The translations under genes were made by a program, and so were the position numbers. Shown one piece after another: positions 1-64,000 of a stretch of DNA of 64,000 bases (positions are counted from its first letter, which is position 1; every line of letters begins with the position of its first letter). The notes below the pieces were generated by a model. That model searched no databases and had not been told where the DNA came from. It saw only the letters and a list, made by a program, of their open reading frames with translations. Source of the DNA: Antechinus flavipes (Eukaryota); contig NC_067398.1 of NCBI RefSeq assembly GCF_016432865.1, positions 658,068,001 to 658,132,000 of the forward strand. Direction: 5' to 3'.

Positions 1-2583
1 TACCAGTAGGATTCCAACATATTTTATCTCCTATAATCCTCTAAATCCTTTGGTTAAGAATTCTTCCTCTATCCACAGTTGCAAAAATTATCTGCTTCCC
101 TGTTCCTCAAATTTTTTATTGATGTGACCTATAGTTAGGTCCCATATCCATTTGGAGTTTGTTCTATTATGTGGTATGAGCCTAATTTCTGCTAACCTAT
201 ATTTTAGTTTTCCCAGTTTTTGTTGAAACTTCAACACTTATTTTAATAGTTAGAATCATCACTGACACAACTTGTTTCTATTTCATAGTAGAACTGCACA
301 GGCTTAATTGATGGTTAAAGTGTTCATAGATATTAAGTTCCAAATTGTTTGCTGCATCCTGCTAGTTATCTTCAATAGATTAAAATTGTTCAGAGTAATG
401 CCGAAATGCCAAAAATATTTCAGGGGTATGGTCATACAGAGCCAAAAAACCTACTTTCCTACTGACACAACAATTTTCCTACTGAACTCCAAGCTCACTA
501 TATTATAACCTAGATATTATTAATATTTTTTAAGTCCTCCAAGTTCAAGACTTTCCAAAATTTTGTCACAGTATTTTCTATCAAATATCTCTTAAAAATG
601 AGTAGAAAATGATAGTCAAATGTGTCCAAGCCAGGAGCGTATTCCATATTCTCAGTCTTTACTATCACTTCTCTGTGGAGTCATATAATTATAGAATTTG
701 AGAGATGGAAGGGGCCTCAATGACCATGCATTCCACTTATACATGAAAGGAATCCTCTGATAAGAAACACTTAAAAAGCATTTGTCCAGTTTCTGTTTTA
801 AGTCCCTCAAAGAGGAGGAACTCACAACTTCTCAAGTCCTATGAGTCCAGGCCCTATGAGTCCCAGTGGTATGGACCCAAAATCACAATTCATTTTGAGA
901 GTCCAAAATATAGGATATTTTTGAATATGGAAAAATATAGAATATAGAAATATAGAAAACTATATAGAATATAGAAATATATATAAATAAATATAGAATA
1001 TAGAAAAAATCTGATATTGATACAATCTGTCAGACACAAATATATTCTCTAAATCCAAGCATCTCTGCTTAGAAAGAAATCCAAATAAAATGAAATCCTT
1101 TTTTTTTTTTTTAAATTTCCCTAATCCAAGCTATCTTTTACTTATAACTTATAGGATTCAAGACACAAAGACAAAATTCTAATACTAAGATTAAACAATG
1201 GTACAAAGTTTAGTTTAGAATTTTTGAGCTACAAGAGCAGCTTAATTTCAGCATATTCTGAAGAATCCATCCAATCCAATCCAGTATGGGAGAAAGAAGA
1301 ACTGTTCTTAATTGGGTTGAAGGAAGTTCTTGCCCTTGTCCATACAGTACCCTAATTCATTCTGCGGGAGGTTAGGATTCTTTCACGAACTTTGATTTAG
1401 TTTCTCTTTAGAAACTGGTTAGACTTTTAAAAAAATATATATTTAAAACAAATACAAAATAGAAAAAAGAAAAGAAAAAAAATCGCAGCAGAATATCAGG
1501 GAGGATTTAAAATATGTAACAACAAATTTCCATTACAAGAAAGCATTTATAATAATAGATTACATTATATTAAGACTGTCCATCATTTGATTCCTTGTAG
1601 GTTGCTTTTGTTTTTTTGCTGAGTACTTTATACTTATTTTTTTTCTTTCATCTCTTCTACCTCTCTCAAGCATATTACAGTTAAGCACAGATATATTTAT
1701 GTATACATATTCATATACATATATATATATATACATCTGTATATACACACCCACACCCATAAATATATCTATAAGTATACACATACATACACCTATTTAC
1801 TATACATGTATTATTCCTTATTTAAATCATTCTTGATGTGAGGTTTTCAGAACTATCTGTCTTCTTCCCCATCTAATTCTTCTATGTGGGTTCTTCCTCT
1901 GAATCTTGTTTGTATAACATAATTATTATTTTCACCTTTTCCTAGATGGGTTTTGCTTTTTACAGTCAGCTCATACTCCTTTCTTCCCCAATCTTTCGTT
2001 TGGACTGCCCAATTACTAAGGTCGATCTAAAACATATGGTTTATATTTCCACATATAAAACATAAAATATGTCCTTATTGAGTCCCTTCAAATTAGCCAT
2101 TGATGTTTCCTCTTATGTTAAATTTTTTGTTGAGTTCAGGTTTAGATAAAATCTTGAAAATCTGAAAATTCATTGAATGCCCATTTTAAAAATTCAATAT
2201 TTCACTTTAAATTCAATATATCCTTAATTTTGCTGAATTTAAGATTTTTGACTAGAGGCTTAATTCTTTTGATTGTCAACATATAATACTCCATGCAGTC
2301 TTTTATTGTAGCTGCTGATAAATGCTGTGCAATTATAATTGTAGCTCCACCATATTTAATTTGGATTTTTGTTTGTTTCTTGTAAAATTTTCTCTTTGAG
2401 AAATTTAACAATATGTTTTTATATATTTTCCTTGTAGGATCTCTTTGAAGTGGTGATCACTGTATTTTTTCTATTTCCACTTTCCTTCTTATTGTGTCAC
2501 TTTAGGACAATTTTCTTTGGTGATTTCTTTACTATTGTATCAAAGTTCTTTTTTCGGTCACAGCTTTCAGATAGTCCAATTAT

Positions 2584-2736
2584 TTTTGTTTTGCTTTTTG
2601 TTTTGTTTTGTTTTTGCTGAGGCAATTGGGGTTAAGGGTCATACAGCTAGGAAGTGTTAAGTATCTGAGATCATATTTGAACTCAGGTCCTCCTGACTTC
2701 AGGGCTAGTGCTCTATCCACTGGCCACCTAGCTGCC
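2584..2736 (-). mobile_element. tRNA-derived marsupial SINE (WSINE1-like)
   Basis: Reverse strand reads GGCAGCTAGGTGG..GTGGATAGAGCAC..GAGTTCAAAT..CCCCAATTGCCTCAGC followed by an A-rich tail. Confidence 0.9.
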
Positions 2737-2924
2737 TCAGCCCAATTATTTTTAAGTTTTCTTTTGATTTGTTCTTCATATCTTTTGTTTTTCTTATGTT
2801 TCACATTCCTTCCTATTTTTCATTATATTTTATTATTTCTTGGTCTCATAACTTTACTGGCTTTCCATTGTCCAATTTTAATTGTTAGACATTTTCTTCT
2901 TTAAGACTTTGATCTTCTTTTCTT

Positions 2925-3370
2925 TTTTTATTTTTATTTTAAAATAACTTTTTATTGACAGAACCCATGCCAGGGTAATTTTTTACAACATTATCTCTTG
3001 CACTTGCTTCTGTTCTGATTTTTCCCCTCCCTCTCTCCCCCCCCCCCCAGATGGCAAGCAGAGCTTTACATGTTAAATAGGTTATAGTATATCCTAGATA
3101 CAATATATGTGTGCAGAACCGAACAGTTCTCTTGTTGCACAGGGAGAATTGGATTCAGAAGGTATAAATAACCCCAGAAGAAAAACAAAAATGAAAAGCA
3201 GTTTATATTCATTTCCCAGTGTTCTTTCTTTGGGTGTAGCTGCTTCTGTCCATCCTTGATCAATTGAAACTGAATTAGCTCTCTTTATCGAAGAGATTCA
3301 CTTCCATCAGAATACATCCTCATACAGTATCGTTGTTGAGGTATATAATGATCTCCTGGTTCTGCTCATT
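2925..3370 (-). mobile_element. Young L1 3' end, 5'-truncated
   Basis: Same 3' UTR as 44174-45211 (GACAGAA..CCATGCCAGGGTAATTTT..ACAACATTATC) with a poly-T head. Confidence 0.85.
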
Positions 3371-5129
3371 TCACTTAGCTTGATCTTTTCTAGTTTTTCC
3401 TTGGTTCTTTTTTTTTTTTTTAAGTTTTTCATCAATTTCTCTCATTTGATTTTTAAAGTCTTTTTTGACTTCGATGTCCTCTTCCCAAGATGAACCCTTG
3501 TCTTCCTTATTCCAATAGTAATTTTCTATGACTGGGTTCTTTCTCTTTGGTCTGCTCATTTTTAAAAAATGAGGACTTTGAGGTGTAATCACCTATCATC
3601 CTGGGATGGGGGTGAGGGTAGGGCCAGTGCCTCTGATTTCAGTTCTCGCCTCTGGCTTGGAATCCAAGAACTCAATCCTCCTGTAAGTGTTCACAGCCAG
3701 CGGCTTCCTTGCCCCACTACTTCTGCACTTACTGGGTGTGCTGGTTCCTTCTGGCCCAGGGCTATGGCTCAGCAGCAAAGCTGGGACCGGCATTCCTTAC
3801 TAGCAGGCTTTCTCAGTCTTTCTGGACTCAGACCCCTGACTTCCCACAATGTCCAGGAGGTGAAAGTTCCTGTGGTTCAGGCTGAGACCACCTTCAAACT
3901 GCTGCTTGCTGTTCCTGCAGAGCTAGCCTGGAGGTGTTACCACTTCATTCTGGGCCAATCTCCATCCTGCCGTCTGTCTTTGGATCATCTCTAGTTGTCT
4001 CCCTGTTCTGCCTCTTGGCTATGTTTGCCCTGAGGTACAATTTTTGTTTTATGAGGGAAATCTGGAAAACTTGGATTGTTCTGACCTATTCTACCATCTC
4101 CTCAGAATCCTTCATTGATTAGACTTTTAATAAGTATGTAACAAAAGATTTTAGATCAGAACACTTCCTTGAAATTTAAATACTAACAAAGTTTTTCTAC
4201 TCAGATCAGACTAAGACTTTCAGACTAGGACACTGAGAAAATATGATTTCCCACTGTTTCTAAAAAAGAGAAGCTTAATATCTTCGTGAGGATAATCTTC
4301 ATTTCTGATCCCACCTTCTTTTCCTATTGTTAGATCTACATAATTTGGCTTCTAGAACTAAAAGCTGCATTCTCTTTATATGTCCAAACTCTATATGACT
4401 ATCTTCTCTGCAGTTATATTAGAGATATCTGCCCTTCTTGTGGTCTCCTGGCAACAATGTCTGCATGTCATGCTAGCTGGCTTGTTTTTATCCACAGTTC
4501 CATCTTGTGCATTTACACTAAGATTTCCTTGTTTGCTTCCATTCACAAGAGGATGATTAGGGGAGGTTGGGTCCTCCCAGGGTAAGGACTCTTTAGGCAG
4601 CTTTTCACTCCTTCCAACTTTCAAATTGTGTCCATCAACTATCTAAAACTTGGTGGATTCTAATGTCAGGGACATTGCCATTTCGTCCCTGGGTTCTCTA
4701 TCAAGTCACCAAGGTAATCATTCCACTCGACATTCACCTGCTTCTTCAGGCTTTACTGCTCTCTTCAATAACAGCATATTTAGTTGACAACACAAATGAC
4801 AAGGAAATCTGACTCTTCCTCTTTGGACTAAATGGAAGTCTCAACAAGCACATGCTTGCTGTGGTATCCCACCGACCTTAAATTCTCTCTCTAGGCTTTG
4901 CAAACAGTTTTTGCCATGTGAGTCCAGGATGGGTTTCTTTCAAGCCCTCTGCTTGAAGTCCAAAAGCTAATCTTATGAGGTATTCCATGAAGGTACTCAT
5001 TTTTCAGAACTCAGAGACCTGCCAACTCCACAATGACTGTCATTTTGTTGACTCAAACTTTCCATGGTTGTTTCTACAAAAATACAGATTATTTTTTCAG
5101 AGAAGATTCTTAAACTCCATTTAGGAGTC

Positions 5130-5300
5130 TCTTTTTTTTTTTAATTTTTATTTAATAATTACTTTATATTGACAGAATCCATGCCAGGGTAATTTTTTTT
5201 TTACAACATTATCCCTTGCACTCGTTTCTGTTCCTATTTTTCCCCTCCCTCCCTCCACCCCCTCCCCTAGATGGCAAGCAGTTTTGTATATGTTAGATAT
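5130..5300 (-). mobile_element. Short L1 3' end
   Basis: Same 3' UTR terminus as 2925-3370. Confidence 0.85.
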
Positions 5301-5488
5301 GTAGGAGTTTCTTTCTAATGATGCACTTAATTAATTAGCAGGCCCACATTATCAAGAACTTTGGTTAACACTTTATAAATAAAAGTAAATACTTAAAATA
5401 AAGATAAATATATTTTTCCTGTGTCAAAAAGGAAAGATTTCAGAAGTACACATAGGAAGAATGAATATGTAGAATTACAGCTTTGGTA

Positions 5489-5546
5489 TTGTGTGTGTGT
5501 GTGTGTATTTGTGTGTATTTGTGTGTGTGTGTGTGTGTGTGTGTGT
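5489..5546. repeat. (GT)n microsatellite
   Basis: Directly visible, with two ATTT interruptions. Confidence 0.97.
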
Positions 5547-5989
5547 TCAATTGGCCCACACAGCCTCACTTGTGAACACCTAATTTGTGAACTTACAACC
5601 TCATTTTCTCCAACTCCATTCATCTTCTTATCTTGTCAAGAGCCAGGTTTCAGTCTAAGTTCTGCCTGTTGCAGAACTGCCTTTTAAAGGTCACCTTTAA
5701 AAGTGTAGCTAATTGTTATGTTTCTTTTACAAATCACTCAAGGGATATGTTGCAATATAAATTCCTTATCATGTTTACACTGAGTTTAACAACATTTTAT
5801 TGGTTGCTTTTATGTGATAAAGTTATGGACTTTCAAAGACCAATACCTTTACACTTAGACAAAGACACAGGTAGAATGCTTACAAATTTGCAAATGGAAA
5901 AAAAAAAAGTAGAGAAGGATACTCTCTTCTCTAGATTTTCAAGACACTGCTTTGTCCTTGTTCTCTTTCTATCTGACTGTTCTTCAATT

Positions 5990-7310
5990 TGCTTTGCTGA
6001 ATCTTCATCCAGATCACACCCTTTAACTAAAGGTGTCCCAATGGGCTCCATCCTGGGCCCTCTTCTCTTCTTCCTCTATACTATTTCATTTGATTATCTT
6101 ATTATCTCGTGAATTCAACTATCAGTTCTATGTAGATGATTTTCAGATCTACAGATGTTACACCAACTTCTCTGCTGACTTCTCATCTCAAACTGAATCT
6201 CCCATAGACATTAAATGCAACATGTCTCAAACTGAATTCATTCTTTCCCCTGTACCTTACCCACTCTGAAATTTCCCACTTGCTATCAATAGTACTACCA
6301 TCCTCCCAATTCCCCATGTTTGAAACTGAGGTGTCGTTCTTGACTTTTCACCCCCTCTCCTTTATCCAGTCTGTTGTGAAAGCTTATTGATTTTACCTTC
6401 ATAGTATCTCTCAAAGACGATTCCCCCCTTCTCTCAAACTCTGACATTGCTATCACCCTGGTACAGATCCTCATCTCCTCACACTGAAGTTCTGCAATAG
6501 CCTCTTGGTTTGTCTCCCTGACACCTTTCCCTATTCCAGTCCATCCCCTCAGTCATCAAAATGATCCTCCCAAAGAGCAAGCCTATGTCACCCCACAGCT
6601 TGGTGACCTCCAGTAGCTCCTTATCACATCTAGGATCAGTACAAAATCCTGTTACAATTCAAAGCCCTTCATAACCTGCCCCCCTCCCCTTCCAGATTTC
6701 TTACACCTTACACCTCCCCACTTACTCTTAGATCCTTGGGACTTCTTTCTTCTTATTGTCCCTCACACAAGACACCTCATTTCTCAACTCTGTGCCTTTT
6801 CACTGGCTGTCTTCCCTATCTGGAATTCAATCCTCCCTCATATCTATCTCCTAGTTTCTCTGGCTTCCTTAAGACCTAGTTAAAAATCTCACCTTCTATA
6901 GCAAAGGTGTCAAACAGAGAGATCTGGTATCTCTAGGTTTGTGCTGCAAGTTTAAAATGGAATTAAAATAAAACGTGATAGAGAAATATTTGATGAAATA
7001 AATTAACAATAAACTAAAACACAGATAATATTGGATTTCAAAGCTAAGTATGTAGCCTGCAGGGATCCTTATGAACAATTTAGAGGTACCTGCTTCTCTT
7101 TGACTCTGACATCACTCTTTTCTGATCCATCTTAATTCTAATGTTTTCTCTCTATTGATTATTTCCCATTTGTCCTGTATATAGCTTGTTTTTACATAAC
7201 TGTAAGCATGTTGTCTCCCCCTTCACTCTACGAGCTCCTGGAGAACAGGGACTGTCTCCAGGATTTCTTTTTGTCTCCACTGGCAGCGACTGGGACATAG
7301 TAGGGACTTA
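5990..7310 (+). mobile_element. L2 LINE relic
   Basis: GGCTCCATCCTGGGCCCTCTTCTCTT..TATGTAGATGA (RT-like YxDD) with an L2-style 3' end ATGTTGTCTCCC..GAGCTCCTGGAGAACAGGGACTGT..ACATAGTAGG. Confidence 0.7.
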
Positions 7311-7394
7311 ATGTTTGCCAGAATAGCTGATGGGATTTTAATAGAGATAAATGACAAGCCCTATACTTCTGTTGAAAAAAATCAACTTGACAAG

Positions 7395-7960
7395 TACAGG
7401 TTGGGGAAGACTATAAGTTCATCCGAAAAATTACCGTGTGATACGGCAGCCCCAAAGACAAATTCATTCTTAGGCTCCGTAGAGAGAAGTGCAGCTTCTG
7501 GAAGTGAGGTGCCCTGCTGTATAGAGAACATCAGGAGGGCACCATATTTTAGAAATGGAACTGATGAGCTGGGTTGGAGCCAGAGTGGGACTGACATCGT
7601 GGAGGATTCCGTCTAAGAAATGGAGATTTTAACCCCGAAAAGATTCTGGGAGGACAGGACGCCTCTCTTCTAGTATCATAAGGGCTATTTCTAGGGAAAG
7701 GATTAGTCTCGTTCTGTTTAGCTCCCAAAGGGGATCAATGGCTCCAAAGAAAGCGATTAAAGCTTGATATAAAGAAAAGGAAAAACTTCCCAACAGTTAA
7801 GAGATCCTAAAGTGGCAGAAGCGGCTGTGCCGCCTGCTCCTGGACAGAGCAGCTCGCATCGCATCACGGGCTCTTTGGACAGGACTGAAGGGGTCACTTG
7901 TCACAGATTGCGCTGAAAAGAGGGTTGGACCAAGCGCCCCAGAGGTCTCACCAGCTATGA
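7395..7960 (+). mobile_element. L3/CR1 3' relic abutting the copy 1 promoter
   Basis: GTGTGATACGGCAGCCCCAAAG..TTAGGCT, AAGCTTGATATAAAG..AAAAACTTCCCAACAGTTA and GGGTTGGACC..GAGGTC resemble the CR1/L3 3' consensus as recalled. Confidence 0.6.
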
Positions 7961-9350
7961 GATGTGGTTGCTGCTGCTTCGAAAAGGGGGGATGAGATCG
8001 GGAATGAGGAAAGGCTGCAGTTGCCATAGTAACGAGGCCACGAAAGTTACATCCGTGGGGGAAGGGGAGAAAATACAGAATGCGCGTCTGCGCACAGAGC
8101 TACGCGCCCTTTCGCCATGCCCTGGAGGATCAAGGACTACATTTCCCAGGACGCTCTGCGTAGAGCACCTACGTGACGACCAAACAGGGAGGGTGAACGC
8201 CCGGGTCTTTTGGGCGCTGGGAATCTGTAGCTTCATGAATAATTAATGACGCGCGAAGAGCACTCCAAGTTACACCTAGTCTAGGAGGAGGGAGAAAGGG
8301 ACCAAAAAGCCCTTCCAGGCCCGCCCCCAGGCTTGCCTGTAACCCAGGAAAGAGACTGAGCTTTCAGAGAGGGACGAGTTCACAAGTTAGAAAAGGAGAA
8401 GGGACCAAAAAGCCCTTCCAGGCCCGCCCCCAGGCTTGCCTGTAGCCCTGGAGAGGGACTGAGCTTTCAGAGAGGGGCGAGCTAACATCCTCAGAGAAGA
8501 GTTCACAAGTTAGAGAAAGGGAAGGGACGCGGAAGGCAGCCGGCGGTTGTCATGACGACGACGCAGTCACTTCCGGATCCGGCGATGGTTAAATAGCTGG
8601 GACCGGAGCTTCAGTCCCTGTAGTCTAAGCCTGTTTGTTGTGGAGCTGTGCGTCCAGTTGTCGGGAATCTACGGATCTTCATTCAGGCCGTTCACTGCGC
8701 TCCCCGGCACTGGCCATGACGACCTTGGTGAGTGGATGAGACGGCAGCCCGTGAATGTTCAGCCGTGACTGTGTCCGCCCTGGTGTGAGTGGGGGCGTCT
8801 GGGTCCCCGTCCCCCGTGTTTGTGCGTGTGCCAACGGGAGCGGAAGGCAGCAGGGTCCCCGGGTGTGAATGCAGGGGTGTGTGTCTGTACCGGTGATTGG
8901 GAGGCACGGGGTGCCTGGGTGGGGGGACTCGGTGAGTAGCAGCATTCCCCGTGCGCGTGCCAGTGTCTGTTCCTGGGAGCCCGCCTCTGGGGGTGAGGGC
9001 GCGTGCGTGGGGGGGCGCTCTCCGCACAGCATTCGGACAGCCCCTCCCGTGTGCCTGGCTGCTGCCCGCTGGTCCCTGGGGGGCTGGTGCATTCATGCTG
9101 CGGGGGGCGCCTCCCTCCCTGAGAGTGCGAGCAGGTGGATGCGTTCGGGCGCAGGCAGGGGGCTGGGCCCCCGGTCAGTGGCTGGTGTCTGTTGGGCGTG
9201 TGTTACCGTGGGCGGCTTGTCATAGTTGTGGCCCGCTTCTCCGACTCGTGTCTCTCTCTCTGTAGGGGACCAGCAGCCAGACTGTGACCGAATATGTCGT
9301 TCGAGTTCCCAAGTGAGTTCTGCTGGGCCGGGCCGGGCGGGGAAGCTCAG
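7800..9350. promoter_or_regulatory. CpG-rich promoter of GTF2F1 copy 1
   Basis: High CpG density. X-box GTTGCCATAGTAAC 8020-8033, ZNF143-type ACTACATTTCCC 8136-8147, ATGAATAATTAATG 8235-8248, GC boxes within the 8296-8521 repeat, ETS CTTCCGG 8570-8576. Motif calls are from consensus matching only. Confidence 0.8.
8296..8521 (+). repeat. 103-bp tandem duplication in the copy 1 proximal promoter
   Basis: AAGGGACCAAAAAGCCCTTCCAGGCCCGCCCCCAGGCTTGCCTGT...GAGTTCACAAGTTAG begins at 8296 and again at 8399. The second unit carries a ~20-nt insertion. Confidence 0.93.
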
Positions 9351-12300
9351 ATCCCAGCCTCAGCTGGTTTTCTGTTCTACCTGCCTACTTTTCCTGGCCT
9401 GCTGACAATTCTTTTCCCACAGGAACAACCTCAAGAGGTACAATATTATGGCTTTCAATGCAGCTGACAAAGTCAACTTCTCCACCTGGCACCAGGTAAG
9501 TCTGGGATCGCGCCATAGTGATCTAGGAGCCTTAAGGTGGAAGGAATGAAAGCTTTGCGGCTGACTCAGAAAGCGAGGTTTGGTGATTTCCAGGCCCAGG
9601 AGTATGAGGCCTACATGGGTAGAAGAAAGGGCATCTCCCCATTCTTTCAGTTTGCCCAGTATTCGTTAGACACCTATTGTATGCTCAGTCTGTCAGTGAA
9701 CCTAACAAGATAGAAAAGAAACACAAGAAAACGGTTTCCTAATTAAATACTGGACTGCAAAAATAAGTCATAACCCTAAAAGAACACTGAGGGTAAGTTC
9801 TTAGGAAGGGCCGAAGAAGGCAGGGCTGGATCAGAGCCTGGACAGTGGAGGTGAATAGCGTAAGGCTGGACCAGCCAACTCCTGGGGGCTGCGGGAGGTG
9901 AGGCAAGATGTCCCCCCCCCCCCCAGTTCTTGCGGGGGCTCCGAGATGAGTTTGCTTCTCACGTGTCAGGCCAAGATGGAACGGGATCTGAGCAACAAGA
10001 AGATCTATCAGGAGGAAGAGATGCCAGAGTCTGGGGCTGGCAGTGAGTTTAACCGGAAGCTCCGGGATGAGGCCAGGAGGAAGAAGTACGGCATCGTTCT
10101 CAAGGCCTTCAAGGCTGAAGACCAGCCCTGGCTACTCAAAGTCAACGGCAAAACAGGCAGAAGGTGAGCGGGCCTTGGGGAGGCCCCCCCCCCTGGGTCT
10201 GGCCTTTTGTCCTCCTGGGAGGGGAAGCGGGGCTGGAGCATTCTTCCAGCTTTAGGGGATGAGGCCCCGGGGAGCTCCTGGTCTGCCTGAGGCTCTGGCC
10301 CCATCCTGGGCCATGTTCCCAACCCTGTCCGTGCCTTGAGACTCAGCGGGCTGAGAGACCTGGAGGCCCCGGAGGAGTGGCAGGGCCCGGACAGCGAAGA
10401 CATCTTTGTCCTCTTTCCTCTTGCCTGCTGCAGGTTCAAAGGAGTGAAGAAGGGCGGGGTGACAGAAAACACCTCGTACTACATCTTCACCCAGTGCCCC
10501 GACGGGGCCTTCGAAGCCTTCCCCGTGCACAACTGGTACAACTTCACTCCTCTGGCGCGGCACCGGACGCTCACCGCCGAGGAGGCCGAGGAGGAATGGG
10601 AAAGGTGAGTGGGCCGGGATAGCAGGGAGGGCCCACCTCCCATGGGGGCTCAGTCACTGCAGCCTGCGGGGGGTCCCCGGGCTCCAGCTGTGCTCCCCCC
10701 TCAGCCTTTGCGTCAGGCTGCTGTGGTAGCTCTTTATCGAACTTCCTGGGCTGTGTGATGCTCCGTGTGTCCTCTGCCTCCTAGTGGCCCTGGGTCAGAG
10801 AGCTAGTGATGGGGAAAATCCTCTTCTGCCTTTGAGAGCTTGGCCGAGTCCCCTCAGGTCCCGGGCCAGGGGACGTCTGAGTTTGCTCCGGCTCTTCTTC
10901 TGTGATCCGGGGATCCAGGGGAATGTGACAGCAGCGGATCATGGGTAGCTTTCCTAATTCCACGAGGGTTCCTGCCCCTGCTCCTTGGCTTTGGAAGGGC
11001 CTGAGACAGACAGACCCCACAGCCCTCCCAGTGCAAACAAGCCTAAGCGCGGAGGGGAAGGCAGAGAGCTCTGAGTGGGCCTCCTCAGTCAGGGAGGCTT
11101 CCGGGATAGAGGGACTGCCCCTCGTGGCGACCCCACATGATGCACAGCCTTGTTTGCAGGAGGAACAAAGTCCTGAACCACTTCAGCATCATGCAGCAGC
11201 GGCGGCTGAAGGACCAGGACCACGACGAGGATGAGGATGAGCATAAAGAGAAGAAGAGCCGGAAGAAGCCCAGTGAGCTCCGCATCCACGACCTGGAGGA
11301 CGACCTGGAGATGAGCTCTGAGGACAGCAACAGCAGTGGGGAGGAGGGTGAGCATGGGGGGCTGGGGCTGTGCCGGGGGAAAGGCCCCCAGGGATCAGTG
11401 ACCAGGACCTGACCCCGCCCTGCTCTCCCCAGGAGAGAAGGTCCCCAAGAGCAAGAAGAAGGCAGCTGCCTCCAGGGGGGGCAAGAAGAAGAAGAAGAAG
11501 GGCTCTGATGATGAGGCCTTTGAGGACAGCGATGATGGGGACTTTGAGGGCCAGGAGGTGGACTACATGTCAGATGGCTCCAGGTAAGGGACACGGGCTC
11601 CATCCCCTTCCCCCCCCAACCCCTCCCCTTCTTCCTTCCACCACCTGCTCACCTGCAGCCTGTGCTTTCCCCTGCAGCAGCTCTGAGGAGGAGGCAGTAG
11701 GGAAAACCAAGGTGGTCCAGCAGGAGGAGGACGGCCCTAAAGGTAGGTGTGGGCTTGAGGGCAGGACCCATCCCTCCCTTTGTCTTTCCTTGTGCAGAGC
11801 AGGTCGGCCAGTACTGGTTAAACGCGGGCCACTGAGGAGACTTGTGCTGGAGAGAAAAAGGCCCTGCCCTCAAAGGGTTTGTGGGGTGGGGGAGGAATGG
11901 GATAAGCTCTGCTTTCCTTATGTTGAATTGGAAACGCGTGTGGGCAACATCCAGTTGGAAAGAGAAAAAGGCAATTATGCTTAATTAAGAGATCAAAGGT
12001 AACCTTGATGACAGTGGTTGCAAAATGGAGTCCGTTTGCTTCCAAAAGCCAGGCTCCTGTAAGGAGCTGAGGAGGCAGTGGCAGGGGAGGGAGCGCTTTC
12101 CGTGAGGAAGGCTGGGAAGGAGCAGAGAGCCACAGGCCTTTAGCTGCAGAGGATGCTTTAAGCCTGGGCTAAGTCTCGGGGTGCCAGTAGCAGCAGGCAG
12201 GGGCAGGTCGGGGTCCCCGGACCAGGAGAGTGTTCTGGCTTCCCCTCAGGCATTGATGAGGAAAGTGAAAGCAGTGAGGAGAGTGAGGAGGAGAAGCCCC

Positions 12301-14376
12301 CCGAGGAGGAGGAGAAGGAGGAAGAAGATAAGAAGGTCCCCAACCCGCAGGAGAAGAAGAGGAGGAAAGGTGAGCTTGATGGCCGGAGGAGGAGCCGGCC
12401 CGGCGTTCGAGGCCTTCACGCTGCCTCTGCGCAGCCGGGTCCCCAGGGTCCCCAGATGCCCTCTTGGCTGACGGTTCCCTGGCCCTCCCTTCAGGCGCCC
12501 CCACTCCCCGCTCCTCTTGTGCTTAGTGCTAATCCTCTCCCTGGCCCCTAAGCTGCTGGGGGAAATGCACCAGGAAGCCCCAGAAGCCCCCAGGACTCCC
12601 CAAAAGCTCTCCTTACCCCCAAAACCTCTCGGACTCCCCCAATTTCCCTGCCTCCCCCAGCTCCCCTCCTTGGAGCCCCAGGTCCCCTCCTTGGAGCCCC
12701 AGCTCCCCTCCCTGCCTCCTCTGGCCTGGCCCAGCTTTCCCTGCCAGGGCAGCCCACAGTTAAGGCCGCTTCTTGGGCTGGGTTCTGTACCTGCCAGTAC
12801 CCGCCACCAGGCCAGCTCCCTGAGGGCAGAGTCCGGGCGAGATGCCCCTTTGCCCGCCCCGGGACTCTGGGGGGCGGGCCGGGGCTCAGGCTCCCTTTTG
12901 CCCCTCAGGAGACAGCAGCGAGGAGTCGGACACCTCCGAGGAGAGCGACATCGACAACGAGGCGTCCTCGGCCCTCTTCATGACCGTGAGTATGGCCCGG
13001 GGGGAGCCCCGGCGGGCTCGTCTTTGCCTTTCCCCGGCTCAGTCTCCCTTACCCCTTTCTGCAGAAGAAGAAGACTCCCCCCAAGAGGGAGCGGAAGGCC
13101 TCGGGCAGCAGCTCCAGGGGCAACAGCCGCCCGAGCACTCCCAGCGTGGACAGCGGCAGCACGTCCTCCACCCTGCGGGCAGCCGCCAGCAAGCTGGAGC
13201 AAGGTGAGGCGGGCCCCGGCCTCCCCCGCTCCCCCATGAGCCCGTGTCCCCCAGGGGCCAGGAGCGGGCCCCCGTCTCTCCCTCCCCTTTTCGGGCACTT
13301 TCCCAGCTTCTCTTTGGGAGGTTCTGTTGGCCCCTCTGAGGCCAGACAAGCTCATTTTGGGGGTACAGGGGCAGGGGCCCAGACCTGGGAGGGGAGAGCG
13401 CCCCCCTCTGCCACTGCAGTGTGTTGTTGAGTCCTGGGACCCACTTTGTGCGCACAGTGACAAGGGGGACGGCCCCGAGGAAGGTGGCCGGGATGGCATG
13501 GGCCTTGGAAGCAAAGTCCAGGGAGGCCAGGCCCGCGCTTGAGCCCCCGTCCTCTGGCTCAGAGAGAGGGGCCAGGGAGGCCTTTGGAGGCTCCTGAAGG
13601 AGGGGCTCCTGCTCAGGTGTAGAGAAGCCTGAGCTCTGAGAGACCCCTCCAGCTCTGACCTGGGGTTTGACGTTTCCATGCAGGGAAGCGGCAGACGGGA
13701 CCCAGTGATACGCCCGCCGCCAAGCGCCTGAGGCTGGATGCCGGGCCCCAGAGCATCTCGGGGAAATCCACGCCCCAGCCTCAGTCCGGCAAGTCCACGC
13801 CCAGCAGTGGGTGAGTAAGGGGCCATTTGGGGGAGGTTGGGGGAACTGGGCAGCAGCAGGTGAGTAAGGGGCCATTTGGGGGAGGTTGGGGGAGCTGGGC
13901 AGCAGTGGGTGAGTAAGGGGCCATTTGGGGGGGTTGGGGGAGCTGGGCAGCAGTGGGTGAGTAAGGGGCCATTTGGGGGAGGTTGGGGGAGCTGGGCAGC
14001 AGTGGGTGAATAAGGGGCCATTTGGGGGGTTTGGGGCCGGGCTGGGCAGCAGCGGGCAAGGGGCCACTTCTAGGACCTGGAGCTGGCCTGGACAGTAATG
14101 AGTAAGGGGCCGTTTCTGGGATCTGGGCAACAGAACCTCCGCCCCCTGACCCCCGGCCTTTCTCCCTCCAGTGATGTGCAGGTGACAGAGGACGCGGTCA
14201 GGCGCTACCTGACCCGAAAGCCCATGACCACCAAGGACCTGCTGAAGAAGTTCCAGACCAAGAAGACGGGGCTCAGCAGCGACCAGACAGTCAACGTGCT
14301 GGCCCAGATCTTGAAGCGCCTCAACCCGGAGCGCAAGATGATCAATGACAAGATGCACTTCTCCCTCAAGGAGTGA
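8716..14376 (+). CDS. GTF2F1: General transcription factor IIF subunit 1 (RAP74), upstream copy 1, intact, 522 aa
   Basis: 13 GT-AG exons: 8716-8727, 9266-9312, 9423-9495, 9970-10163, 10434-10604, 11160-11347, 11433-11583, 11678-11742, 12250-12369, 12909-12985, 13065-13203, 13684-13810, 14172-14376. Total 1569 nt with consistent phases. Reads MTTLGTSSQTVTEYVVRVPKNNLKRYNIMAFNAADKVNF...FQCPDGAFEAFPVHNWYNFTP...DVQVTEDAVRRYLTRKPMTTKDLLKKF...KMHFSLKE*. AATAAA at 14402-14407. Confidence 0.96.
12655..12711 (+). repeat. 21-bp tandem repeat in GTF2F1 copy 1 intron 9
   Basis: CCCCAG(C/G)TCCCCTCCTTGGAG repeated about 2.7 times. Copy 2 has only one unit. Confidence 0.85.
13802..14046 (+). repeat. ~49-bp G-rich minisatellite spanning the exon 12 donor, 5 units (copy 1)
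   Basis: Unit CAGCAGTGG|GTGAGTAAGGGGCCATTTGGGGGAGGTTGGGGGAGCTGGG starts at 13802, 13851, 13900, 13948 and 13997. Degenerate units follow. Confidence 0.95.
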
Positions 14377-15381
14377 GCGGCCGCCGGGACACAGCAGGGC
14401 CAATAAAAGCTGCTTGGCCTTTTTCTCGGGCTCTGTGTGACTTTGTGGGGGGGAGGATTGTGGGTTTGGGAGCCGGTGTCCCGAGAGAACGTCGGGGGCA
14501 GCTCCCCGACTACAGGTGGGGAAACTGAGGCCCAGAGAAGCAAAGGGACTGGTCCGGGCTGTTAGGCCCTGCCCCCCTTCCTCATCCCCGCAGGACTGCC
14601 TTCCACCAAGGGATTTGGTCTGGAATCCAGGTGTGGAAACTTCCCTTCCTGCAGCGTCCCCTCCCCACGCCGCACTTGGCGGCTGCCGGGAATGTCTGGC
14701 ACGTCAGGCTAATTCTTGGGAAATGTCTGGCGTTCCCAGGAGGAGACTCCTGTTCCCCATCTCCTCACCCCCACCTTGGAGGGGAACATCCAAGAGGAAA
14801 CAGCTCATCTGCACCCCCGGCTCGCTTCTCGCCCTCCCCCCCTCCTAAACACAGGCCCGGCTTTCAGGGACTGGGGTCTGACAGCTTGGTTCTCTGCCTA
14901 GCAACAGGGGCTGAAGGGGATCCCCAGCCTCACTCTGCCCTCTCCCCCGGACCGTTGTGGAAGAACACCAAGTTCCCTGGCCTAATAATCTGTGGCTCAG
15001 TGAAGGGAAAATGTGGCCTCTGGTGGGGTGTTTCCTGTTTTGATGTTGGAGCAGGCAGGCCGGAGACAGGGGCATGATGCCTTAATCCCTCCTGCTCAAG
15101 TTGGAGCCCGGAACCTAGGAAGGGCGGAGGAGGGATTGCCCAGCATCTGTTGCACGTGTGCTCTTTCTCCCCGCTTACCCCTGCCCCCCACTTTCCCCAG
15201 GGATTTGCTTTGAATAATCTGTCCCATGGAGAAAACTTCTTCCCCTCTTTCTCTCCCAGCCATTACTGGTGCTCTGGGAGTGCATAAATGACGGTTAAGT
15301 TGACGGTGGTGATTGGGGGAAAAGCATGGCTAGAATCTCCCAACCTGTCATCTCTTGCCCTATTTTCAGGAAGGAGGGGAT

Positions 15382-15625
15382 GGCCAGGCAAGGGCCTCTG
15401 TTCTGGGTCAGCCATCCAGCAGTGACCAGCCTGTCGAAACAGATAAAAGATGTAAAGGATGGAGCCCCCATCCTCTAGTTTTCATGCGATCTACAGGTTA
15501 TTATGGACACGCCTTCTGCTCACCCTCCCTCTGATCCTGTCTGGGTCTTAGGTAGCTGCTTTCTCTCCGTAAAACTCTGGGTCCACATCTGGGAAACTGC
15601 CTTTAGCTCCTGGAATTCTAGAGCA
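15382..15625 (+). pseudogene. PSPN: Decayed PSPN 5' flank and exon 1 relic downstream of GTF2F1 copy 1
   Basis: Colinear blocks shared with true PSPN. GGCCAGGCAAGGGCCTCTGTTCTGGGTCAGCCATCCAGCAGTGACCAGC (15382-15430) matches GGCAAGGCAAGAGTTAATGTTCTGGGCCGCCCACCCAGCTCTGACTAGC (53438-53486). ATG 15503 corresponds to 53568. CCACATCTGGGAAACTG (15583-15599) matches CCACATCTGGGGAACTG (53674-53690). The frame reads MDTPSAHPSL*. No exon 2 relic was found. Confidence 0.8.
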
Positions 15626-18519
15626 CCATCTCCAACCCAAAGGAACGAGAAGCTGTGCTTTTAAACATTCCTCAGCTGCAGTCCAGAATTGTCACTGGAC
15701 ACATGGGTTTTCCCTCGTTGCCCTTGTTATGTACACTTGTACCCAGGGCTACTCATAGGAGGCTTTGAGTTCTTTAAGGAAGAATCTTACTACCTGTCAC
15801 CTACCAGAAAGAGCTGCTCCTCTTTGGGCGTCTCCACTCTCCTGCAGGGCTGTTTGGCTGCTACTCATAAGCAACTGAAACAGTGTGAAATTCTCTTAAT
15901 GAAAGCAGAAAGCCTCAAGTGCACTTTATTGCTAGACACTGTCAGCTCCTTCAACAAAAGCAGTTCCCTTAAACGTAGTTTAAACAGCCATTCACATCAG
16001 TGCTCTCCCCTTGGCTCAGAGGGGTTTCCCAGATCTGAAGCTGCCTGCAAATTGCAGTAAAAAGTCAACGCTTGTTTAAGCCTTTCCTTGTTCTACTAGC
16101 CTTTCAAAGTGAAAGAAGGGTCCTCTCTTCTCTAATCAGCTTTCAAAAAGCAGAGCCTCCAATCAGCTCAGCTCCCAGCAGCAAGGTAGACCATCCAGGT
16201 GAGAGCCACTCAATGATAAGGAGATGCTCCTAAATGAAACTAGACCCCCTCCTCCTTTCTGTTCTTCCCCCTTCCCTCTCCATTCTCCTCTCCTCTTCTG
16301 TGACCCCGCTTTCCTCAAAGCAGGATTTCTTGGTGTGATGTGACCCCTCTACCATAAATGTGCATAAAATGCACATTTCTGTCCGACTTGCCAGAGACCC
16401 AAAGTTACTAAATGGTCCTAATTATTAGGGTATCCAAGGTGAATTGCTAGGGAACAACACTTGGACTATCTTTATCTTCAGTAATTCCCTTTTCCATGAG
16501 TGGATGCTTTCTCTCAGATCTCAAGCTTGCCTGTGTTTCTGTTTCAGTACTGAGAGGCTGCTTTTCTCAGTGTTTCTCCTACAAATGTCCTTTTTTTCCG
16601 CATCCCTTTCAGGAAATAATGTCCAAATAAGAAAGGCACCACCTTATAGTATGGTACAGGAGTTAGGATGGGGAACATTTAGGATACAAATACTCACCCA
16701 ATAAATATGTATTTAATACAAGTTTTCCATCATTTTAGACCTTTTGTGCTTTTTTCATCACCTGGCATTCATGGACACTAATTCCCCCAAAGACACTGAA
16801 TTCTTAGTCATTCTCCTTATACCTCCTCCCATAAATCCTGGTTTTTAGGAGTGAGTCTGCTTCCTGCTGCTGTTCCACATGTTCCCTCTGCTTTTTATCA
16901 GTCAGGATCTTCTTTGGTGGATCCAGATCTTATCACTAAATCTATAGCTGGATCTACTGGCCTCCTAGGAAGTCATCCTAGTTTAGTACCTGTCTCAACT
17001 CCTGTCCTTATACTAAGGGAACTTCAGCATTCAAGTTGATAATCCATCAAAAAACCTAATTTCCCAGTTCTTGCATCCACTCATTTCCCATGACCCACTC
17101 CTTCAATCTGCCTCAGCTAGGTAGAGGGATGGTGAGACCTTTATTTTCACTAACTTTTACCTGAAATGTAGCATTTCCTTCAGTTATTTAAAAACATTAC
17201 TCTGGAAAAAAAAGAAGCTGTAGGCTTTGCCAGACTGCCAAAGAAACCCATAACAACACACATGCTATTGAAGACAAAACATTTGGCCACTGAAACTTAG
17301 ATTCAGCACAAATTTAAACTGTTTTATTTTTTAATTTGATATTATCTTTCTGTAGGTTTAGATCACATAGGCAGTGAAAATGTTGGATCTTCAATACCTT
17401 TATAGACCTTTCAAAATTCCCAAGATTAGAAATTAAACTTCTCTTACCAGATACCATGAGCAGAGTCACAGAAATCCCACAAAAGCAAATGAAACAAAGG
17501 AACCATAGTTAGAAATTGATAAATCATTTTGAATGTCTCCACAGCCAATCAAAATTAGGTCTGAGACTGCCCCCTTAGAGATACTTCCTCTTCTCTAGTG
17601 TTCCCAGCTGAGGAAGCAGGTGCTGATGAATTCCCATCCACCCCCACCCATATTTAATCAAGAAATCCCTTTCTGTTTATTGTAGTCAGAAACTTACTGT
17701 CTGCTGGGGTTGCCATGTCTGTACTAGGCAGCTCCTACCCTTATTCACTCTTCTTTTAACTCTCCCTCTTATGTGTGTAAGTCTTCTTTAATGTTTTAAG
17801 TTATTTTAGTGGACTAGCCTTGCTTATCTGATTATTCCAAGAGCATTGGAGATGGAAGAAAAAAGTGATCTTAAAAATATATATATATTTCATTATATAC
17901 AATTAATAAAATACATAATATTTTATTAATTGTATATAATATATTATGTTAATATATAATATTTATTATTCTATTTTATTATATATAAGAATCTTCTTTG
18001 GTGGATTCAGATCTTATCACTAAATTTATAGATGATACATAATATATATTTTATATAATTATATTATAAAAATATATTACAAATACATATTTATTATGTT
18101 ATATATATGTTATTTCAGTAAATTTTATTATAAATATATATTTATTAGTTATATATGTTATTTTAGTGGACTAGCTTCCTTATGTGATTATTCCAAGAGC
18201 ATTGGAGATGAGAGAAAAACTGATCTTAATATATATATATAAAAATAAACATTGAGCATTCAGCATTCAGCTAAATGTAGAGACTGATCTTGGGCTGTCA
18301 TCAACACAGCAGTCAAACAATGGGCTCTGCCTGGAAACTCACCAACTTTGTAGGACTGGCTTTGACTTCATTTTACACTGGCCCAAGGTTATAAGAGGAA
18401 AAAATAAAGACCAAAATAGATGATTTATAATCTATTACACGAAACCATAAATTCTCTCTAGACCTTATTCCTTATTTAGAAACAATAAATATTCTTTAGA
18501 CTTATTATTCCTTTATGAG

Positions 18520-18820
18520 CCAGACAGAGGAAGAAAAAGAGGGAAGAAAGGGAAAGAAATTAAAAAAAAATAGAGAGAGAGAGAAGGAGGGAGAGATAAA
18601 CAGAAGGGAAGAAAGGAAGAAGAGAGAGAAAGGAGAAAGGGAGAAAAAGAAAAGGAGAGGTGAAAGAGAGGGAAGAAAGGAAAAAAAGAGAAGGAAAGAA
18701 GGAGAGGGAGAAAAAAGAGAAGAGAGAAAAGGAGATGGAAAAGGAAAAGAGGAAGGAGAGAGGGAAGGTAGAAAGTAGGATGGAGGAAAGACAGAGCGAA
18801 GAAGGGAAGGGAAGGAGAGG
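18520..18820. repeat. Polypurine low-complexity tract (similar tracts at 31630-31990 and 33590-33790)
   Basis: GA/GGAA/GAGA runs. These explain the K/E/R-rich and S/L/F-rich spurious ORFs. Confidence 0.95.
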
Positions 18821-21800
18821 TATTACACATTGTGGACTCTCTTGAGCTCTTCTACCTTCGGCTTTTGACTGTGTCACAAGTAGGCTTCACCCCTCCTCCG
18901 TCTATTTCTCTAACAATATGTGCAAAATACTACATGATATGCCACCAGAGGACAGTTCTGGATGGAGGTCTTTAGCATCTGAGGAGATAAGAGACTTTGT
19001 GTGTGGAAGGCGATACTTCAGCAGAGACTTAAAAAAAGTGAGGGATTCTCACAACTGAGGAGAGAGGGAGTTCTAGGTATGGGATCAGCCAAAATAAAAG
19101 CACAGAGATGAGAGATAATGTACTATCTTTCCAAACATCCCTCTGGGTAAGTTGCCCTCTCATAAGGGTCTCTAGGGCACTTTTCCCTTCAGATCATCTT
19201 TCTTGGTTAAATTTACTAATTTTGCTCACTGGGGAGTTAAAGTTGATGTGTAGACTAATTAATACTTCTTTAGCTGAATCAAGTTCTAAAAAGGCTGGCT
19301 CTAGTCCTTTTTATCGCATATCTTGCTATGACCTAGATTCTGCAGTTCCGAACAAATTCGGGGCCTTCCCTTTTCAGTTTTCTTTGCCTATAGTGGCCAT
19401 CATGGCAAACTTCCCTTAAGTTGGGGAGATGTTTATAGAGCGGATCTTCTCAGAATCCCCACTGGTATGACACCTGGACATTCTTTGGTATTTTAAATTT
19501 CTTCTTCGAGAACACTGAAGAGCTATTCTGTTGCAAACTTATTTTAAGGAATTTAATATTTGCAGAGAAGAACTAAAATGTCCTTCTTGCACCTGGGGAT
19601 TTTGATTCCATTCTCAGGATTGTTATATGACTCATGAATAAGTTACCTGACACTTTTTGTTTCTAAATTAATACCATTTATCTGAAAAAATCAGATAGGC
19701 AGAGTGACGTGGGCTTTATGGACTAGTATCCATTTGCACATGTTTAGCAGAAGGCATTTCACTGTAAAATCCTAGATTTTAGATGTCAGTTATGTTTTTT
19801 GCTTCGAAATTTTACACAAGGCATGAAAAATGACATAAGTATATTAGAAAATGTCACAAACAGAAGCTTTTAAATGTATAGGATTCTAGATAACATTTGG
19901 TGCTATTAAAGAATACAAGCAACATTACCAGGGAACTGTGACAGCCTCCATTTTTAAAATCAACCTTTGGAGTCAGTGATTCCCAAATACTGGCACTTTT
20001 TGAAGAGTCTTGCCCTATTTCAAGTTTTATTTGTCTCTAGACTGATCTTCTGCCTTCCTCATGCCTCTTTGAGAGAGCTTTCAGATAATAATGAACCATT
20101 TTTTTTTTTTTTAACAGTAAAGACATTAGAGAGAAGTCTCAGAGAATTCCCTTTTGGGGTGACCCAGGCCAAGAGAGATTATTATGAACTCCTCTCCAAT
20201 AATGATCTTGGCCTTCTTCAATGTACAATGCAGATAATAATCGCACCTACCTCTTCTGGCATTCCAAGGGCAAGCAATGTGTGCAGAAAACAGAAAAACA
20301 ATAAACATTGTGTTCTACTTGGAGGCTAATTCAGTGAACACCACAGTAGGCCCCAAACTCACAAACTCAGCTACATATGTTCATTTTGAAAGTAAATTTG
20401 TAACCTTGCTTCGAGCAGTTTATATCTCCAACTCCTACGGTTTTCCATATTCTTGAGGGTTTGGAATAAACAAGGAAAGCACAGTGAGCGTTTGGTCATT
20501 GGGGTTCTTGGTACTTGAAGAGCCCCAAAATGAAGAGTCCATGATTTGGGGCTTAATGTCCAGTGTGTCCAAGTGTGGCTGATCCAGAAGCCTGAACAAG
20601 AGATCAGGCACAAATAATGTGTAAAAACAATTAGGATGGAGATGTCTATTAATTTGTGATTGTACCAAAAAAAAGAGAATTCAAATTGCTTCAATAATGT
20701 CATTTTATAATGACCTCTTGGAGTTTTAATTTAGAAATAATGCTGGTCACCTTAGCCCCCATTTTCTGAAAGCCAGGTATGTCATAGTTCATCCTTCCAC
20801 AGGGTTCTTTGGTACCCTAAAAACAATCATGAGCATCTAGGCTCTCTACTAATGATGTTCCTGATTGTAGGGGAGTAGGTGGCTTACATCCCAATTCTAT
20901 TTAGTCACTAACAATCAGAAATCTTTACATTCATGAGTTTTAGATGTCCGCCTATTCTGATTAAGGAGGCTACTTCCACTCACATAGCAGGAAATACAGG
21001 GCACAGGATTCAGATTTAGACATGCTCAGTCTTTACACCTTTACATGTATTTAAAATTTCAAAGAACAAAATAGTGTGACTATCAGTAAGTGTTTTTACT
21101 TGGTAAGTGCAAATTTTTTTTCCAAAATGAAGTGTTTTTATTGAATTTGAAAAAATGTTTAAAGTCAAAATCTTCTTTTTTGTCAATTGTTTTAAAATTA
21201 AAGAACAAATCAAGAAAATGTTACATTAGTGAGTTATGAGAGTATAGAAGTGCTGAACCCTCAGAATATGTTGGGTTCCAGGGCTCTTCCCATATAAGCA
21301 ACCAAATGTTGGAATGTGAGATTGAACCCCCAAAATATATTGGGGTTTATGGTCAGTATCATGAAGTGTCTTAAAAGAATTTGTAGGCTTAGATCATTTC
21401 CAAATCAAGAGGCAAAAATTTTATTATGCTTCTGTTCCAAAAGGGAGTTTTAATCATTAGACATGGGGCTAAGTTCTTAATGAACTAGCTATAACAGGGG
21501 GAAAACCACCATAAGGCAGGCAAAATCCCTAGAGAACTTGCTGCCATAGGGTAGGTGTTTCCTAAAGAAGTAATTAAATAAGTAGGGTACCAGTATGTTT
21601 TTTTTAATAAGAGAAAACTAATCTCTAGGGTTGATCTCTATAGCTTAGTCTTCTCCTTGGATTCACTAACTGCAGGATCATGATAATTTTGTCAATGAAA
21701 TAACAAAAGGATAATAAAAGGCCCACTTAAGAGTAAAAGGACTGTTGGTTCTCTTCCCTGCTTCCCTTAGGGCGTAGCATGGCTTCCCATTTATTTATAG

Positions 21801-22039
21801 TAATTTAGACCTTCCCCAGTTAATCCCCTTCCTTAGATCTACTTGGCTACCAAGGACCTAAGATCCCATCAACATCAGTGATACTGTTTAATAGTCGCCT
21901 AGATTGTACCATTTGTAGATATTTTGGTCTTATTAGAATTCACTTCTGAAATGGGATTTTTATGAATCTTGACCAAATTTATTCTCATATTTAAGATTTT
22001 ATTTTTAAATAATTAGTTAAAAGTATTCTCTACAAGCCA

Positions 22040-22980
22040 TTCTCCAATTGATAGTCAAAGGTTATGAATAGACAATTTTCAGATGAAAAAATTAAAACCA
22101 TTTCTAGTTATATGAAAAAATGTTCTAAGTCATTATTGATCAGAGAAATGCAAATTAAGACAATTCTGAGGTATCACTACACACCTCTCAGATTGGCTAA
22201 GATGACAGGAAAAAGTAATGATGAATGTTGGAGAGGATGCGGGAAAACTGGGACACTGATACATTGTTGGTGGAGTTGTGAATGGATTCAGCCATTCTGG
22301 AGAGAAATTTGGAATTATGCCTAAAGGGTTACCAAACTCTGCATACCCTTTGATCCAGCAGTGTCTCTACTAGGTCTATCCCATCATAAAAAGAGAAAAG
22401 AACTCACATGTGCAAAAATATTTGTAGCAGCTCTTTTTGTAGTGGTAAGGAACTAGAAACTGAATGGATGCTCATCATGGAGAATGGCTGAATAAATTAT
22501 GGCATTTGAATGCATATTATTCTATAAGAAATGATCAGCAGAATGATTTCAGAGAACGAAGTGAGTAGAACCAAAAGAACGTTGTACACAGCAACAAGAT
22601 GATGTGATGGTCACATCACAGTCTATCAGATGACCATCACAGATGACCATAATCTGTGATAGACTTGGTTCTTTTCAACAGTGAGGTGATGGAGAGAACC
22701 ACCTGTATCCAGAGAGAAGACCATGGGTCTTAAATGTGGATCACAACATAATATATTCACCTTTTTTGTTGTTTGCTTGATTTTTATTTTCTTTCTCATT
22801 TTTTCCCTTTTTGATCTGATTTTTCTTGTGTAGCATGGTAATTATGTAAATGTGTAGAATTACATGCATTTAATCCCCTAGGAGAGGGGAAAGGAAGGAA
22901 GAAAAATATGGCACACAAGATTTTGCAAGGGTGAATGTTAAAAGCTATCTTTGCATATATTTTGAAAATAAAAAGATTTT
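22040..22980 (+). mobile_element. L1 ORF2 C-terminus plus 3' UTR
   Basis: ORF 22064-22324 MNRQFSDEKIKTISSYMKKCSKSLLIREMQIKTILRYHYTPLRLAKM..CWRGCGKTGTLIHCWW. A-rich tail near 22975. Confidence 0.92.
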
Positions 22981-23934
22981 TATTTAAAAAATTTTAAAAA
23001 TTCTCTGATTAACTACAAATAAAAATAGCCAAATCTAACTATGCTGTCTACTAAACATAAATATGAAAACATCAATTCGAATCACTTCTTTGGTAGATTT
23101 TCAGGTGTTAAAGCTCAAAAACAAACTATAATATTCTAGGGCAGCTATGTTGCACAGTGGATAGAATGCCAGTCTTAGAATCAGGAAGACTTTTCTTCCC
23201 GAATTCAAATTTGGTTTCAGACACTTAATGTGATCCCGGGCAAATTATTTCATCTCATTTGTCTCTATTTTCTCATCTGTAAAAGGAGCTGAAGAATGAA
23301 ATGATAAACCACTTCAGTATCTTTACCAGGAAAACCCCAAATGGAGTCACAAAGAGTGACTAAAAAGGTTGAAAAAAATATTATTACTGTGATATAGCAG
23401 TATAGAGGTACAAGGTTCTACCACCATCCCTGCCTTCCCCCGCCATTTTTAAACTACATTAACATAGTGATATCAATTCATTATTTTCCTCTTTTATTAT
23501 TGATGTTATTACTATGACTTTTAAAAACTGATCAATGTAAAAGCAACTGTTTTAAAATTATATTTCCCCCAAGTACATGTTAAAATAATTTTTAACTTAA
23601 AGAAAAGAATCATTGAAAAAATTTATACTTTTACTGGCAAAATCATGTAAACAAAGTTTCACTTCCTGAATTTCTTTTCTTGCCATTATTATTTTTTGTT
23701 TCATTTTGTTTAATTATGATTTTTAAAAATTGTCATTTTGTACCTCACAAGGTTGTGAGAATTAAATGAAATAATATATGTAAAACATCTGCTAATTTTA
23801 AAGCACTATATTAGTAGTAATAGTAATGATAATATTAGAAATCTTAGCACTTTCAATGCAAAAATGTGCTACACATAGAACTCTAATACTCTTTGGGTAG
23901 TTCTTTGACTCATATAGTATGAGGAGGATATAGG

Positions 23935-26900
23935 GTGTGTTCAGGGAAGACTAGTCCCTCTGAACTAAAGGCTAAACCTTACAGGGATGATTTCCACCTT
24001 TGGTATCCACCTGATCCACCTAACTCTCACCTGCAGCCCCCAAAAGCTGTCATGTGCATAATTCTCAAACTACAGTAAATCGTTTTGGCAAGTGGGCTAA
24101 ATCAGATTGAGGGTAATCAAAGGACCTTAATGATGATTAAGGGAGATGAAGTTAGGGAGATGAAGACTTCCTCTGGTGGACATCACCCATTCCATTTTGC
24201 CATTTTTAACTATCTCAAGTGGTTGGCGAAGTTCCAAAGATCTTGTGATAAAGAGAGCCATCTACACCCAGAGAGAAATTGTGGGAACTGAGTGTGGACC
24301 ACAACATAGCATTTTCACTCTTTTTATTGTTGTTTGCTTGTATTTTGTTTTCCTTCTCATTTTTCCTTTTTGACCTGATTTTTCTTTTGCAACATCATTA
24401 TTGTATAAATATGTATGCATACATTGGATTTAATACATATTTTTACCATGTTTAACGTATTTTTGGATTACTTATCATATAGGGGAGGCGGTGAGAGGGG
24501 GAAAGGGGGAAAATTAGACCACAAGTTTTTGCAAGGGTCAATGTTGAAAAATTATCTATGCATATGTTTTGAAAATAAAAAGCTTTAATAAAAACAAATT
24601 TTAAAATATCAAATGTTCATGTCTAGGCTGAGCTAATATAATAAAAATGGCAATTCTAAAAATAAAGTGACTGGTGAGTGATGAAGCAGTAGGTGCACAT
24701 ACATTGGGAGCTATGGTCCAAACCCTGCCAAATTCGGGCCAGAGGATTGTCTTTCAACTGGCAGCATCAGTGGACAGCCTCCTGAGTAGCCTTTTAGGGA
24801 TTGTCCCATTCACCTTCTAGTATGAGGAAGGAGTTAGAAAAAGTGCCCTACTCTCTTCAACAATGAGATGATTCAAACCAATTCCAATTGTTCAGTAATG
24901 AAGAGAGCCCAGAGAGAGAACCATGGGAACTGAGTGTGGAGCAAAACATAGATTCTTACTCTTTCTGTTGTTTGCATTTTATTTTCTTTCCCAGTTTTTT
25001 TTTTCCTTCTTGATCTGATTTTCCTTGTGCAGCAAGATAACTGTATAAATATGTGTACATATATTGGATTTAACATATTTAACATGTATTGGACTACCTG
25101 CCATCTAGTGGGGGGAAGGAAGGGATAATTTGGAACAGAAGGCTTTGCAAGGGTCAATGTTGAAAAATTACCCATGCTTATATTTTGTAAATAAAAAAAC
25201 TTTAATTAAAAAAAAAAGAAAAGGTGCCCTAAAAATCACTTGCTTACCCAACCTTGACCTGATTACTATGTCAGATGGGTATCCTACCCTGTAGTCAAAA
25301 CGCAAAAAAAGTGCAAAAACGTCTGCAAAGATGATTCTACTCATCCTCAGTACATGGAATGTGTGCACACTTTTAGACACAAAAACCTAAATCTAAAATA
25401 AACCTAAAAGATGAGCAGTTCTTGTGGCAAGAGAATTCGCCAGGTATCAAATCCAAATTGCATTCCTGAGTGAAATAAGGTTGGTAAATGAAAGTCAGCC
25501 TCCTGAAGTAGGAGCTGGATACACATTTTCTGGCTCTAGTGAAGGGAAGTACTGTGAAGCAGTTGTGGGTTTTGCAATCAAAACTAGTCTAGTCAACAAG
25601 CTGGTGTACCTACTGAAAGGAGTGAACAACAGGTTCGTGACAGTTTGATTGCCACTTGCGGGAAAATGCTGGGCCATGATGCCCATCATCAGTGCCTGTG
25701 GTCCCACCTTGGTAAACCCTGATCAAGTCAAAGAAAAAATTTATGGAGATCTGGAGACCCTTGTCATCAGTGTGCCAAAAAAGGACAAACTTTAAAGGAA
25801 AATAATCATAATGATAATAAACAAATAAAATAAATAAGTCTGAGTGTTTTTTTTTTTTTTTTGCTGAGGCAATTGGGACTTGCCCAGGGTCACACAGCCA
25901 GGATGTGTTAAGTATCTGAGGTCAGATTTGAACTCAGGTCCTCCTGACTTCAGGGCTGGTGCTCTATCCACTGAGCTGCCCCTCAGAACAAAAATCTTAA
26001 CAAGATGTTTGTAGAACTGACCAAGACCTTTGCTATTGTCAATAATTAAGGTTTATGGGAAATTATGTCAAAGTTTGGTTGCCTAGAAAAGCTCATTAGG
26101 ATTGCACACCATTGCCACAATGGCATTATGCACAGGGTGGAACAAGGCTGGCTGCTTGCTCCTGTGCTTTTTTAGCGTGATGCTTTCAGCCATGTGCCTT
26201 CACTGAGGAATACTGCCTCGAGGTCAGCTGCCACACTGAGAGAAAATTCCCCTTGAAAAGGCTACAAGCAGGGAGTGTTAGCCCATGCTTTTTGATTTGC
26301 AGATGGTTGTACACTCAATGCAGCCTCTAAGATGAAATACAGCAAAGAATTCTCTGCTGCTTGTGCTGATTTTGGCCTAAAGGAGAGGTATTAGACTAAC
26401 TGAAGGTCTGCAGAGCCACTGTGCTGAGCTCATTGTTGTGTGTCTGAGAAAGCTGGACAGTCTGCCAGCGTCCTGCCAGGAAACTGAACTGTTTCTTAGT
26501 AAGATTCTGAAGAACGCCTGAGTAGAGAAGATATCAGATCCTTTCTTAACTAAATTGTCACACTCTACTGCAGACAGCACATTTGGACTGACCACATTAT
26601 TTGAATGCCAAATGTACACTTACCCAAAAGAGTATTTTGCTTTTCCTTCTTATTTAATTATAATTTTATTAATAAAATGTTTATTTTATTGCTTTTTAAA
26701 TTCATCAAGTGTCCTTTTAGGACACTCGCATGTCTTTCTTAAGAACTTTGGAAGTGGATAACTTAGGAGGCCACTGGCACAGAACCTCCCAGCATAGTGT
26801 CCCCTCATCAGAGAAAATGTGCTCTGTGAGCAAAGCAGAATTTATTCAATTCAAAAGAAACTTGAGATGCACAAATTTAGAGAATCCACTCTAGATGTTC

Positions 26901-27010
26901 ATATGGATTATTGTCTCTGATCTGTGGCAGAGAATTCTGAGCTCGTATTGGTCTGATCAGCCACAGTTGGAATATTATAACTTAACATAGTAATGTCATT
27001 TTGGTCTTCT
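23935..27010 (+). mobile_element. Decayed RTE LINE with nested L1 3' ends (about 24220-24600 and 24851-25216) and a SINE (25847-25982)
   Basis: Endonuclease-like STWNVCTL..LVAREFARYQIQIAFLSEIRL..GAGYTF at 25340-25650. RT-region fragments at 26050-26350. RTE-style 3' tail ACATAGTAATGTCATTTTGGTC near 26990. Outer limits are approximate. Confidence 0.75.
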
Positions 27011-27028
27011 TCAAGAATGAAGAACCAG

Positions 27029-27178
27029 GGGCAGCCAGATGGGGCAGTGGATAGAGCACCCACCCTGAAGTCAGAAGGACCAGAGTTCAAATCTGACCTC
27101 AGACACTTAATACTTCTTGGCTGTGTGACCTTGGGCAAGTCACTTAACTCCAATTGCCTCAGGAAAAAAGAAAAAAAA
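27029..27178 (+). mobile_element. WSINE1-like SINE with target-site duplication
   Basis: A/B boxes and an AATTGCCTCAG+poly-A end. AAGAACCAG flanks both sides. Confidence 0.9.
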
Positions 27179-30100
27179 AAGAACCAGCCAGCATTAGAGG
27201 CTCTCCTGTGCTCTGAGAAATGAATGGACCAAGTAGCAGACTGACCCATTATGCTTGAATTAGGACTAGGCTTCTTGCCCATGATTGTGCCTAACAACCA
27301 GAGATGAGATAGAGAATCTTCACTAAAAAGGGCTTAGTTTACCCAATATTTCTTTTCTGGAGAGGCTTCACAGAACTTCTCAAATACTCTGAATTCTACA
27401 CAGTTGTTAGATCAGTATTTTAATTCTAAGCATATAAATTATTCCATGTTGTGATGTCAATCAATCTTCTGCCCTTGACAGCACCAGGCAAATACAACTC
27501 CTTCAGTAATGATAGGAAAACTTGACCTTTAAGATAAAGGGGGATGAGTGGATAGAGAGGAGAACATGATATATTCAACTGGGGCTATACAGGGTAGAGT
27601 CCCATATTATTTTATCTTCAGGAATCATCCTTGTCTAAAGAAACATAGAAGAAAAATTAAGAGATTGGATAGGAAAAGCCTTTTAAATGATCACAGGTAG
27701 TGGTTATGTAAATATAAAAATATAAACCCTTTATTGTTCATTTGTCATCCATAGTCTGGTGCCCCACCCCCCCTTCTCATTTAAATGCTCCCTGGTGGCG
27801 GTACTATAGTCAATCTTCAAAGCAGCTGTTTCTCCATGTCACTGTAGCAAATGAACTAATTCTCTCTTTTTTTTAATTTTTTATTTTTAAACTAATTCTC
27901 TTAATGTCCTTATACCTATCTTTAGTCTTTCGTGTAGTTAGAAAAGTGAGAGGGCAAGTATGGACTAGGTCATGGTCTTAGTTCCACACAAGCAGCCATT
28001 TGTATAAAAGAGCCATTCCTAAGTTGAGTCAGAGAAAACTTTTCAATAGTCTTCCTGCATTTTTCTCTAGGACACTAGGGAAATAGATATGTGATCTTAG
28101 TGACTCATGAGTTCCCTTTAATGCTATATCCATTCATTCATTCCTGCCCATCCTGTGTGAATTTCATCCATGTCCCTCACCAAAGGTAGCCCACCCAACA
28201 TACTGGGGGCCTTTCTTGATTTCTTGATTTCTCCTGACATTATGAGACTACAAGTGGAGACCTTTGCTTGTCCCCCTTACATTTCAGTCAGTTTTCTCTT
28301 TATATCATACAATTTCTTGATGACTTCCTCAAAGTACCTCATTGGTTACAGGTTGTAGGCAGCTCACATCACCACGGCTCTTTCTGTAGTCTTTCTGTGT
28401 AATGTCTATTTTTAGACAATAGTAGGCAATTTAGACAATAGGAGGCAATAGTATTGTGGGTCTCATTACTATAGAGTATATGATATTTCCTTGCAAAGGG
28501 TGATTGACTTTTCAATGAAGGATTGATCTAGTTAATCTCTGATTATGATGACCATTTTTATAATTAGTAATACCAGCTAGTATTTATATGGCACTTTGAG
28601 GTTTGGAAAGTGCTTTGCATATGTTATTTATTTGGGCAGGGAAGTAGAAACCAAGTGACCCCCATCTCTAGCTACTTAGATGACTTCTGTCTCCCTTCAA
28701 GAACCATCACAGCAAATCTTCAGAAGGCTGCAGAGCAAGTAGGAATGTGTCATATTTTATTTACTTGGATGGACTGAAAAGTGAACTGGAATCTTGGGAA
28801 GACTTTGGCACCATCATAATTAGTCATAATTATCCAGTTAAAAAATAAGAGTGCTACTCCAACAAATTTTGACCCTCACAATTCATCAGACCTTAGTTTC
28901 CTCTTCCTTAAAATGAAGGATTTATACTGATCTGTAAGACACTGTTCTGTATGTGTGTATCTATGTGTATAAAACATATGTGGGTGATAGATCTATTTAT
29001 TTATCTACCTAATCTATGCTTCCATCTTGATAAAGCTAAATTGACAATGCTGTATTATAGAAATGGTAGAGAGTCCCTCGCCCTTGTATCATCTTTTTTT
29101 TTTTTTTTTCAGGATGGAAGATAGAAGAATGCATTCTCTAGCCTGGTTACAAATGGTGTCCTGGCCAATGGCCTGTCCTTTCTGGTAACCTGGCAACAGG
29201 CTTTCTCTTTGAGAATTCTTCCCAGTGATTGGAGCCCAGGCTGCTAATGGATGATTCTTCAGAGTTCTCAAGGAAAGGTTTTCATTGAGCATGTTCTAGT
29301 AAATTGTGAATTATTGAGAGATATGAGTGGTTCATCTATACAGTGTCATTTTGGAAGATCAGAGCAGCTAAAAACAATAGGAAAATAGAGCATTATGTGG
29401 TATAGCTTGACACGCATAAGGATGGAGGTACTGTTTGCTCTGTTGCATGCTGTTTCTATTTTCTCACTGAAAGGGCCGTTTCCATAGGAATAGGGCCGGT
29501 CAGTCTGGAGAAAAACATAAAATGATTTTCAGGAAAAGAAACAGAATTGGGATTGGAATCCAGAATTCCAGCCTCATCCATGAATTGCCATTTGCATAGT
29601 TATTCTTAGATGGTCTTTATTTCTTACAGACTTGCCCCCAACCCTTGTCCTGTATCCTCACGCCTGCAGACAGGAGCTCACTTCAGGAGGACTTAGGAAC
29701 CTCCCCCAAAGTAGGATGCTTAGTGACTGATCACCTAGCTCTCCTTTTTTCAGACTTCTTTCTATTCCAGCTCCTGTTCTGACTCATTAGCTCTCTCCCC
29801 AACTCAACCACCTCCACAATCACAGATAAACTTGTTTAGGTGGGAAAACCTGAAAGTCATAAATCAAGACAGACCCTTCTTGAGGTACCAATGTTTAAAA
29901 CTCATCATGGCCATCCTCTTGGACTCCTAGGATTCCCAAGACTCCTCAAATGCCTAGACACGCAAGGGACTCACTCTCCGGATCTTTTGAAGGTCTCAAG
30001 GTTACTTACAGTCTCCAATCTCCTATCTAAAATAAAAAGACACCCAAGTAAAGAGCTGAAACCTGTATTCATGGAATTATAGGTCAGCCTCCAAGGGAGA

Positions 30101-33100
30101 AGGCCCATGGCCTCTCCCCTTTATAGTACTGTTTTTTATCAGACACCATCAACAAAGGAGTAACACTGAGAGAGGAGCTGAGAGGGCAGCTAAAGGCTTT
30201 TGATAGTGCCTCCAATTTAGGTTTTAAAATAGCAACCAATCAAATTGCCATTTTCCATGAAGTACATGGCAAACCACTCCAGTATCTTAGCCAAGAAAAT
30301 CCCAAATGGGGTCATGAAGAGGCAGACACGACTGAAAAGACTAAATAACAACAAGAATAACGTGGTGCATATCTGTAGAATACGCTCCAAATTCTCTCAA
30401 TTCCATTACTCATTGTCACAACTCCCTCCTCTTCTATGGGGGGACTGCATCAGCCACTAGTGCATCCTGTGCAGACTTCAGAAGAACTGGGTCTATTGGA
30501 CAGTCCCCTATGACAAAAGAATAAACACAAAAGAGAGTCCACAGACGGTTGTCTGCTGGCTACCCCTACCTGTCCGCTGTAAGCCGTCCAAGCCGTCCTG
30601 GTTGGAAAGCTGCCAGGGAAGAGAGATTGGTCTCTTGTAATGTTGGTATGTACCGTACGTTCAGTCTCTCCTATTTCATCAGGCCTTCTATCTTCAAAGG
30701 CAATTAGAGGGCTTTGCATAATAACATAATACTAACCTTGAGACATCATGGCCAAAATCAGTTTCGAAAATTCCCCAGGTTGGGTGGGTAGCAGACAGAA
30801 ATGTGGGTTTAAAGGATGGGGCCTTCATTTGCCAGTCCTTTGATTTCATTTATTTTTGGCAAGAGAACAATGGCTACCTTGGGAAGGAGAAGGAGGCCAC
30901 AATAGAGAAAGCACCTGTGGATATTTTTGTTTTGTGCTCTCTCTCTGCTTATTCTCACACTTTTTTCTATGTAAGCTTTTCCTCCAAAACTCAGGACTGT
31001 TTATGCTGAGCCGGTCATAGGAATCTCTGTCCCCAAAGCAAGCAAACAAAATCTCTTTTTAAAAATCTTTTCTTTTTCTCTCTCAGCCCTTTTTTCCCCC
31101 AGGGTTAAAACAATCTATTTTTTCTACGAGTGACATGTCACTACAACACCATCAGCCCTAACTTTTCAAAAGGAAATAAAAAAACCTTTTTTAAATTTAA
31201 GAATTTGAACATTACTTGTAGATGTTGAGGCTTCAGAAAAAAAAATATTGAATAGTATCTCCTTTGTACCATCCCAAAGTAACAAAGCCCATTGTAACCC
31301 TCTTAGTCTATTTTCTCCCTCATTTTCTCCTCTGTGAGTAGCAACACCCTCCCCCCATCCACCAGTTCTTAGGACTGGTCTGTTATATTTTGTCTGTTTT
31401 AGAGAAGACTGAAAATGAAAATAAAATGGGGGGACCTTTAAAGCATTTAAAAAATATGGTAATTTTTACTTTTTATTGCTTGTTTTGAACTTCACAAATA
31501 AATGAGAACAAAACTTCCCCCTGTGTCCGCTGTCTGCTGTCTGTGATCATAGGGTTTTGAAACGGATGTTGTTCAGTATAGATGTTGTAAAAAGCCTGAT
31601 AATAGGGACTGGGAAAATATGCTCTTCCTGTTAAAAAAAAAGAGAGAGACACAGAGACAGAGAGGAGAAAGAATAGAGAAATAAAAACAGAGAGAGAAAT
31701 AGAGAGACAGGAAGATACAGAAAGAGACAGAGGGGAAAAGGGAGGGGAAAAGAGAAGGAGAAAGGGAGAGAGAGAAAGAATAGAGAAATAAAAACAGAGA
31801 CACAGAAATAAACAGGGAGATACAGAAAAAGACAGAGGGGAAGAGAGAAAAAGGGAGGAGAAAAGGGAAGGAGAGAAAGAAAGAGAGACAGATCAATAGA
31901 GATAGAGACAAAAGACAGAGACACAGACATGGAGACAAAGACAGAAAAAATAGAGGCAGATGAGGGAGATAGAGACAGAGAGAAAGAGTTTTCCATAGAT
32001 TCACTTTTCTTCTCCTCTTTCTCTCCTTTTTTGCTTAAAAACAAACCCACCTTGTGTATGGCACTGCTGTTTTTGGAATGGGAGACAGTGCTACTTGGGG
32101 GTGGATGGGAGCAGGAGTGGAGCTCCATACCTCGTCTCCCTCACGCTTGTGTCCTTCTGTCCATTTTAGGAGCACCCAGAATCACCTGCCTGGTCTCCCT
32201 TTAGAATTCCTATTCAGTTATTTTCCTATACTAGACAATTGAGATATTGATTAATGCTTTGTACCCAATATTCCCGTGGCTTTTTTCTCCCAAGAGAACC
32301 TGTAACACTGCTTTTTCAGCAGAAACATCCCCAGATCTAAAGGAGTTGAGTTCAAATCTACTCCTTACTTCCTGGTTGACAGGAAACAAGTCATTTGTAC
32401 TTGCTTTGCAGGAGGCTGGGATGACAGAATAGTTGGAAAATGCTCTGCAAAACTTCAGGTGTGATGGAAATGTCACCTGCTCATGTTTCCTTTCCTGGAT
32501 CTTGAGTTTCCTCATCTGGAAAATGCTGTTAATGACTTCTCTACCAACCTTCTTCATGTGTTAGGAGTGAGAGTCAACGAAGTAATATTTACCCCCTTAA
32601 AACAGGCCCCTCCCCTAGTGAAATGGGGTATTTCACCAGTCAAGATTGCCCCATGGGCAGGATAGAGCACTGAAGGTTTCATAGAGGAAATAGTTTAAAA
32701 CCTTGCCAAGAATCCTGAGACTTGTGGGATTTTGCCCTCTTAATCTAGCAAAAAAGCCTTTTATATTTCTGATCATAAAAGACATATATGCATATGTATA
32801 TGTGTATCTATATTTATATGTATGTGTGTGTGCGTATTTCCTTAAGAAAGGAGACCAAACCAAACTATTTCTGTTCAAGAGACTGAGAAAGGGTTAAAAA
32901 ATGTCCTCTCTCCAAATTTCCCTTCCCCATTGCTGGTCACTAGCTGGCATCAATTTATGATATGTTTCCTTACTAGGTTTAAGTTGTTTCTTTATTTTGA
33001 TTTTGCTTTTTTCTTCACATAAAAGCTATGGTTGAACATAACATTTGTGGGTGGCCTGTTTGTTCATTAGTGGAATACATAGTGGGCTGATGGGAGATGC

Positions 33101-34825
33101 CAGCAGTTAGCTGAAATAAAAGTACAAAAAAAAAAAAAATCAGAAGAATCAATTCTGTTCTAGTGACCAGATCTTAGAACTTAGCATTTTAATGTATTTT
33201 TACTAGTAAGTGATAAATCTTCAAAACAGTGGGATTTTAAACTGAACTTTTCCCCGTGTACTAAAAAAGCAGGACAGTGAGAACTTGGGTAACTAGGACT
33301 AGACATCATCTGCCTTTCCTGTTTCATTCCCTAGAAATAAGCCTTTAAATAACACCTACTATGTGCCAGACATTGTGCTGTCTCCTCCCCTTTTTTTAAA
33401 CTAAAAATTATCTCATTTGATCCTCACAACAACTCTGCAAGGTAGGTACTATTATTATCCCCACTTTATAGCTGAGGAAACTGAGGCAGACAGAAGTTAA
33501 GTGACTTGCCCAGAGTCATACAGGGAGTAAGTATTTGAGGCCAGATTTGAAATCAGGTCTTCCTGACTCCAGGATTGCATCACCAGCTGCCCTTAAGAGA
33601 GAGAGAAGGGAGTGATGGGGAAAGAGGTGAGGAGAGTGACAGAGACAGAGAGAAACACACAGAGACAGAAGGTGATAGAGACAGAAAGAAACAGAAACAA
33701 GAGAGAAAGAAAAAGGAGGAGCAGGAGGAGGAGAGAGAGGGGGTAAGGGAGGGCAGAGAAAGAGAAATGGAGGAGAGAGATTTGAGGAGAATGAAAGCTC
33801 AACCCTCCAAGGAGACACAGTGTAGTCTTGAGGAGAAGGGAGATGTGAGTACAAGTCAGCCAGCTTTGCTTTTCAGGGTATCAGCTATTAGTTTATATGA
33901 GTATCCTGGGGTTTAGGGCTGGATTTTACAGAGGGAATTGAGCACCCCGGGAGGCTGTGACTTATCCACAGTGGCCCAGAGCTGATAGTCAAACTCTGGT
34001 CTTCTGAAAAGTTATTATTCTTCCCATTGTACCACACAGACTCCTCTCTCTAGGCCCCCATCTCTGTCCTCCAAGGATGGGAAAGAACTGGGTCCCTTCT
34101 CTATAGCCCTGTAGGACTCATAATGCCCTTTCTTCATGACAACCCCTGGAAGTATTAGATGGCACAAGAATTATATTAGCGCTGTTTTATAGTTGAGGAA
34201 AAAGGCTCCACAGGTCGCTGGGCTTGCCCAGGCTCACGCAGCTAGCAGGCATCTGAATCCTGATTTAAACCCAGGTCGCCCAGTCTCCCCGGCTGGCACT
34301 TGTCCAACTGCCCATTGCTGCCCATAACATCTTATAGGGAGAGACAATCAGTGAGACAATGTGTCCAGGGGCGCCCCGTAAGTAAGAATTTGAAGATGGG
34401 ATTGGAATCCAATTTTCTTGTCTCCACTACTCTATTCCACTACTCTCAGCTGCCTTCTGATAATTCTGATCAAGAACTGAACAAGAAAATAAATCATGGG
34501 TTATCAGAACTGGAAGGGAGTACTCCTGAAACAGACCCACAGAGGGGCGGTGACTGGGACCCCAAAAGAGTGGCAGGACCAGCCCTTGGAGACTTGGCCC
34601 ATCCCTGGCTAACGTGGATGTTTTAGGTGATTCTCAGGGGACACAGGTCTGGCCCATTGCGTTTCTTGACTTTGCTGTACAGGGGTATCCCAGGCCCCCT
34701 CCTTTTTACCTCATGGAGGGCCCCAGGAAGTGTCTCTTGGTAATGCTGAGGCTCTGGGCTGTCCTGGCGGTGTAGCATCTTGGAGCTGTGGACCTCCAGT
34801 GAGGGTGGGGGGAGAGCTTCTGGTT

Positions 34826-37800
34826 CTACTGCAGACTGTCAATGACGGAACAGCATTTGGCAAAGATATTTTCTGCAGCGTCTTCTGCCAGGATCTGAAG
34901 GAGTGTTAGGTATAGAGGGGGAAGGGTCAGCCCCAGGCCAGGGGAGGAGGGACCCCTGTTTCTTACTTCCCGCCAAGTGCATCACTACCACCAGCCCATA
35001 CTCAGAAATGGGGATTACTTGTCATGGGAGGCAGAGCTTTCAGGGACGTCAGATATCAACCCCATTCATTTTTCAGATAAGGAAACTGAGAAATCTCAAG
35101 ATCACATGAGCACAACAAATTTGAGAGTCAGGATCTGAATCCAAGTTGCTCTGACTTCAAATGCAGGCCCCATTCAACTACATCATTATTTTCTGCTTTA
35201 AGGAAACCTGACATCTAAAAATGCCATTTCCTTCAACATCAGAGGTGGAAGCTAGATCTGTCTCCCCTGCTCTAGGCTGCTTTCTGGTAATTCTGATCAA
35301 AATCTAAAGAAGATATCATGCAGTTTATGATCTGCTAATAAGATTAGCAGTAATCACCTCTCATTGGCTATAAAATTAAATAGTAATTTTCTATTTTAAA
35401 ACGGCTGAAGAGGAGAATAAATCATGGGATATCAGAACTGGAAACGAGCACCCTTAAAACAGACCTTCAGAGGGGGTGGTGACTTGGACTCAAATGGCAA
35501 CCCATCCCTGGCTAATGTGGGTATTTTAGGGTACCCATAATTGCTCATGATTCTCAGGGGACAAGAGTCTATTCCCTTTTCCATTTTTCAAATGGAAAAA
35601 AATGAGTCATTGAAAAGGAAAGTCCCAGAACTAGGAAAAATGAGTTGAAATTGCAAGTGGACAAATTTAAGTTTGAGGTATTGAAAAACTACCACATAAT
35701 TAGAGCTATCTTAGAATGGGATGCTCAGACCAGTGACTTGTGCCTCACTAACAATAGCTAATAATAATAAGCATTTGTATAGCACTTACTATGTGCCAGA
35801 CACTTTATTGTCTATCATCCTCCTCACATTGTCCCCCACTTTGCAGATGAGGTACCGAGGCAAACGGAGGTCGAGGGGCTTGCCTGCAAGGAGTCTGCCT
35901 CCAAGCCCAACCTGGATGGCATTTTTCAGGCTGGTTGGGGTTCAGGAGAGGTTGAGCTGGGCCTTGGGGTCCCCTCCCTTCCAACTTAAGATTCTATGAC
36001 TCAGACTAATGGAGCTAGAAGGAATTTAGATCACAGAATGTAGAATGTTAAGAGTTGGGGGAACCTTAGCTCATAGAACACAGAATGCCGGAGCACAGAG
36101 GGAACTTGGACATCATCCAGCCCGCCCCCCCTTATCTTACAATCTTGAAAGGAAAAGCTTCAAAGAGGGAAAATGGTTTGCTTTAGGTCACGAACCAAGT
36201 GGCCGAGCCACTATTGAGCCCAGTCCTGGGGCTGGGATCTTTCGGTTTGCTTCTTACTGTGCTGCCATCCAGACTTCCCTGTAAATGGAAGCAGAGACCC
36301 TCCCCTTTTCCTCTGCCCTCTCCCAGCTGGGATCATTTCGCTCCCCCCCCCCCTTTTACAGGTGAAGGCCTGAGCACAGGCCGTAGGAGCACCTACATTC
36401 CGGAGAAGGTTTTTCTGCTGGTAGAAAGCCAGGATGGGCTCGCACAGGGTGTAATGGGTCTCCAGCCGCTGGCGTACAATGTCCTCAGCATCGTCCTCAC
36501 GGTGCTCTTCCTGGCCTCGAAGCAACACCCGGTGAATCATGGTCTCCGTGGAGCAGTCGAAGACAATGACGATGTTGGGGGAGCGGCCCACCTGGTGGGG
36601 TGAGGCAAGGGAAGAGGCTGCAGGGGTTCCCCCCCTCCCCATCCCCCCGCCAGTCTCAGAGACGCTGACTGAGAGAGCAGCGAGGGCCTAGCTAGCAGTA
36701 GTTATGAAGAGGGTAGATGGGCCTTCCAAGAGTCAGGGGCCTGTCTTTGGAGGTGCTCAAGAGGAGAATGGATGGCCATGCTTGGGGATGTCGGAGGGAA
36801 CGGCCCTACTTGTTGGCTCACTCACACATGAAAAATCAGTAATAATAATGGTGATGAGTAGTAACATTTACATAGTGTTTATTAGGCTCCAGGCCCTGTG
36901 CTCTAAGCTTCTGATCCAAAATGGCACCTGGGAGGCAGGTGCTATTATCCCATTTTACAGATGAGGTAACTGAGGTAAACAGAGACTTAATAACTTGCCC
37001 AGAGTCACAGAAGTAGTAAAAATCCAAATTAACCTTTTTGAGTAGGTTTTGTTGAGGGGGGAGGGTTTCTTTGTATTTTTAACTCTGAGACTCCTTCTGT
37101 GAATGTCAAAGGAAGAGTAGTGGACAAGGAATCAGAAGGTCTGGGTTCAAAACCCAAACTTTCCCTTTCTGGGCTTCAGTTTCTGCATTTGTAAAATGAT
37201 TAGATTTGAGCTAAATGATCTTTTAGGTCTCTCTTATCTCAAAAAACTATGAAACACATGCCTGTGTGACCTTTATAAGTCACTTACCTCAAACTTTGTG
37301 GGCCCTGGTTTTCCATTTGTAAAATGGGAATAAAATGGGAATCTCCCCAAAAAAATCCTATTAAGAAAATGTTCTGTAAACTGCAGAACACTACAAATAA
37401 GTATTGCTATTACTGTTATTATAGGTAATATCAAAAATCAAGTTTTTATAGCAACTTTTACAAAGTGTATTTTTTTTCTATAATAACTCTGTGTGATAAG
37501 TTGTGTCTCCATTTTTAAAGAGCGGGGAAAGTTATGTTTTTATGGGAGGAAAGTTGGCAAAGTTGATGAGAGTGTTGGCCCTAGAGTCAGGAGGACCTGA
37601 GTTCAAATCCAGCTTCAGATACTCACTAGCTATGTGACCCTAGGCAATTACTTAACCCTGTTTGCCTCAGTTTCCTCATTTGTAAAAATGAGCCAGACAA
37701 GGAAATGGCAAAATTACTCCAGTGTGTCTGCCAAGAAAAATCCCAAATAGGGTCACGAAGAGTCAGACATGACTTAGACTCAAAAGCAAACTTATGTTTA

Positions 37801-40408
37801 AAGAAACTAAGCAATTTACCACGAGGTCTTCTGCTGACCAATTTTTTCTTTGCTTTTTAAAAATTCATTGTTGCAAAGCATAGATTTGGAAATAAAAGTG
37901 ATAAACAAAAGCTATCTGGTTTTTTTAATTGCCCAAGACCACATCATGGTCCTGGTTTCTTAATTCCAAGGCTCTGAATCTAATTTTTTTTTCTTTAGAA
38001 ATTGAACCCAAATTTGTTGCATTTTGCTTCATTTTCATCACTTTAGATCTGGAGGAGATCCTAGAGATCATGGAGTCCAACTGGCTCGTTTTACAGATGG
38101 GAACACTGAGGCTGTGAGACAGAAGGCAATATTTGCCTGCCATTACACAGGTCCTAAGGGGGCACAGACTCTCACTCCAAATTCACTGGGTCTTTCTAGC
38201 ACACTGCACTGCCTTTCCAAAGATCACCTTTCTCCCTGTTTTCAACTCATTCAACCAAGCATTCTCTGCCACCGTTTTCCAGTCCCTCCTAATTCCAATG
38301 CCTTCCCTCTGTTGATTCCATCCGGTATCTTGTGATTTTTGCTTGCTTGTTTGTACCTGTTTGTTGGCATGTTGTCTCCCTTTATATTATGAGCTCCTTG
38401 AGAAAAGGAACACCGCAGGCACTTAATAAATACTGGAAAGACTGCTGGAGGACTCCAAAGAATAAAAGGATCTTTCCGTTTTGCAATTCCCTGTTCTTTG
38501 ACCCGAAATAGGAAGAGTCTGCGCCGGCTGCATCTGCACGGCCTGGTTCAGGTCCTCAGCCACCTGGATGACTCGCCCCTTCTTCCCTCCACTTCCTGTC
38601 CCAGACCCCATAAAGGTGATTTCTCTAGAACACAGCAGGTCTTGACCCCATTGGGGTTATTAGATTGTGATTTATTATCAGTAAATGTTTGATTTACAGG
38701 CCTATTTTATGTACCTATATACCTGAGGGTCATGTAAACATTTCTTGAGCAAGAAGGGAGTGGAAAAAGTTTAAGAAGCCCCGCTTTAGGGGCAGCTCGG
38801 TGGCGCCGTGGGTAGGGCACCAGCCCTGAAGTTCGGAGGCCCTGAGTCAACTCTGGCCTCAGACACTTAGCACTTCCTGTCTGTGTGACCCTGGGCAAGT
38901 CACTTAACCCCAACTGTCTCAGCAAAAAAAAAAAAAAAAAAAAAAGGCGGCGGCGGCCCTGCTCTGGAAGGGAGGAGGAGGGAGGGAGATGGCCGGACCC
39001 TGCGCTCCTGCCTGGCGGGTGGGAAGGAGGTGTCCGCTGGAATCTCGGGTTTCCTCAGGGCGGTTACAGTCGGGGGTGGGAGGTGGGCCGAGAAGATGGC
39101 TGAGCTGGCGAAGGCTGGGAGGAAGCAGACACTTACAATGCGCTCAAACTCCTTGGCTTGGCTGAGCTCCCGAGGGAATCCATCTATGAGAAAGCCCTTG
39201 CTGTTTGGGCGGGACAACATGTTGTCACTCACCATGTCCAGAATCACACCCTGCGGGGCAGAGACTGGGCATTAGGGAGGCCACGTGGGTCCTGCACTAA
39301 CTTGCTAAGGGGACTTTGGGAGCTTTGCTGTCATGGGAACCACGGCGTTTACAGCTGGGAAAACTGAGACCTAGCGCCCCGGTGCTGGACTCCAGTGTCA
39401 CAATTTAAAGGAGATTTAAACAATCTGACTGCTCCACACCCGGCTCTTTCCACAGCTGCTTCAGTCATATCTGGAAAATGGACCTGGTTTCCCACCCCAT
39501 GCAATTAGCTACCCAGGCCCAAGGACACAATCGCTCAAATCTGTGAAATGGGTATAATGGCCCGTTCCGTTCCTATGGGCCAGAGAAGAGCCCTTTGAAA
39601 TGCCGTGAGGAAGGACTCGGGCCAACCCTCTAAGCTCTGGCCACAAAGGCAGAGCTGTGGGGAGCAGGGGAGACGTTAGGTGCTCACCGTGGGCACCAGC
39701 AGGCCCTTCAGCATGATGTCCCGGATCAGCTGGCCCCGCACAGTCGCCTGATTTGCCTCCTCCCTCAAAAGCTCCCCAAGGCCCACGTGGCAGAAGCCGT
39801 ACTTGGCTGCCATGTTCTCACATTGTGTCCCCTTGCCACAGCCTGGTCCCCCCATTACGAAGATGATCCGATAGGACTTGAGCAGATCTGGGGAGGGGGA
39901 GGAAGAAGGTAAGCTGGCCTGTGTATGCAGTTGGCACATATATGTGCATGCTTACTCTTGTGCTTGCTGCATACAGAATGTGGGTGCCACCTTCTGTTAC
40001 AGAATCATACCATGTAGAGCTGGCGGGGATCATATGGTCTCATACAGTGAGAAAACTAAGACTTAGTCTTTGCCAAAGATTTAAACCCAGGCCTTCTGAC
40101 TGCAAGGCTGGCACTGTCCACCAACTCACGGGTTTACATTGGCAAGGAGGGAGGACCCCTAAACAAGGAAGAGGGAGGAAGGCTCCAAGTGGTGTCCCTT
40201 CGACTTTTCTCCCCATGGCTTCTCCCCCAACCCCTCAAGGAAAGGCACCGGGTTTTCTGCCTGGATTCTGGCCCCCTCCGCTCGGCCACGGGCGTGTGGG
40301 TAGGGTAGGGGGGAGCTGGACCCCCAGAAGGGTGCCTAGAGATTTACCCTTCTGCTGAGGCCTCAGGGGTTTTCCCACCTGGGGCAGCTTGGAATGGCAT
40401 CTGCCCAT
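34826..40408 (-). CDS. Adenylate kinase isoenzyme 1-like protein, 212 aa, intact
   Basis: Exons (minus strand) 40348-40408, 39688-39887, 39137-39250, 36397-36591, 34826-34894. Total 639 nt, all GT-AG, phases consistent. Protein: MGRCHSKLPQVGKPLRPQQKDLLKSYRIIFVMGGPGCGKGTQCENMAAKYGFCHVGLGELLREE...GFLIDGFPRELSQAKEFERIVGRSPNIVIVFDCSTETMIHRVLLRGQEEHREDDAEDIVRQRLETHY...ILAEDAAENIFAKCCSVIDSLQ*. Contains the P-loop, the GFLIDGxPR motif and LID arginines. The last three intron positions match AK1. ATG context is gaagATGG. The first-exon assignment is less certain than the others. Confidence 0.9.
37575..37775 (+). mobile_element. MAR1-type CORE-SINE (similar copies at about 23138-23365, 42275-42510, 61900-62060, and 63160-63320 on the minus strand)
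   Basis: CORE TGTGACCCTAGGCAA..TTTCCTCATTTGTAAAATG followed by GGAAATGGCAAA..CTCCAGT..GCCAAGAAAA..GGGTCACGAAGAGTCAGACA. Confidence 0.8.
38789..38944 (+). mobile_element. WSINE1-like SINE in an AK1-like intron
   Basis: GGGGCAGCTCGGTGGCGCCGTGG..CCCCAACTGTCTCAGC followed by a long pure poly-A. CpGs are retained, suggesting a young insertion. Confidence 0.9.
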
Positions 40409-41394
40409 CTTCCCAGTAGCCCTGGGGGCTTAATGACCCTGCCCACCAACTTCTCCCTCCTGGATCTTGTACTTCCAGAACCCCTTTGGTCCTAACTCAG
40501 CATTTTTCTCCCTCTTTACCCTCCCACCCCTGCTCCCCTAGCTTTCTGATGTCATAAGGAACTCTGGGGCCCCTACTATTGCCCTTACCTTGGGTGGGGA
40601 GGGAAAGGAGACATACATGGGCCAGGAAAAGAGAGTAGCATTGGACTCTGGGAGCCAACACAGAATCTGGACGAAATCTTAGAGATAATTTAATCCGGGA
40701 GTTCCAAACCCTATTTGTGTCAAGGAGCAGTCTGGTAAAAGCTATGGATCTCTTTTCAGAAAAATGTTTATATGCAAATACACACATATATAGACATGCA
40801 TTCATGTGTGTATGTCTATGTGTTTGTGTTTATATATGTAGGTGTGTGTATAGATATACATGAATTATATTGAAATAGTTACCTATTTTTTTTTTAAGTT
40901 CATGTACCTTGAGTTAAGAATTCCTAACATAGTCTTACCTTTTGTTTTTCAGATAGGGAAACTGAGGTACAGAGAGTCAAAGTGACTTGCTCAAGTCCAA
41001 AGACACACAAGCTTAGTGGGGCAAGGAGTCTGGGGTCCAAGCCAGGTCTTTTGATTACAAATCCAATGGTCCTTCCTCCATACTTCTTCATCCAAAGTGT
41101 GATCTCTGTATTCAGTGCCTTAGAGAAAATGAATTTCCATGATCTCCCATATCTGGGTTCATTTAAATCTCTGTTGACATCTGAGCTATAGGTCAGGTTT
41201 TGTTCTGCTTTTACTAATAGGTTCAAAAATAATTACAGAAGACAAAGTCAAAGAAGACAACTCTGGCTCTTCTCTCCACCACTGTTCCTGCTGAACACCA
41301 CTGTATGCCTTTTTTCCCCCCGCTCCTCCTATCTGTCTCCCCCAAATATCTCCATCTCTCTCTTATTCACAAGGCCTCAGAGATAGACAGCAAT

Positions 41395-42040
41395 GTGCAA
41401 GAATGTTTGTGGCCAGAAACTGGAAACTGAGAGGATGCCCATCAATTGGAGATTGGTTGGGTAAATTGTGGCATATGAATATTATGGGATATTATTGTTC
41501 TGTAAGAAATGACCAGCAGGATGAATACAGAGAAGACTGGCGAGACTTACATGAACTGATGCTAAGTGAAATGAGCAAAACCAGGAGATCATTATACTTG
41601 GCAACAATATTATACAATGATCAGTTCTGATGGACGTGGCCCTCTTCAATAATGAGATGAACCAAATCAGTTCCAATGGAGCAGTAATAAACTGAACCAG
41701 CTACACCCAGCGAAAGAACTCTGGAAGATGACTGTGAACCACTACATAGAATTCCCAATCCCTATATTTTTGTCCACCTGCACTTTTGATTTCCTTCACA
41801 GGCTAATTGTACACTATCTCAAAGTCCGATTCTTTTTGTACAGCAAAATAACTGTATGGACATGTATACATATATTGTATTTGACTTATACTTTAACATA
41901 TTTGTATTGGTCAAGCTGCCATCTGGGGGAGGCGGTGGGGGGAAGGAGAAAAATTGGAACAAAAAGTTTTTGCAACTGTCAATGCTGAAAAATTATCCAT
42001 GCATATATTATGTAAATTAAAAGCTATATGATAAAAAAAA
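41395..42040 (+). mobile_element. L1 ORF2 end plus 3' UTR
   Basis: ORF 41403-41630 MFVARNWKLRGCPSIGDWLGKLWHMNIMGYY. Poly-A near 42033-42042. Confidence 0.9.
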
Positions 42041-44173
42041 AAGACAGCAGAGGTGTAAAATGGATAATTTTGGTAATTTGCCACATTTCTCTCAGGCATT
42101 AATTACTTTGATTCTGATTCAGGAAGGAACCTCAGAGAACTAGGTACCTATACACATCTCTATATGGGAAATACCCATAGGCTTGAGAAATTTTCCTCCA
42201 ACCTTCCATTCCTGGGAAGCTTGCTACCTTCCAAGGGAACCATTCCAATATTAGACACTATATTGTCTATATGTTACCAGGTGGCACAGTAGATGGAAAG
42301 ATGGGCCTGAAGTCAGGGAGCCTCATCCTCCTGAGTTCAAATTTGGCTTCAGACAGTTATTAGCTGTAGGACTCAGGCAAGTGACTTAACTCCATTTGTC
42401 TCAGCTTGCTTCCTCATTTGTAAAATGAACTGGAGAAAGAAATGGCAAACTAATTTAGTATCTTTGCCAAGAAAATCTCAAATGGAGTTATGAAGTCAGA
42501 CGTGACTGAAAAATAGACATTAAGCTTTTCCTAATAATTCAGCCTAACTTTGTACCTCTACATCAATACCTCTTACCCCCCCCCCCACATATTTATACAT
42601 GAAAGACAGAGAGGACAATTGTGGGGACAATCTGCTGGCAGACCTCAGAGAGGACGGGATCAAATGCACAAGTAGAAAGGTTGACTTTATCAAGAACAGC
42701 CATCTTTTCCTCAGAGGAGAACTGCTGTTTGGAATCAAGTATACCGAGATGTAAAATGGGAGAAAAGAAGAAAACTCATGGAGAATATTTTCTCATTAAA
42801 ATATAAGGTGAGGTCCTGATATGATGTGGAGATTAGGGGCAGGGGAAAGCAGCTATGGGAAGCTTGAGGGGAAAAGAGAAAGTTTGGAATATCCTCTGTG
42901 TTGAAATGAGGTAGGGAATCAGAGAGCATTAAAAAGATTACCTTGCTGCTGCAGGGAAGACCCAAATGAAACCAGGCAGCATAAATTTGTAGTGGCTGCC
43001 AGAAACTGCTGCTCTAAGTGTCCCCTCTCTCCCCCCCACTCACTCTTTCTGTTTCAGCTCACTCTCTCAAGGGCAGCGGCAGCATCAGCACCACTCCCCC
43101 TGCCCCCCTCAGCCCCCATTCCTAGAAAACAGCCTGCATCTATCTGTTTGGGACTCAGCTGCTGTGCTGATTAAGCCAGGTTAAGGCTCAGGCCGCAGCT
43201 TCAGTGGTCCCCACAGCAACCGACTGCTCCCTGTGGGTGGCCTGGCTTACAGGGCCCATTTTTCTTCTCTTTCCCACTCTCTTCTATCTCAAACTCAGAA
43301 GAGGAGTTCAAAGGTTGTGTCAGGGGAGCAGGTGCTCTTGCAAGTCCTAATAAGCTGGTAAAGTTTTGAGTCACTGCATTGTGTGGCAATTGTCCAAAGA
43401 GCACAGACTATCTTCAGAACACTGACTACATGGGCCACAATAACTGACGGAAAAGCACCTACAAAGAGGGGTGGGGTTTTTCTCTCTCAGTGTATAAGAA
43501 GCAATGATGAAAGATTCCTGATGTGAGGAAATAGCTTGATTATCATTCAAGCTCTTTCCTGACCTCTGCTTCCACAGCATCAGATACCCAAAGGACATTT
43601 CAAACTGGATGACCCATGGGCAGCTAAAATTTACTCTGTCCAAAACACAATTCATTGATTTTCTTTTCCCAAACTTCCCTATTTCTGCCAGTCACCATCA
43701 TTTTTCCAGTCTCCCAGGTTTATAACATTGTCATCATCTTCAATTATTTCTTCTCCTCCTGCTAGCCAATCAGTGGCTGAATCTTACTGCTCCTACCTCC
43801 GCATCTCTGCCATCATTCCACTCACACAAATATGACTTTACATATATGATTTTAATTTAGACCCTTATTCAGATCTTGCCCTAGACCATTGTAATAATGC
43901 CCTCTGATCAGATCTCCTTCACTCATCAGTCACCATTTCAACTCCTTCACAAAGCAGCCAAAATGATTTTCCTTAATGATTATCCAGTCATGTGATCTCT
44001 CTTGTGGGTCCCTCTTAAAATGAAATATAAATAACTGTTAGCTTTTAAAACCCTTCACAATTTGATCCCAAGGAGGGAGATTTTGGTTTGGGAAGTTACG
44101 GAAGGGTGAGCTGTAGGATAATGAATCAATGTGCCCTTTTCAGATGCAATGTAGAGTTCATCTGATTAACTTT

Positions 44174-45211
44174 TTAAAAAAATTTTATTTTATTTAATAA
44201 TAACTTTATATTGACAGAATCCATGCCAGGGTAATTTTTTTTACAACATTATCCCTTGCACTCGCTTCTGTTTCGATTTTTCCCCTCCCTCCCACCACCC
44301 CCTTCCCTAGATGGCAAGCAGTCCTATATATGTTAGATATGTTGCAGTATATCCTAGATACAATATATGTTTGCAGAACCGTGCAGTTCTCTTGTTGCAC
44401 AGGGAGAATTGGATTCAGAAGGTATAAATAATCCGGGAAGAAAAACAAAAATGCAGATAGTTCACATTCGTTTCCCAGTGTTCTTTCTTTGGGTGTAACT
44501 GCTTCTGTCCATCATTGATCAACTGAAACTCAGGTCTCTTTGTCAAAGAAATCCACTTCCATCAGAATACATCCTCATACAATATCGTTGTCGAATTGTA
44601 AAGTGATCTCCTGGTTCTGCTCATTTCACTTAGCATCAGTTCATGTAGGTCTCTCCAAGCCTCTCTGTATTCATCCTACTGGTCATTTCTTACAGAACAA
44701 TAATATTCCATAACATTCATATACCACAATTTACCCAGCCATTCTCCAATTGATGGGCATCCATTCAATTTCCAGCTTCTAGCCACTACAAATAGGGCTG
44801 CTACAAACATTTTGGCACATACAGGTCCCTTTCCCTTCTTTAGTATTTCTTTGGGATATAAGCCCAATAGAAACACTGCTGGATCAAAGGGTATGCACAA
44901 TTTGGTAACTTTTTGGGCATAATTCCAGATTGCTCTCCAGAATGGTTGGATTCATTCACAACTCCACCAACAATGCATCAGTGTCCCTGTTTTCCCACAT
45001 CCCCTCCAACATTCATCATTATTTTTTCCTGTCATCTTAGCCAATCTGACAGGTGTGTAGTGATATCTCAGAGTTGTCTTAATTTGCATTTCTCTGATCA
45101 ATAATGATTTGGAACACTCTTTCATATGAGTGGAAATAGTTCCAATTTCATCATCTGAAATTTGTCTGTTCATATCCTTTGACCATTTATCAATTGGAGA
45201 ATGGCTTGATT
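44174..45211 (-). mobile_element. Young 5'-truncated L1 with a 14-bp target-site duplication
   Basis: Minus ORFs 44952-45173 and 44676-44900 are L1 ORF2 C-terminus. ATCTGATTAACTTT occurs at 44160-44173 and 45212-45225. Confidence 0.95.
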
Positions 45212-45849
45212 ATCTGATTAACTTTCAAAGCAAGAGAAGGCTCCAAATAGGGTCTGGGGCTGGCTGTATATACTAAAATCTCACTGATCAGAAAGTCTGC
45301 CTCCAAGGAAAGAATTTCAGTTTTTCCAGAAAGTGATCTTGGAGCTAAAATACTAGAGGAGAAAGTAAGAAACAAGGAAAAAAAAATCTTGATGGTGGAA
45401 CTTAAGGTTTACTAAGGAAGAGATAGGGATGAATTCTGGGAATATGATTTTGTTGTTATAGAGAAATCTCAAATGAAAAATTCCCTCTACCAATGTAGGC
45501 CAGCATCTTCTCTACAATAAATAGTCATAGAGAATTGCCTGGACCACTAAGAGGATCACATATCACGTGGCAAGTTTTCCTGGTTTCAAGGACAACATTC
45601 TACCCACTGCACTACACTGGCTCTGGGAGGTTACCAGACGTATTTCATGTGGAGCCCGGCAGAGTGGAAGGCTGAAGCTGGTGGAAGCTCAGCGGAGGCA
45701 GCCGTCAATAATTGCTGAACGCTATGTTTCCAGCACTGCCTAAGTGCTGAAAGGCTAACTCCTATGGAAGTCAGCATTAAGTCCCACCTGTTGGGGGAGC
45801 TTCTCTACAGCCATCAGACAGAGCAGGCGGGAGTTTCTGGGAGTGCAGA

Positions 45850-47500
45850 CAAGCTAAGGAGATTCGGCCTTCCCTCCTCAGTCACGCTGGGACCCATCTC
45901 CCCGAACCCGCTGCAGTTTTAACACGCGGGAACAGTATAATACGGCAGCCCAAAAGCTCGCGGAATCCGAGGCTGCAGAGAGACGCCCCCCGGAGGAGAC
46001 TGTCTTGCGGCACACAGCAAACCGGGTGTGCTTGCGCTTGCGCTTGGGCCGGGGAGCGCAGTTAGAGAGGAGCGGGAGGCGACCCGCGGAACCACCACGG
46101 AGGAGCTGGACTGGCTGCCTTTCAGTCTTTTGGAAGCAGGATAGCCCTGGGTCGTTTAGCGCCACGGGGGATAAACAGGTGGCAGCGTCAGTGAGGCAAA
46201 TTAAAGCTTGCTATAAAAGAAAAGTTCCTGACCGAGCTGTACAAAAGTAGCATGGCAGCTCCTCCCACGGGGGGAGTTTCTGAGCAGCGGCTGGATGGGC
46301 ACTTTCACAGGTTGTGCCGCAGAGAGGGTTGGACCAGAGCCCCTAAGGTCCGCACCAGCTCCAAAGAGGTGGATGCTGCTGTTTGCAGGAAGGGGGAAGG
46401 GAGAGGAAGCCTAGAGTGCAGTTGCCATGGCCTCGCAGTTGCCGTGACAACTCAACGAGAGAAACTGCAGGGAGAGTGCGCCTGCGCACAGGGCTCGGGC
46501 TCTCTTCCCCATGTCCGGGAGATTCAAGAACTACGAATCCCGAGATGCGCCACTACAACGAAAATCCTGCGAATGCCCACAGATAGTTCTACAAGATAAC
46601 GACACAGGAAATGCCTGGGTCAGTCCAGCGCCTCATGAATAATTAATGAAGCACGATTGACTCCTTTCCCAAGACCGAGGATGGGAAAGAGACCCATTCC
46701 GCCTCCGCAGCGCCCACACCCAGGCTTGTCTACGTTGTGGGGAAGGGGCTGCGCCTTCTGGAGACATATTTGCACAAACCTGGAAGCTTGCAATGGCTCG
46801 CCGCTTGGATCGGGTTTGATCCACTCCCGTAAGGCCGTCAACGGTTGTCAAGACGACGACGCGGAAAGTTTAGTTTCCGGGTCAAGCCGCGGCGCTTGCT
46901 GGGACTCCAAGTTTACAGTGGTGGCTCTTCCTTGTTTGAGGTAGGGACCTGGCCGGCGTCTTCGGGGTTCGGAGGGAGATTAGGAGCGGAGTGCGCGACG
47001 ATTTTTGACCCTCCACGCGGTCACGCAGCGGGCCCAACTTTGGACAAGATGACGAGTTTGGTGAGTGGGTGGGAGCGGCGTGCGTGGGACCCCCTCCGTC
47101 CCCGGCCCCTGTCCCGTGGGGGTAGTGACTCGTGACCACTAGCTCACGAGCTCGCTTGTATTAGGCGCCCGCTGTGTGCTGTACACGACGCTAAGCCCTG
47201 CTAATGCAAAGCAAATCGGAGGCCATCCGCCCTCCAGATCTCCTTGTCCGCGCGGATGCCCCCGTTGGTGCGCTGCAGTTGCGGGCCCGGGAGTCAGCCT
47301 TCCTGGGCGCGGCTGTGCCCGTCCCAGACGCTCCTTTCGGACCATGGGCAGCCTTGCATTTTAAAGGGGCGCACTTCTCCGACTCGTGTCTCTCTCTCTG
47401 TAGGGGACCAGCAGTCAGACTGTGACTGAATATGTCGTTCGAGTTCCCAAGTGAGTTCTGCTGGGGATGGGGAGCGGGGGGTGGGGGGACGGCTCAGATC
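45850..47500. promoter_or_regulatory. CpG-rich, probably bidirectional promoter (GTF2F1 copy 2 rightward, AK1-like leftward)
   Basis: CpG-rich. X-box GTTGCCGTGACAAC 46438-46451, NRF1 TGCGCCTGCGCA 46477-46488, ACTACGAATCCC 46530-46541, ATGAATAATTAATG 46635-46648, TTTCCGG 46874-46880. Use for the leftward gene is inferred. Confidence 0.75.
45930..46365 (+). mobile_element. L3/CR1 3' relic at the equivalent position in the copy 2 promoter
   Basis: CAGTATAATACGGCAGCCCAAAAG..GAGGCTGCA, ATTAAAGCTTGCTATA and GAGGGTTGGACC..AAGGTC are colinear with 7430-7960. Confidence 0.6.
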
Positions 47501-50500
47501 CCAGCCCCGGCTTCCGTCCTGTTTCTTGCCTTTCCTGGCCTGCTAACAATTCTCTTCCTACAGAAACAACCTCAAGAGGTACAATATTATGGCTTTCAAT
47601 GCAGCTGACAAAGTCAACTTCTCCACCTGGCACCAGGTAAGTCTGGGATTCTGGCACAGTCTAGAAGCCTTAAGGTAAATGGAAAGGAGACTCGAACCCA
47701 CAGCTAGGAGCGGGGGTTGGTGAGCTTCTGAGCTCAGGGGGGTGAGGTCTGCACGGGCAGAGGAGAGGGCGTCTCACTTTTGTCAGTCCCTCAGCGACAT
47801 ATTCAATTGCAATTTTTGCTCAGGTTGTCATTTGAAATACAAGAGAAACATAAGAGGAAAAAAATCTCTCCTCAGCACCAAATAAGGTAACTAAGTAAGT
47901 GTTAGGCTAGAAAGCTCAGACAGGACTGTAGATCATGGAGGCCATTGTATAGGAAAGGCAGCCTGAAGAAGGCAGGGCTGGATCAGAGCCTGGACAGTGG
48001 AGGTGAATAGCGTAAGGCTGGACCAGCCAACTCCTGGGGGCTGCGGGAGGTGAGGCAAGATGTCCCCCCAGTTCTTGCGGGGGCTCCGAGATGAGTTTGC
48101 TTCTCACGTGTCAGGCCAAGATGGAACGGGATCTGAGCAACAAGAAGATCTATCAGGAGGAAGAGATGCCAGAGTCTGGGGCTGGCAGTGAGTTTAACCG
48201 GAAGCTCCGGGATGAGGCCAGGAGGAAGAAGTACGGCATCGTTCTCAAGGCCTTCAAGGCTGAAGACCAGCCCTGGCTACTCAAAGTCAACGGCAAAACA
48301 GGCAGAAGGTGAGCGGGCCTTGGGGAGGCCCCTCCCCCCCGGGTCTGGCCTTTTGTCCTCCTGGGAGGGGAAGCGGGGCTGGAGCATTCTTCCAGCTTTA
48401 GGGGATGAGGCCCCGGGGAGCTCCTGGTCTGCCTGAGGCTCTGGCCCCATCCTGGGCCATGTTCCCAACCCTGTCAGTGCCTTGAGACTCAGCGGGCTGA
48501 GAGACCTGGAGGCCCCAGAGGAGTGGCAGGGCCCGGACAGCGAAGACATCTTTGTCCTCTTTCCTCTTGCCTGCTGCAGGTTCAAGGGAGTGAAGAAGGG
48601 CGGGGTGACAGAAAACACCTCGTACTACATCTTCACCCAGTGCCCCGACGGGGCCTTCGAAGCCTTCCCCGTGCACAACTGGTACAACTTCACTCCTCTG
48701 GCGCGGCACCGGACGCTCACCGCCGAGGAGGCCGAGGAGGAATGGGAAAGGTGAGTGGGCCGGGATAGCAGGGAGGGCCCACCTCCCATGGGGGCTCAGT
48801 CACTGCAGCCTGCGGGGGGTCCCCGGGCTCCAGCTGCGCTCCCCCCTCAGCCTTTGCGTCAGGCTGCTGTGGTAGCTCTTTATTGAACTTCCTGGGCCGT
48901 GTGATGCTCCGTGTGTCCTCTGCCTCCTAGTGGCCCTGGGTCAGAGAGCTTCTGCCTTTGAGAGCTTGGCCGAGTCCCCTCAGGTCCCGGGCCAGGGGAC
49001 GTCTGAGTTTGCTCCGGCTCTTCTTCTGTGATCCGGGGATCCAGGGGAATGTGACAGCAGCGGATCATGGGTAGCTTTCCTAATTCCACGAGGGTTCCTG
49101 CCCCTGCTCCTTGGCTTTGGAAGGGCCTGAGACAGACAGACCCCACAGCCCTCCCAGTGCAAACAAGCCTAAGCGCGGAGGGAAAGGCAGAGAGCTCTGA
49201 GTGGGCCTCCTCAGTCAGGGAGGCTTCCTGGATAGAGGGACTGCCCCTCGTGGCGACCCCACATGATGCACAGCCTTGTTTGCAGGAGGAACAAAGTCCT
49301 GAACCACTTCAGCATCATGCAGCAGCGGCGGCTGAAGGACCAGGACCACGACGAGGATGAGGATGAGCATAAAGAGAAGAAGAGCCGGAAGAAGCCCAGT
49401 GAGCTCCGCATCCACGACCTGGAGGACGACCTGGAGATGAGCTCTGAGGACAGCAACAGCAGTGGGGAGGAGGGTGAGCATGGGGGGCTGGGGCTGTGCC
49501 GGGGGAAAGGCCCCCAGGGATCAGTGACCAGGACCTGACCCCGCCCTGCTCTCCCCAGGAGAGAAGGTCCCCAAGAGCAAGAAGAAGGCGGCTGCCTCCA
49601 GGGGGGGCAAGAAGAAGAAGAAGAAGGGCTCTGATGATGAGGCCTTTGAGGACAGCGATGATGGGGACTTTGAGGGCCAGGAGGTGGACTACATGTCAGA
49701 TGGCTCCAGGTAAGGGACACGGGCTCCATCCCCTCCCCCCCCCCCAACCCCTCCCCTTCTTCCTTCCACCACCTGCTCACCTGCAGCCTGTGCTTTCCCC
49801 TGCAGCAGCTCTGAGGAGGAGGCAGTAGGGAAAACCAAGGTGGTCCAGCAGGAGGAGGACGGCCCTAAAGGTAGGTGTGGGCTTGAGGGCAGGACCCATC
49901 CCTCCCTTTGTCTTTCCTTGTGCAGAGCAGGTCGGCCAGTACTGGTTAAACGCGGGCCACTGAGGAGACTTGTGCTGGAGAGAAAAAGGCCCTGCCCTCA
50001 AAGGGTTTGTGGGGTGGGGGAGGAATGGGATAAGCTCTGCTTTCCTTATGTTGAATTGGAAACGCGTGTGGGCAACATCCAGTTGGAAAGAGAAAAAGGC
50101 AATTATGCTTAATTAAGAGATCAATGGTAACCTTGATGACAGTGGTTGCAAAATGGAGTTCGTTTGCTTCCAAAAGCCAGGCTCCTGTAAGGAGCTGAGG
50201 AGGCAGTGGCAGGGGAGGGAGCGCTTTCCGTGAGGAAGGCTGGGAAGGAGCAGAGAGCCACAGGCCTTTAGCTGCAGAGGATGCTTTAAGCCTGGGCTAA
50301 GTCTCGGGGTGCCAGTAGCAGCAGGCAGGGGCAGGTCGGGGTCCCCGGACCAGGAGAGTGTTCTGGCTTCCCCTCAGGCATTGATGAGGAAAGTGAAAGC
50401 AGTGAGGAGAGTGAGGAGGAGAAGCCCCCCGAGGAGGAGGAGAAGGAGGAAGAAGATAAGAAGGTCCCCAACCCGCAGGAGAAGAAGAGGAGGAAAGGTG

Positions 50501-52307
50501 AGCTTGATGGCCGGAGGAGGAGCCGGCCCGGCGTTCGAGGCCTTCACGCTGCCTCTGCGCAGCCGGGTCCCCAGGGTCCCCAGATGCCCTCTTGGCTGAC
50601 GGTTCCCTGGCCCTCCCTTCAGGCGCCCCCACTCCCCGTTCCCCTTGTGCTTAGTGCTAATCCTCTCCCTGGCCCCTAAGCTATTGGGGGAAATGCGCTC
50701 GGAGGCCCCAGAAGCCCCCAGGACTCCCCAAAAGCTCTCCTCCTTACCCCCCAAAACCTCTCGGACTCCCCCAACTTCCCTGCCTCCCCCAGGTCCCCTC
50801 CCTGCCTCCTCTGGCCTGGCCCAGCTTTCCCTGCCGGGGCAGCCCACAGTTAAGGCCGCTTCTTGGGCTGGGTTCTGTACCTGCCAGTACCCGCCACCAG
50901 GCCAGCTCCCTGAGGGCAGAGTCCGGGCGAGATGCCCCTTTGCCCGCCCCGGGACTGAGGGAGCCGGGACTCTGGGGGGCGGGCCGGGGCTCAGGCTCCC
51001 TTTTGCCCCTCAGGAGACAGCAGCGAGGAGTCGGACACCTCCGAGGAGAGCGACATCGACAACGAGGCGTCCTCGGCCCTCTTCATGACCGTGAGTATGG
51101 CCCGGGGGGAGCCCCGGCGGGCTCGTCTTTGCCCTTCCCCGGCTCAGTCTCCCTTACCCCTTTCTGCAGAAGAAGAAGACCCCCCCCAAGAGGGAGCGGA
51201 AGGCCTCGGGCAGCAGCTCCAGGGGCAACAGCCGCCCGAGCACTCCCAGCGTGGACAGCGGCAGCACGTCCTCCACCCTGCGGGCAGCCGCCAGCAAGCT
51301 GGAGCAAGGTGAGGCGGGCCCCGGCCTCCCCCGCTCCCCCATGAGCCCGTGTCCCCCAGGGGCCCGCTCCTGGCCCCTGTCTCTCCCTCCCCTTTTCGGG
51401 CACTTTCCCAGCTTCTTTTTGGGAGGTTCTGTTGGCCCCTCTGAGGCCAGACAAGCTCATTTTGGGGGTACAGGGGCAGGGGCCCAGACCTGGGAGGGGA
51501 GAGCGCCCCCCTCTGCCACTGCAGTGTGTTGTTGAGTCCTGGGGCCCACTTTGTGCGCACAGTGACAAGGGGAACGGCCCCGAGGAAGCAAAGTCCAGGG
51601 AGGCCAGGCCCGCGGTTGAGCCCCCGTCCTCTGGCTCAGAGAGAGGGGCCGGGGAGGCCTTTGGAGGCTCCTGAAGGAGGGGCTCCTGCTCAGGTGTAGA
51701 GAAGCCTGAGCTCTGAGAGACCCCTCCAGCTCTGACCTGGGGTTTGACGTTTCCATGCAGGGAAGCGGCAGACGGGACCCAGTGATACGCCCGCCGCCAA
51801 GCGCCTGAGGCTGGATGCCGGGCCCCAGAGCATCTCGGGGAAATCCACGCCACAGCCTCAGTCCGGCAAGTCCACGCCCAGCAGTGGGTGAGTAAGGGGC
51901 CATTTGGGGGGGTTGGGGGAGCTGGGCAGCAGTGGGTGAGTAAGGGGCCATTTGGGGGGTTTTGGGGCCGGGCTGGGCAGCAGCGGGCAAGGGGCCACTT
52001 CTAGGACCTGGAGCTGGCCTGGACAGTAATGAGTAAGGGGCCGTTTCTGGGATCTGGGCAGCAGAACCTCCGCCCCCTGACCCCCGGCCTTTCTCCCTCC
52101 AGTGATGTGCAGGTGACAGAGGACGCGGTCAGGCGCTACCTGACCCGAAAGCCCATGACCACCAAGGACCTGCTGAAGAAGTTCCAGACCAAGAAGACAG
52201 GGCTCAGCAGCGACCAGACAGTCAACGTGCTGGCCCAGATCTTGAAGCGCCTCAACCCGGAGCGCAAGATGATCAATGACAAGATGCACTTCTCCCTCAA
52301 GGAGTGA
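47049..52307 (+). CDS. GTF2F1: General transcription factor IIF subunit 1 (RAP74), copy 2 in the ancestral position next to PSPN, intact, 522 aa
   Basis: Exons 47049-47060, 47404-47450, 47564-47636, 48115-48308, 48580-48750, 49286-49473, 49559-49709, 49806-49870, 50378-50497, 51014-51090, 51170-51308, 51761-51887, 52103-52307. Exon lengths match copy 1. Starts MTSL. AATAAA at 52333-52338. Confidence 0.97.
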
Positions 52308-53089
52308 GCGGCCGCCGGGACACAGCAGGGCCAATAAAAGCTGCTTGGCCTTTTCTCGGGCTCTGTGTGACTTTGTGGGGGGGAGGATTGTGGGTTTGGG
52401 AGCCGGTGTCCCGAGAGAACGTCGGGGGCAGCTCCCCGACTACAGGTGGGGAAACTGAGGCCCAGAGAAGCAAAGGGACTGGTCCGGGCTGTCAGGCCCT
52501 GCCCCCCTTCCTCATCCCCGCAGGACTGCCTTCCACCAAGGGATTTGGTCTGGAATCCAGGTGTGGAAACTTCCCTTCCTGCAGCGTCCCCTCCCCACGC
52601 CGCACTTGGCGGCTGCCGGGAATGTCTGGCACGTCAGGCTAATTCTTGGGAAATGTCTGGCGTTCCCAGGAGGAGACTCCTGTTCCCATCTCCTCACCCC
52701 CACCTTGGAGGGGAACATCCAAGAGGAAACAGCTCGTCTGCACCCCCGGCTCACTTCTCGCCCTCCCCCACTCCTAAACACAGGCCCGGCTTTCAGGGAC
52801 TGGGGTCTGACAGCTTGGTTCTCTGCCTAGCAACAGGGGCTGAAGGGGATCCCCAGCCTCACTCTGCCCTTTCCCCCGGACCGTTGTGGAAGAACACCAA
52901 GTTCCCTGGCCTAATAATCTGTGGCTCAGTGAAGGGAAAATGTGGCCTCTGGTGGGGTGTTTCCTGTTTTGATGTTGGAGCAGGCAGGCCGGAGACAGGG
53001 GCATGATGCCTTAATCCCTCCTGCTCAAGTTGGAGCCCGGAACCTAGGAAGGGCGGAGGAGGGATTGCCCAGCATCTGTTGCACATGTG
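47965..53089 (+). repeat. Near-identical segmental repeat, copy B
   Basis: Direct repeat of 9813-15160, with a start offset of 38152 nt. Confidence 0.95.
51879..51977 (+). repeat. Same minisatellite with 2 units (copy 2)
   Basis: Donor GT at 51888 (native) and at 51936. Confidence 0.93.
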
Positions 53090-53567
53090 GCAGTCCTCAG
53101 TGTCCCCCTACCATTGGTTATTCTGCCTTTCCCTCCAGCTCTGCTTGAGAGATCAGAGATGGGTCAACAATGTGCACTTCGGCCCTCCTGACTGGGGCAA
53201 GTCTTACCCTAAATTTGGGGCATTGAGATGCGATCACCTCCAGCCCAGGCTGGAGAAACTATTATAAAAGTATTGGAAAAAAGCTTCTGGAATGATGGAG
53301 GGAGCAACTTTTTCCCTAAATGGTCCACAGGTGTAGCTTTCACTCTTCTCTTCCAATGCTGAACACCCAACAGGGTGTTATAAACATTAGGGATTCAGTG
53401 GTAGGCATGATGGGTAAGGCTCAAGGCACAGGAGTGGGGCAAGGCAAGAGTTAATGTTCTGGGCCGCCCACCCAGCTCTGACTAGCTCCTCCTGCTGGGG
53501 GTCGGGGAGATATAGTGGCGTGCATGGAACCCTTCAGTCTCTAGCTCTCCTACATCCTCAGCTCAGC

Positions 53568-54428
53568 ATGGCTTGGGCACCAGCCTTCCTCACTCTTTTG
53601 CTTCTGCTGCCTCCTAGTCTGGGGGAACTGCCTTCTGTCCCCAGAACTCCAGGGCTACCTCTGGAAGAGAAGCCCACATCTGGGGAACTGAGTCCGGTTC
53701 CTGGAGCGTCATACCTCAGACTTGGAAAGCTGCCTCCGACCTCCGGGATCAAGAGGCCATGGCTAGGTAAAGGATTCCACAGCAGGATAGGTAAAAGGCT
53801 GTTGGTGTGTTCTCCAAGTTAGGACTTCTCAAACTTTGTCCTTGAAACCCCTTTTGCACTTCCCCGTGTTTATTGGTACATCTGATAGGTATACAAGTCA
53901 AACATTTACCGTTAAATTGTAACTTTTTGACCCTCACTTTGTTAATGACCCTATCCTGATCATTTTAAGAATTTTAAGCAGCTTTGCTCTTAGGAGAGGA
54001 TGCAAGATCTTCGTTCTCCAGAAGAGGTCTCCTGTTTACACTTGTGATCACCTATACCTAATGAGTTGCTCTTTTCTTTTCTTCTAGGGGACCACCTATT
54101 GCCATCTGCTTCAAGAGCCCGGGTATCCAGGGACCTGTCTAGCTCCGCCACTGAATGTCAGCTGCAGAGCCTGCTCCTGCCAGTGACCGAGTTGGGCCTC
54201 GGCTACAACTCGGATGAGACCATTGCCTTCCGCTACTGTGCGGGCAGCTGCCACAGTCTTTATACCCACCATGGCCTGACACTGGCCAGGCTTTCAGCCG
54301 AGGGCCGGGTGACGAGCCAGCCCTGCTGCCACCCCACCCGATATGAGGATGTGGCCTTCCTGGACAACCACCACCACTGGCATCACCTGCCCCAGCTGTC
54401 TGCTGCCGCCTGTGGCTGTGGGATCTGA
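53568..54428 (+). CDS. PSPN: Persephin (GDNF-family ligand) precursor, 179 aa
   Basis: Exons 53568-53766 and 54088-54428 with a phase-1 intron. Signal peptide MAWAPAFLTLLLLL, RVSR cleavage site, and seven-Cys knot CQLQSL..LGLGY..FRYCAGSC..PCCHPTRY..LPQLSAAACGC. AATAAA at 54685-54690. Confidence 0.95.
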
Positions 54429-54904
54429 AAGGCCCCCTGTGAGACCCACCCTGCCCCCCCCCCCTTCTCTGAGGTTGGATGTAACATGCATTTCCTCTCT
54501 GCCTCCTCTGTGCCAAGGCCCATTGTGTCCACCTCAGCAGCATCTTGGCAGCCTCATACCTGGCCTACCCAGGCCCACTTGAGAGTAGACATTTATGGAC
54601 TTGGTAATTGAGGTAAAGTTAATCCTATTCTCCGAGTGAGTGTGATAGAAACGAGGACGACTTTGGGGGAAGAGGGATGTTGTTAATAAAAAGGCAGGTG
54701 CTGTGACTTCTATGCATTAGCTGTGTGCCAGGCTCTGTCCTTCTCTTCTCAGGGCTGACTGCAATAAGCCCTTTATCTATCCAGTTGGAGAGGTGTTCCC
54801 TTCTCTCTTGTTCAATAGCAGCCAGACCCAGGGGTCAAGTATCATTTCTCTAACTTTATTCATAAATACTTTATACAAAGCGCCTGTGGCGGTGGAACTT
54901 GAAG

Positions 54905-56988
54905 TCATTTAGATGGAGGGCCTGGTTCCCCCTCAGGGAGGGAACGGCAAATAACAGAAATTCTTCGGCCCCGTGGGACCCGATGCTCCCCAAAGAAGGA
55001 CTCCTCGTCTCGAAGGATCTGGTGGGAGAAGTCGTATCGGGCAGGGCCTCTGGTGTGAAGGGTAAGAAAGGCTTAGGTCAGTTGCTGAGGGAAAGGCTTA
55101 CTGCCAATCACCATGGTGCCCTTTATATAGTGCTTGGGAGTGGCAGCAAGCATTATAATTCCAGTGGCTGGGACTGACACAGGGACAAGGGATGAAGTCA
55201 AAGAGAACCCCAAGATTTAGGACCCCATTTCTAGGCGCTCTGCCCCTCTGGTGATCTTACCTGAGGATATAGAGGGACCCAGGTTCCAAGAGCAATTCCA
55301 GCCACTCCTGAGGATCTTGGGTGTCAACTAGTCGCATGACACTGGGAGAGAGCAAGGAGAGGCCTGCAATGATGCCGCCACAGAACTGGCCAGAGAATTA
55401 GAACCACAAGATGTCAGAACTGAGACAGGCAATTTGGGATCATCCCATTTCAGTGATGGGAGGACTGAGGCCCAAGAGGCCTGTAGGTGGCGCAGTGGAT
55501 AGAGCTGGGCTGATCAAGTTTAAGTGGGCCATTCGAGTTTAAATCTGGCCCCAGGGATTTACGAGGTGTGAGCTATTGAACATGTCACTTTACCTCTGCT
55601 CATCTGTAAGAGGTGCAAAACACTTAGTACAGCACCTAGATCATAGTAAGTGCTGCGGTGGCCCTGAGGAAGCTGGTGGCTAGAGTTCAAATCTGGCTTC
55701 AGATACTTCCTCGCAGTATGACCTTGGGGGAAAGATACTTCACCTCTGCCTTAGTGTCCCCCACCTATAATAATAGCACTGCTTAGAGGGTTGTTGTGAG
55801 GATTAGCGCGGTGCTGAGCGCACAGTAATTGCTTAATAAATGCTTCCTTCTATCCTTCCCAAAAAGGGAAAGGGCTCCTTCAAAAGTCACACAAGGAGAG
55901 GGGAGGGCAGGGAGGACCCTGGATCTCCTGGCGTGGACAGCAATGCCAGAGAAGGGCAAGCACCAGCCAGGACGGCCTCTCCTGTTCCTGTGGAAGCCTC
56001 CGTCCCTCTTCTTGCCCTCACAGGCTGGGTGCCCTGCCCACCTTGATGCTATCCACATGGGGCTTGATGTAGCCATTTTGATGGAGATCCAGGACATGAA
56101 CCATGGGAAGCTGGGCCAGAGCTGGGGGGAAGGCAGCTGCCCGAACACGCTGCAGAATGGCCTGGCTTGCTTCGGACCAGTGGGACTTTTCTGTCTCCCG
56201 AAAGCCATGGATAGCCTGCAAGAAGCAGAAGAAGTGGCTAGTTCTGAGACCGGGGGAGCCAGCTAGCTACTGGGATGCCAATGGACCCCAAGAGGAAGGA
56301 GTTGGGAAAGAGAGTGAGTGGGCAGAGAGGAAGGAGCCAAACCTGGGGGGAGGGGAGAAATACCTGAGCTTCAGGGCTGAGGGACTAGGGGCCACAGAGT
56401 CCTCGGTTGGCCAATAAATAGGAGGCCAAGCGCTGGCCCTGACGCAAAGTCTGGGGCAGCTGGAAGAGTGAGGACGGGGGTCCTAGAGGGGCTGAGATGA
56501 GAACCCTGCGGCCCGAATGGAGACAATGGCAGGGGAGCTAGGTGGGAGCAGAAGCAAGTCTTGGGGATGCCGCGGAGAACGGGATTGGAGGGAATAGTGA
56601 AAATAGGAGGAGAGGTTGTGGAGACAGGGACACGGCGAATTTGGGGGACAAAGGGAGTAAGAAGGTGGTAGAACGCGGAGGAAGGAGAGGTAGAAAGAGA
56701 GGAAGGTAAGGGAGTCGGTATCCTACTCCCGGTGTCCCCTGGGAAGAATGGGCCGCCCTCACTCACCGCGTCCCAGTGATCGTACTCGTAGCGGCGTCGC
56801 CGTAGCTCGGGCTCCAGCTCCTGCTTCAGCGTCTCCTCCTCTGCTGAGCTCAAGAAGCCAGGCCGCACCACTGCCGCACCCCGCAACCGGCGAAGCACGG
56901 TGGGCCCGGAGCCCCGCAGCCAGCCGGGCCAGGTTCCCAGCCCCGGGGCCCGCAGCGCCCCCAGAGCCAGGCGCCCACTCCAGACCAT
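54905..56988 (-). CDS. ALKBH7: AlkB homolog 7 (mitochondrial 2OG-Fe dioxygenase), 221 aa
   Basis: Exons 56767-56988, 56042-56215, 55261-55385, 54905-55049. Motifs [34 protein letters not shown] (HxD), [10 protein letters not shown] (H) and [10 protein letters not shown]. Minus-strand AATAAA at 54855-54860. Confidence 0.96.
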
Positions 56989-57450
56989 GGTACCGCCGGC
57001 CCGGCCCTCCGCTTCCCCTTCCCCTCAGCGATTGGGTGGTGACATTCCGGAGGTCTAATGCTATTGGCTACTCCAGGGCCCCGCCCCTATGTTCCGGAAG
57101 ACACCACGAGGCGTTAACAGACCCGACTCGCGGCCACTTCAGAAAACCGCCGGCTCCGCCCCTATCCAGGTGACCTCTGAGGCGCCCTAGGGGAAACACT
57201 CCATCCTCCTCGGCCTCTTGACCCCGGGCCTTCCGGAGGCGCCCCCGTGCACGTGGCTCCCAGAGCAGCCCACCCAGTTCCGAGGAAGCGGCAGTCAGAG
57301 GGGCGGGGTCCGCAAAGAGCTCCTGAACGCGGAGACCGAGGTGGAGGCGGCAGTTGTACCGGACCCGAACCCCGCTTCTGCTCTTGGTTGCTTGTCTTTG
57401 GCTTGTTGTAGGAAGGGGTAGGCAGAAGATGGCCCCTGGCGTCCATCCCT
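56700..57450. promoter_or_regulatory. ALKBH7 CpG island and promoter
   Basis: CpG-rich around exon 1. CCAAT (CTATTGGC near 57061), GC box and TTCCGGAAG lie just upstream of the ATG. Confidence 0.75.
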
Positions 57451-58280
57451 AAATTGTTCCGAGTCTAGGCTTGACTTCGCGATGCCATAATGGTTTAGCG
57501 GCTGGAAGTGTGACCAGAGAACTTCTAGTTCTATCTGGCCCACATGAGCAGGGAAGGCCCGCCCGTGGGGTCCCAGGACAGCAAACTCTGGTGCCCTCTG
57601 GCAGCCTGGGGTAGCGGGCGGGCAGGAAGAAAGGGATTCCTAAGCAGGGGCACAAAGCTTGAGGAGAGGCACTCCCATGTAAGTCTCCTTGCAGGTGGCA
57701 TAAAAGCCACGACGTGAGGGCATTCATGGAGCACTTATAAAGCTCTGTACAAGTCCTCTGTGGGTGGCAGGTGCTATGGTGATGCCCATTTGAGGAATGA
57801 GTTGAGGAAACTGAGGACGAGAGAGCCTCAGGGTCGGTATGTTTGTGTTGGAGACATTTGGGGATTAAGTGACTTGCCCAGACAGGTGGCCTGAGTTTGC
57901 ACTTAGGTCCTCCAGGTTAATGCTCTATCCAGGGAGCCACCTAGCTGCCCAGGCATATTTGTTGAACAAAGAGATGCCAAAGTTTTCTTTTCTCTGGATA
58001 ACTAAGAAAAAGGAAGACAGCAGGGACCAAAAAGTGACCAAAGTTTTAATTTAAAATCCACACTCCCTGGAGAGTCAGTTCTGGGGCAGTAGGCCAGGTC
58101 AGACACTACTCCCAGACAGGACCCCAGAAGCCCCTGAAATCTAAAGCTACAACCAGAAGGGACAGAGCAGCACAGTGCGAAGGTCAGGGGAGAACCAGTG
58201 GAGACAAGGGGCATCATTTTGTGGGGGTAAAGGGGGTGTTGCTCCTCAGTGTCCCCAGGAAGGAATGGGCTCATTTGTGC

Positions 58281-62731
<4,451 letters not shown>

Positions 62732-63539
62732 TCCGAAGCCGCGGAGTCAAAAGAGCTGGTGACGCGAGCTCAGCACGCCGCCTGCTACCCGGAAGCGATT
62801 TTATCCTTGGCGGGGCGGGACAGGGATGAGAGGCGGGGCTCCTCCTACAGGACTACATGTCCCAACGTGCCTCGCGGGACTCAAAGGGGTGGAGACTCGA
62901 CTCGGAGACTGGCCCGTGAGTTTCAGGCACGGGACTGGAGGCCGGACTTGAGGGTCCTAGTGTCGCATCTCCCCAGGCTGGAGGAGAGCAGCGTAGCTGT
63001 CGTCGAGATGGCGCCCAGGCCCACACCCCATATCTTCTGGCATCTCCTGAGTCTAGATCCAGAAGCTGAGCCCCGGCCCGCCCCATCGCCAAGAGGCCAG
63101 GAAGGGCCCTGCAGATCCGGGCCTTGTTTTCGTTTGTGCCGTGTTCTCCCGTGTTCGGTTGTGTCTCACTCTCCGAGACCCCATTTGAGGTTTTCTTGGC
63201 AAAGATCCTGGAGCGGTTTGCCATTTCCTTCACCAGCTGGTTTTACGGAGGAGAAACTGAGGCAAACAGGGCGAAGTGACTTGCTCGGGGTCACAAGCTA
63301 GCGGGCGTCTTCAAATCTGAAGGCGGGAAGAGGAATCTTTCAGGCGGGCACGCACCACCTAGTGGCCACTTTTTATAGAATAGATGCGGAAGGAGCCTCA
63401 ATGTTGATGTAATTGAAGTCATAATCAAAAAGGAATACCCACTATAATTAATTAGCAAGAGCTCGTTTAGCCGTTGGGGCTTCCGCTACTTCCATCCTAA
63501 AATGAAAATAGCCTAAAAGACTATTTTGTGGAGAATTCG

Positions 63540-63810
63540 CTCAAGGTAAGTGCACGTGGAACTCAGAAGTGATACAAGGATTCAAGCTATCTCTGAAGAA
63601 CTTTGAAATTGATTGAAAGACATGGTACAGAGCTTTTGTGCGCTGTAAGCAAAGCAGAATTACAACAGCTCAAAAGGAAGGAGATGACCAAATTCAGAAA
63701 CATTTCCTTCACATGACTATTTGTGCCTAATTTGTAGCAGAGCTGCTACAGTTGGACAGACTGTATGTACCTTACCTTGACATAGTAATGTCATTTTGGT
63801 CCTCTTTAAA
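63540..63810 (+). mobile_element. RTE 3' fragment
   Basis: Shares TGTAAGCAAAGCAGAATT and ACATAGTAATGTCATTTTGGTC with the tail at 26820-27010. Confidence 0.7.
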
Positions 63811-64000
63811 CAGTAATCGACCATTTCCATCCCAGTAATTACTCCCTTAAAAAGATTTTTTTTCCTTTGCTTTTCCCTCTGCCTTTGGAAAGTTATTGAG
63901 CAAAGACAGCTCTATTGATGCTGTTGCTGACCATCATTACTATATAATGCTTCAATTTCCAGGCTTGTGATAAATTTCCAAACTACTCATTTCTTCTCTC

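Follow-up and report, generated by a model that had tools for sequence, protein, structure and literature searches.

Two full-length GTF2F1 genes in marsupials: a probable case of old duplication, recurrent gene conversion and separate promoters

Introduction

RAP74, the alpha subunit of TFIIF encoded by GTF2F1, is usually viewed as a single-copy, dosage-sensitive core factor. In Antechinus flavipes, however, two intact GTF2F1 genes of 13 coding exons, both on the plus strand, lie 38.3 kb apart at about 658.07 Mb of CM028217.1, within a window (the whole stretch of DNA analysed here, 64,000 nucleotides) that is free of any N. The locus thereby raises the questions of how old the pair is, what keeps its members nearly identical, and why both are retained. 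The account favoured here, which is considered very probable as a whole, combines an old duplication, recurrent gene conversion, two separate promoters and the use of both genes.

Gene models and encoded proteins

Exons were detected by self-BLAST and by tblastn with full-length mammalian RAP74, each exon being matched twice. The resulting models have 13 coding exons in each copy, with GT-AG boundaries in 12 of 12 introns and a coding sequence of 1569 nt (522 amino acids). In window coordinates, position 8716 is the A of the copy 1 ATG and position 52307 the final base of the copy 2 stop codon.

8716..14376, plus strand: copy 1 coding sequence (RefSeq GTF2F1-like), translation identical to XP_051827716.1 (P0282)
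8716-8727, 9266-9312, 9423-9495, 9970-10163, 10434-10604, 11160-11347, 11433-11583, 11678-11742, 12250-12369, 12909-12985, 13065-13203, 13684-13810, 14172-14376, plus strand: copy 1 exons
14402..14407, plus strand: copy 1 poly(A) signal AATAAA, a single one, 26 nt after the stop codon
47049..52307, plus strand: copy 2 coding sequence (RefSeq GTF2F1), translation identical to XP_051827715.1 (P0275)
47049-47060, 47404-47450, 47564-47636, 48115-48308, 48580-48750, 49286-49473, 49559-49709, 49806-49870, 50378-50497, 51014-51090, 51170-51308, 51761-51887, 52103-52307, plus strand: copy 2 exons
52333..52338, plus strand: copy 2 poly(A) signal AATAAA, a single one, 26 nt after the stop codon
13802..14056, plus strand (copy 1, 5.2 units), and 51879-51987 (copy 2, 2.2 units): 49-bp minisatellite beginning at the exon 12 donor, found with TRF

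The two coding sequences differ at 10 of 1569 nucleotides, nine of them silent and one changing T3 to S3, and the proteins accordingly differ at one residue in 522. Both proteins match Pfam family PF05793 (copy 1 over profile positions 5-528 of 528, E 1.8e-197; copy 2 with E 1.3e-197). The N-terminal RAP30-dimerisation (triple-barrel) domain matches 1F3U chain B without gaps over residues 3-120 (E 1.3e-65, with residues 1-120 as query), and the C-terminal winged helix at residues 430-522 matches human residues 425-517 as well as 1NHA, 1I27 and 2K7L (E 1e-38 to 1e-51); these domains are 85-95% identical to the solved human chains. Each copy thus encodes full-length RAP74 (TFIIF alpha). The original prediction of two intact, intron-containing GTF2F1 genes with promoters of their own is confirmed by the exon models, the GT-AG introns, the AATAAA signals, the CpG-rich promoters described below and the translations identical to RefSeq.

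Two other gene boundaries were considered. A start codon in exon 2, suggested by a "WAAL" resemblance, was rejected in favour of the ATG in the 12-nt coding part of exon 1, and an exon 10 acceptor at 12912 was rejected for 12909, as both the retrocopies described below and the RefSeq proteins give the 522-residue form. In the minisatellite, every unit repeats CAGCAGTGG followed directly by GTGAGTAAGG (TRF).

The single-copy GTF2F1 of human, mouse and platypus shares the layout of 13 coding exons, the PSPN neighbour and the Pfam family with the marsupial genes. Marsupials differ in having a second complete gene with its own promoter 38-45 kb upstream, and in a protein start, MTTLG or MTSLG, that comes from the 12-nt coding part of exon 1.

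Ancestral position, distribution and age of the duplication

The limits of the duplicated segment were drawn from sensitive self-BLAST and gene order.

7892..15160, plus strand: duplication unit of copy 1, about 7.3 kb, comprising promoter, whole gene and 0.8 kb of 3' flank (sensitive self-BLAST)
46297..53089, plus strand: duplication unit of copy 2, at the ancestral position adjoining PSPN (self-BLAST and gene order)
54144..54419, plus strand: mature-domain exon of PSPN (persephin), downstream of copy 2 (tblastn, 56% identity, E 9e-31)

In the sensitive self-BLAST, 7892-8140 aligns to 46297-46534 at 68% and 9230-15160 aligns to 47368-53089, with a sharp end of homology at 15160/53089. An adenylate-kinase-like (ADK-like) gene, whose open reading frame pieces resemble AK1, sits between the two copies. 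In platypus, a single GTF2F1 was found between an adenylate-kinase-like gene and PSPN, the look-up covering 10 kb on each side. In the gene order of platypus and of four marsupial genera (Monodelphis, Petaurus, Sminthopsis and Dromiciops), GTF2F1 has a PF00406 gene upstream of it. In these marsupials copy 2 is followed by a TGF_beta gene, and it holds the position between the ADK-like gene and PSPN in all four genera. The Antechinus order matches that of other marsupials, but with a wider gap. Copy 2 therefore occupies the ancestral site (ADK-like gene, GTF2F1, PSPN), and copy 1 lies 38 kb upstream, beyond the ADK-like gene. A duplication of an ADK-plus-GTF2F1 block with subsequent loss of ADK was rejected as the source of copy 1, since the search for an ADK relic upstream of copy 1 and in 15-34 kb returned interspersed repeats as its only matches. 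A PSPN relic was likewise sought after copy 1, and none was found there.

RefSeq annotates both genes in Antechinus (copy 1 as GTF2F1-like, copy 2 as GTF2F1) and GTF2F1 pairs in eight further genera, namely Sminthopsis, Sarcophilus, Notamacropus, Petaurus, Gracilinanus, Monodelphis, Dromiciops and Macrotis. The pair had been thought undescribed: no paper on a GTF2F1 paralogue was found in the literature, but the annotated pairs show that it was already on record in the database. The copy-number comparison across marsupials that the prediction had proposed, with pairs in eight other genera and a single gene in platypus, also shows that the duplicate is not restricted to a single marsupial lineage: the duplication is old and occurs in several marsupial orders.

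The duplication is common to Dasyuromorphia, Diprotodontia, Microbiotheria and, by gene order, Didelphimorphia. Monodelphis and Petaurus were compared by gene lists, and sequence-based orthology of the copies reaches as deep as Dromiciops; on this basis the duplication is evidently older than the dasyurid-Dromiciops split. An origin in the marsupial stem is probable, given the gene order shared by opossums, the one copy of platypus, and a promoter-tree distance between paralogues about twice that between Antechinus and Dromiciops.

Recurrent gene conversion from intron 3 to the 3' end

One long part of the duplicated unit is nearly identical between the two genes.

9813..15160, plus strand: conversion tract of copy 1, starting 157 nt before the end of intron 3 and reaching 0.8 kb beyond the stop codon (near-identity to copy 2)
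47961..53089, plus strand: conversion tract of copy 2 (self-BLAST and alignment)

Within the tract, copy 1 and copy 2 differ by 51 substitutions in 5.35 kb (0.95%) and by several indels, whereas introns 1-3 of the two Antechinus copies are 54-79% identical. A tree of the tract groups the sequences by species, (A1,A2),(S1,S2),(D1,D2), where A, S and D denote Antechinus, Sminthopsis and Dromiciops, all groupings having a UFBoot of 100. Sliding identity gives 99-100% between paralogues and 60-95% between orthologues in the tract, the reverse of the pattern in the promoter. Introns 4-12 have species-specific lengths that are common to both paralogues (intron 8: 507/507, 1807/1802 and 1275/1275 nt in the three species). 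At the protein level, paralogues are 0-2 residues apart in seven species, compared with 3-21 between species, and the protein tree shows the same within-species grouping in several further species.

The 5' limit of the tract differs by species (Sminthopsis about 9232, Antechinus 9813, Dromiciops about 9897), and its 3' end falls at about 15150-15160 in each. Copy 2 of Sminthopsis now has an intron 3 that resembles copy 1, which indicates that copy 1 has also acted as a conversion donor. These sequence patterns show that interlocus gene conversion has repeatedly homogenised the two genes over the stretch between intron 3 and the 3' boundary of the unit, with separate events in each lineage. Exons 2-3 also seem to bear traces of short, older conversions. 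The two copies are thus nearly identical through gene conversion and not through youth, and conversion keeps the proteins of a species within 0-2 residues of each other.

Unconverted promoters and the transcription of copy 1

The 5' part of the unit behaves differently, and each copy has its own promoter.

8000..8715, plus strand: CpG-island promoter and 5'UTR of copy 1 (CpG o/e 0.66-0.73, GC 0.56-0.63)
46400..47048, plus strand: CpG-island promoter and 5'UTR of copy 2 (CpG o/e 0.85-1.16 over 46800-47400; core block present)

Both promoters are CpG-rich around the ATG (GC 0.56-0.63, CpG o/e 0.66-0.95), and CpG islands are present at both in Antechinus, Sminthopsis and Dromiciops. In copy 1, a core block (GTTGTCAnGACGACGACGC...CTTCCGG) occupies roughly 8548-8580, and the 5'UTR spans at least 8568-8715. 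The block is conserved in six of six genes of the three species, and the shared core motif of about 60 bp contains an ETS-type site. Outside this core the promoters of the two copies are only 48-65% alike, yet each has been conserved as a copy-specific sequence for over 60 My, and CpG o/e upstream of the ATG is higher in copy 2 than in copy 1 in three of three species (0.87-1.02 vs 0.66-0.73). The promoter tree is resolved by copy, ((A1,S1),D1)|((A2,S2),D2), with a UFBoot of 100, and intron 1 is longer in copy 1 by about 170-195 nt in all three species. Exons 1-3 are identical between paralogues at 127-131 of 132 positions, and the adjoining introns at 50-79%. This 5' part (promoter, 5'UTR, exon 1, intron 1) is thus exempt from conversion and follows two distinct orthologous lines of descent.

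Evidence on the transcription of copy 1 comes from two processed retrocopies, L005 and L006, located elsewhere in the genome. These are contiguous intronless reading frames of 1560 or 1557 nt, with all introns removed and 12 of 12 exon junctions exact, and with A-rich poly(A) tails that start about 15 nt past AATAAA; their frames are open, with dN/dS of 0.31-0.55. Their 5'UTRs match 8568-8715 at 130/146 and 129/145 positions (89%) and have no match to copy 2. Judged by this private leader, copy 1, not copy 2, was the transcribed parent of both, and, since the retrocopies carry its 5'UTR, copy 1 was once transcribed, correctly spliced and polyadenylated. They resemble processed retrocopies of housekeeping genes in being intronless and polyadenylated and in carrying the 5'UTR of the parent, but differ in value, serving mainly as a record of copy 1 as that parent. 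Words of the copy 1 5'UTR occur in four sequencing runs, which are not counted here as RNA evidence; two of them contain 81% of the words of 8000-9800 as well, including promoter and introns, and may be DNA.

Why both genes are kept

The preferred reason for retention, to which about an even chance is given, is the sharing of dosage, in which two broadly active promoters of housekeeping type would yield one protein. Both genes would be active and would jointly supply RAP74.

A possible, though doubtful, reason is a partition of regulation, in which each promoter would serve tissues or stages of its own while yielding one and the same protein (e.g. germline or early embryo versus soma), so that division, not dose, retains both. 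The divergence of the promoters outside the core together with their long conservation by copy, the CpG-richer copy 2 island upstream of the ATG in all three species, and the germline expression of copy 1 at the time of retrocopy formation would all fit such a partition, but both promoters are CpG islands with the same core motifs, a combination typical of broad expression.

It is improbable that copy 1 is a passenger, silent or nearly so, with an open frame merely refreshed by conversion from a working copy 2. Exons 4-13 lie inside the converted tract, so their intactness tells little about copy 1 on its own; the part of copy 1 outside conversion, however, namely CpG island, core promoter block, ATG and exon 1 donor, has stayed intact in all three species compared by sequence (Antechinus, Sminthopsis, Dromiciops), the retrocopies attest to a past spliced and polyadenylated copy 1 mRNA, and copy 1 has also been a donor in Sminthopsis. 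Substitution patterns point the same way. Differences accumulated since the last conversion number 5 in exons, all silent, against 46 in non-coding sequence (P = 0.003), and exons also hold fewer of the changes derived on the copy 1 side than expected (2 against 6.6, P = 0.04), a signal of constraint on copy 1 alone that is modest because conversion can keep a silent copy intact over exons 4-13, with apparent older conversions in exons 2-3. On this evidence, copy 1 looks functional.

An assembly artefact, whether a single 5.3-kb tract placed twice or two haplotypes, is very unlikely. The Antechinus assembly was built from PacBio CLR reads with wtdbg2 and polished with short reads (PMC9290055), a procedure that can mishandle repeats of 99% identity. 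Against this, independent assemblies of Sminthopsis and Dromiciops likewise contain both genes in full, at spacings of 39.6 and 44.5 kb, and the Monodelphis and Petaurus annotations place two genes on one contig. The two Antechinus tracts also differ by their substitutions and indels and have unique flanks in a gap-free window, and runs from three other organisms contain 13-35% of the words of the private region of copy 1. The mis-assembly that the original prediction had named as a danger is thus very unlikely, the same arrangement being found in three independent assemblies read directly or by gene order.

Independent recent duplications in each marsupial lineage, in place of one old duplication with conversion, would explain why paralogues are near-identical within every species, but are scarcely credible, for Australidelphia at least, given the fully supported promoter tree by copy, the intron 1 length difference common to three species, and the constant placement with respect to the ADK-like gene and PSPN in four genera.

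Comparison with known duplicates and significance

The human pairs HBA1/HBA2 and HBG1/HBG2 are old tandem duplicates in concerted evolution, in which conversion keeps the coding regions identical or nearly so within sharp limits while regulatory or flanking sequence remains distinct. The GTF2F1 pair shares these traits, being composed of old duplicates with coding near-identity by conversion, sharp limits and distinct regulatory flanks. Unlike the globins, it encodes a basal transcription factor and not a high-output tissue protein, its members are separated by 38 kb and an unrelated gene, and conversion has acted on it separately in three or more marsupial orders.

A second point of comparison is provided by GTF2A1L (ALF), TBPL1, TBPL2, TAF4B, TAF7L and TAF9B, tissue-specific paralogues of general transcription factors with diverged proteins and gonad-biased expression. 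The GTF2F1 pair is like them in retaining a second gene for a basal Pol II component; unlike the ALF or TAF7L type, it makes the same protein from both genes (0-2 differences), without the divergence that marks that group.

The locus offers a clean natural case of long-term concerted evolution, with sharp limits, promoters that act as an internal control, and replicate events in several orders, all of which make it useful for estimating conversion rates and tract lengths in marsupials. For annotation, the label "GTF2F1-like" hides a true orthologous gene for which a consistent name is possible, and short-read data on expression or variants will be confused between the two genes in exons 4-13 if the copy-specific 5' exons are left aside. 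The private 5'UTR and exon 1 lie at 8568-8727 in copy 1 and at about 46900-47060 in copy 2, and the exonic sites that tell the copies apart are 8723/8724, 9277, 9289, 9423, 10440, 11464, 13076, 13775 and 14268. That a second complete gene has been kept across marsupials implies that the basal Pol II machinery tolerates, and perhaps exploits, a duplicated subunit. It may tentatively be proposed that marsupials as a whole have for at least 80 My relied on a pair of promoters under different regulation to make RAP74 (germline or early embryo as against soma, for example, or parent-of-origin or dosage control), conversion keeping one protein sequence while regulation divided; if true, this would represent a mode of basal-factor regulation without a eutherian counterpart.

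Two GTF2F1 genes in tandem

The window contains no gaps, and its self-comparison reveals a direct repeat of ~5.35 kb (9802-15160 versus 47950-53089) at 97-99% identity. A weaker paralogous match of 86% (9230-9538 versus 47368-47676) lies 5' of this repeat, and in a more sensitive self-comparison paralogous similarity reaches upstream to 7892-8140 versus 46297-46534 (68%). RAP74-like exons are carried by stop-to-stop open reading frames on the + strand of both repeats, and full-length mammalian RAP74 (query P0007) aligns twice to every exon. Gene models built from splice contexts comprise 13 coding exons per copy, with GT-AG boundaries at 12 of 12 introns and a CDS of 1569 nt in both the upstream gene (copy 1) and the downstream gene (copy 2) when splicing to exon 10 uses the upstream of two tandem acceptor AGs. 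Each gene possesses a CpG-rich promoter and one AATAAA, located 26 nt past the stop. These features bear out the original prediction of two intact 13-exon GTF2F1 genes, whose coordinates, 8716-52307, extend from the copy 1 ATG to the copy 2 stop.

The translations are identical to the Antechinus flavipes RefSeq proteins XP_051827716.1 ('GTF2F1-like', copy 1) and XP_051827715.1 ('GTF2F1', copy 2). The genomic start recorded for the former corresponds to position 8716, which places the window at ~658.07 Mb of CM028217.1 (GCA_016432865.2). Between the two CDS there are 10 nt differences, nine of them silent and one that changes an amino acid (T3 to S3). Both proteins match the RAP74 profile along their whole length, as well as human structures solved for the N-terminal dimerisation domain and the C-terminal winged helix. 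Two features of the gene bodies affect splice sites or lie beside them:

12906-12911 (copy 1) and 51011-51016 (copy 2): tandem CAG/GAG acceptor of exon 10, from splice contexts
13802-14056 (copy 1, 5.2 units) and 51879-51987 (copy 2, 2.2 units): 49-bp minisatellite starting within the last codons of exon 12

Use of the upstream AG at exon 10 gives the 522-aa form found in RefSeq and in the retrocopies, and use of the downstream AG gives 521 aa, with one Gly fewer; isoforms of both lengths are annotated in Sarcophilus, Petaurus, and Gracilinanus. The minisatellite units repeat the exon 12 donor CAGCAGTGG|GTGAGTAAGG, and a frame shift would follow if a downstream unit served as donor.

Distribution of the pair and the ancestral site

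In the P0007 search and cluster listing, at least two GTF2F1 models per chromosome or contig are found in Sminthopsis, Sarcophilus, Notamacropus, Petaurus, Gracilinanus, Monodelphis, Dromiciops, and Antechinus, and a GTF2F1 'like' model is also annotated in Macrotis. Gene lists of Monodelphis, Petaurus, Sminthopsis, and Dromiciops share the order ADK-like (-), GTF2F1 (+), PSPN (+), ALKBH7 (-), and CLPP (-), while around the other GTF2F1 of each pair no gene is called within 10 kb. The same order is present in the Antechinus window:

34826-40408, - strand: adenylate-kinase-like (ADK-like) gene between the two GTF2F1 copies (PF00406 in orthologues)
53418-54425, + strand: PSPN, 3' of copy 2
~56374-57024, - strand: ALKBH7, 3' of copy 2
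~60100-62700, - strand: CLPP, 3' of copy 2

In Antechinus the two genes stand 38.3 kb apart, compared with 39.6 kb for Sminthopsis and 44.5 kb for Dromiciops. Since platypus shows one GTF2F1 between an ADK-like gene and PSPN, in a gene list covering 10 kb on each side, copy 2 occupies the ancestral site. The ADK-like gene adjoins GTF2F1 in platypus and four marsupial genera; it is not known from the human locus. The order and orientation of PSPN, ALKBH7, and CLPP are as expected from other mammals. Additionally, the database protein P0021, in which RAP74 is fused to the persephin C-terminus, is probably a read-through gene model spanning adjacent GTF2F1 and PSPN in some vertebrate.

The spacer contains purine-rich low-complexity tracts (18500-18890, 31470-32140, and 33520-33910) that produce spurious long ORFs on either strand, rich in E/K/R or S/L/F. 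These tracts are also the source of weak tblastn matches to the RAP74 acidic region, which were rejected as false.

One old duplication with recurrent gene conversion

Because homology spans from the 7892 region to 15160, the duplicated unit is ~7.3 kb long and includes the promoter, the gene, and 0.8 kb of 3' flank. Between the Antechinus copies, introns 1, 2, and 3 are 54%, 79%, and 71% identical, and introns 4-12 are 97-100% identical. The switch is abrupt, with its 5' limit at 9813 in intron 3 and its 3' limit at 15160, where all paralogous homology ends; only the 3' three-quarters of the unit looks young. The 5' limit of this near-identical tract varies by genus, falling at ~9232 (Sminthopsis), 9813 (Antechinus), or ~9897 (Dromiciops); on the 3' side, the tract of each genus stops where the duplicated unit itself ends. 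Paralogues diverge across the tract by 0.95% in Antechinus (51 substitutions, of which 20 are changes derived in copy 1 and 18 in copy 2), ~0.75% in Sminthopsis, and ~0.04% in Dromiciops.

Both genes of these three genera were aligned with 1.5 kb of flank each. Promoters are more alike between orthologues (63-88%) than between paralogues (48-65%), whereas identity in the tract is 99-100% for paralogues, against 83-95% (Antechinus-Sminthopsis) or 60-86% (either genus with Dromiciops) for orthologues. Denoting genera by initials and copies by number, the maximum-likelihood tree of the promoter (714 gap-free sites) is ((A1,S1),D1)|((A2,S2),D2) with UFBoot 100, and that of the tract (4499 sites) groups (A1,A2), (S1,S2), and (D1,D2) at 100 each. 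Lengths of introns 4-12 are similar in both paralogues of a species and differ among species, as in intron 8 (507/507 nt in Antechinus, 1807/1802 nt in Sminthopsis, and 1275/1275 nt in Dromiciops); copy 1 intron 1 exceeds that of copy 2 by ~170-195 nt in all three species. Across seven species, the proteins differ by 0-2 residues between paralogues versus 3-21 between species. Sminthopsis copy 2 intron 3 resembles Antechinus copy 1, and therefore copy 1 was the donor there.

As read from these alignments, the pattern is one of recurrent interlocus gene conversion acting on a duplication older than the dasyurid-Dromiciops split. In the promoter tree, paralogues are separated by ~0.75, about twice the Antechinus-Dromiciops orthologue distance (~0.36); together with the order of genes in opossums and the one gene seen in platypus, these distances point to a probable stem-marsupial origin. 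The retained intron-containing paralogue is real, but its earlier attribution to "this marsupial lineage" was too narrow, given the pairs in many marsupials and a duplication already present before dasyurids and Dromiciops separated.

Copy 1 as a probable working gene

Since exons 4-13 could be refreshed by conversion, their intactness says nothing about copy 1 on its own; evidence beyond it comes from the unconverted 5' part, exons 1-3, the differences that arose after the last conversion, and the retrocopies. The unconverted 5' part of copy 1 is intact in Antechinus, Sminthopsis, and Dromiciops (ATG, exon 1 donor, and exon 2-3 splice sites), with a CpG island around the ATG in the three species (o/e 0.66-0.87, GC 0.56-0.67) and a core promoter block, GTTGTCAnGACGACGACGC...CTTCCGG, common to copy 2. 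Immediately 5' of this block in Antechinus lies one further feature:

8291-8481: direct repeat of ~104 bp, 93% identical, in the copy 1 promoter

Between paralogues, exons 1-3 are identical at 127-131 of 132 positions, although the adjoining introns are at only 50-79%. Some silent changes in these exons are species-specific yet present in both paralogues, suggesting that exons 2-3, too, underwent short conversions at an earlier time. Post-conversion differences avoid exons, numbering 5 exonic versus 46 non-exonic (P = 0.003), the exonic ones all silent, and changes derived in copy 1 alone are likewise depleted in exons (2 observed versus 6.6 expected, P = 0.04). Words from the copy 1 5'UTR occur in four sequencing runs, two of which also contain promoter and intron words and may be DNA; the four runs are not counted as evidence of transcription.

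Retrocopies of copy 1

Two intronless GTF2F1-like loci lie elsewhere in the Antechinus genome:

L005:5001-6560, CM028217.1 ~419.2 Mb (the window's chromosome): ORF of 519 aa
L006:5001-6557, CM028218.1 ~12.16 Mb: ORF of 518 aa

Their 5' ends are identical to the copy 1 5'UTR (8568-8715) at 130/146 and 129/145 positions and gave no match when compared with copy 2. Both reproduce all 12 exon junctions of the gene model, an A-rich tail begins ~15 nt past AATAAA, and the silent-site distance to the parent is ~0.09-0.12. These features mark L005 and L006 as processed copies of a copy 1 mRNA that had been spliced correctly and polyadenylated and that must have been in the germline when they formed. 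One was probably derived from the other by DNA-level copying, because the two also have sequence in common past the poly(A) tail, in their flanks.

Both lack 27 nt over the parental stop codon, and their ORFs end at the TAA within AATAAA. dN/dS is 0.31 and 0.51 against the parent and 0.55 between the two. At the place matching the copy 1 promoter direct repeat, they carry a different expansion of GATGAGTTAACACC... units. Long-branch intact relatives occur in Sarcophilus (527 aa) and Vombatus (513 aa).

Evolutionary significance

The best-supported reading is that the whole GTF2F1 unit was duplicated in a stem marsupial and that both genes stay functional; conversion would hold the coding bodies of copy 1 and copy 2 together while their promoters diverge. 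As to why both were kept, the original prediction offered dosage or tissue specialisation. Since both promoters are CpG islands and have their core motifs in common, they suggest that expression is broad and dosage shared, which is the favoured account, although the lasting, copy-by-copy conservation of promoter divergence leaves room for a partition by tissue or stage. Mis-assembly of the Antechinus pair is very unlikely, as independent assemblies of two other genera hold both complete genes, two further genera have two GTF2F1 genes on one contig, and the Antechinus copies are set apart by substitutions and indels, each with unique flanks.

The conversion-linked pair is of a well-known kind, the alpha-globin genes likewise being a tandem pair under concerted evolution. 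The original prediction was not aware of a description of the pair; no publication on a GTF2F1 paralogue turned up in the literature searched, but both genes are already RefSeq models and pairs are annotated in many marsupials. The novelty lies in which gene is duplicated, in how old and widespread the pair is, and in the evidence that the copy labelled 'like' is a genuine orthologous gene that has been transcribed.

What the first reader, a model, noticed from the sequence alone, without database searches (positions are those of the whole stretch)
9813..15160. Sharp-edged gene-conversion tract inside an old duplication
Identity between copies jumps abruptly. Upstream of 9813/47965, intron 3 aligns only loosely (roughly 70% by eye) and intron 1 barely aligns (538 vs 343 nt). 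Downstream of 15160/53089 only the decayed PSPN relic aligns. Between these points even introns are near-identical. One duplication event cannot give both ages, so the simplest model is an ancient duplication plus recent or ongoing ectopic conversion of exons 4-13 that spares the promoters. A 30-nt identical stretch at the end of intron 1 and near-identical exons 2-3 may be an older, smaller tract.
Basis: partly seen in the sequence, partly recalled or inferred. Interest (0 to 1): 0.8.

Follow-up and report, generated by a model that had tools for sequence, protein, structure and literature searches.

The report
Marsupial twin TFIIF genes kept identical
This marsupial has two neighbouring copies of a core transcription gene (GTF2F1) that were duplicated at least about 60 million years ago, and repeated copying of one onto the other keeps their bodies almost identical; it is a clean new example of a well-known process.

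Summary
The window comes from Antechinus flavipes. It holds two intact tandem GTF2F1 genes (TFIIF alpha/RAP74), 38 kb apart, whose 522-aa proteins differ at one residue. From 9813/47965 to 15160/53089 the copies differ at 49 of 5103 aligned bases, introns and about 740 nt beyond the poly(A) signal included. Just outside the 5' edge they differ at 43% of sites, and just outside the 3' edge they no longer align.

Sminthopsis and Dromiciops have the same two loci with orthologous flanks. Inside the tract, paralogues pair within each species (100/100 support). In the intron 3 flank, Antechinus B pairs with Dromiciops B (100/99; the AU test rejects an A+B pairing, p=3.5e-6).

The 3' edge sits at the same nucleotide in all three species. 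The 5' edge differs by lineage. Indels specific to one lineage are shared by both of its copies. In seven marsupial species the two proteins differ at 0-4 of 478 residues within a species, against 1-21 between species.

Best explanation: an ancient duplication followed by recurrent interlocus gene conversion, limited by old blocks of non-homology.

I found no paper describing this. It is a new member of a known kind.

The parts
8716..14376 (+). GTF2F1 copy A (annotated 'GTF2F1-like', XP_051827716.1). 13 coding exons, ATG to stop, protein 522 aa starting MTTL.
   Evidence: Gene model with canonical AG/GT at every junction. The protein is identical to P0282.
47049..52307 (+). GTF2F1 copy B (annotated 'GTF2F1', XP_051827715.1), at the ancestral position upstream of PSPN, ALKBH7 and CLPP. 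Protein 522 aa starting MTSL.
   Evidence: Downstream ORFs for PSPN, ALKBH7 and CLPP. The same gene order is annotated in Sminthopsis, Sarcophilus, Monodelphis, Notamacropus and Dromiciops.
9813..15160 (+). Conversion tract, copy A side: distal intron 3 through exon 13 plus 784 nt beyond the stop codon.
   Evidence: 49 substitutions in 5103 aligned bases and 12 indels against copy B. Edges read base by base. Paralogues pair within species in the tree.
47965..53089 (+). Conversion tract, copy B side.
   Evidence: Same as for the copy A side.
9496..9812 (+). Unconverted A-type part of intron 3. It is orthologous to Dromiciops A, and to the sequence now carried by both Sminthopsis copies and by Sarcophilus B.
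   Evidence: Alignment, distances and tree.
47637..47964 (+). Unconverted B-type part of intron 3, orthologous to Dromiciops B.
   Evidence: AntB-DroB p-distance is 0.30, against 0.43 for AntB-AntA. AntB+DroB has 100/99 support.
9236..9495 (+). Older 5' homology block of copy A: the last 30 nt of intron 1, exon 2, intron 2 and exon 3. Its partner in copy B is 47374-47636. In Sminthopsis the current tract begins at the start of this block.
   Evidence: p-distance 0.108 between the Antechinus copies. The Sminthopsis tract runs L001:10407-17187 against L002:10235-17007.
15310..15676 (+). Decayed relic of the PSPN 5' region behind copy A. It shows that the ancient duplication reached beyond the 3' edge of the tract.
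   Evidence: nhmmer with a four-species B-type profile gives E=1.3e-20 here and E=3.6e-33 in Dromiciops A. No hit in 90 shuffled flanks.
53568..54428 (+). Intact PSPN behind copy B (two exons, TGF-beta type cystine knot).
   Evidence: ORFs. The orthologous genes carry PF00019 in Sminthopsis, Sarcophilus and Dromiciops.
7892..8140 (+). Weak relic of ancient homology between the two promoter regions. The partner in copy B is 46297-46534, at 67.8% identity.
   Evidence: blastn. The same relic appears between Dromiciops A and B, and between AntB and DroA.
11876..11877 (+). Junction of a deletion of about 0.7 kb in intron 8 that both Antechinus copies share (B side 50004/50005). Sminthopsis, Sarcophilus and Dromiciops keep the sequence.
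14402..14407 (+). AATAAA 26 nt after the stop codon (copy B: 52333). If it is the signal in use, about 740 nt of the tract lie beyond the transcript.
   Evidence: Pattern scan. Whether this signal is used was not tested.

Best explanation
An ancestor of living marsupials duplicated, in tandem, a segment of about 8 kb or more. The segment held the GTF2F1 promoter, all 13 exons and the start of PSPN. This happened before the split between Dromiciops and the dasyurids, and probably before crown marsupials.

Since then the gene body has been overwritten again and again by non-reciprocal copying between the two loci. This is interlocus gene conversion: a DNA break in one copy is repaired with the paralogue 38 kb away as template.

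In Antechinus the last homogenisation covered 9813-15160 / 47965-53089. It is old enough for about 47 new mutations to have built up on both copies.

Conversion stops where the partners no longer match. At the 3' end this is an ancient block of non-homology, placed identically in three genera. At the 5' end it is the long-diverged part of intron 3. Promoters, exon 1 and intron 1 escape and have diverged almost beyond alignment. The result is one protein expressed from two different control regions.

Shown: the duplication age relative to speciation, the tree switch at the edge, the shared edges, and the lineage-specific indels shared by both paralogues.

Inferred: the molecular repair pathway, whether there was one long event or several, and any selective reason.
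For: 1. Identity of 99% extends through introns and 784 nt past the stop codon.

2. The flanks of copy A are orthologous between Antechinus, Sminthopsis and Dromiciops, and so are the flanks of copy B. Cross-copy alignments stop exactly at the tract edges.

3. Tract tree: (AntA,AntB), (SmiA,SmiB) and (DroA,DroB) each have 100/100 support.

4. Flank tree: (AntB,DroB) has 100/99 support, and the AU test rejects AntA+AntB at p=3.5e-6.

5. The three lineages differ in paralogue divergence: 0.06% in Dromiciops, 0.68% in Sminthopsis and 0.96% in Antechinus. They also differ in the 5' end point. This points to independent, repeated events.

6. An intron 8 deletion is shared by both Antechinus copies only. 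A transposable-element insertion is shared by both Sminthopsis copies only.

7. The differences between the Antechinus copies are derived on both copies (A 27, B 20) and spread evenly along the tract.

8. In 7 species the two proteins differ at 0-4 of 478 residues in exons 4-13 within a species, against 1-21 between species.

9. The PSPN relic shows that old homology continues beyond the 3' edge.
Against: No read-level check of the assembly was possible.

DNA of both copies was available for only three species, plus Sarcophilus B. The American marsupials are covered only by annotation and protein sequences.

The direction of conversion is inferred only for the intron 3 segment, where it runs A to B in Sminthopsis and Sarcophilus.

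A GC-biased-conversion signature is only suggestive. GC is 0.61-0.62 inside the tract against 0.45-0.51 just outside. However, the post-conversion substitutions are mostly G/C to A/T.

No expression data were obtained for either copy.
Confidence: 0.9

Rival explanations
1. Assembly artefact. The tract of one copy was filled in or polished with reads of the other, so the true copies are more different than they appear.
For: Nearly identical 5-6 kb repeats are hard to assemble. The Dromiciops copies differ at only 4 of 6381 bases.
Against: The Antechinus copies differ by 49 substitutions and 12 indels, spread along the whole tract and derived on both copies. The same architecture, with the same 3' edge, appears in three independent assemblies of three genera. 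Two nearly identical proteins are annotated in seven species.
Confidence: 0.03
2. Repeated unequal crossing-over, or a later second partial duplication that replaced the 3' part of one gene, rather than gene conversion in the strict sense.
For: The copies are direct tandem repeats 38 kb apart, which is a substrate for unequal exchange. Tracts of 5-6.5 kb are long for a single conversion event.
Against: A single unequal crossover homogenises everything on one side of the exchange point. Here both sides of the tract keep copy-specific, orthologous flanks in all three species. The 19-kb spacer with the adenylate kinase gene is not duplicated. A double exchange confined to the block cannot be told apart from conversion.
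Confidence: 0.06
3. Purifying selection alone keeps the two old copies alike, with no sequence exchange.
For: TFIIF alpha is highly conserved. All 5 exonic differences within the tract are silent.
Against: Introns and sequence beyond the poly(A) signal are as similar as the exons (99%). The same introns differ by 8-20% between species. Lineage-specific indels are shared by both paralogues.
Confidence: 0.01

Closest known systems
Primate alpha-globin (HBA1/HBA2) and gamma-globin (HBG1/HBG2) tandem duplicates, the classical cases of concerted evolution by gene conversion
   Same: Old tandem duplicates a few kb long. Coding sequence and introns are kept nearly identical within each species. Conversion is confined to homology blocks bounded by non-homologous segments. 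Flanks and regulatory regions diverge.
   Different: Here the gene is a general RNA polymerase II transcription factor subunit. Only one gene was seen for platypus and the listed placentals. The tract is longer (5.3-6.8 kb). One edge is placed identically in lineages separated by roughly 60 My. The two copies have entirely different promoters and first introns.
Duplicated ribosomal protein genes of fungi evolving in concert (PMC6993855; title and start of abstract only)
   Same: A housekeeping gene that dosage balance usually holds at single copy is kept as two copies that evolve in concert, in parallel in several lineages.
   Different: Different kingdom and different gene class. Here introns and intergenic DNA are homogenised too, so the template is DNA. 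I did not read that paper's proposed mechanism.
Tandem HMA4 paralogues of Arabidopsis halleri, with mosaic divergence under interlocus gene conversion (bioRxiv 10.1101/2025.10.29.685298; title and start of abstract only)
   Same: Tandem paralogues in which conversion gives a mosaic of homogenised and diverged segments.
   Different: That duplication is recent and under positive selection for dosage. This one is ancient and conserved across an entire mammalian infraclass.

Membership tests
Concerted evolution by interlocus gene conversion | Within the tract, paralogues of one species are closer to each other than to their orthologues | tested here: met
   ML tree of the tract, 7 sequences and 5541 columns. 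AntA+AntB, SmiA+SmiB and DroA+DroB each have 100/100 support. Distances are under 1% within species and 8-20% between species.
Concerted evolution by interlocus gene conversion | The duplication predates the speciations: flanks are orthologous by copy | tested here: met
   Flank alignments AntA-SmiA-DroA and AntB-SmiB-SarB-DroB. Intron 3 flank tree has AntB+DroB at 100/99, and the AU test gives p=3.5e-6 against AntA+AntB. The same gene order is annotated in Monodelphis and Notamacropus.
Concerted evolution by interlocus gene conversion | The similarity is not explained by selection: it covers non-coding DNA equally | tested here: met
   Of the 49 tract differences, 38 are in introns, 6 lie 3' of the stop codon and 5 are in exons. 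Overall identity is 99%. About 740 nt lie past AATAAA.
Concerted evolution by interlocus gene conversion | The tract lies inside a longer region of older homology, so it is a replaced segment and not the end of the duplicated unit | tested here: met
   Exons 1-3 and a promoter relic lie upstream. The PSPN relic lies downstream at E=1.3e-20.
Concerted evolution by interlocus gene conversion | Lineage-specific changes are copied to both paralogues | tested here: met
   An intron 8 deletion is found in both Antechinus copies. A transposable-element insertion is found in both Sminthopsis copies, 99.7% identical.
Concerted evolution by interlocus gene conversion | Both copies and their junctions exist in the raw data of the individual | not testable with these tools
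GC-biased gene conversion | GC is raised in the converted domain and fixed changes show an excess of A/T to G/C | tested here: inconclusive
   GC is 0.61-0.62 just inside both edges and 0.45-0.51 just outside. The changes since the last homogenisation run 29 from G/C to A/T against 15 from A/T to G/C. No comparison with single-copy orthologues was made.

The most novel reading that the evidence does not exclude
Marsupials have kept a stable 'one protein, two promoters' arrangement for the large subunit of TFIIF for 60-80 million years. The two genes would be retained because their unrelated control regions split expression, for example between germline or early embryo and soma. Recurrent conversion, favoured by selection, would then hold the protein identical so that both fit the same TFIIF beta and polymerase partners. 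Dasyurids also carry several intact intronless GTF2F1 retrocopies. On this reading the basal transcription machinery would be more diversified in marsupials than in placental mammals.
Probability: 0.3. Interest if true: 0.6.

Novelty: new member of a known kind. Interest (0 to 1): 0.45.

Why it matters
GTF2F1 encodes a core part of the RNA polymerase II initiation machinery, and only one gene was seen for platypus and the listed placentals. This locus shows that marsupials carry two intact copies. It also gives an unusually clean natural record of how gene conversion works over tens of millions of years:

- one edge is fixed to the nucleotide in three genera;
- the other edge moves between lineages;
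- the gene tree switches from grouping by species to grouping by copy within a few bases.

There are practical consequences. Gene trees or dating based on the coding sequence of these paralogues will wrongly suggest recent, independent duplications in every marsupial. Read mapping and variant calling in exons 4-13 will be ambiguous.

It also raises a testable question about whether the two promoters divide expression between them.

Tried and rejected
Later look-ups used protein ids of other species only, and the rest was local scripting.

- The look-up of encoding contigs gave no DNA for Monodelphis, Notamacropus, Petaurus or Gracilinanus ('file too large'). P0281 was not on record. The Sarcophilus copy A was not among the cluster members listed, so only Sarcophilus B was used.

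- Rfam found nothing in the window.

- A fuzzy regex search timed out and was replaced by blastn.

- tblastn with the PSPN protein found only marginal matches behind copy A. The nucleotide profile search settled the question.

- I considered whether the 3' edge was simply the end of the original duplication. I rejected this because of the PSPN relic.

- I considered that AntB intron 3 was a fast-evolving or replaced sequence. I rejected this because it is orthologous to Dromiciops B.

Full report
**What is in the window.** The window holds two complete GTF2F1 genes (TFIIF alpha, RAP74) on the + strand.

- Copy A runs from 8716 to 14376 and copy B from 47049 to 52307.
- Each has 13 coding exons with canonical splice sites.
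- The 522-aa proteins differ only at residue 3, T against S.
- They match exactly two annotated Antechinus flavipes proteins: A is XP_051827716.1 'GTF2F1-like' and B is XP_051827715.1 'GTF2F1'. This fixes the species. An earlier scan note (s1-204720) had pointed to it.
- Copy B is followed by an intact PSPN, then ALKBH7 and CLPP on the minus strand. This is the gene order seen behind the one GTF2F1 copy that keeps these neighbours in the other marsupials examined.
- Copy A lies 38 kb upstream. AT-rich repeat DNA and an adenylate kinase gene separate the two.

- A global alignment of the two loci and base-by-base reading of the edges show a jump from near-random similarity to 100% at 9813/47965, and a fall at 15160/53089.
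- Inside the tract there are 49 substitutions in 5103 aligned bases (0.96%) and 12 indels. None of the substitutions falls in the first 380 nt.
- Of the 49 substitutions, 38 are in introns, 6 lie 3' of the stop codon and 5 are in exons. All 5 exonic ones are silent.
- An AATAAA sits 26 nt after the stop codon, so about 740 nt of the tract probably lie beyond the transcript.
- Outside the 5' edge the copies differ at 43% of sites in A9641-9812 and at 36% in A9496-9640.
- Introns 1 are 538 and 343 nt long and barely align.
- The exon 2 to exon 3 block, including the last 30 nt of intron 1, stands at 10.8%.

**The duplication is old, and longer than the tract.**

- Weak promoter homology survives: 7892-8140 against 46297-46534, at 68% identity.
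- Both first exons have the same four-codon structure.
- A nucleotide profile built from the PSPN 5' region of four B-type loci hits the DNA behind copy A at 15310-15676 (E=1.3e-20). It hits Dromiciops copy A more strongly (E=3.6e-33). Ninety shuffled flanks gave no hit.

**Other marsupials.**

- Protein searches found pairs of GTF2F1 genes in Sminthopsis, Notamacropus, Petaurus, Dromiciops, Monodelphis and Gracilinanus. They found at least one gene in Sarcophilus, Macrotis and Vombatus. For platypus and the listed placentals only one gene was seen.
- I obtained genomic DNA for both Sminthopsis copies (L001, L002), Sarcophilus B (L003) and both Dromiciops copies (L004, L005).
- For Monodelphis, Notamacropus, Petaurus and Gracilinanus only the gene neighbourhoods came back. 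They show the same layout: one copy sits between the adenylate kinase gene and PSPN-ALKBH7-CLPP, and the other stands alone.
- The flanks of copy A are orthologous between Antechinus, Sminthopsis (80-90% identity) and Dromiciops (67-76%). The flanks of copy B are likewise orthologous. Alignments between an A copy and a B copy of different species stop exactly at the tract edges.

- Tract tree (7 sequences, 5541 columns): AntA+AntB, SmiA+SmiB and DroA+DroB each have 100/100 support.
- Tree of the 172 nt just 5' of the Antechinus edge: AntB groups with DroB (100/99). AntA groups with DroA, both Sminthopsis copies and Sarcophilus B.
- The AU test rejects an AntA+AntB clade there (p=3.5e-6).
- So the tree switches from by-copy to by-species within a few bases. 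This is the signature of gene conversion after an ancient duplication.
- Dromiciops and the dasyurids separated roughly 60 My ago (my own knowledge of marsupial dates, approximate).
- Copy A carries Pro at residue 23 in Monodelphis, Gracilinanus, Notamacropus and Petaurus. This hints that the duplication predates crown marsupials, but it is a single site.

**Conversion is recurrent, and the edges are old.**

- Paralogue divergence inside the tract is 0.06% in Dromiciops (4 of 6381), 0.68% in Sminthopsis (46 of 6770) and 0.96% in Antechinus.
- The 3' edge is at the same orthologous nucleotide in all three genera. Beyond it, A-type and B-type sequences are each conserved across species but do not align with each other for 150-470 nt, until the PSPN relic begins. 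This looks like an ancient indel that blocks heteroduplex extension.
- The 5' edge differs by lineage:
  - Antechinus: 9813.
  - Dromiciops: about 100 nt further downstream.
  - Sminthopsis: 30 nt upstream of exon 2.
  - Sarcophilus B: A-type sequence through intron 3.
- In Sminthopsis and Sarcophilus, conversion therefore crossed the diverged intron 3 segment in the A to B direction.
- Both Antechinus copies share a deletion of about 0.7 kb in intron 8. Both Sminthopsis copies share a transposable-element insertion in the same intron. One-off events were thus copied to the partner.
- At the protein level, exons 4-13 differ at 0-1 of 478 residues between paralogues within a species (4 for the Dromiciops pair compared, whose '-like' partner P0297 lies on another chromosome). 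Between species they differ at 1-21.

**The last event in Antechinus.**

- The differences between the copies are derived on both, 27 on A and 20 on B when polarised with the other species.
- They are mostly G/C to A/T changes.
- They are spread evenly along the tract (KS p=0.10, chi-square p=0.34).
- This fits one long homogenisation followed by ordinary mutation. A steady state of many overlapping events cannot be excluded.
- From the tree's branch lengths and assumed dasyurid divergence dates I put the last event at roughly 2-4 My ago. This is an inference, not a measurement.

**Rivals.**

- An assembly artefact is unlikely. The many phased differences, and the same architecture in three independent assemblies, argue against it.
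- Simple unequal crossing-over does not fit, because copy-specific flanks survive on both sides of the tract.
- Selection alone cannot explain identical introns and shared indels.

**Novelty.**

- Full-text searches found no paper on a marsupial GTF2F1 duplication or on its conversion.
- The process itself is textbook: globin genes, fungal ribosomal protein genes (PMC6993855) and HMA4 tandem paralogues.
- I file this as a new member of a known kind. It is of moderate interest for its age, its nucleotide-exact edge, and because the gene is a core transcription factor.

Noticed in passing
L006:10001-11560 (A. flavipes chromosome CM028217.1, about 419.2 Mb): An intact intronless GTF2F1 copy of 519 aa (P0229), which looks like a retrocopy with an open frame. 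At least six 'GTF2F1-like' proteins of this diverged type are annotated in A. flavipes on two chromosomes, and similar ones exist in Sarcophilus and Vombatus.
   Followed up: partly
window 34826-40408, minus strand: An adenylate kinase family gene (PF00406) lies between the two GTF2F1 copies. It is annotated in the same place in Sminthopsis, Sarcophilus, Monodelphis, Notamacropus and Dromiciops. An earlier scan note (s1-204786) flagged it.
   Followed up: no
window 13802-14046 against 51878-51960 (intron 12): A minisatellite that starts at the exon 12 donor is 146 nt longer in copy A (indels of 98 and 48 nt). These are the largest length differences inside the tract. It was noted earlier as s1-204790.
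   Followed up: no
L001:12922-14186 and L002:12751-14010 (Sminthopsis intron 8): The second half of this extra intron segment matches dispersed repeats in the window (for example 22285-22553 and 44664-44951). It is therefore a transposable-element insertion now present in both paralogues.
   Followed up: partly
Dromiciops protein P0297 (XP_043855640.1), on a different chromosome from L004/L005: A third full-length GTF2F1-like gene in Dromiciops. It differs from the tandem pair at 4 of 479 residues in exons 4-13. Its structure and origin were not examined.
   Followed up: no
window 53094-53420: The roughly 300 nt just beyond the 3' edge of copy B are strongly conserved among Antechinus, Sminthopsis, Sarcophilus and Dromiciops B loci and have no counterpart behind copy A. 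They may be a PSPN upstream control element.
   Followed up: no
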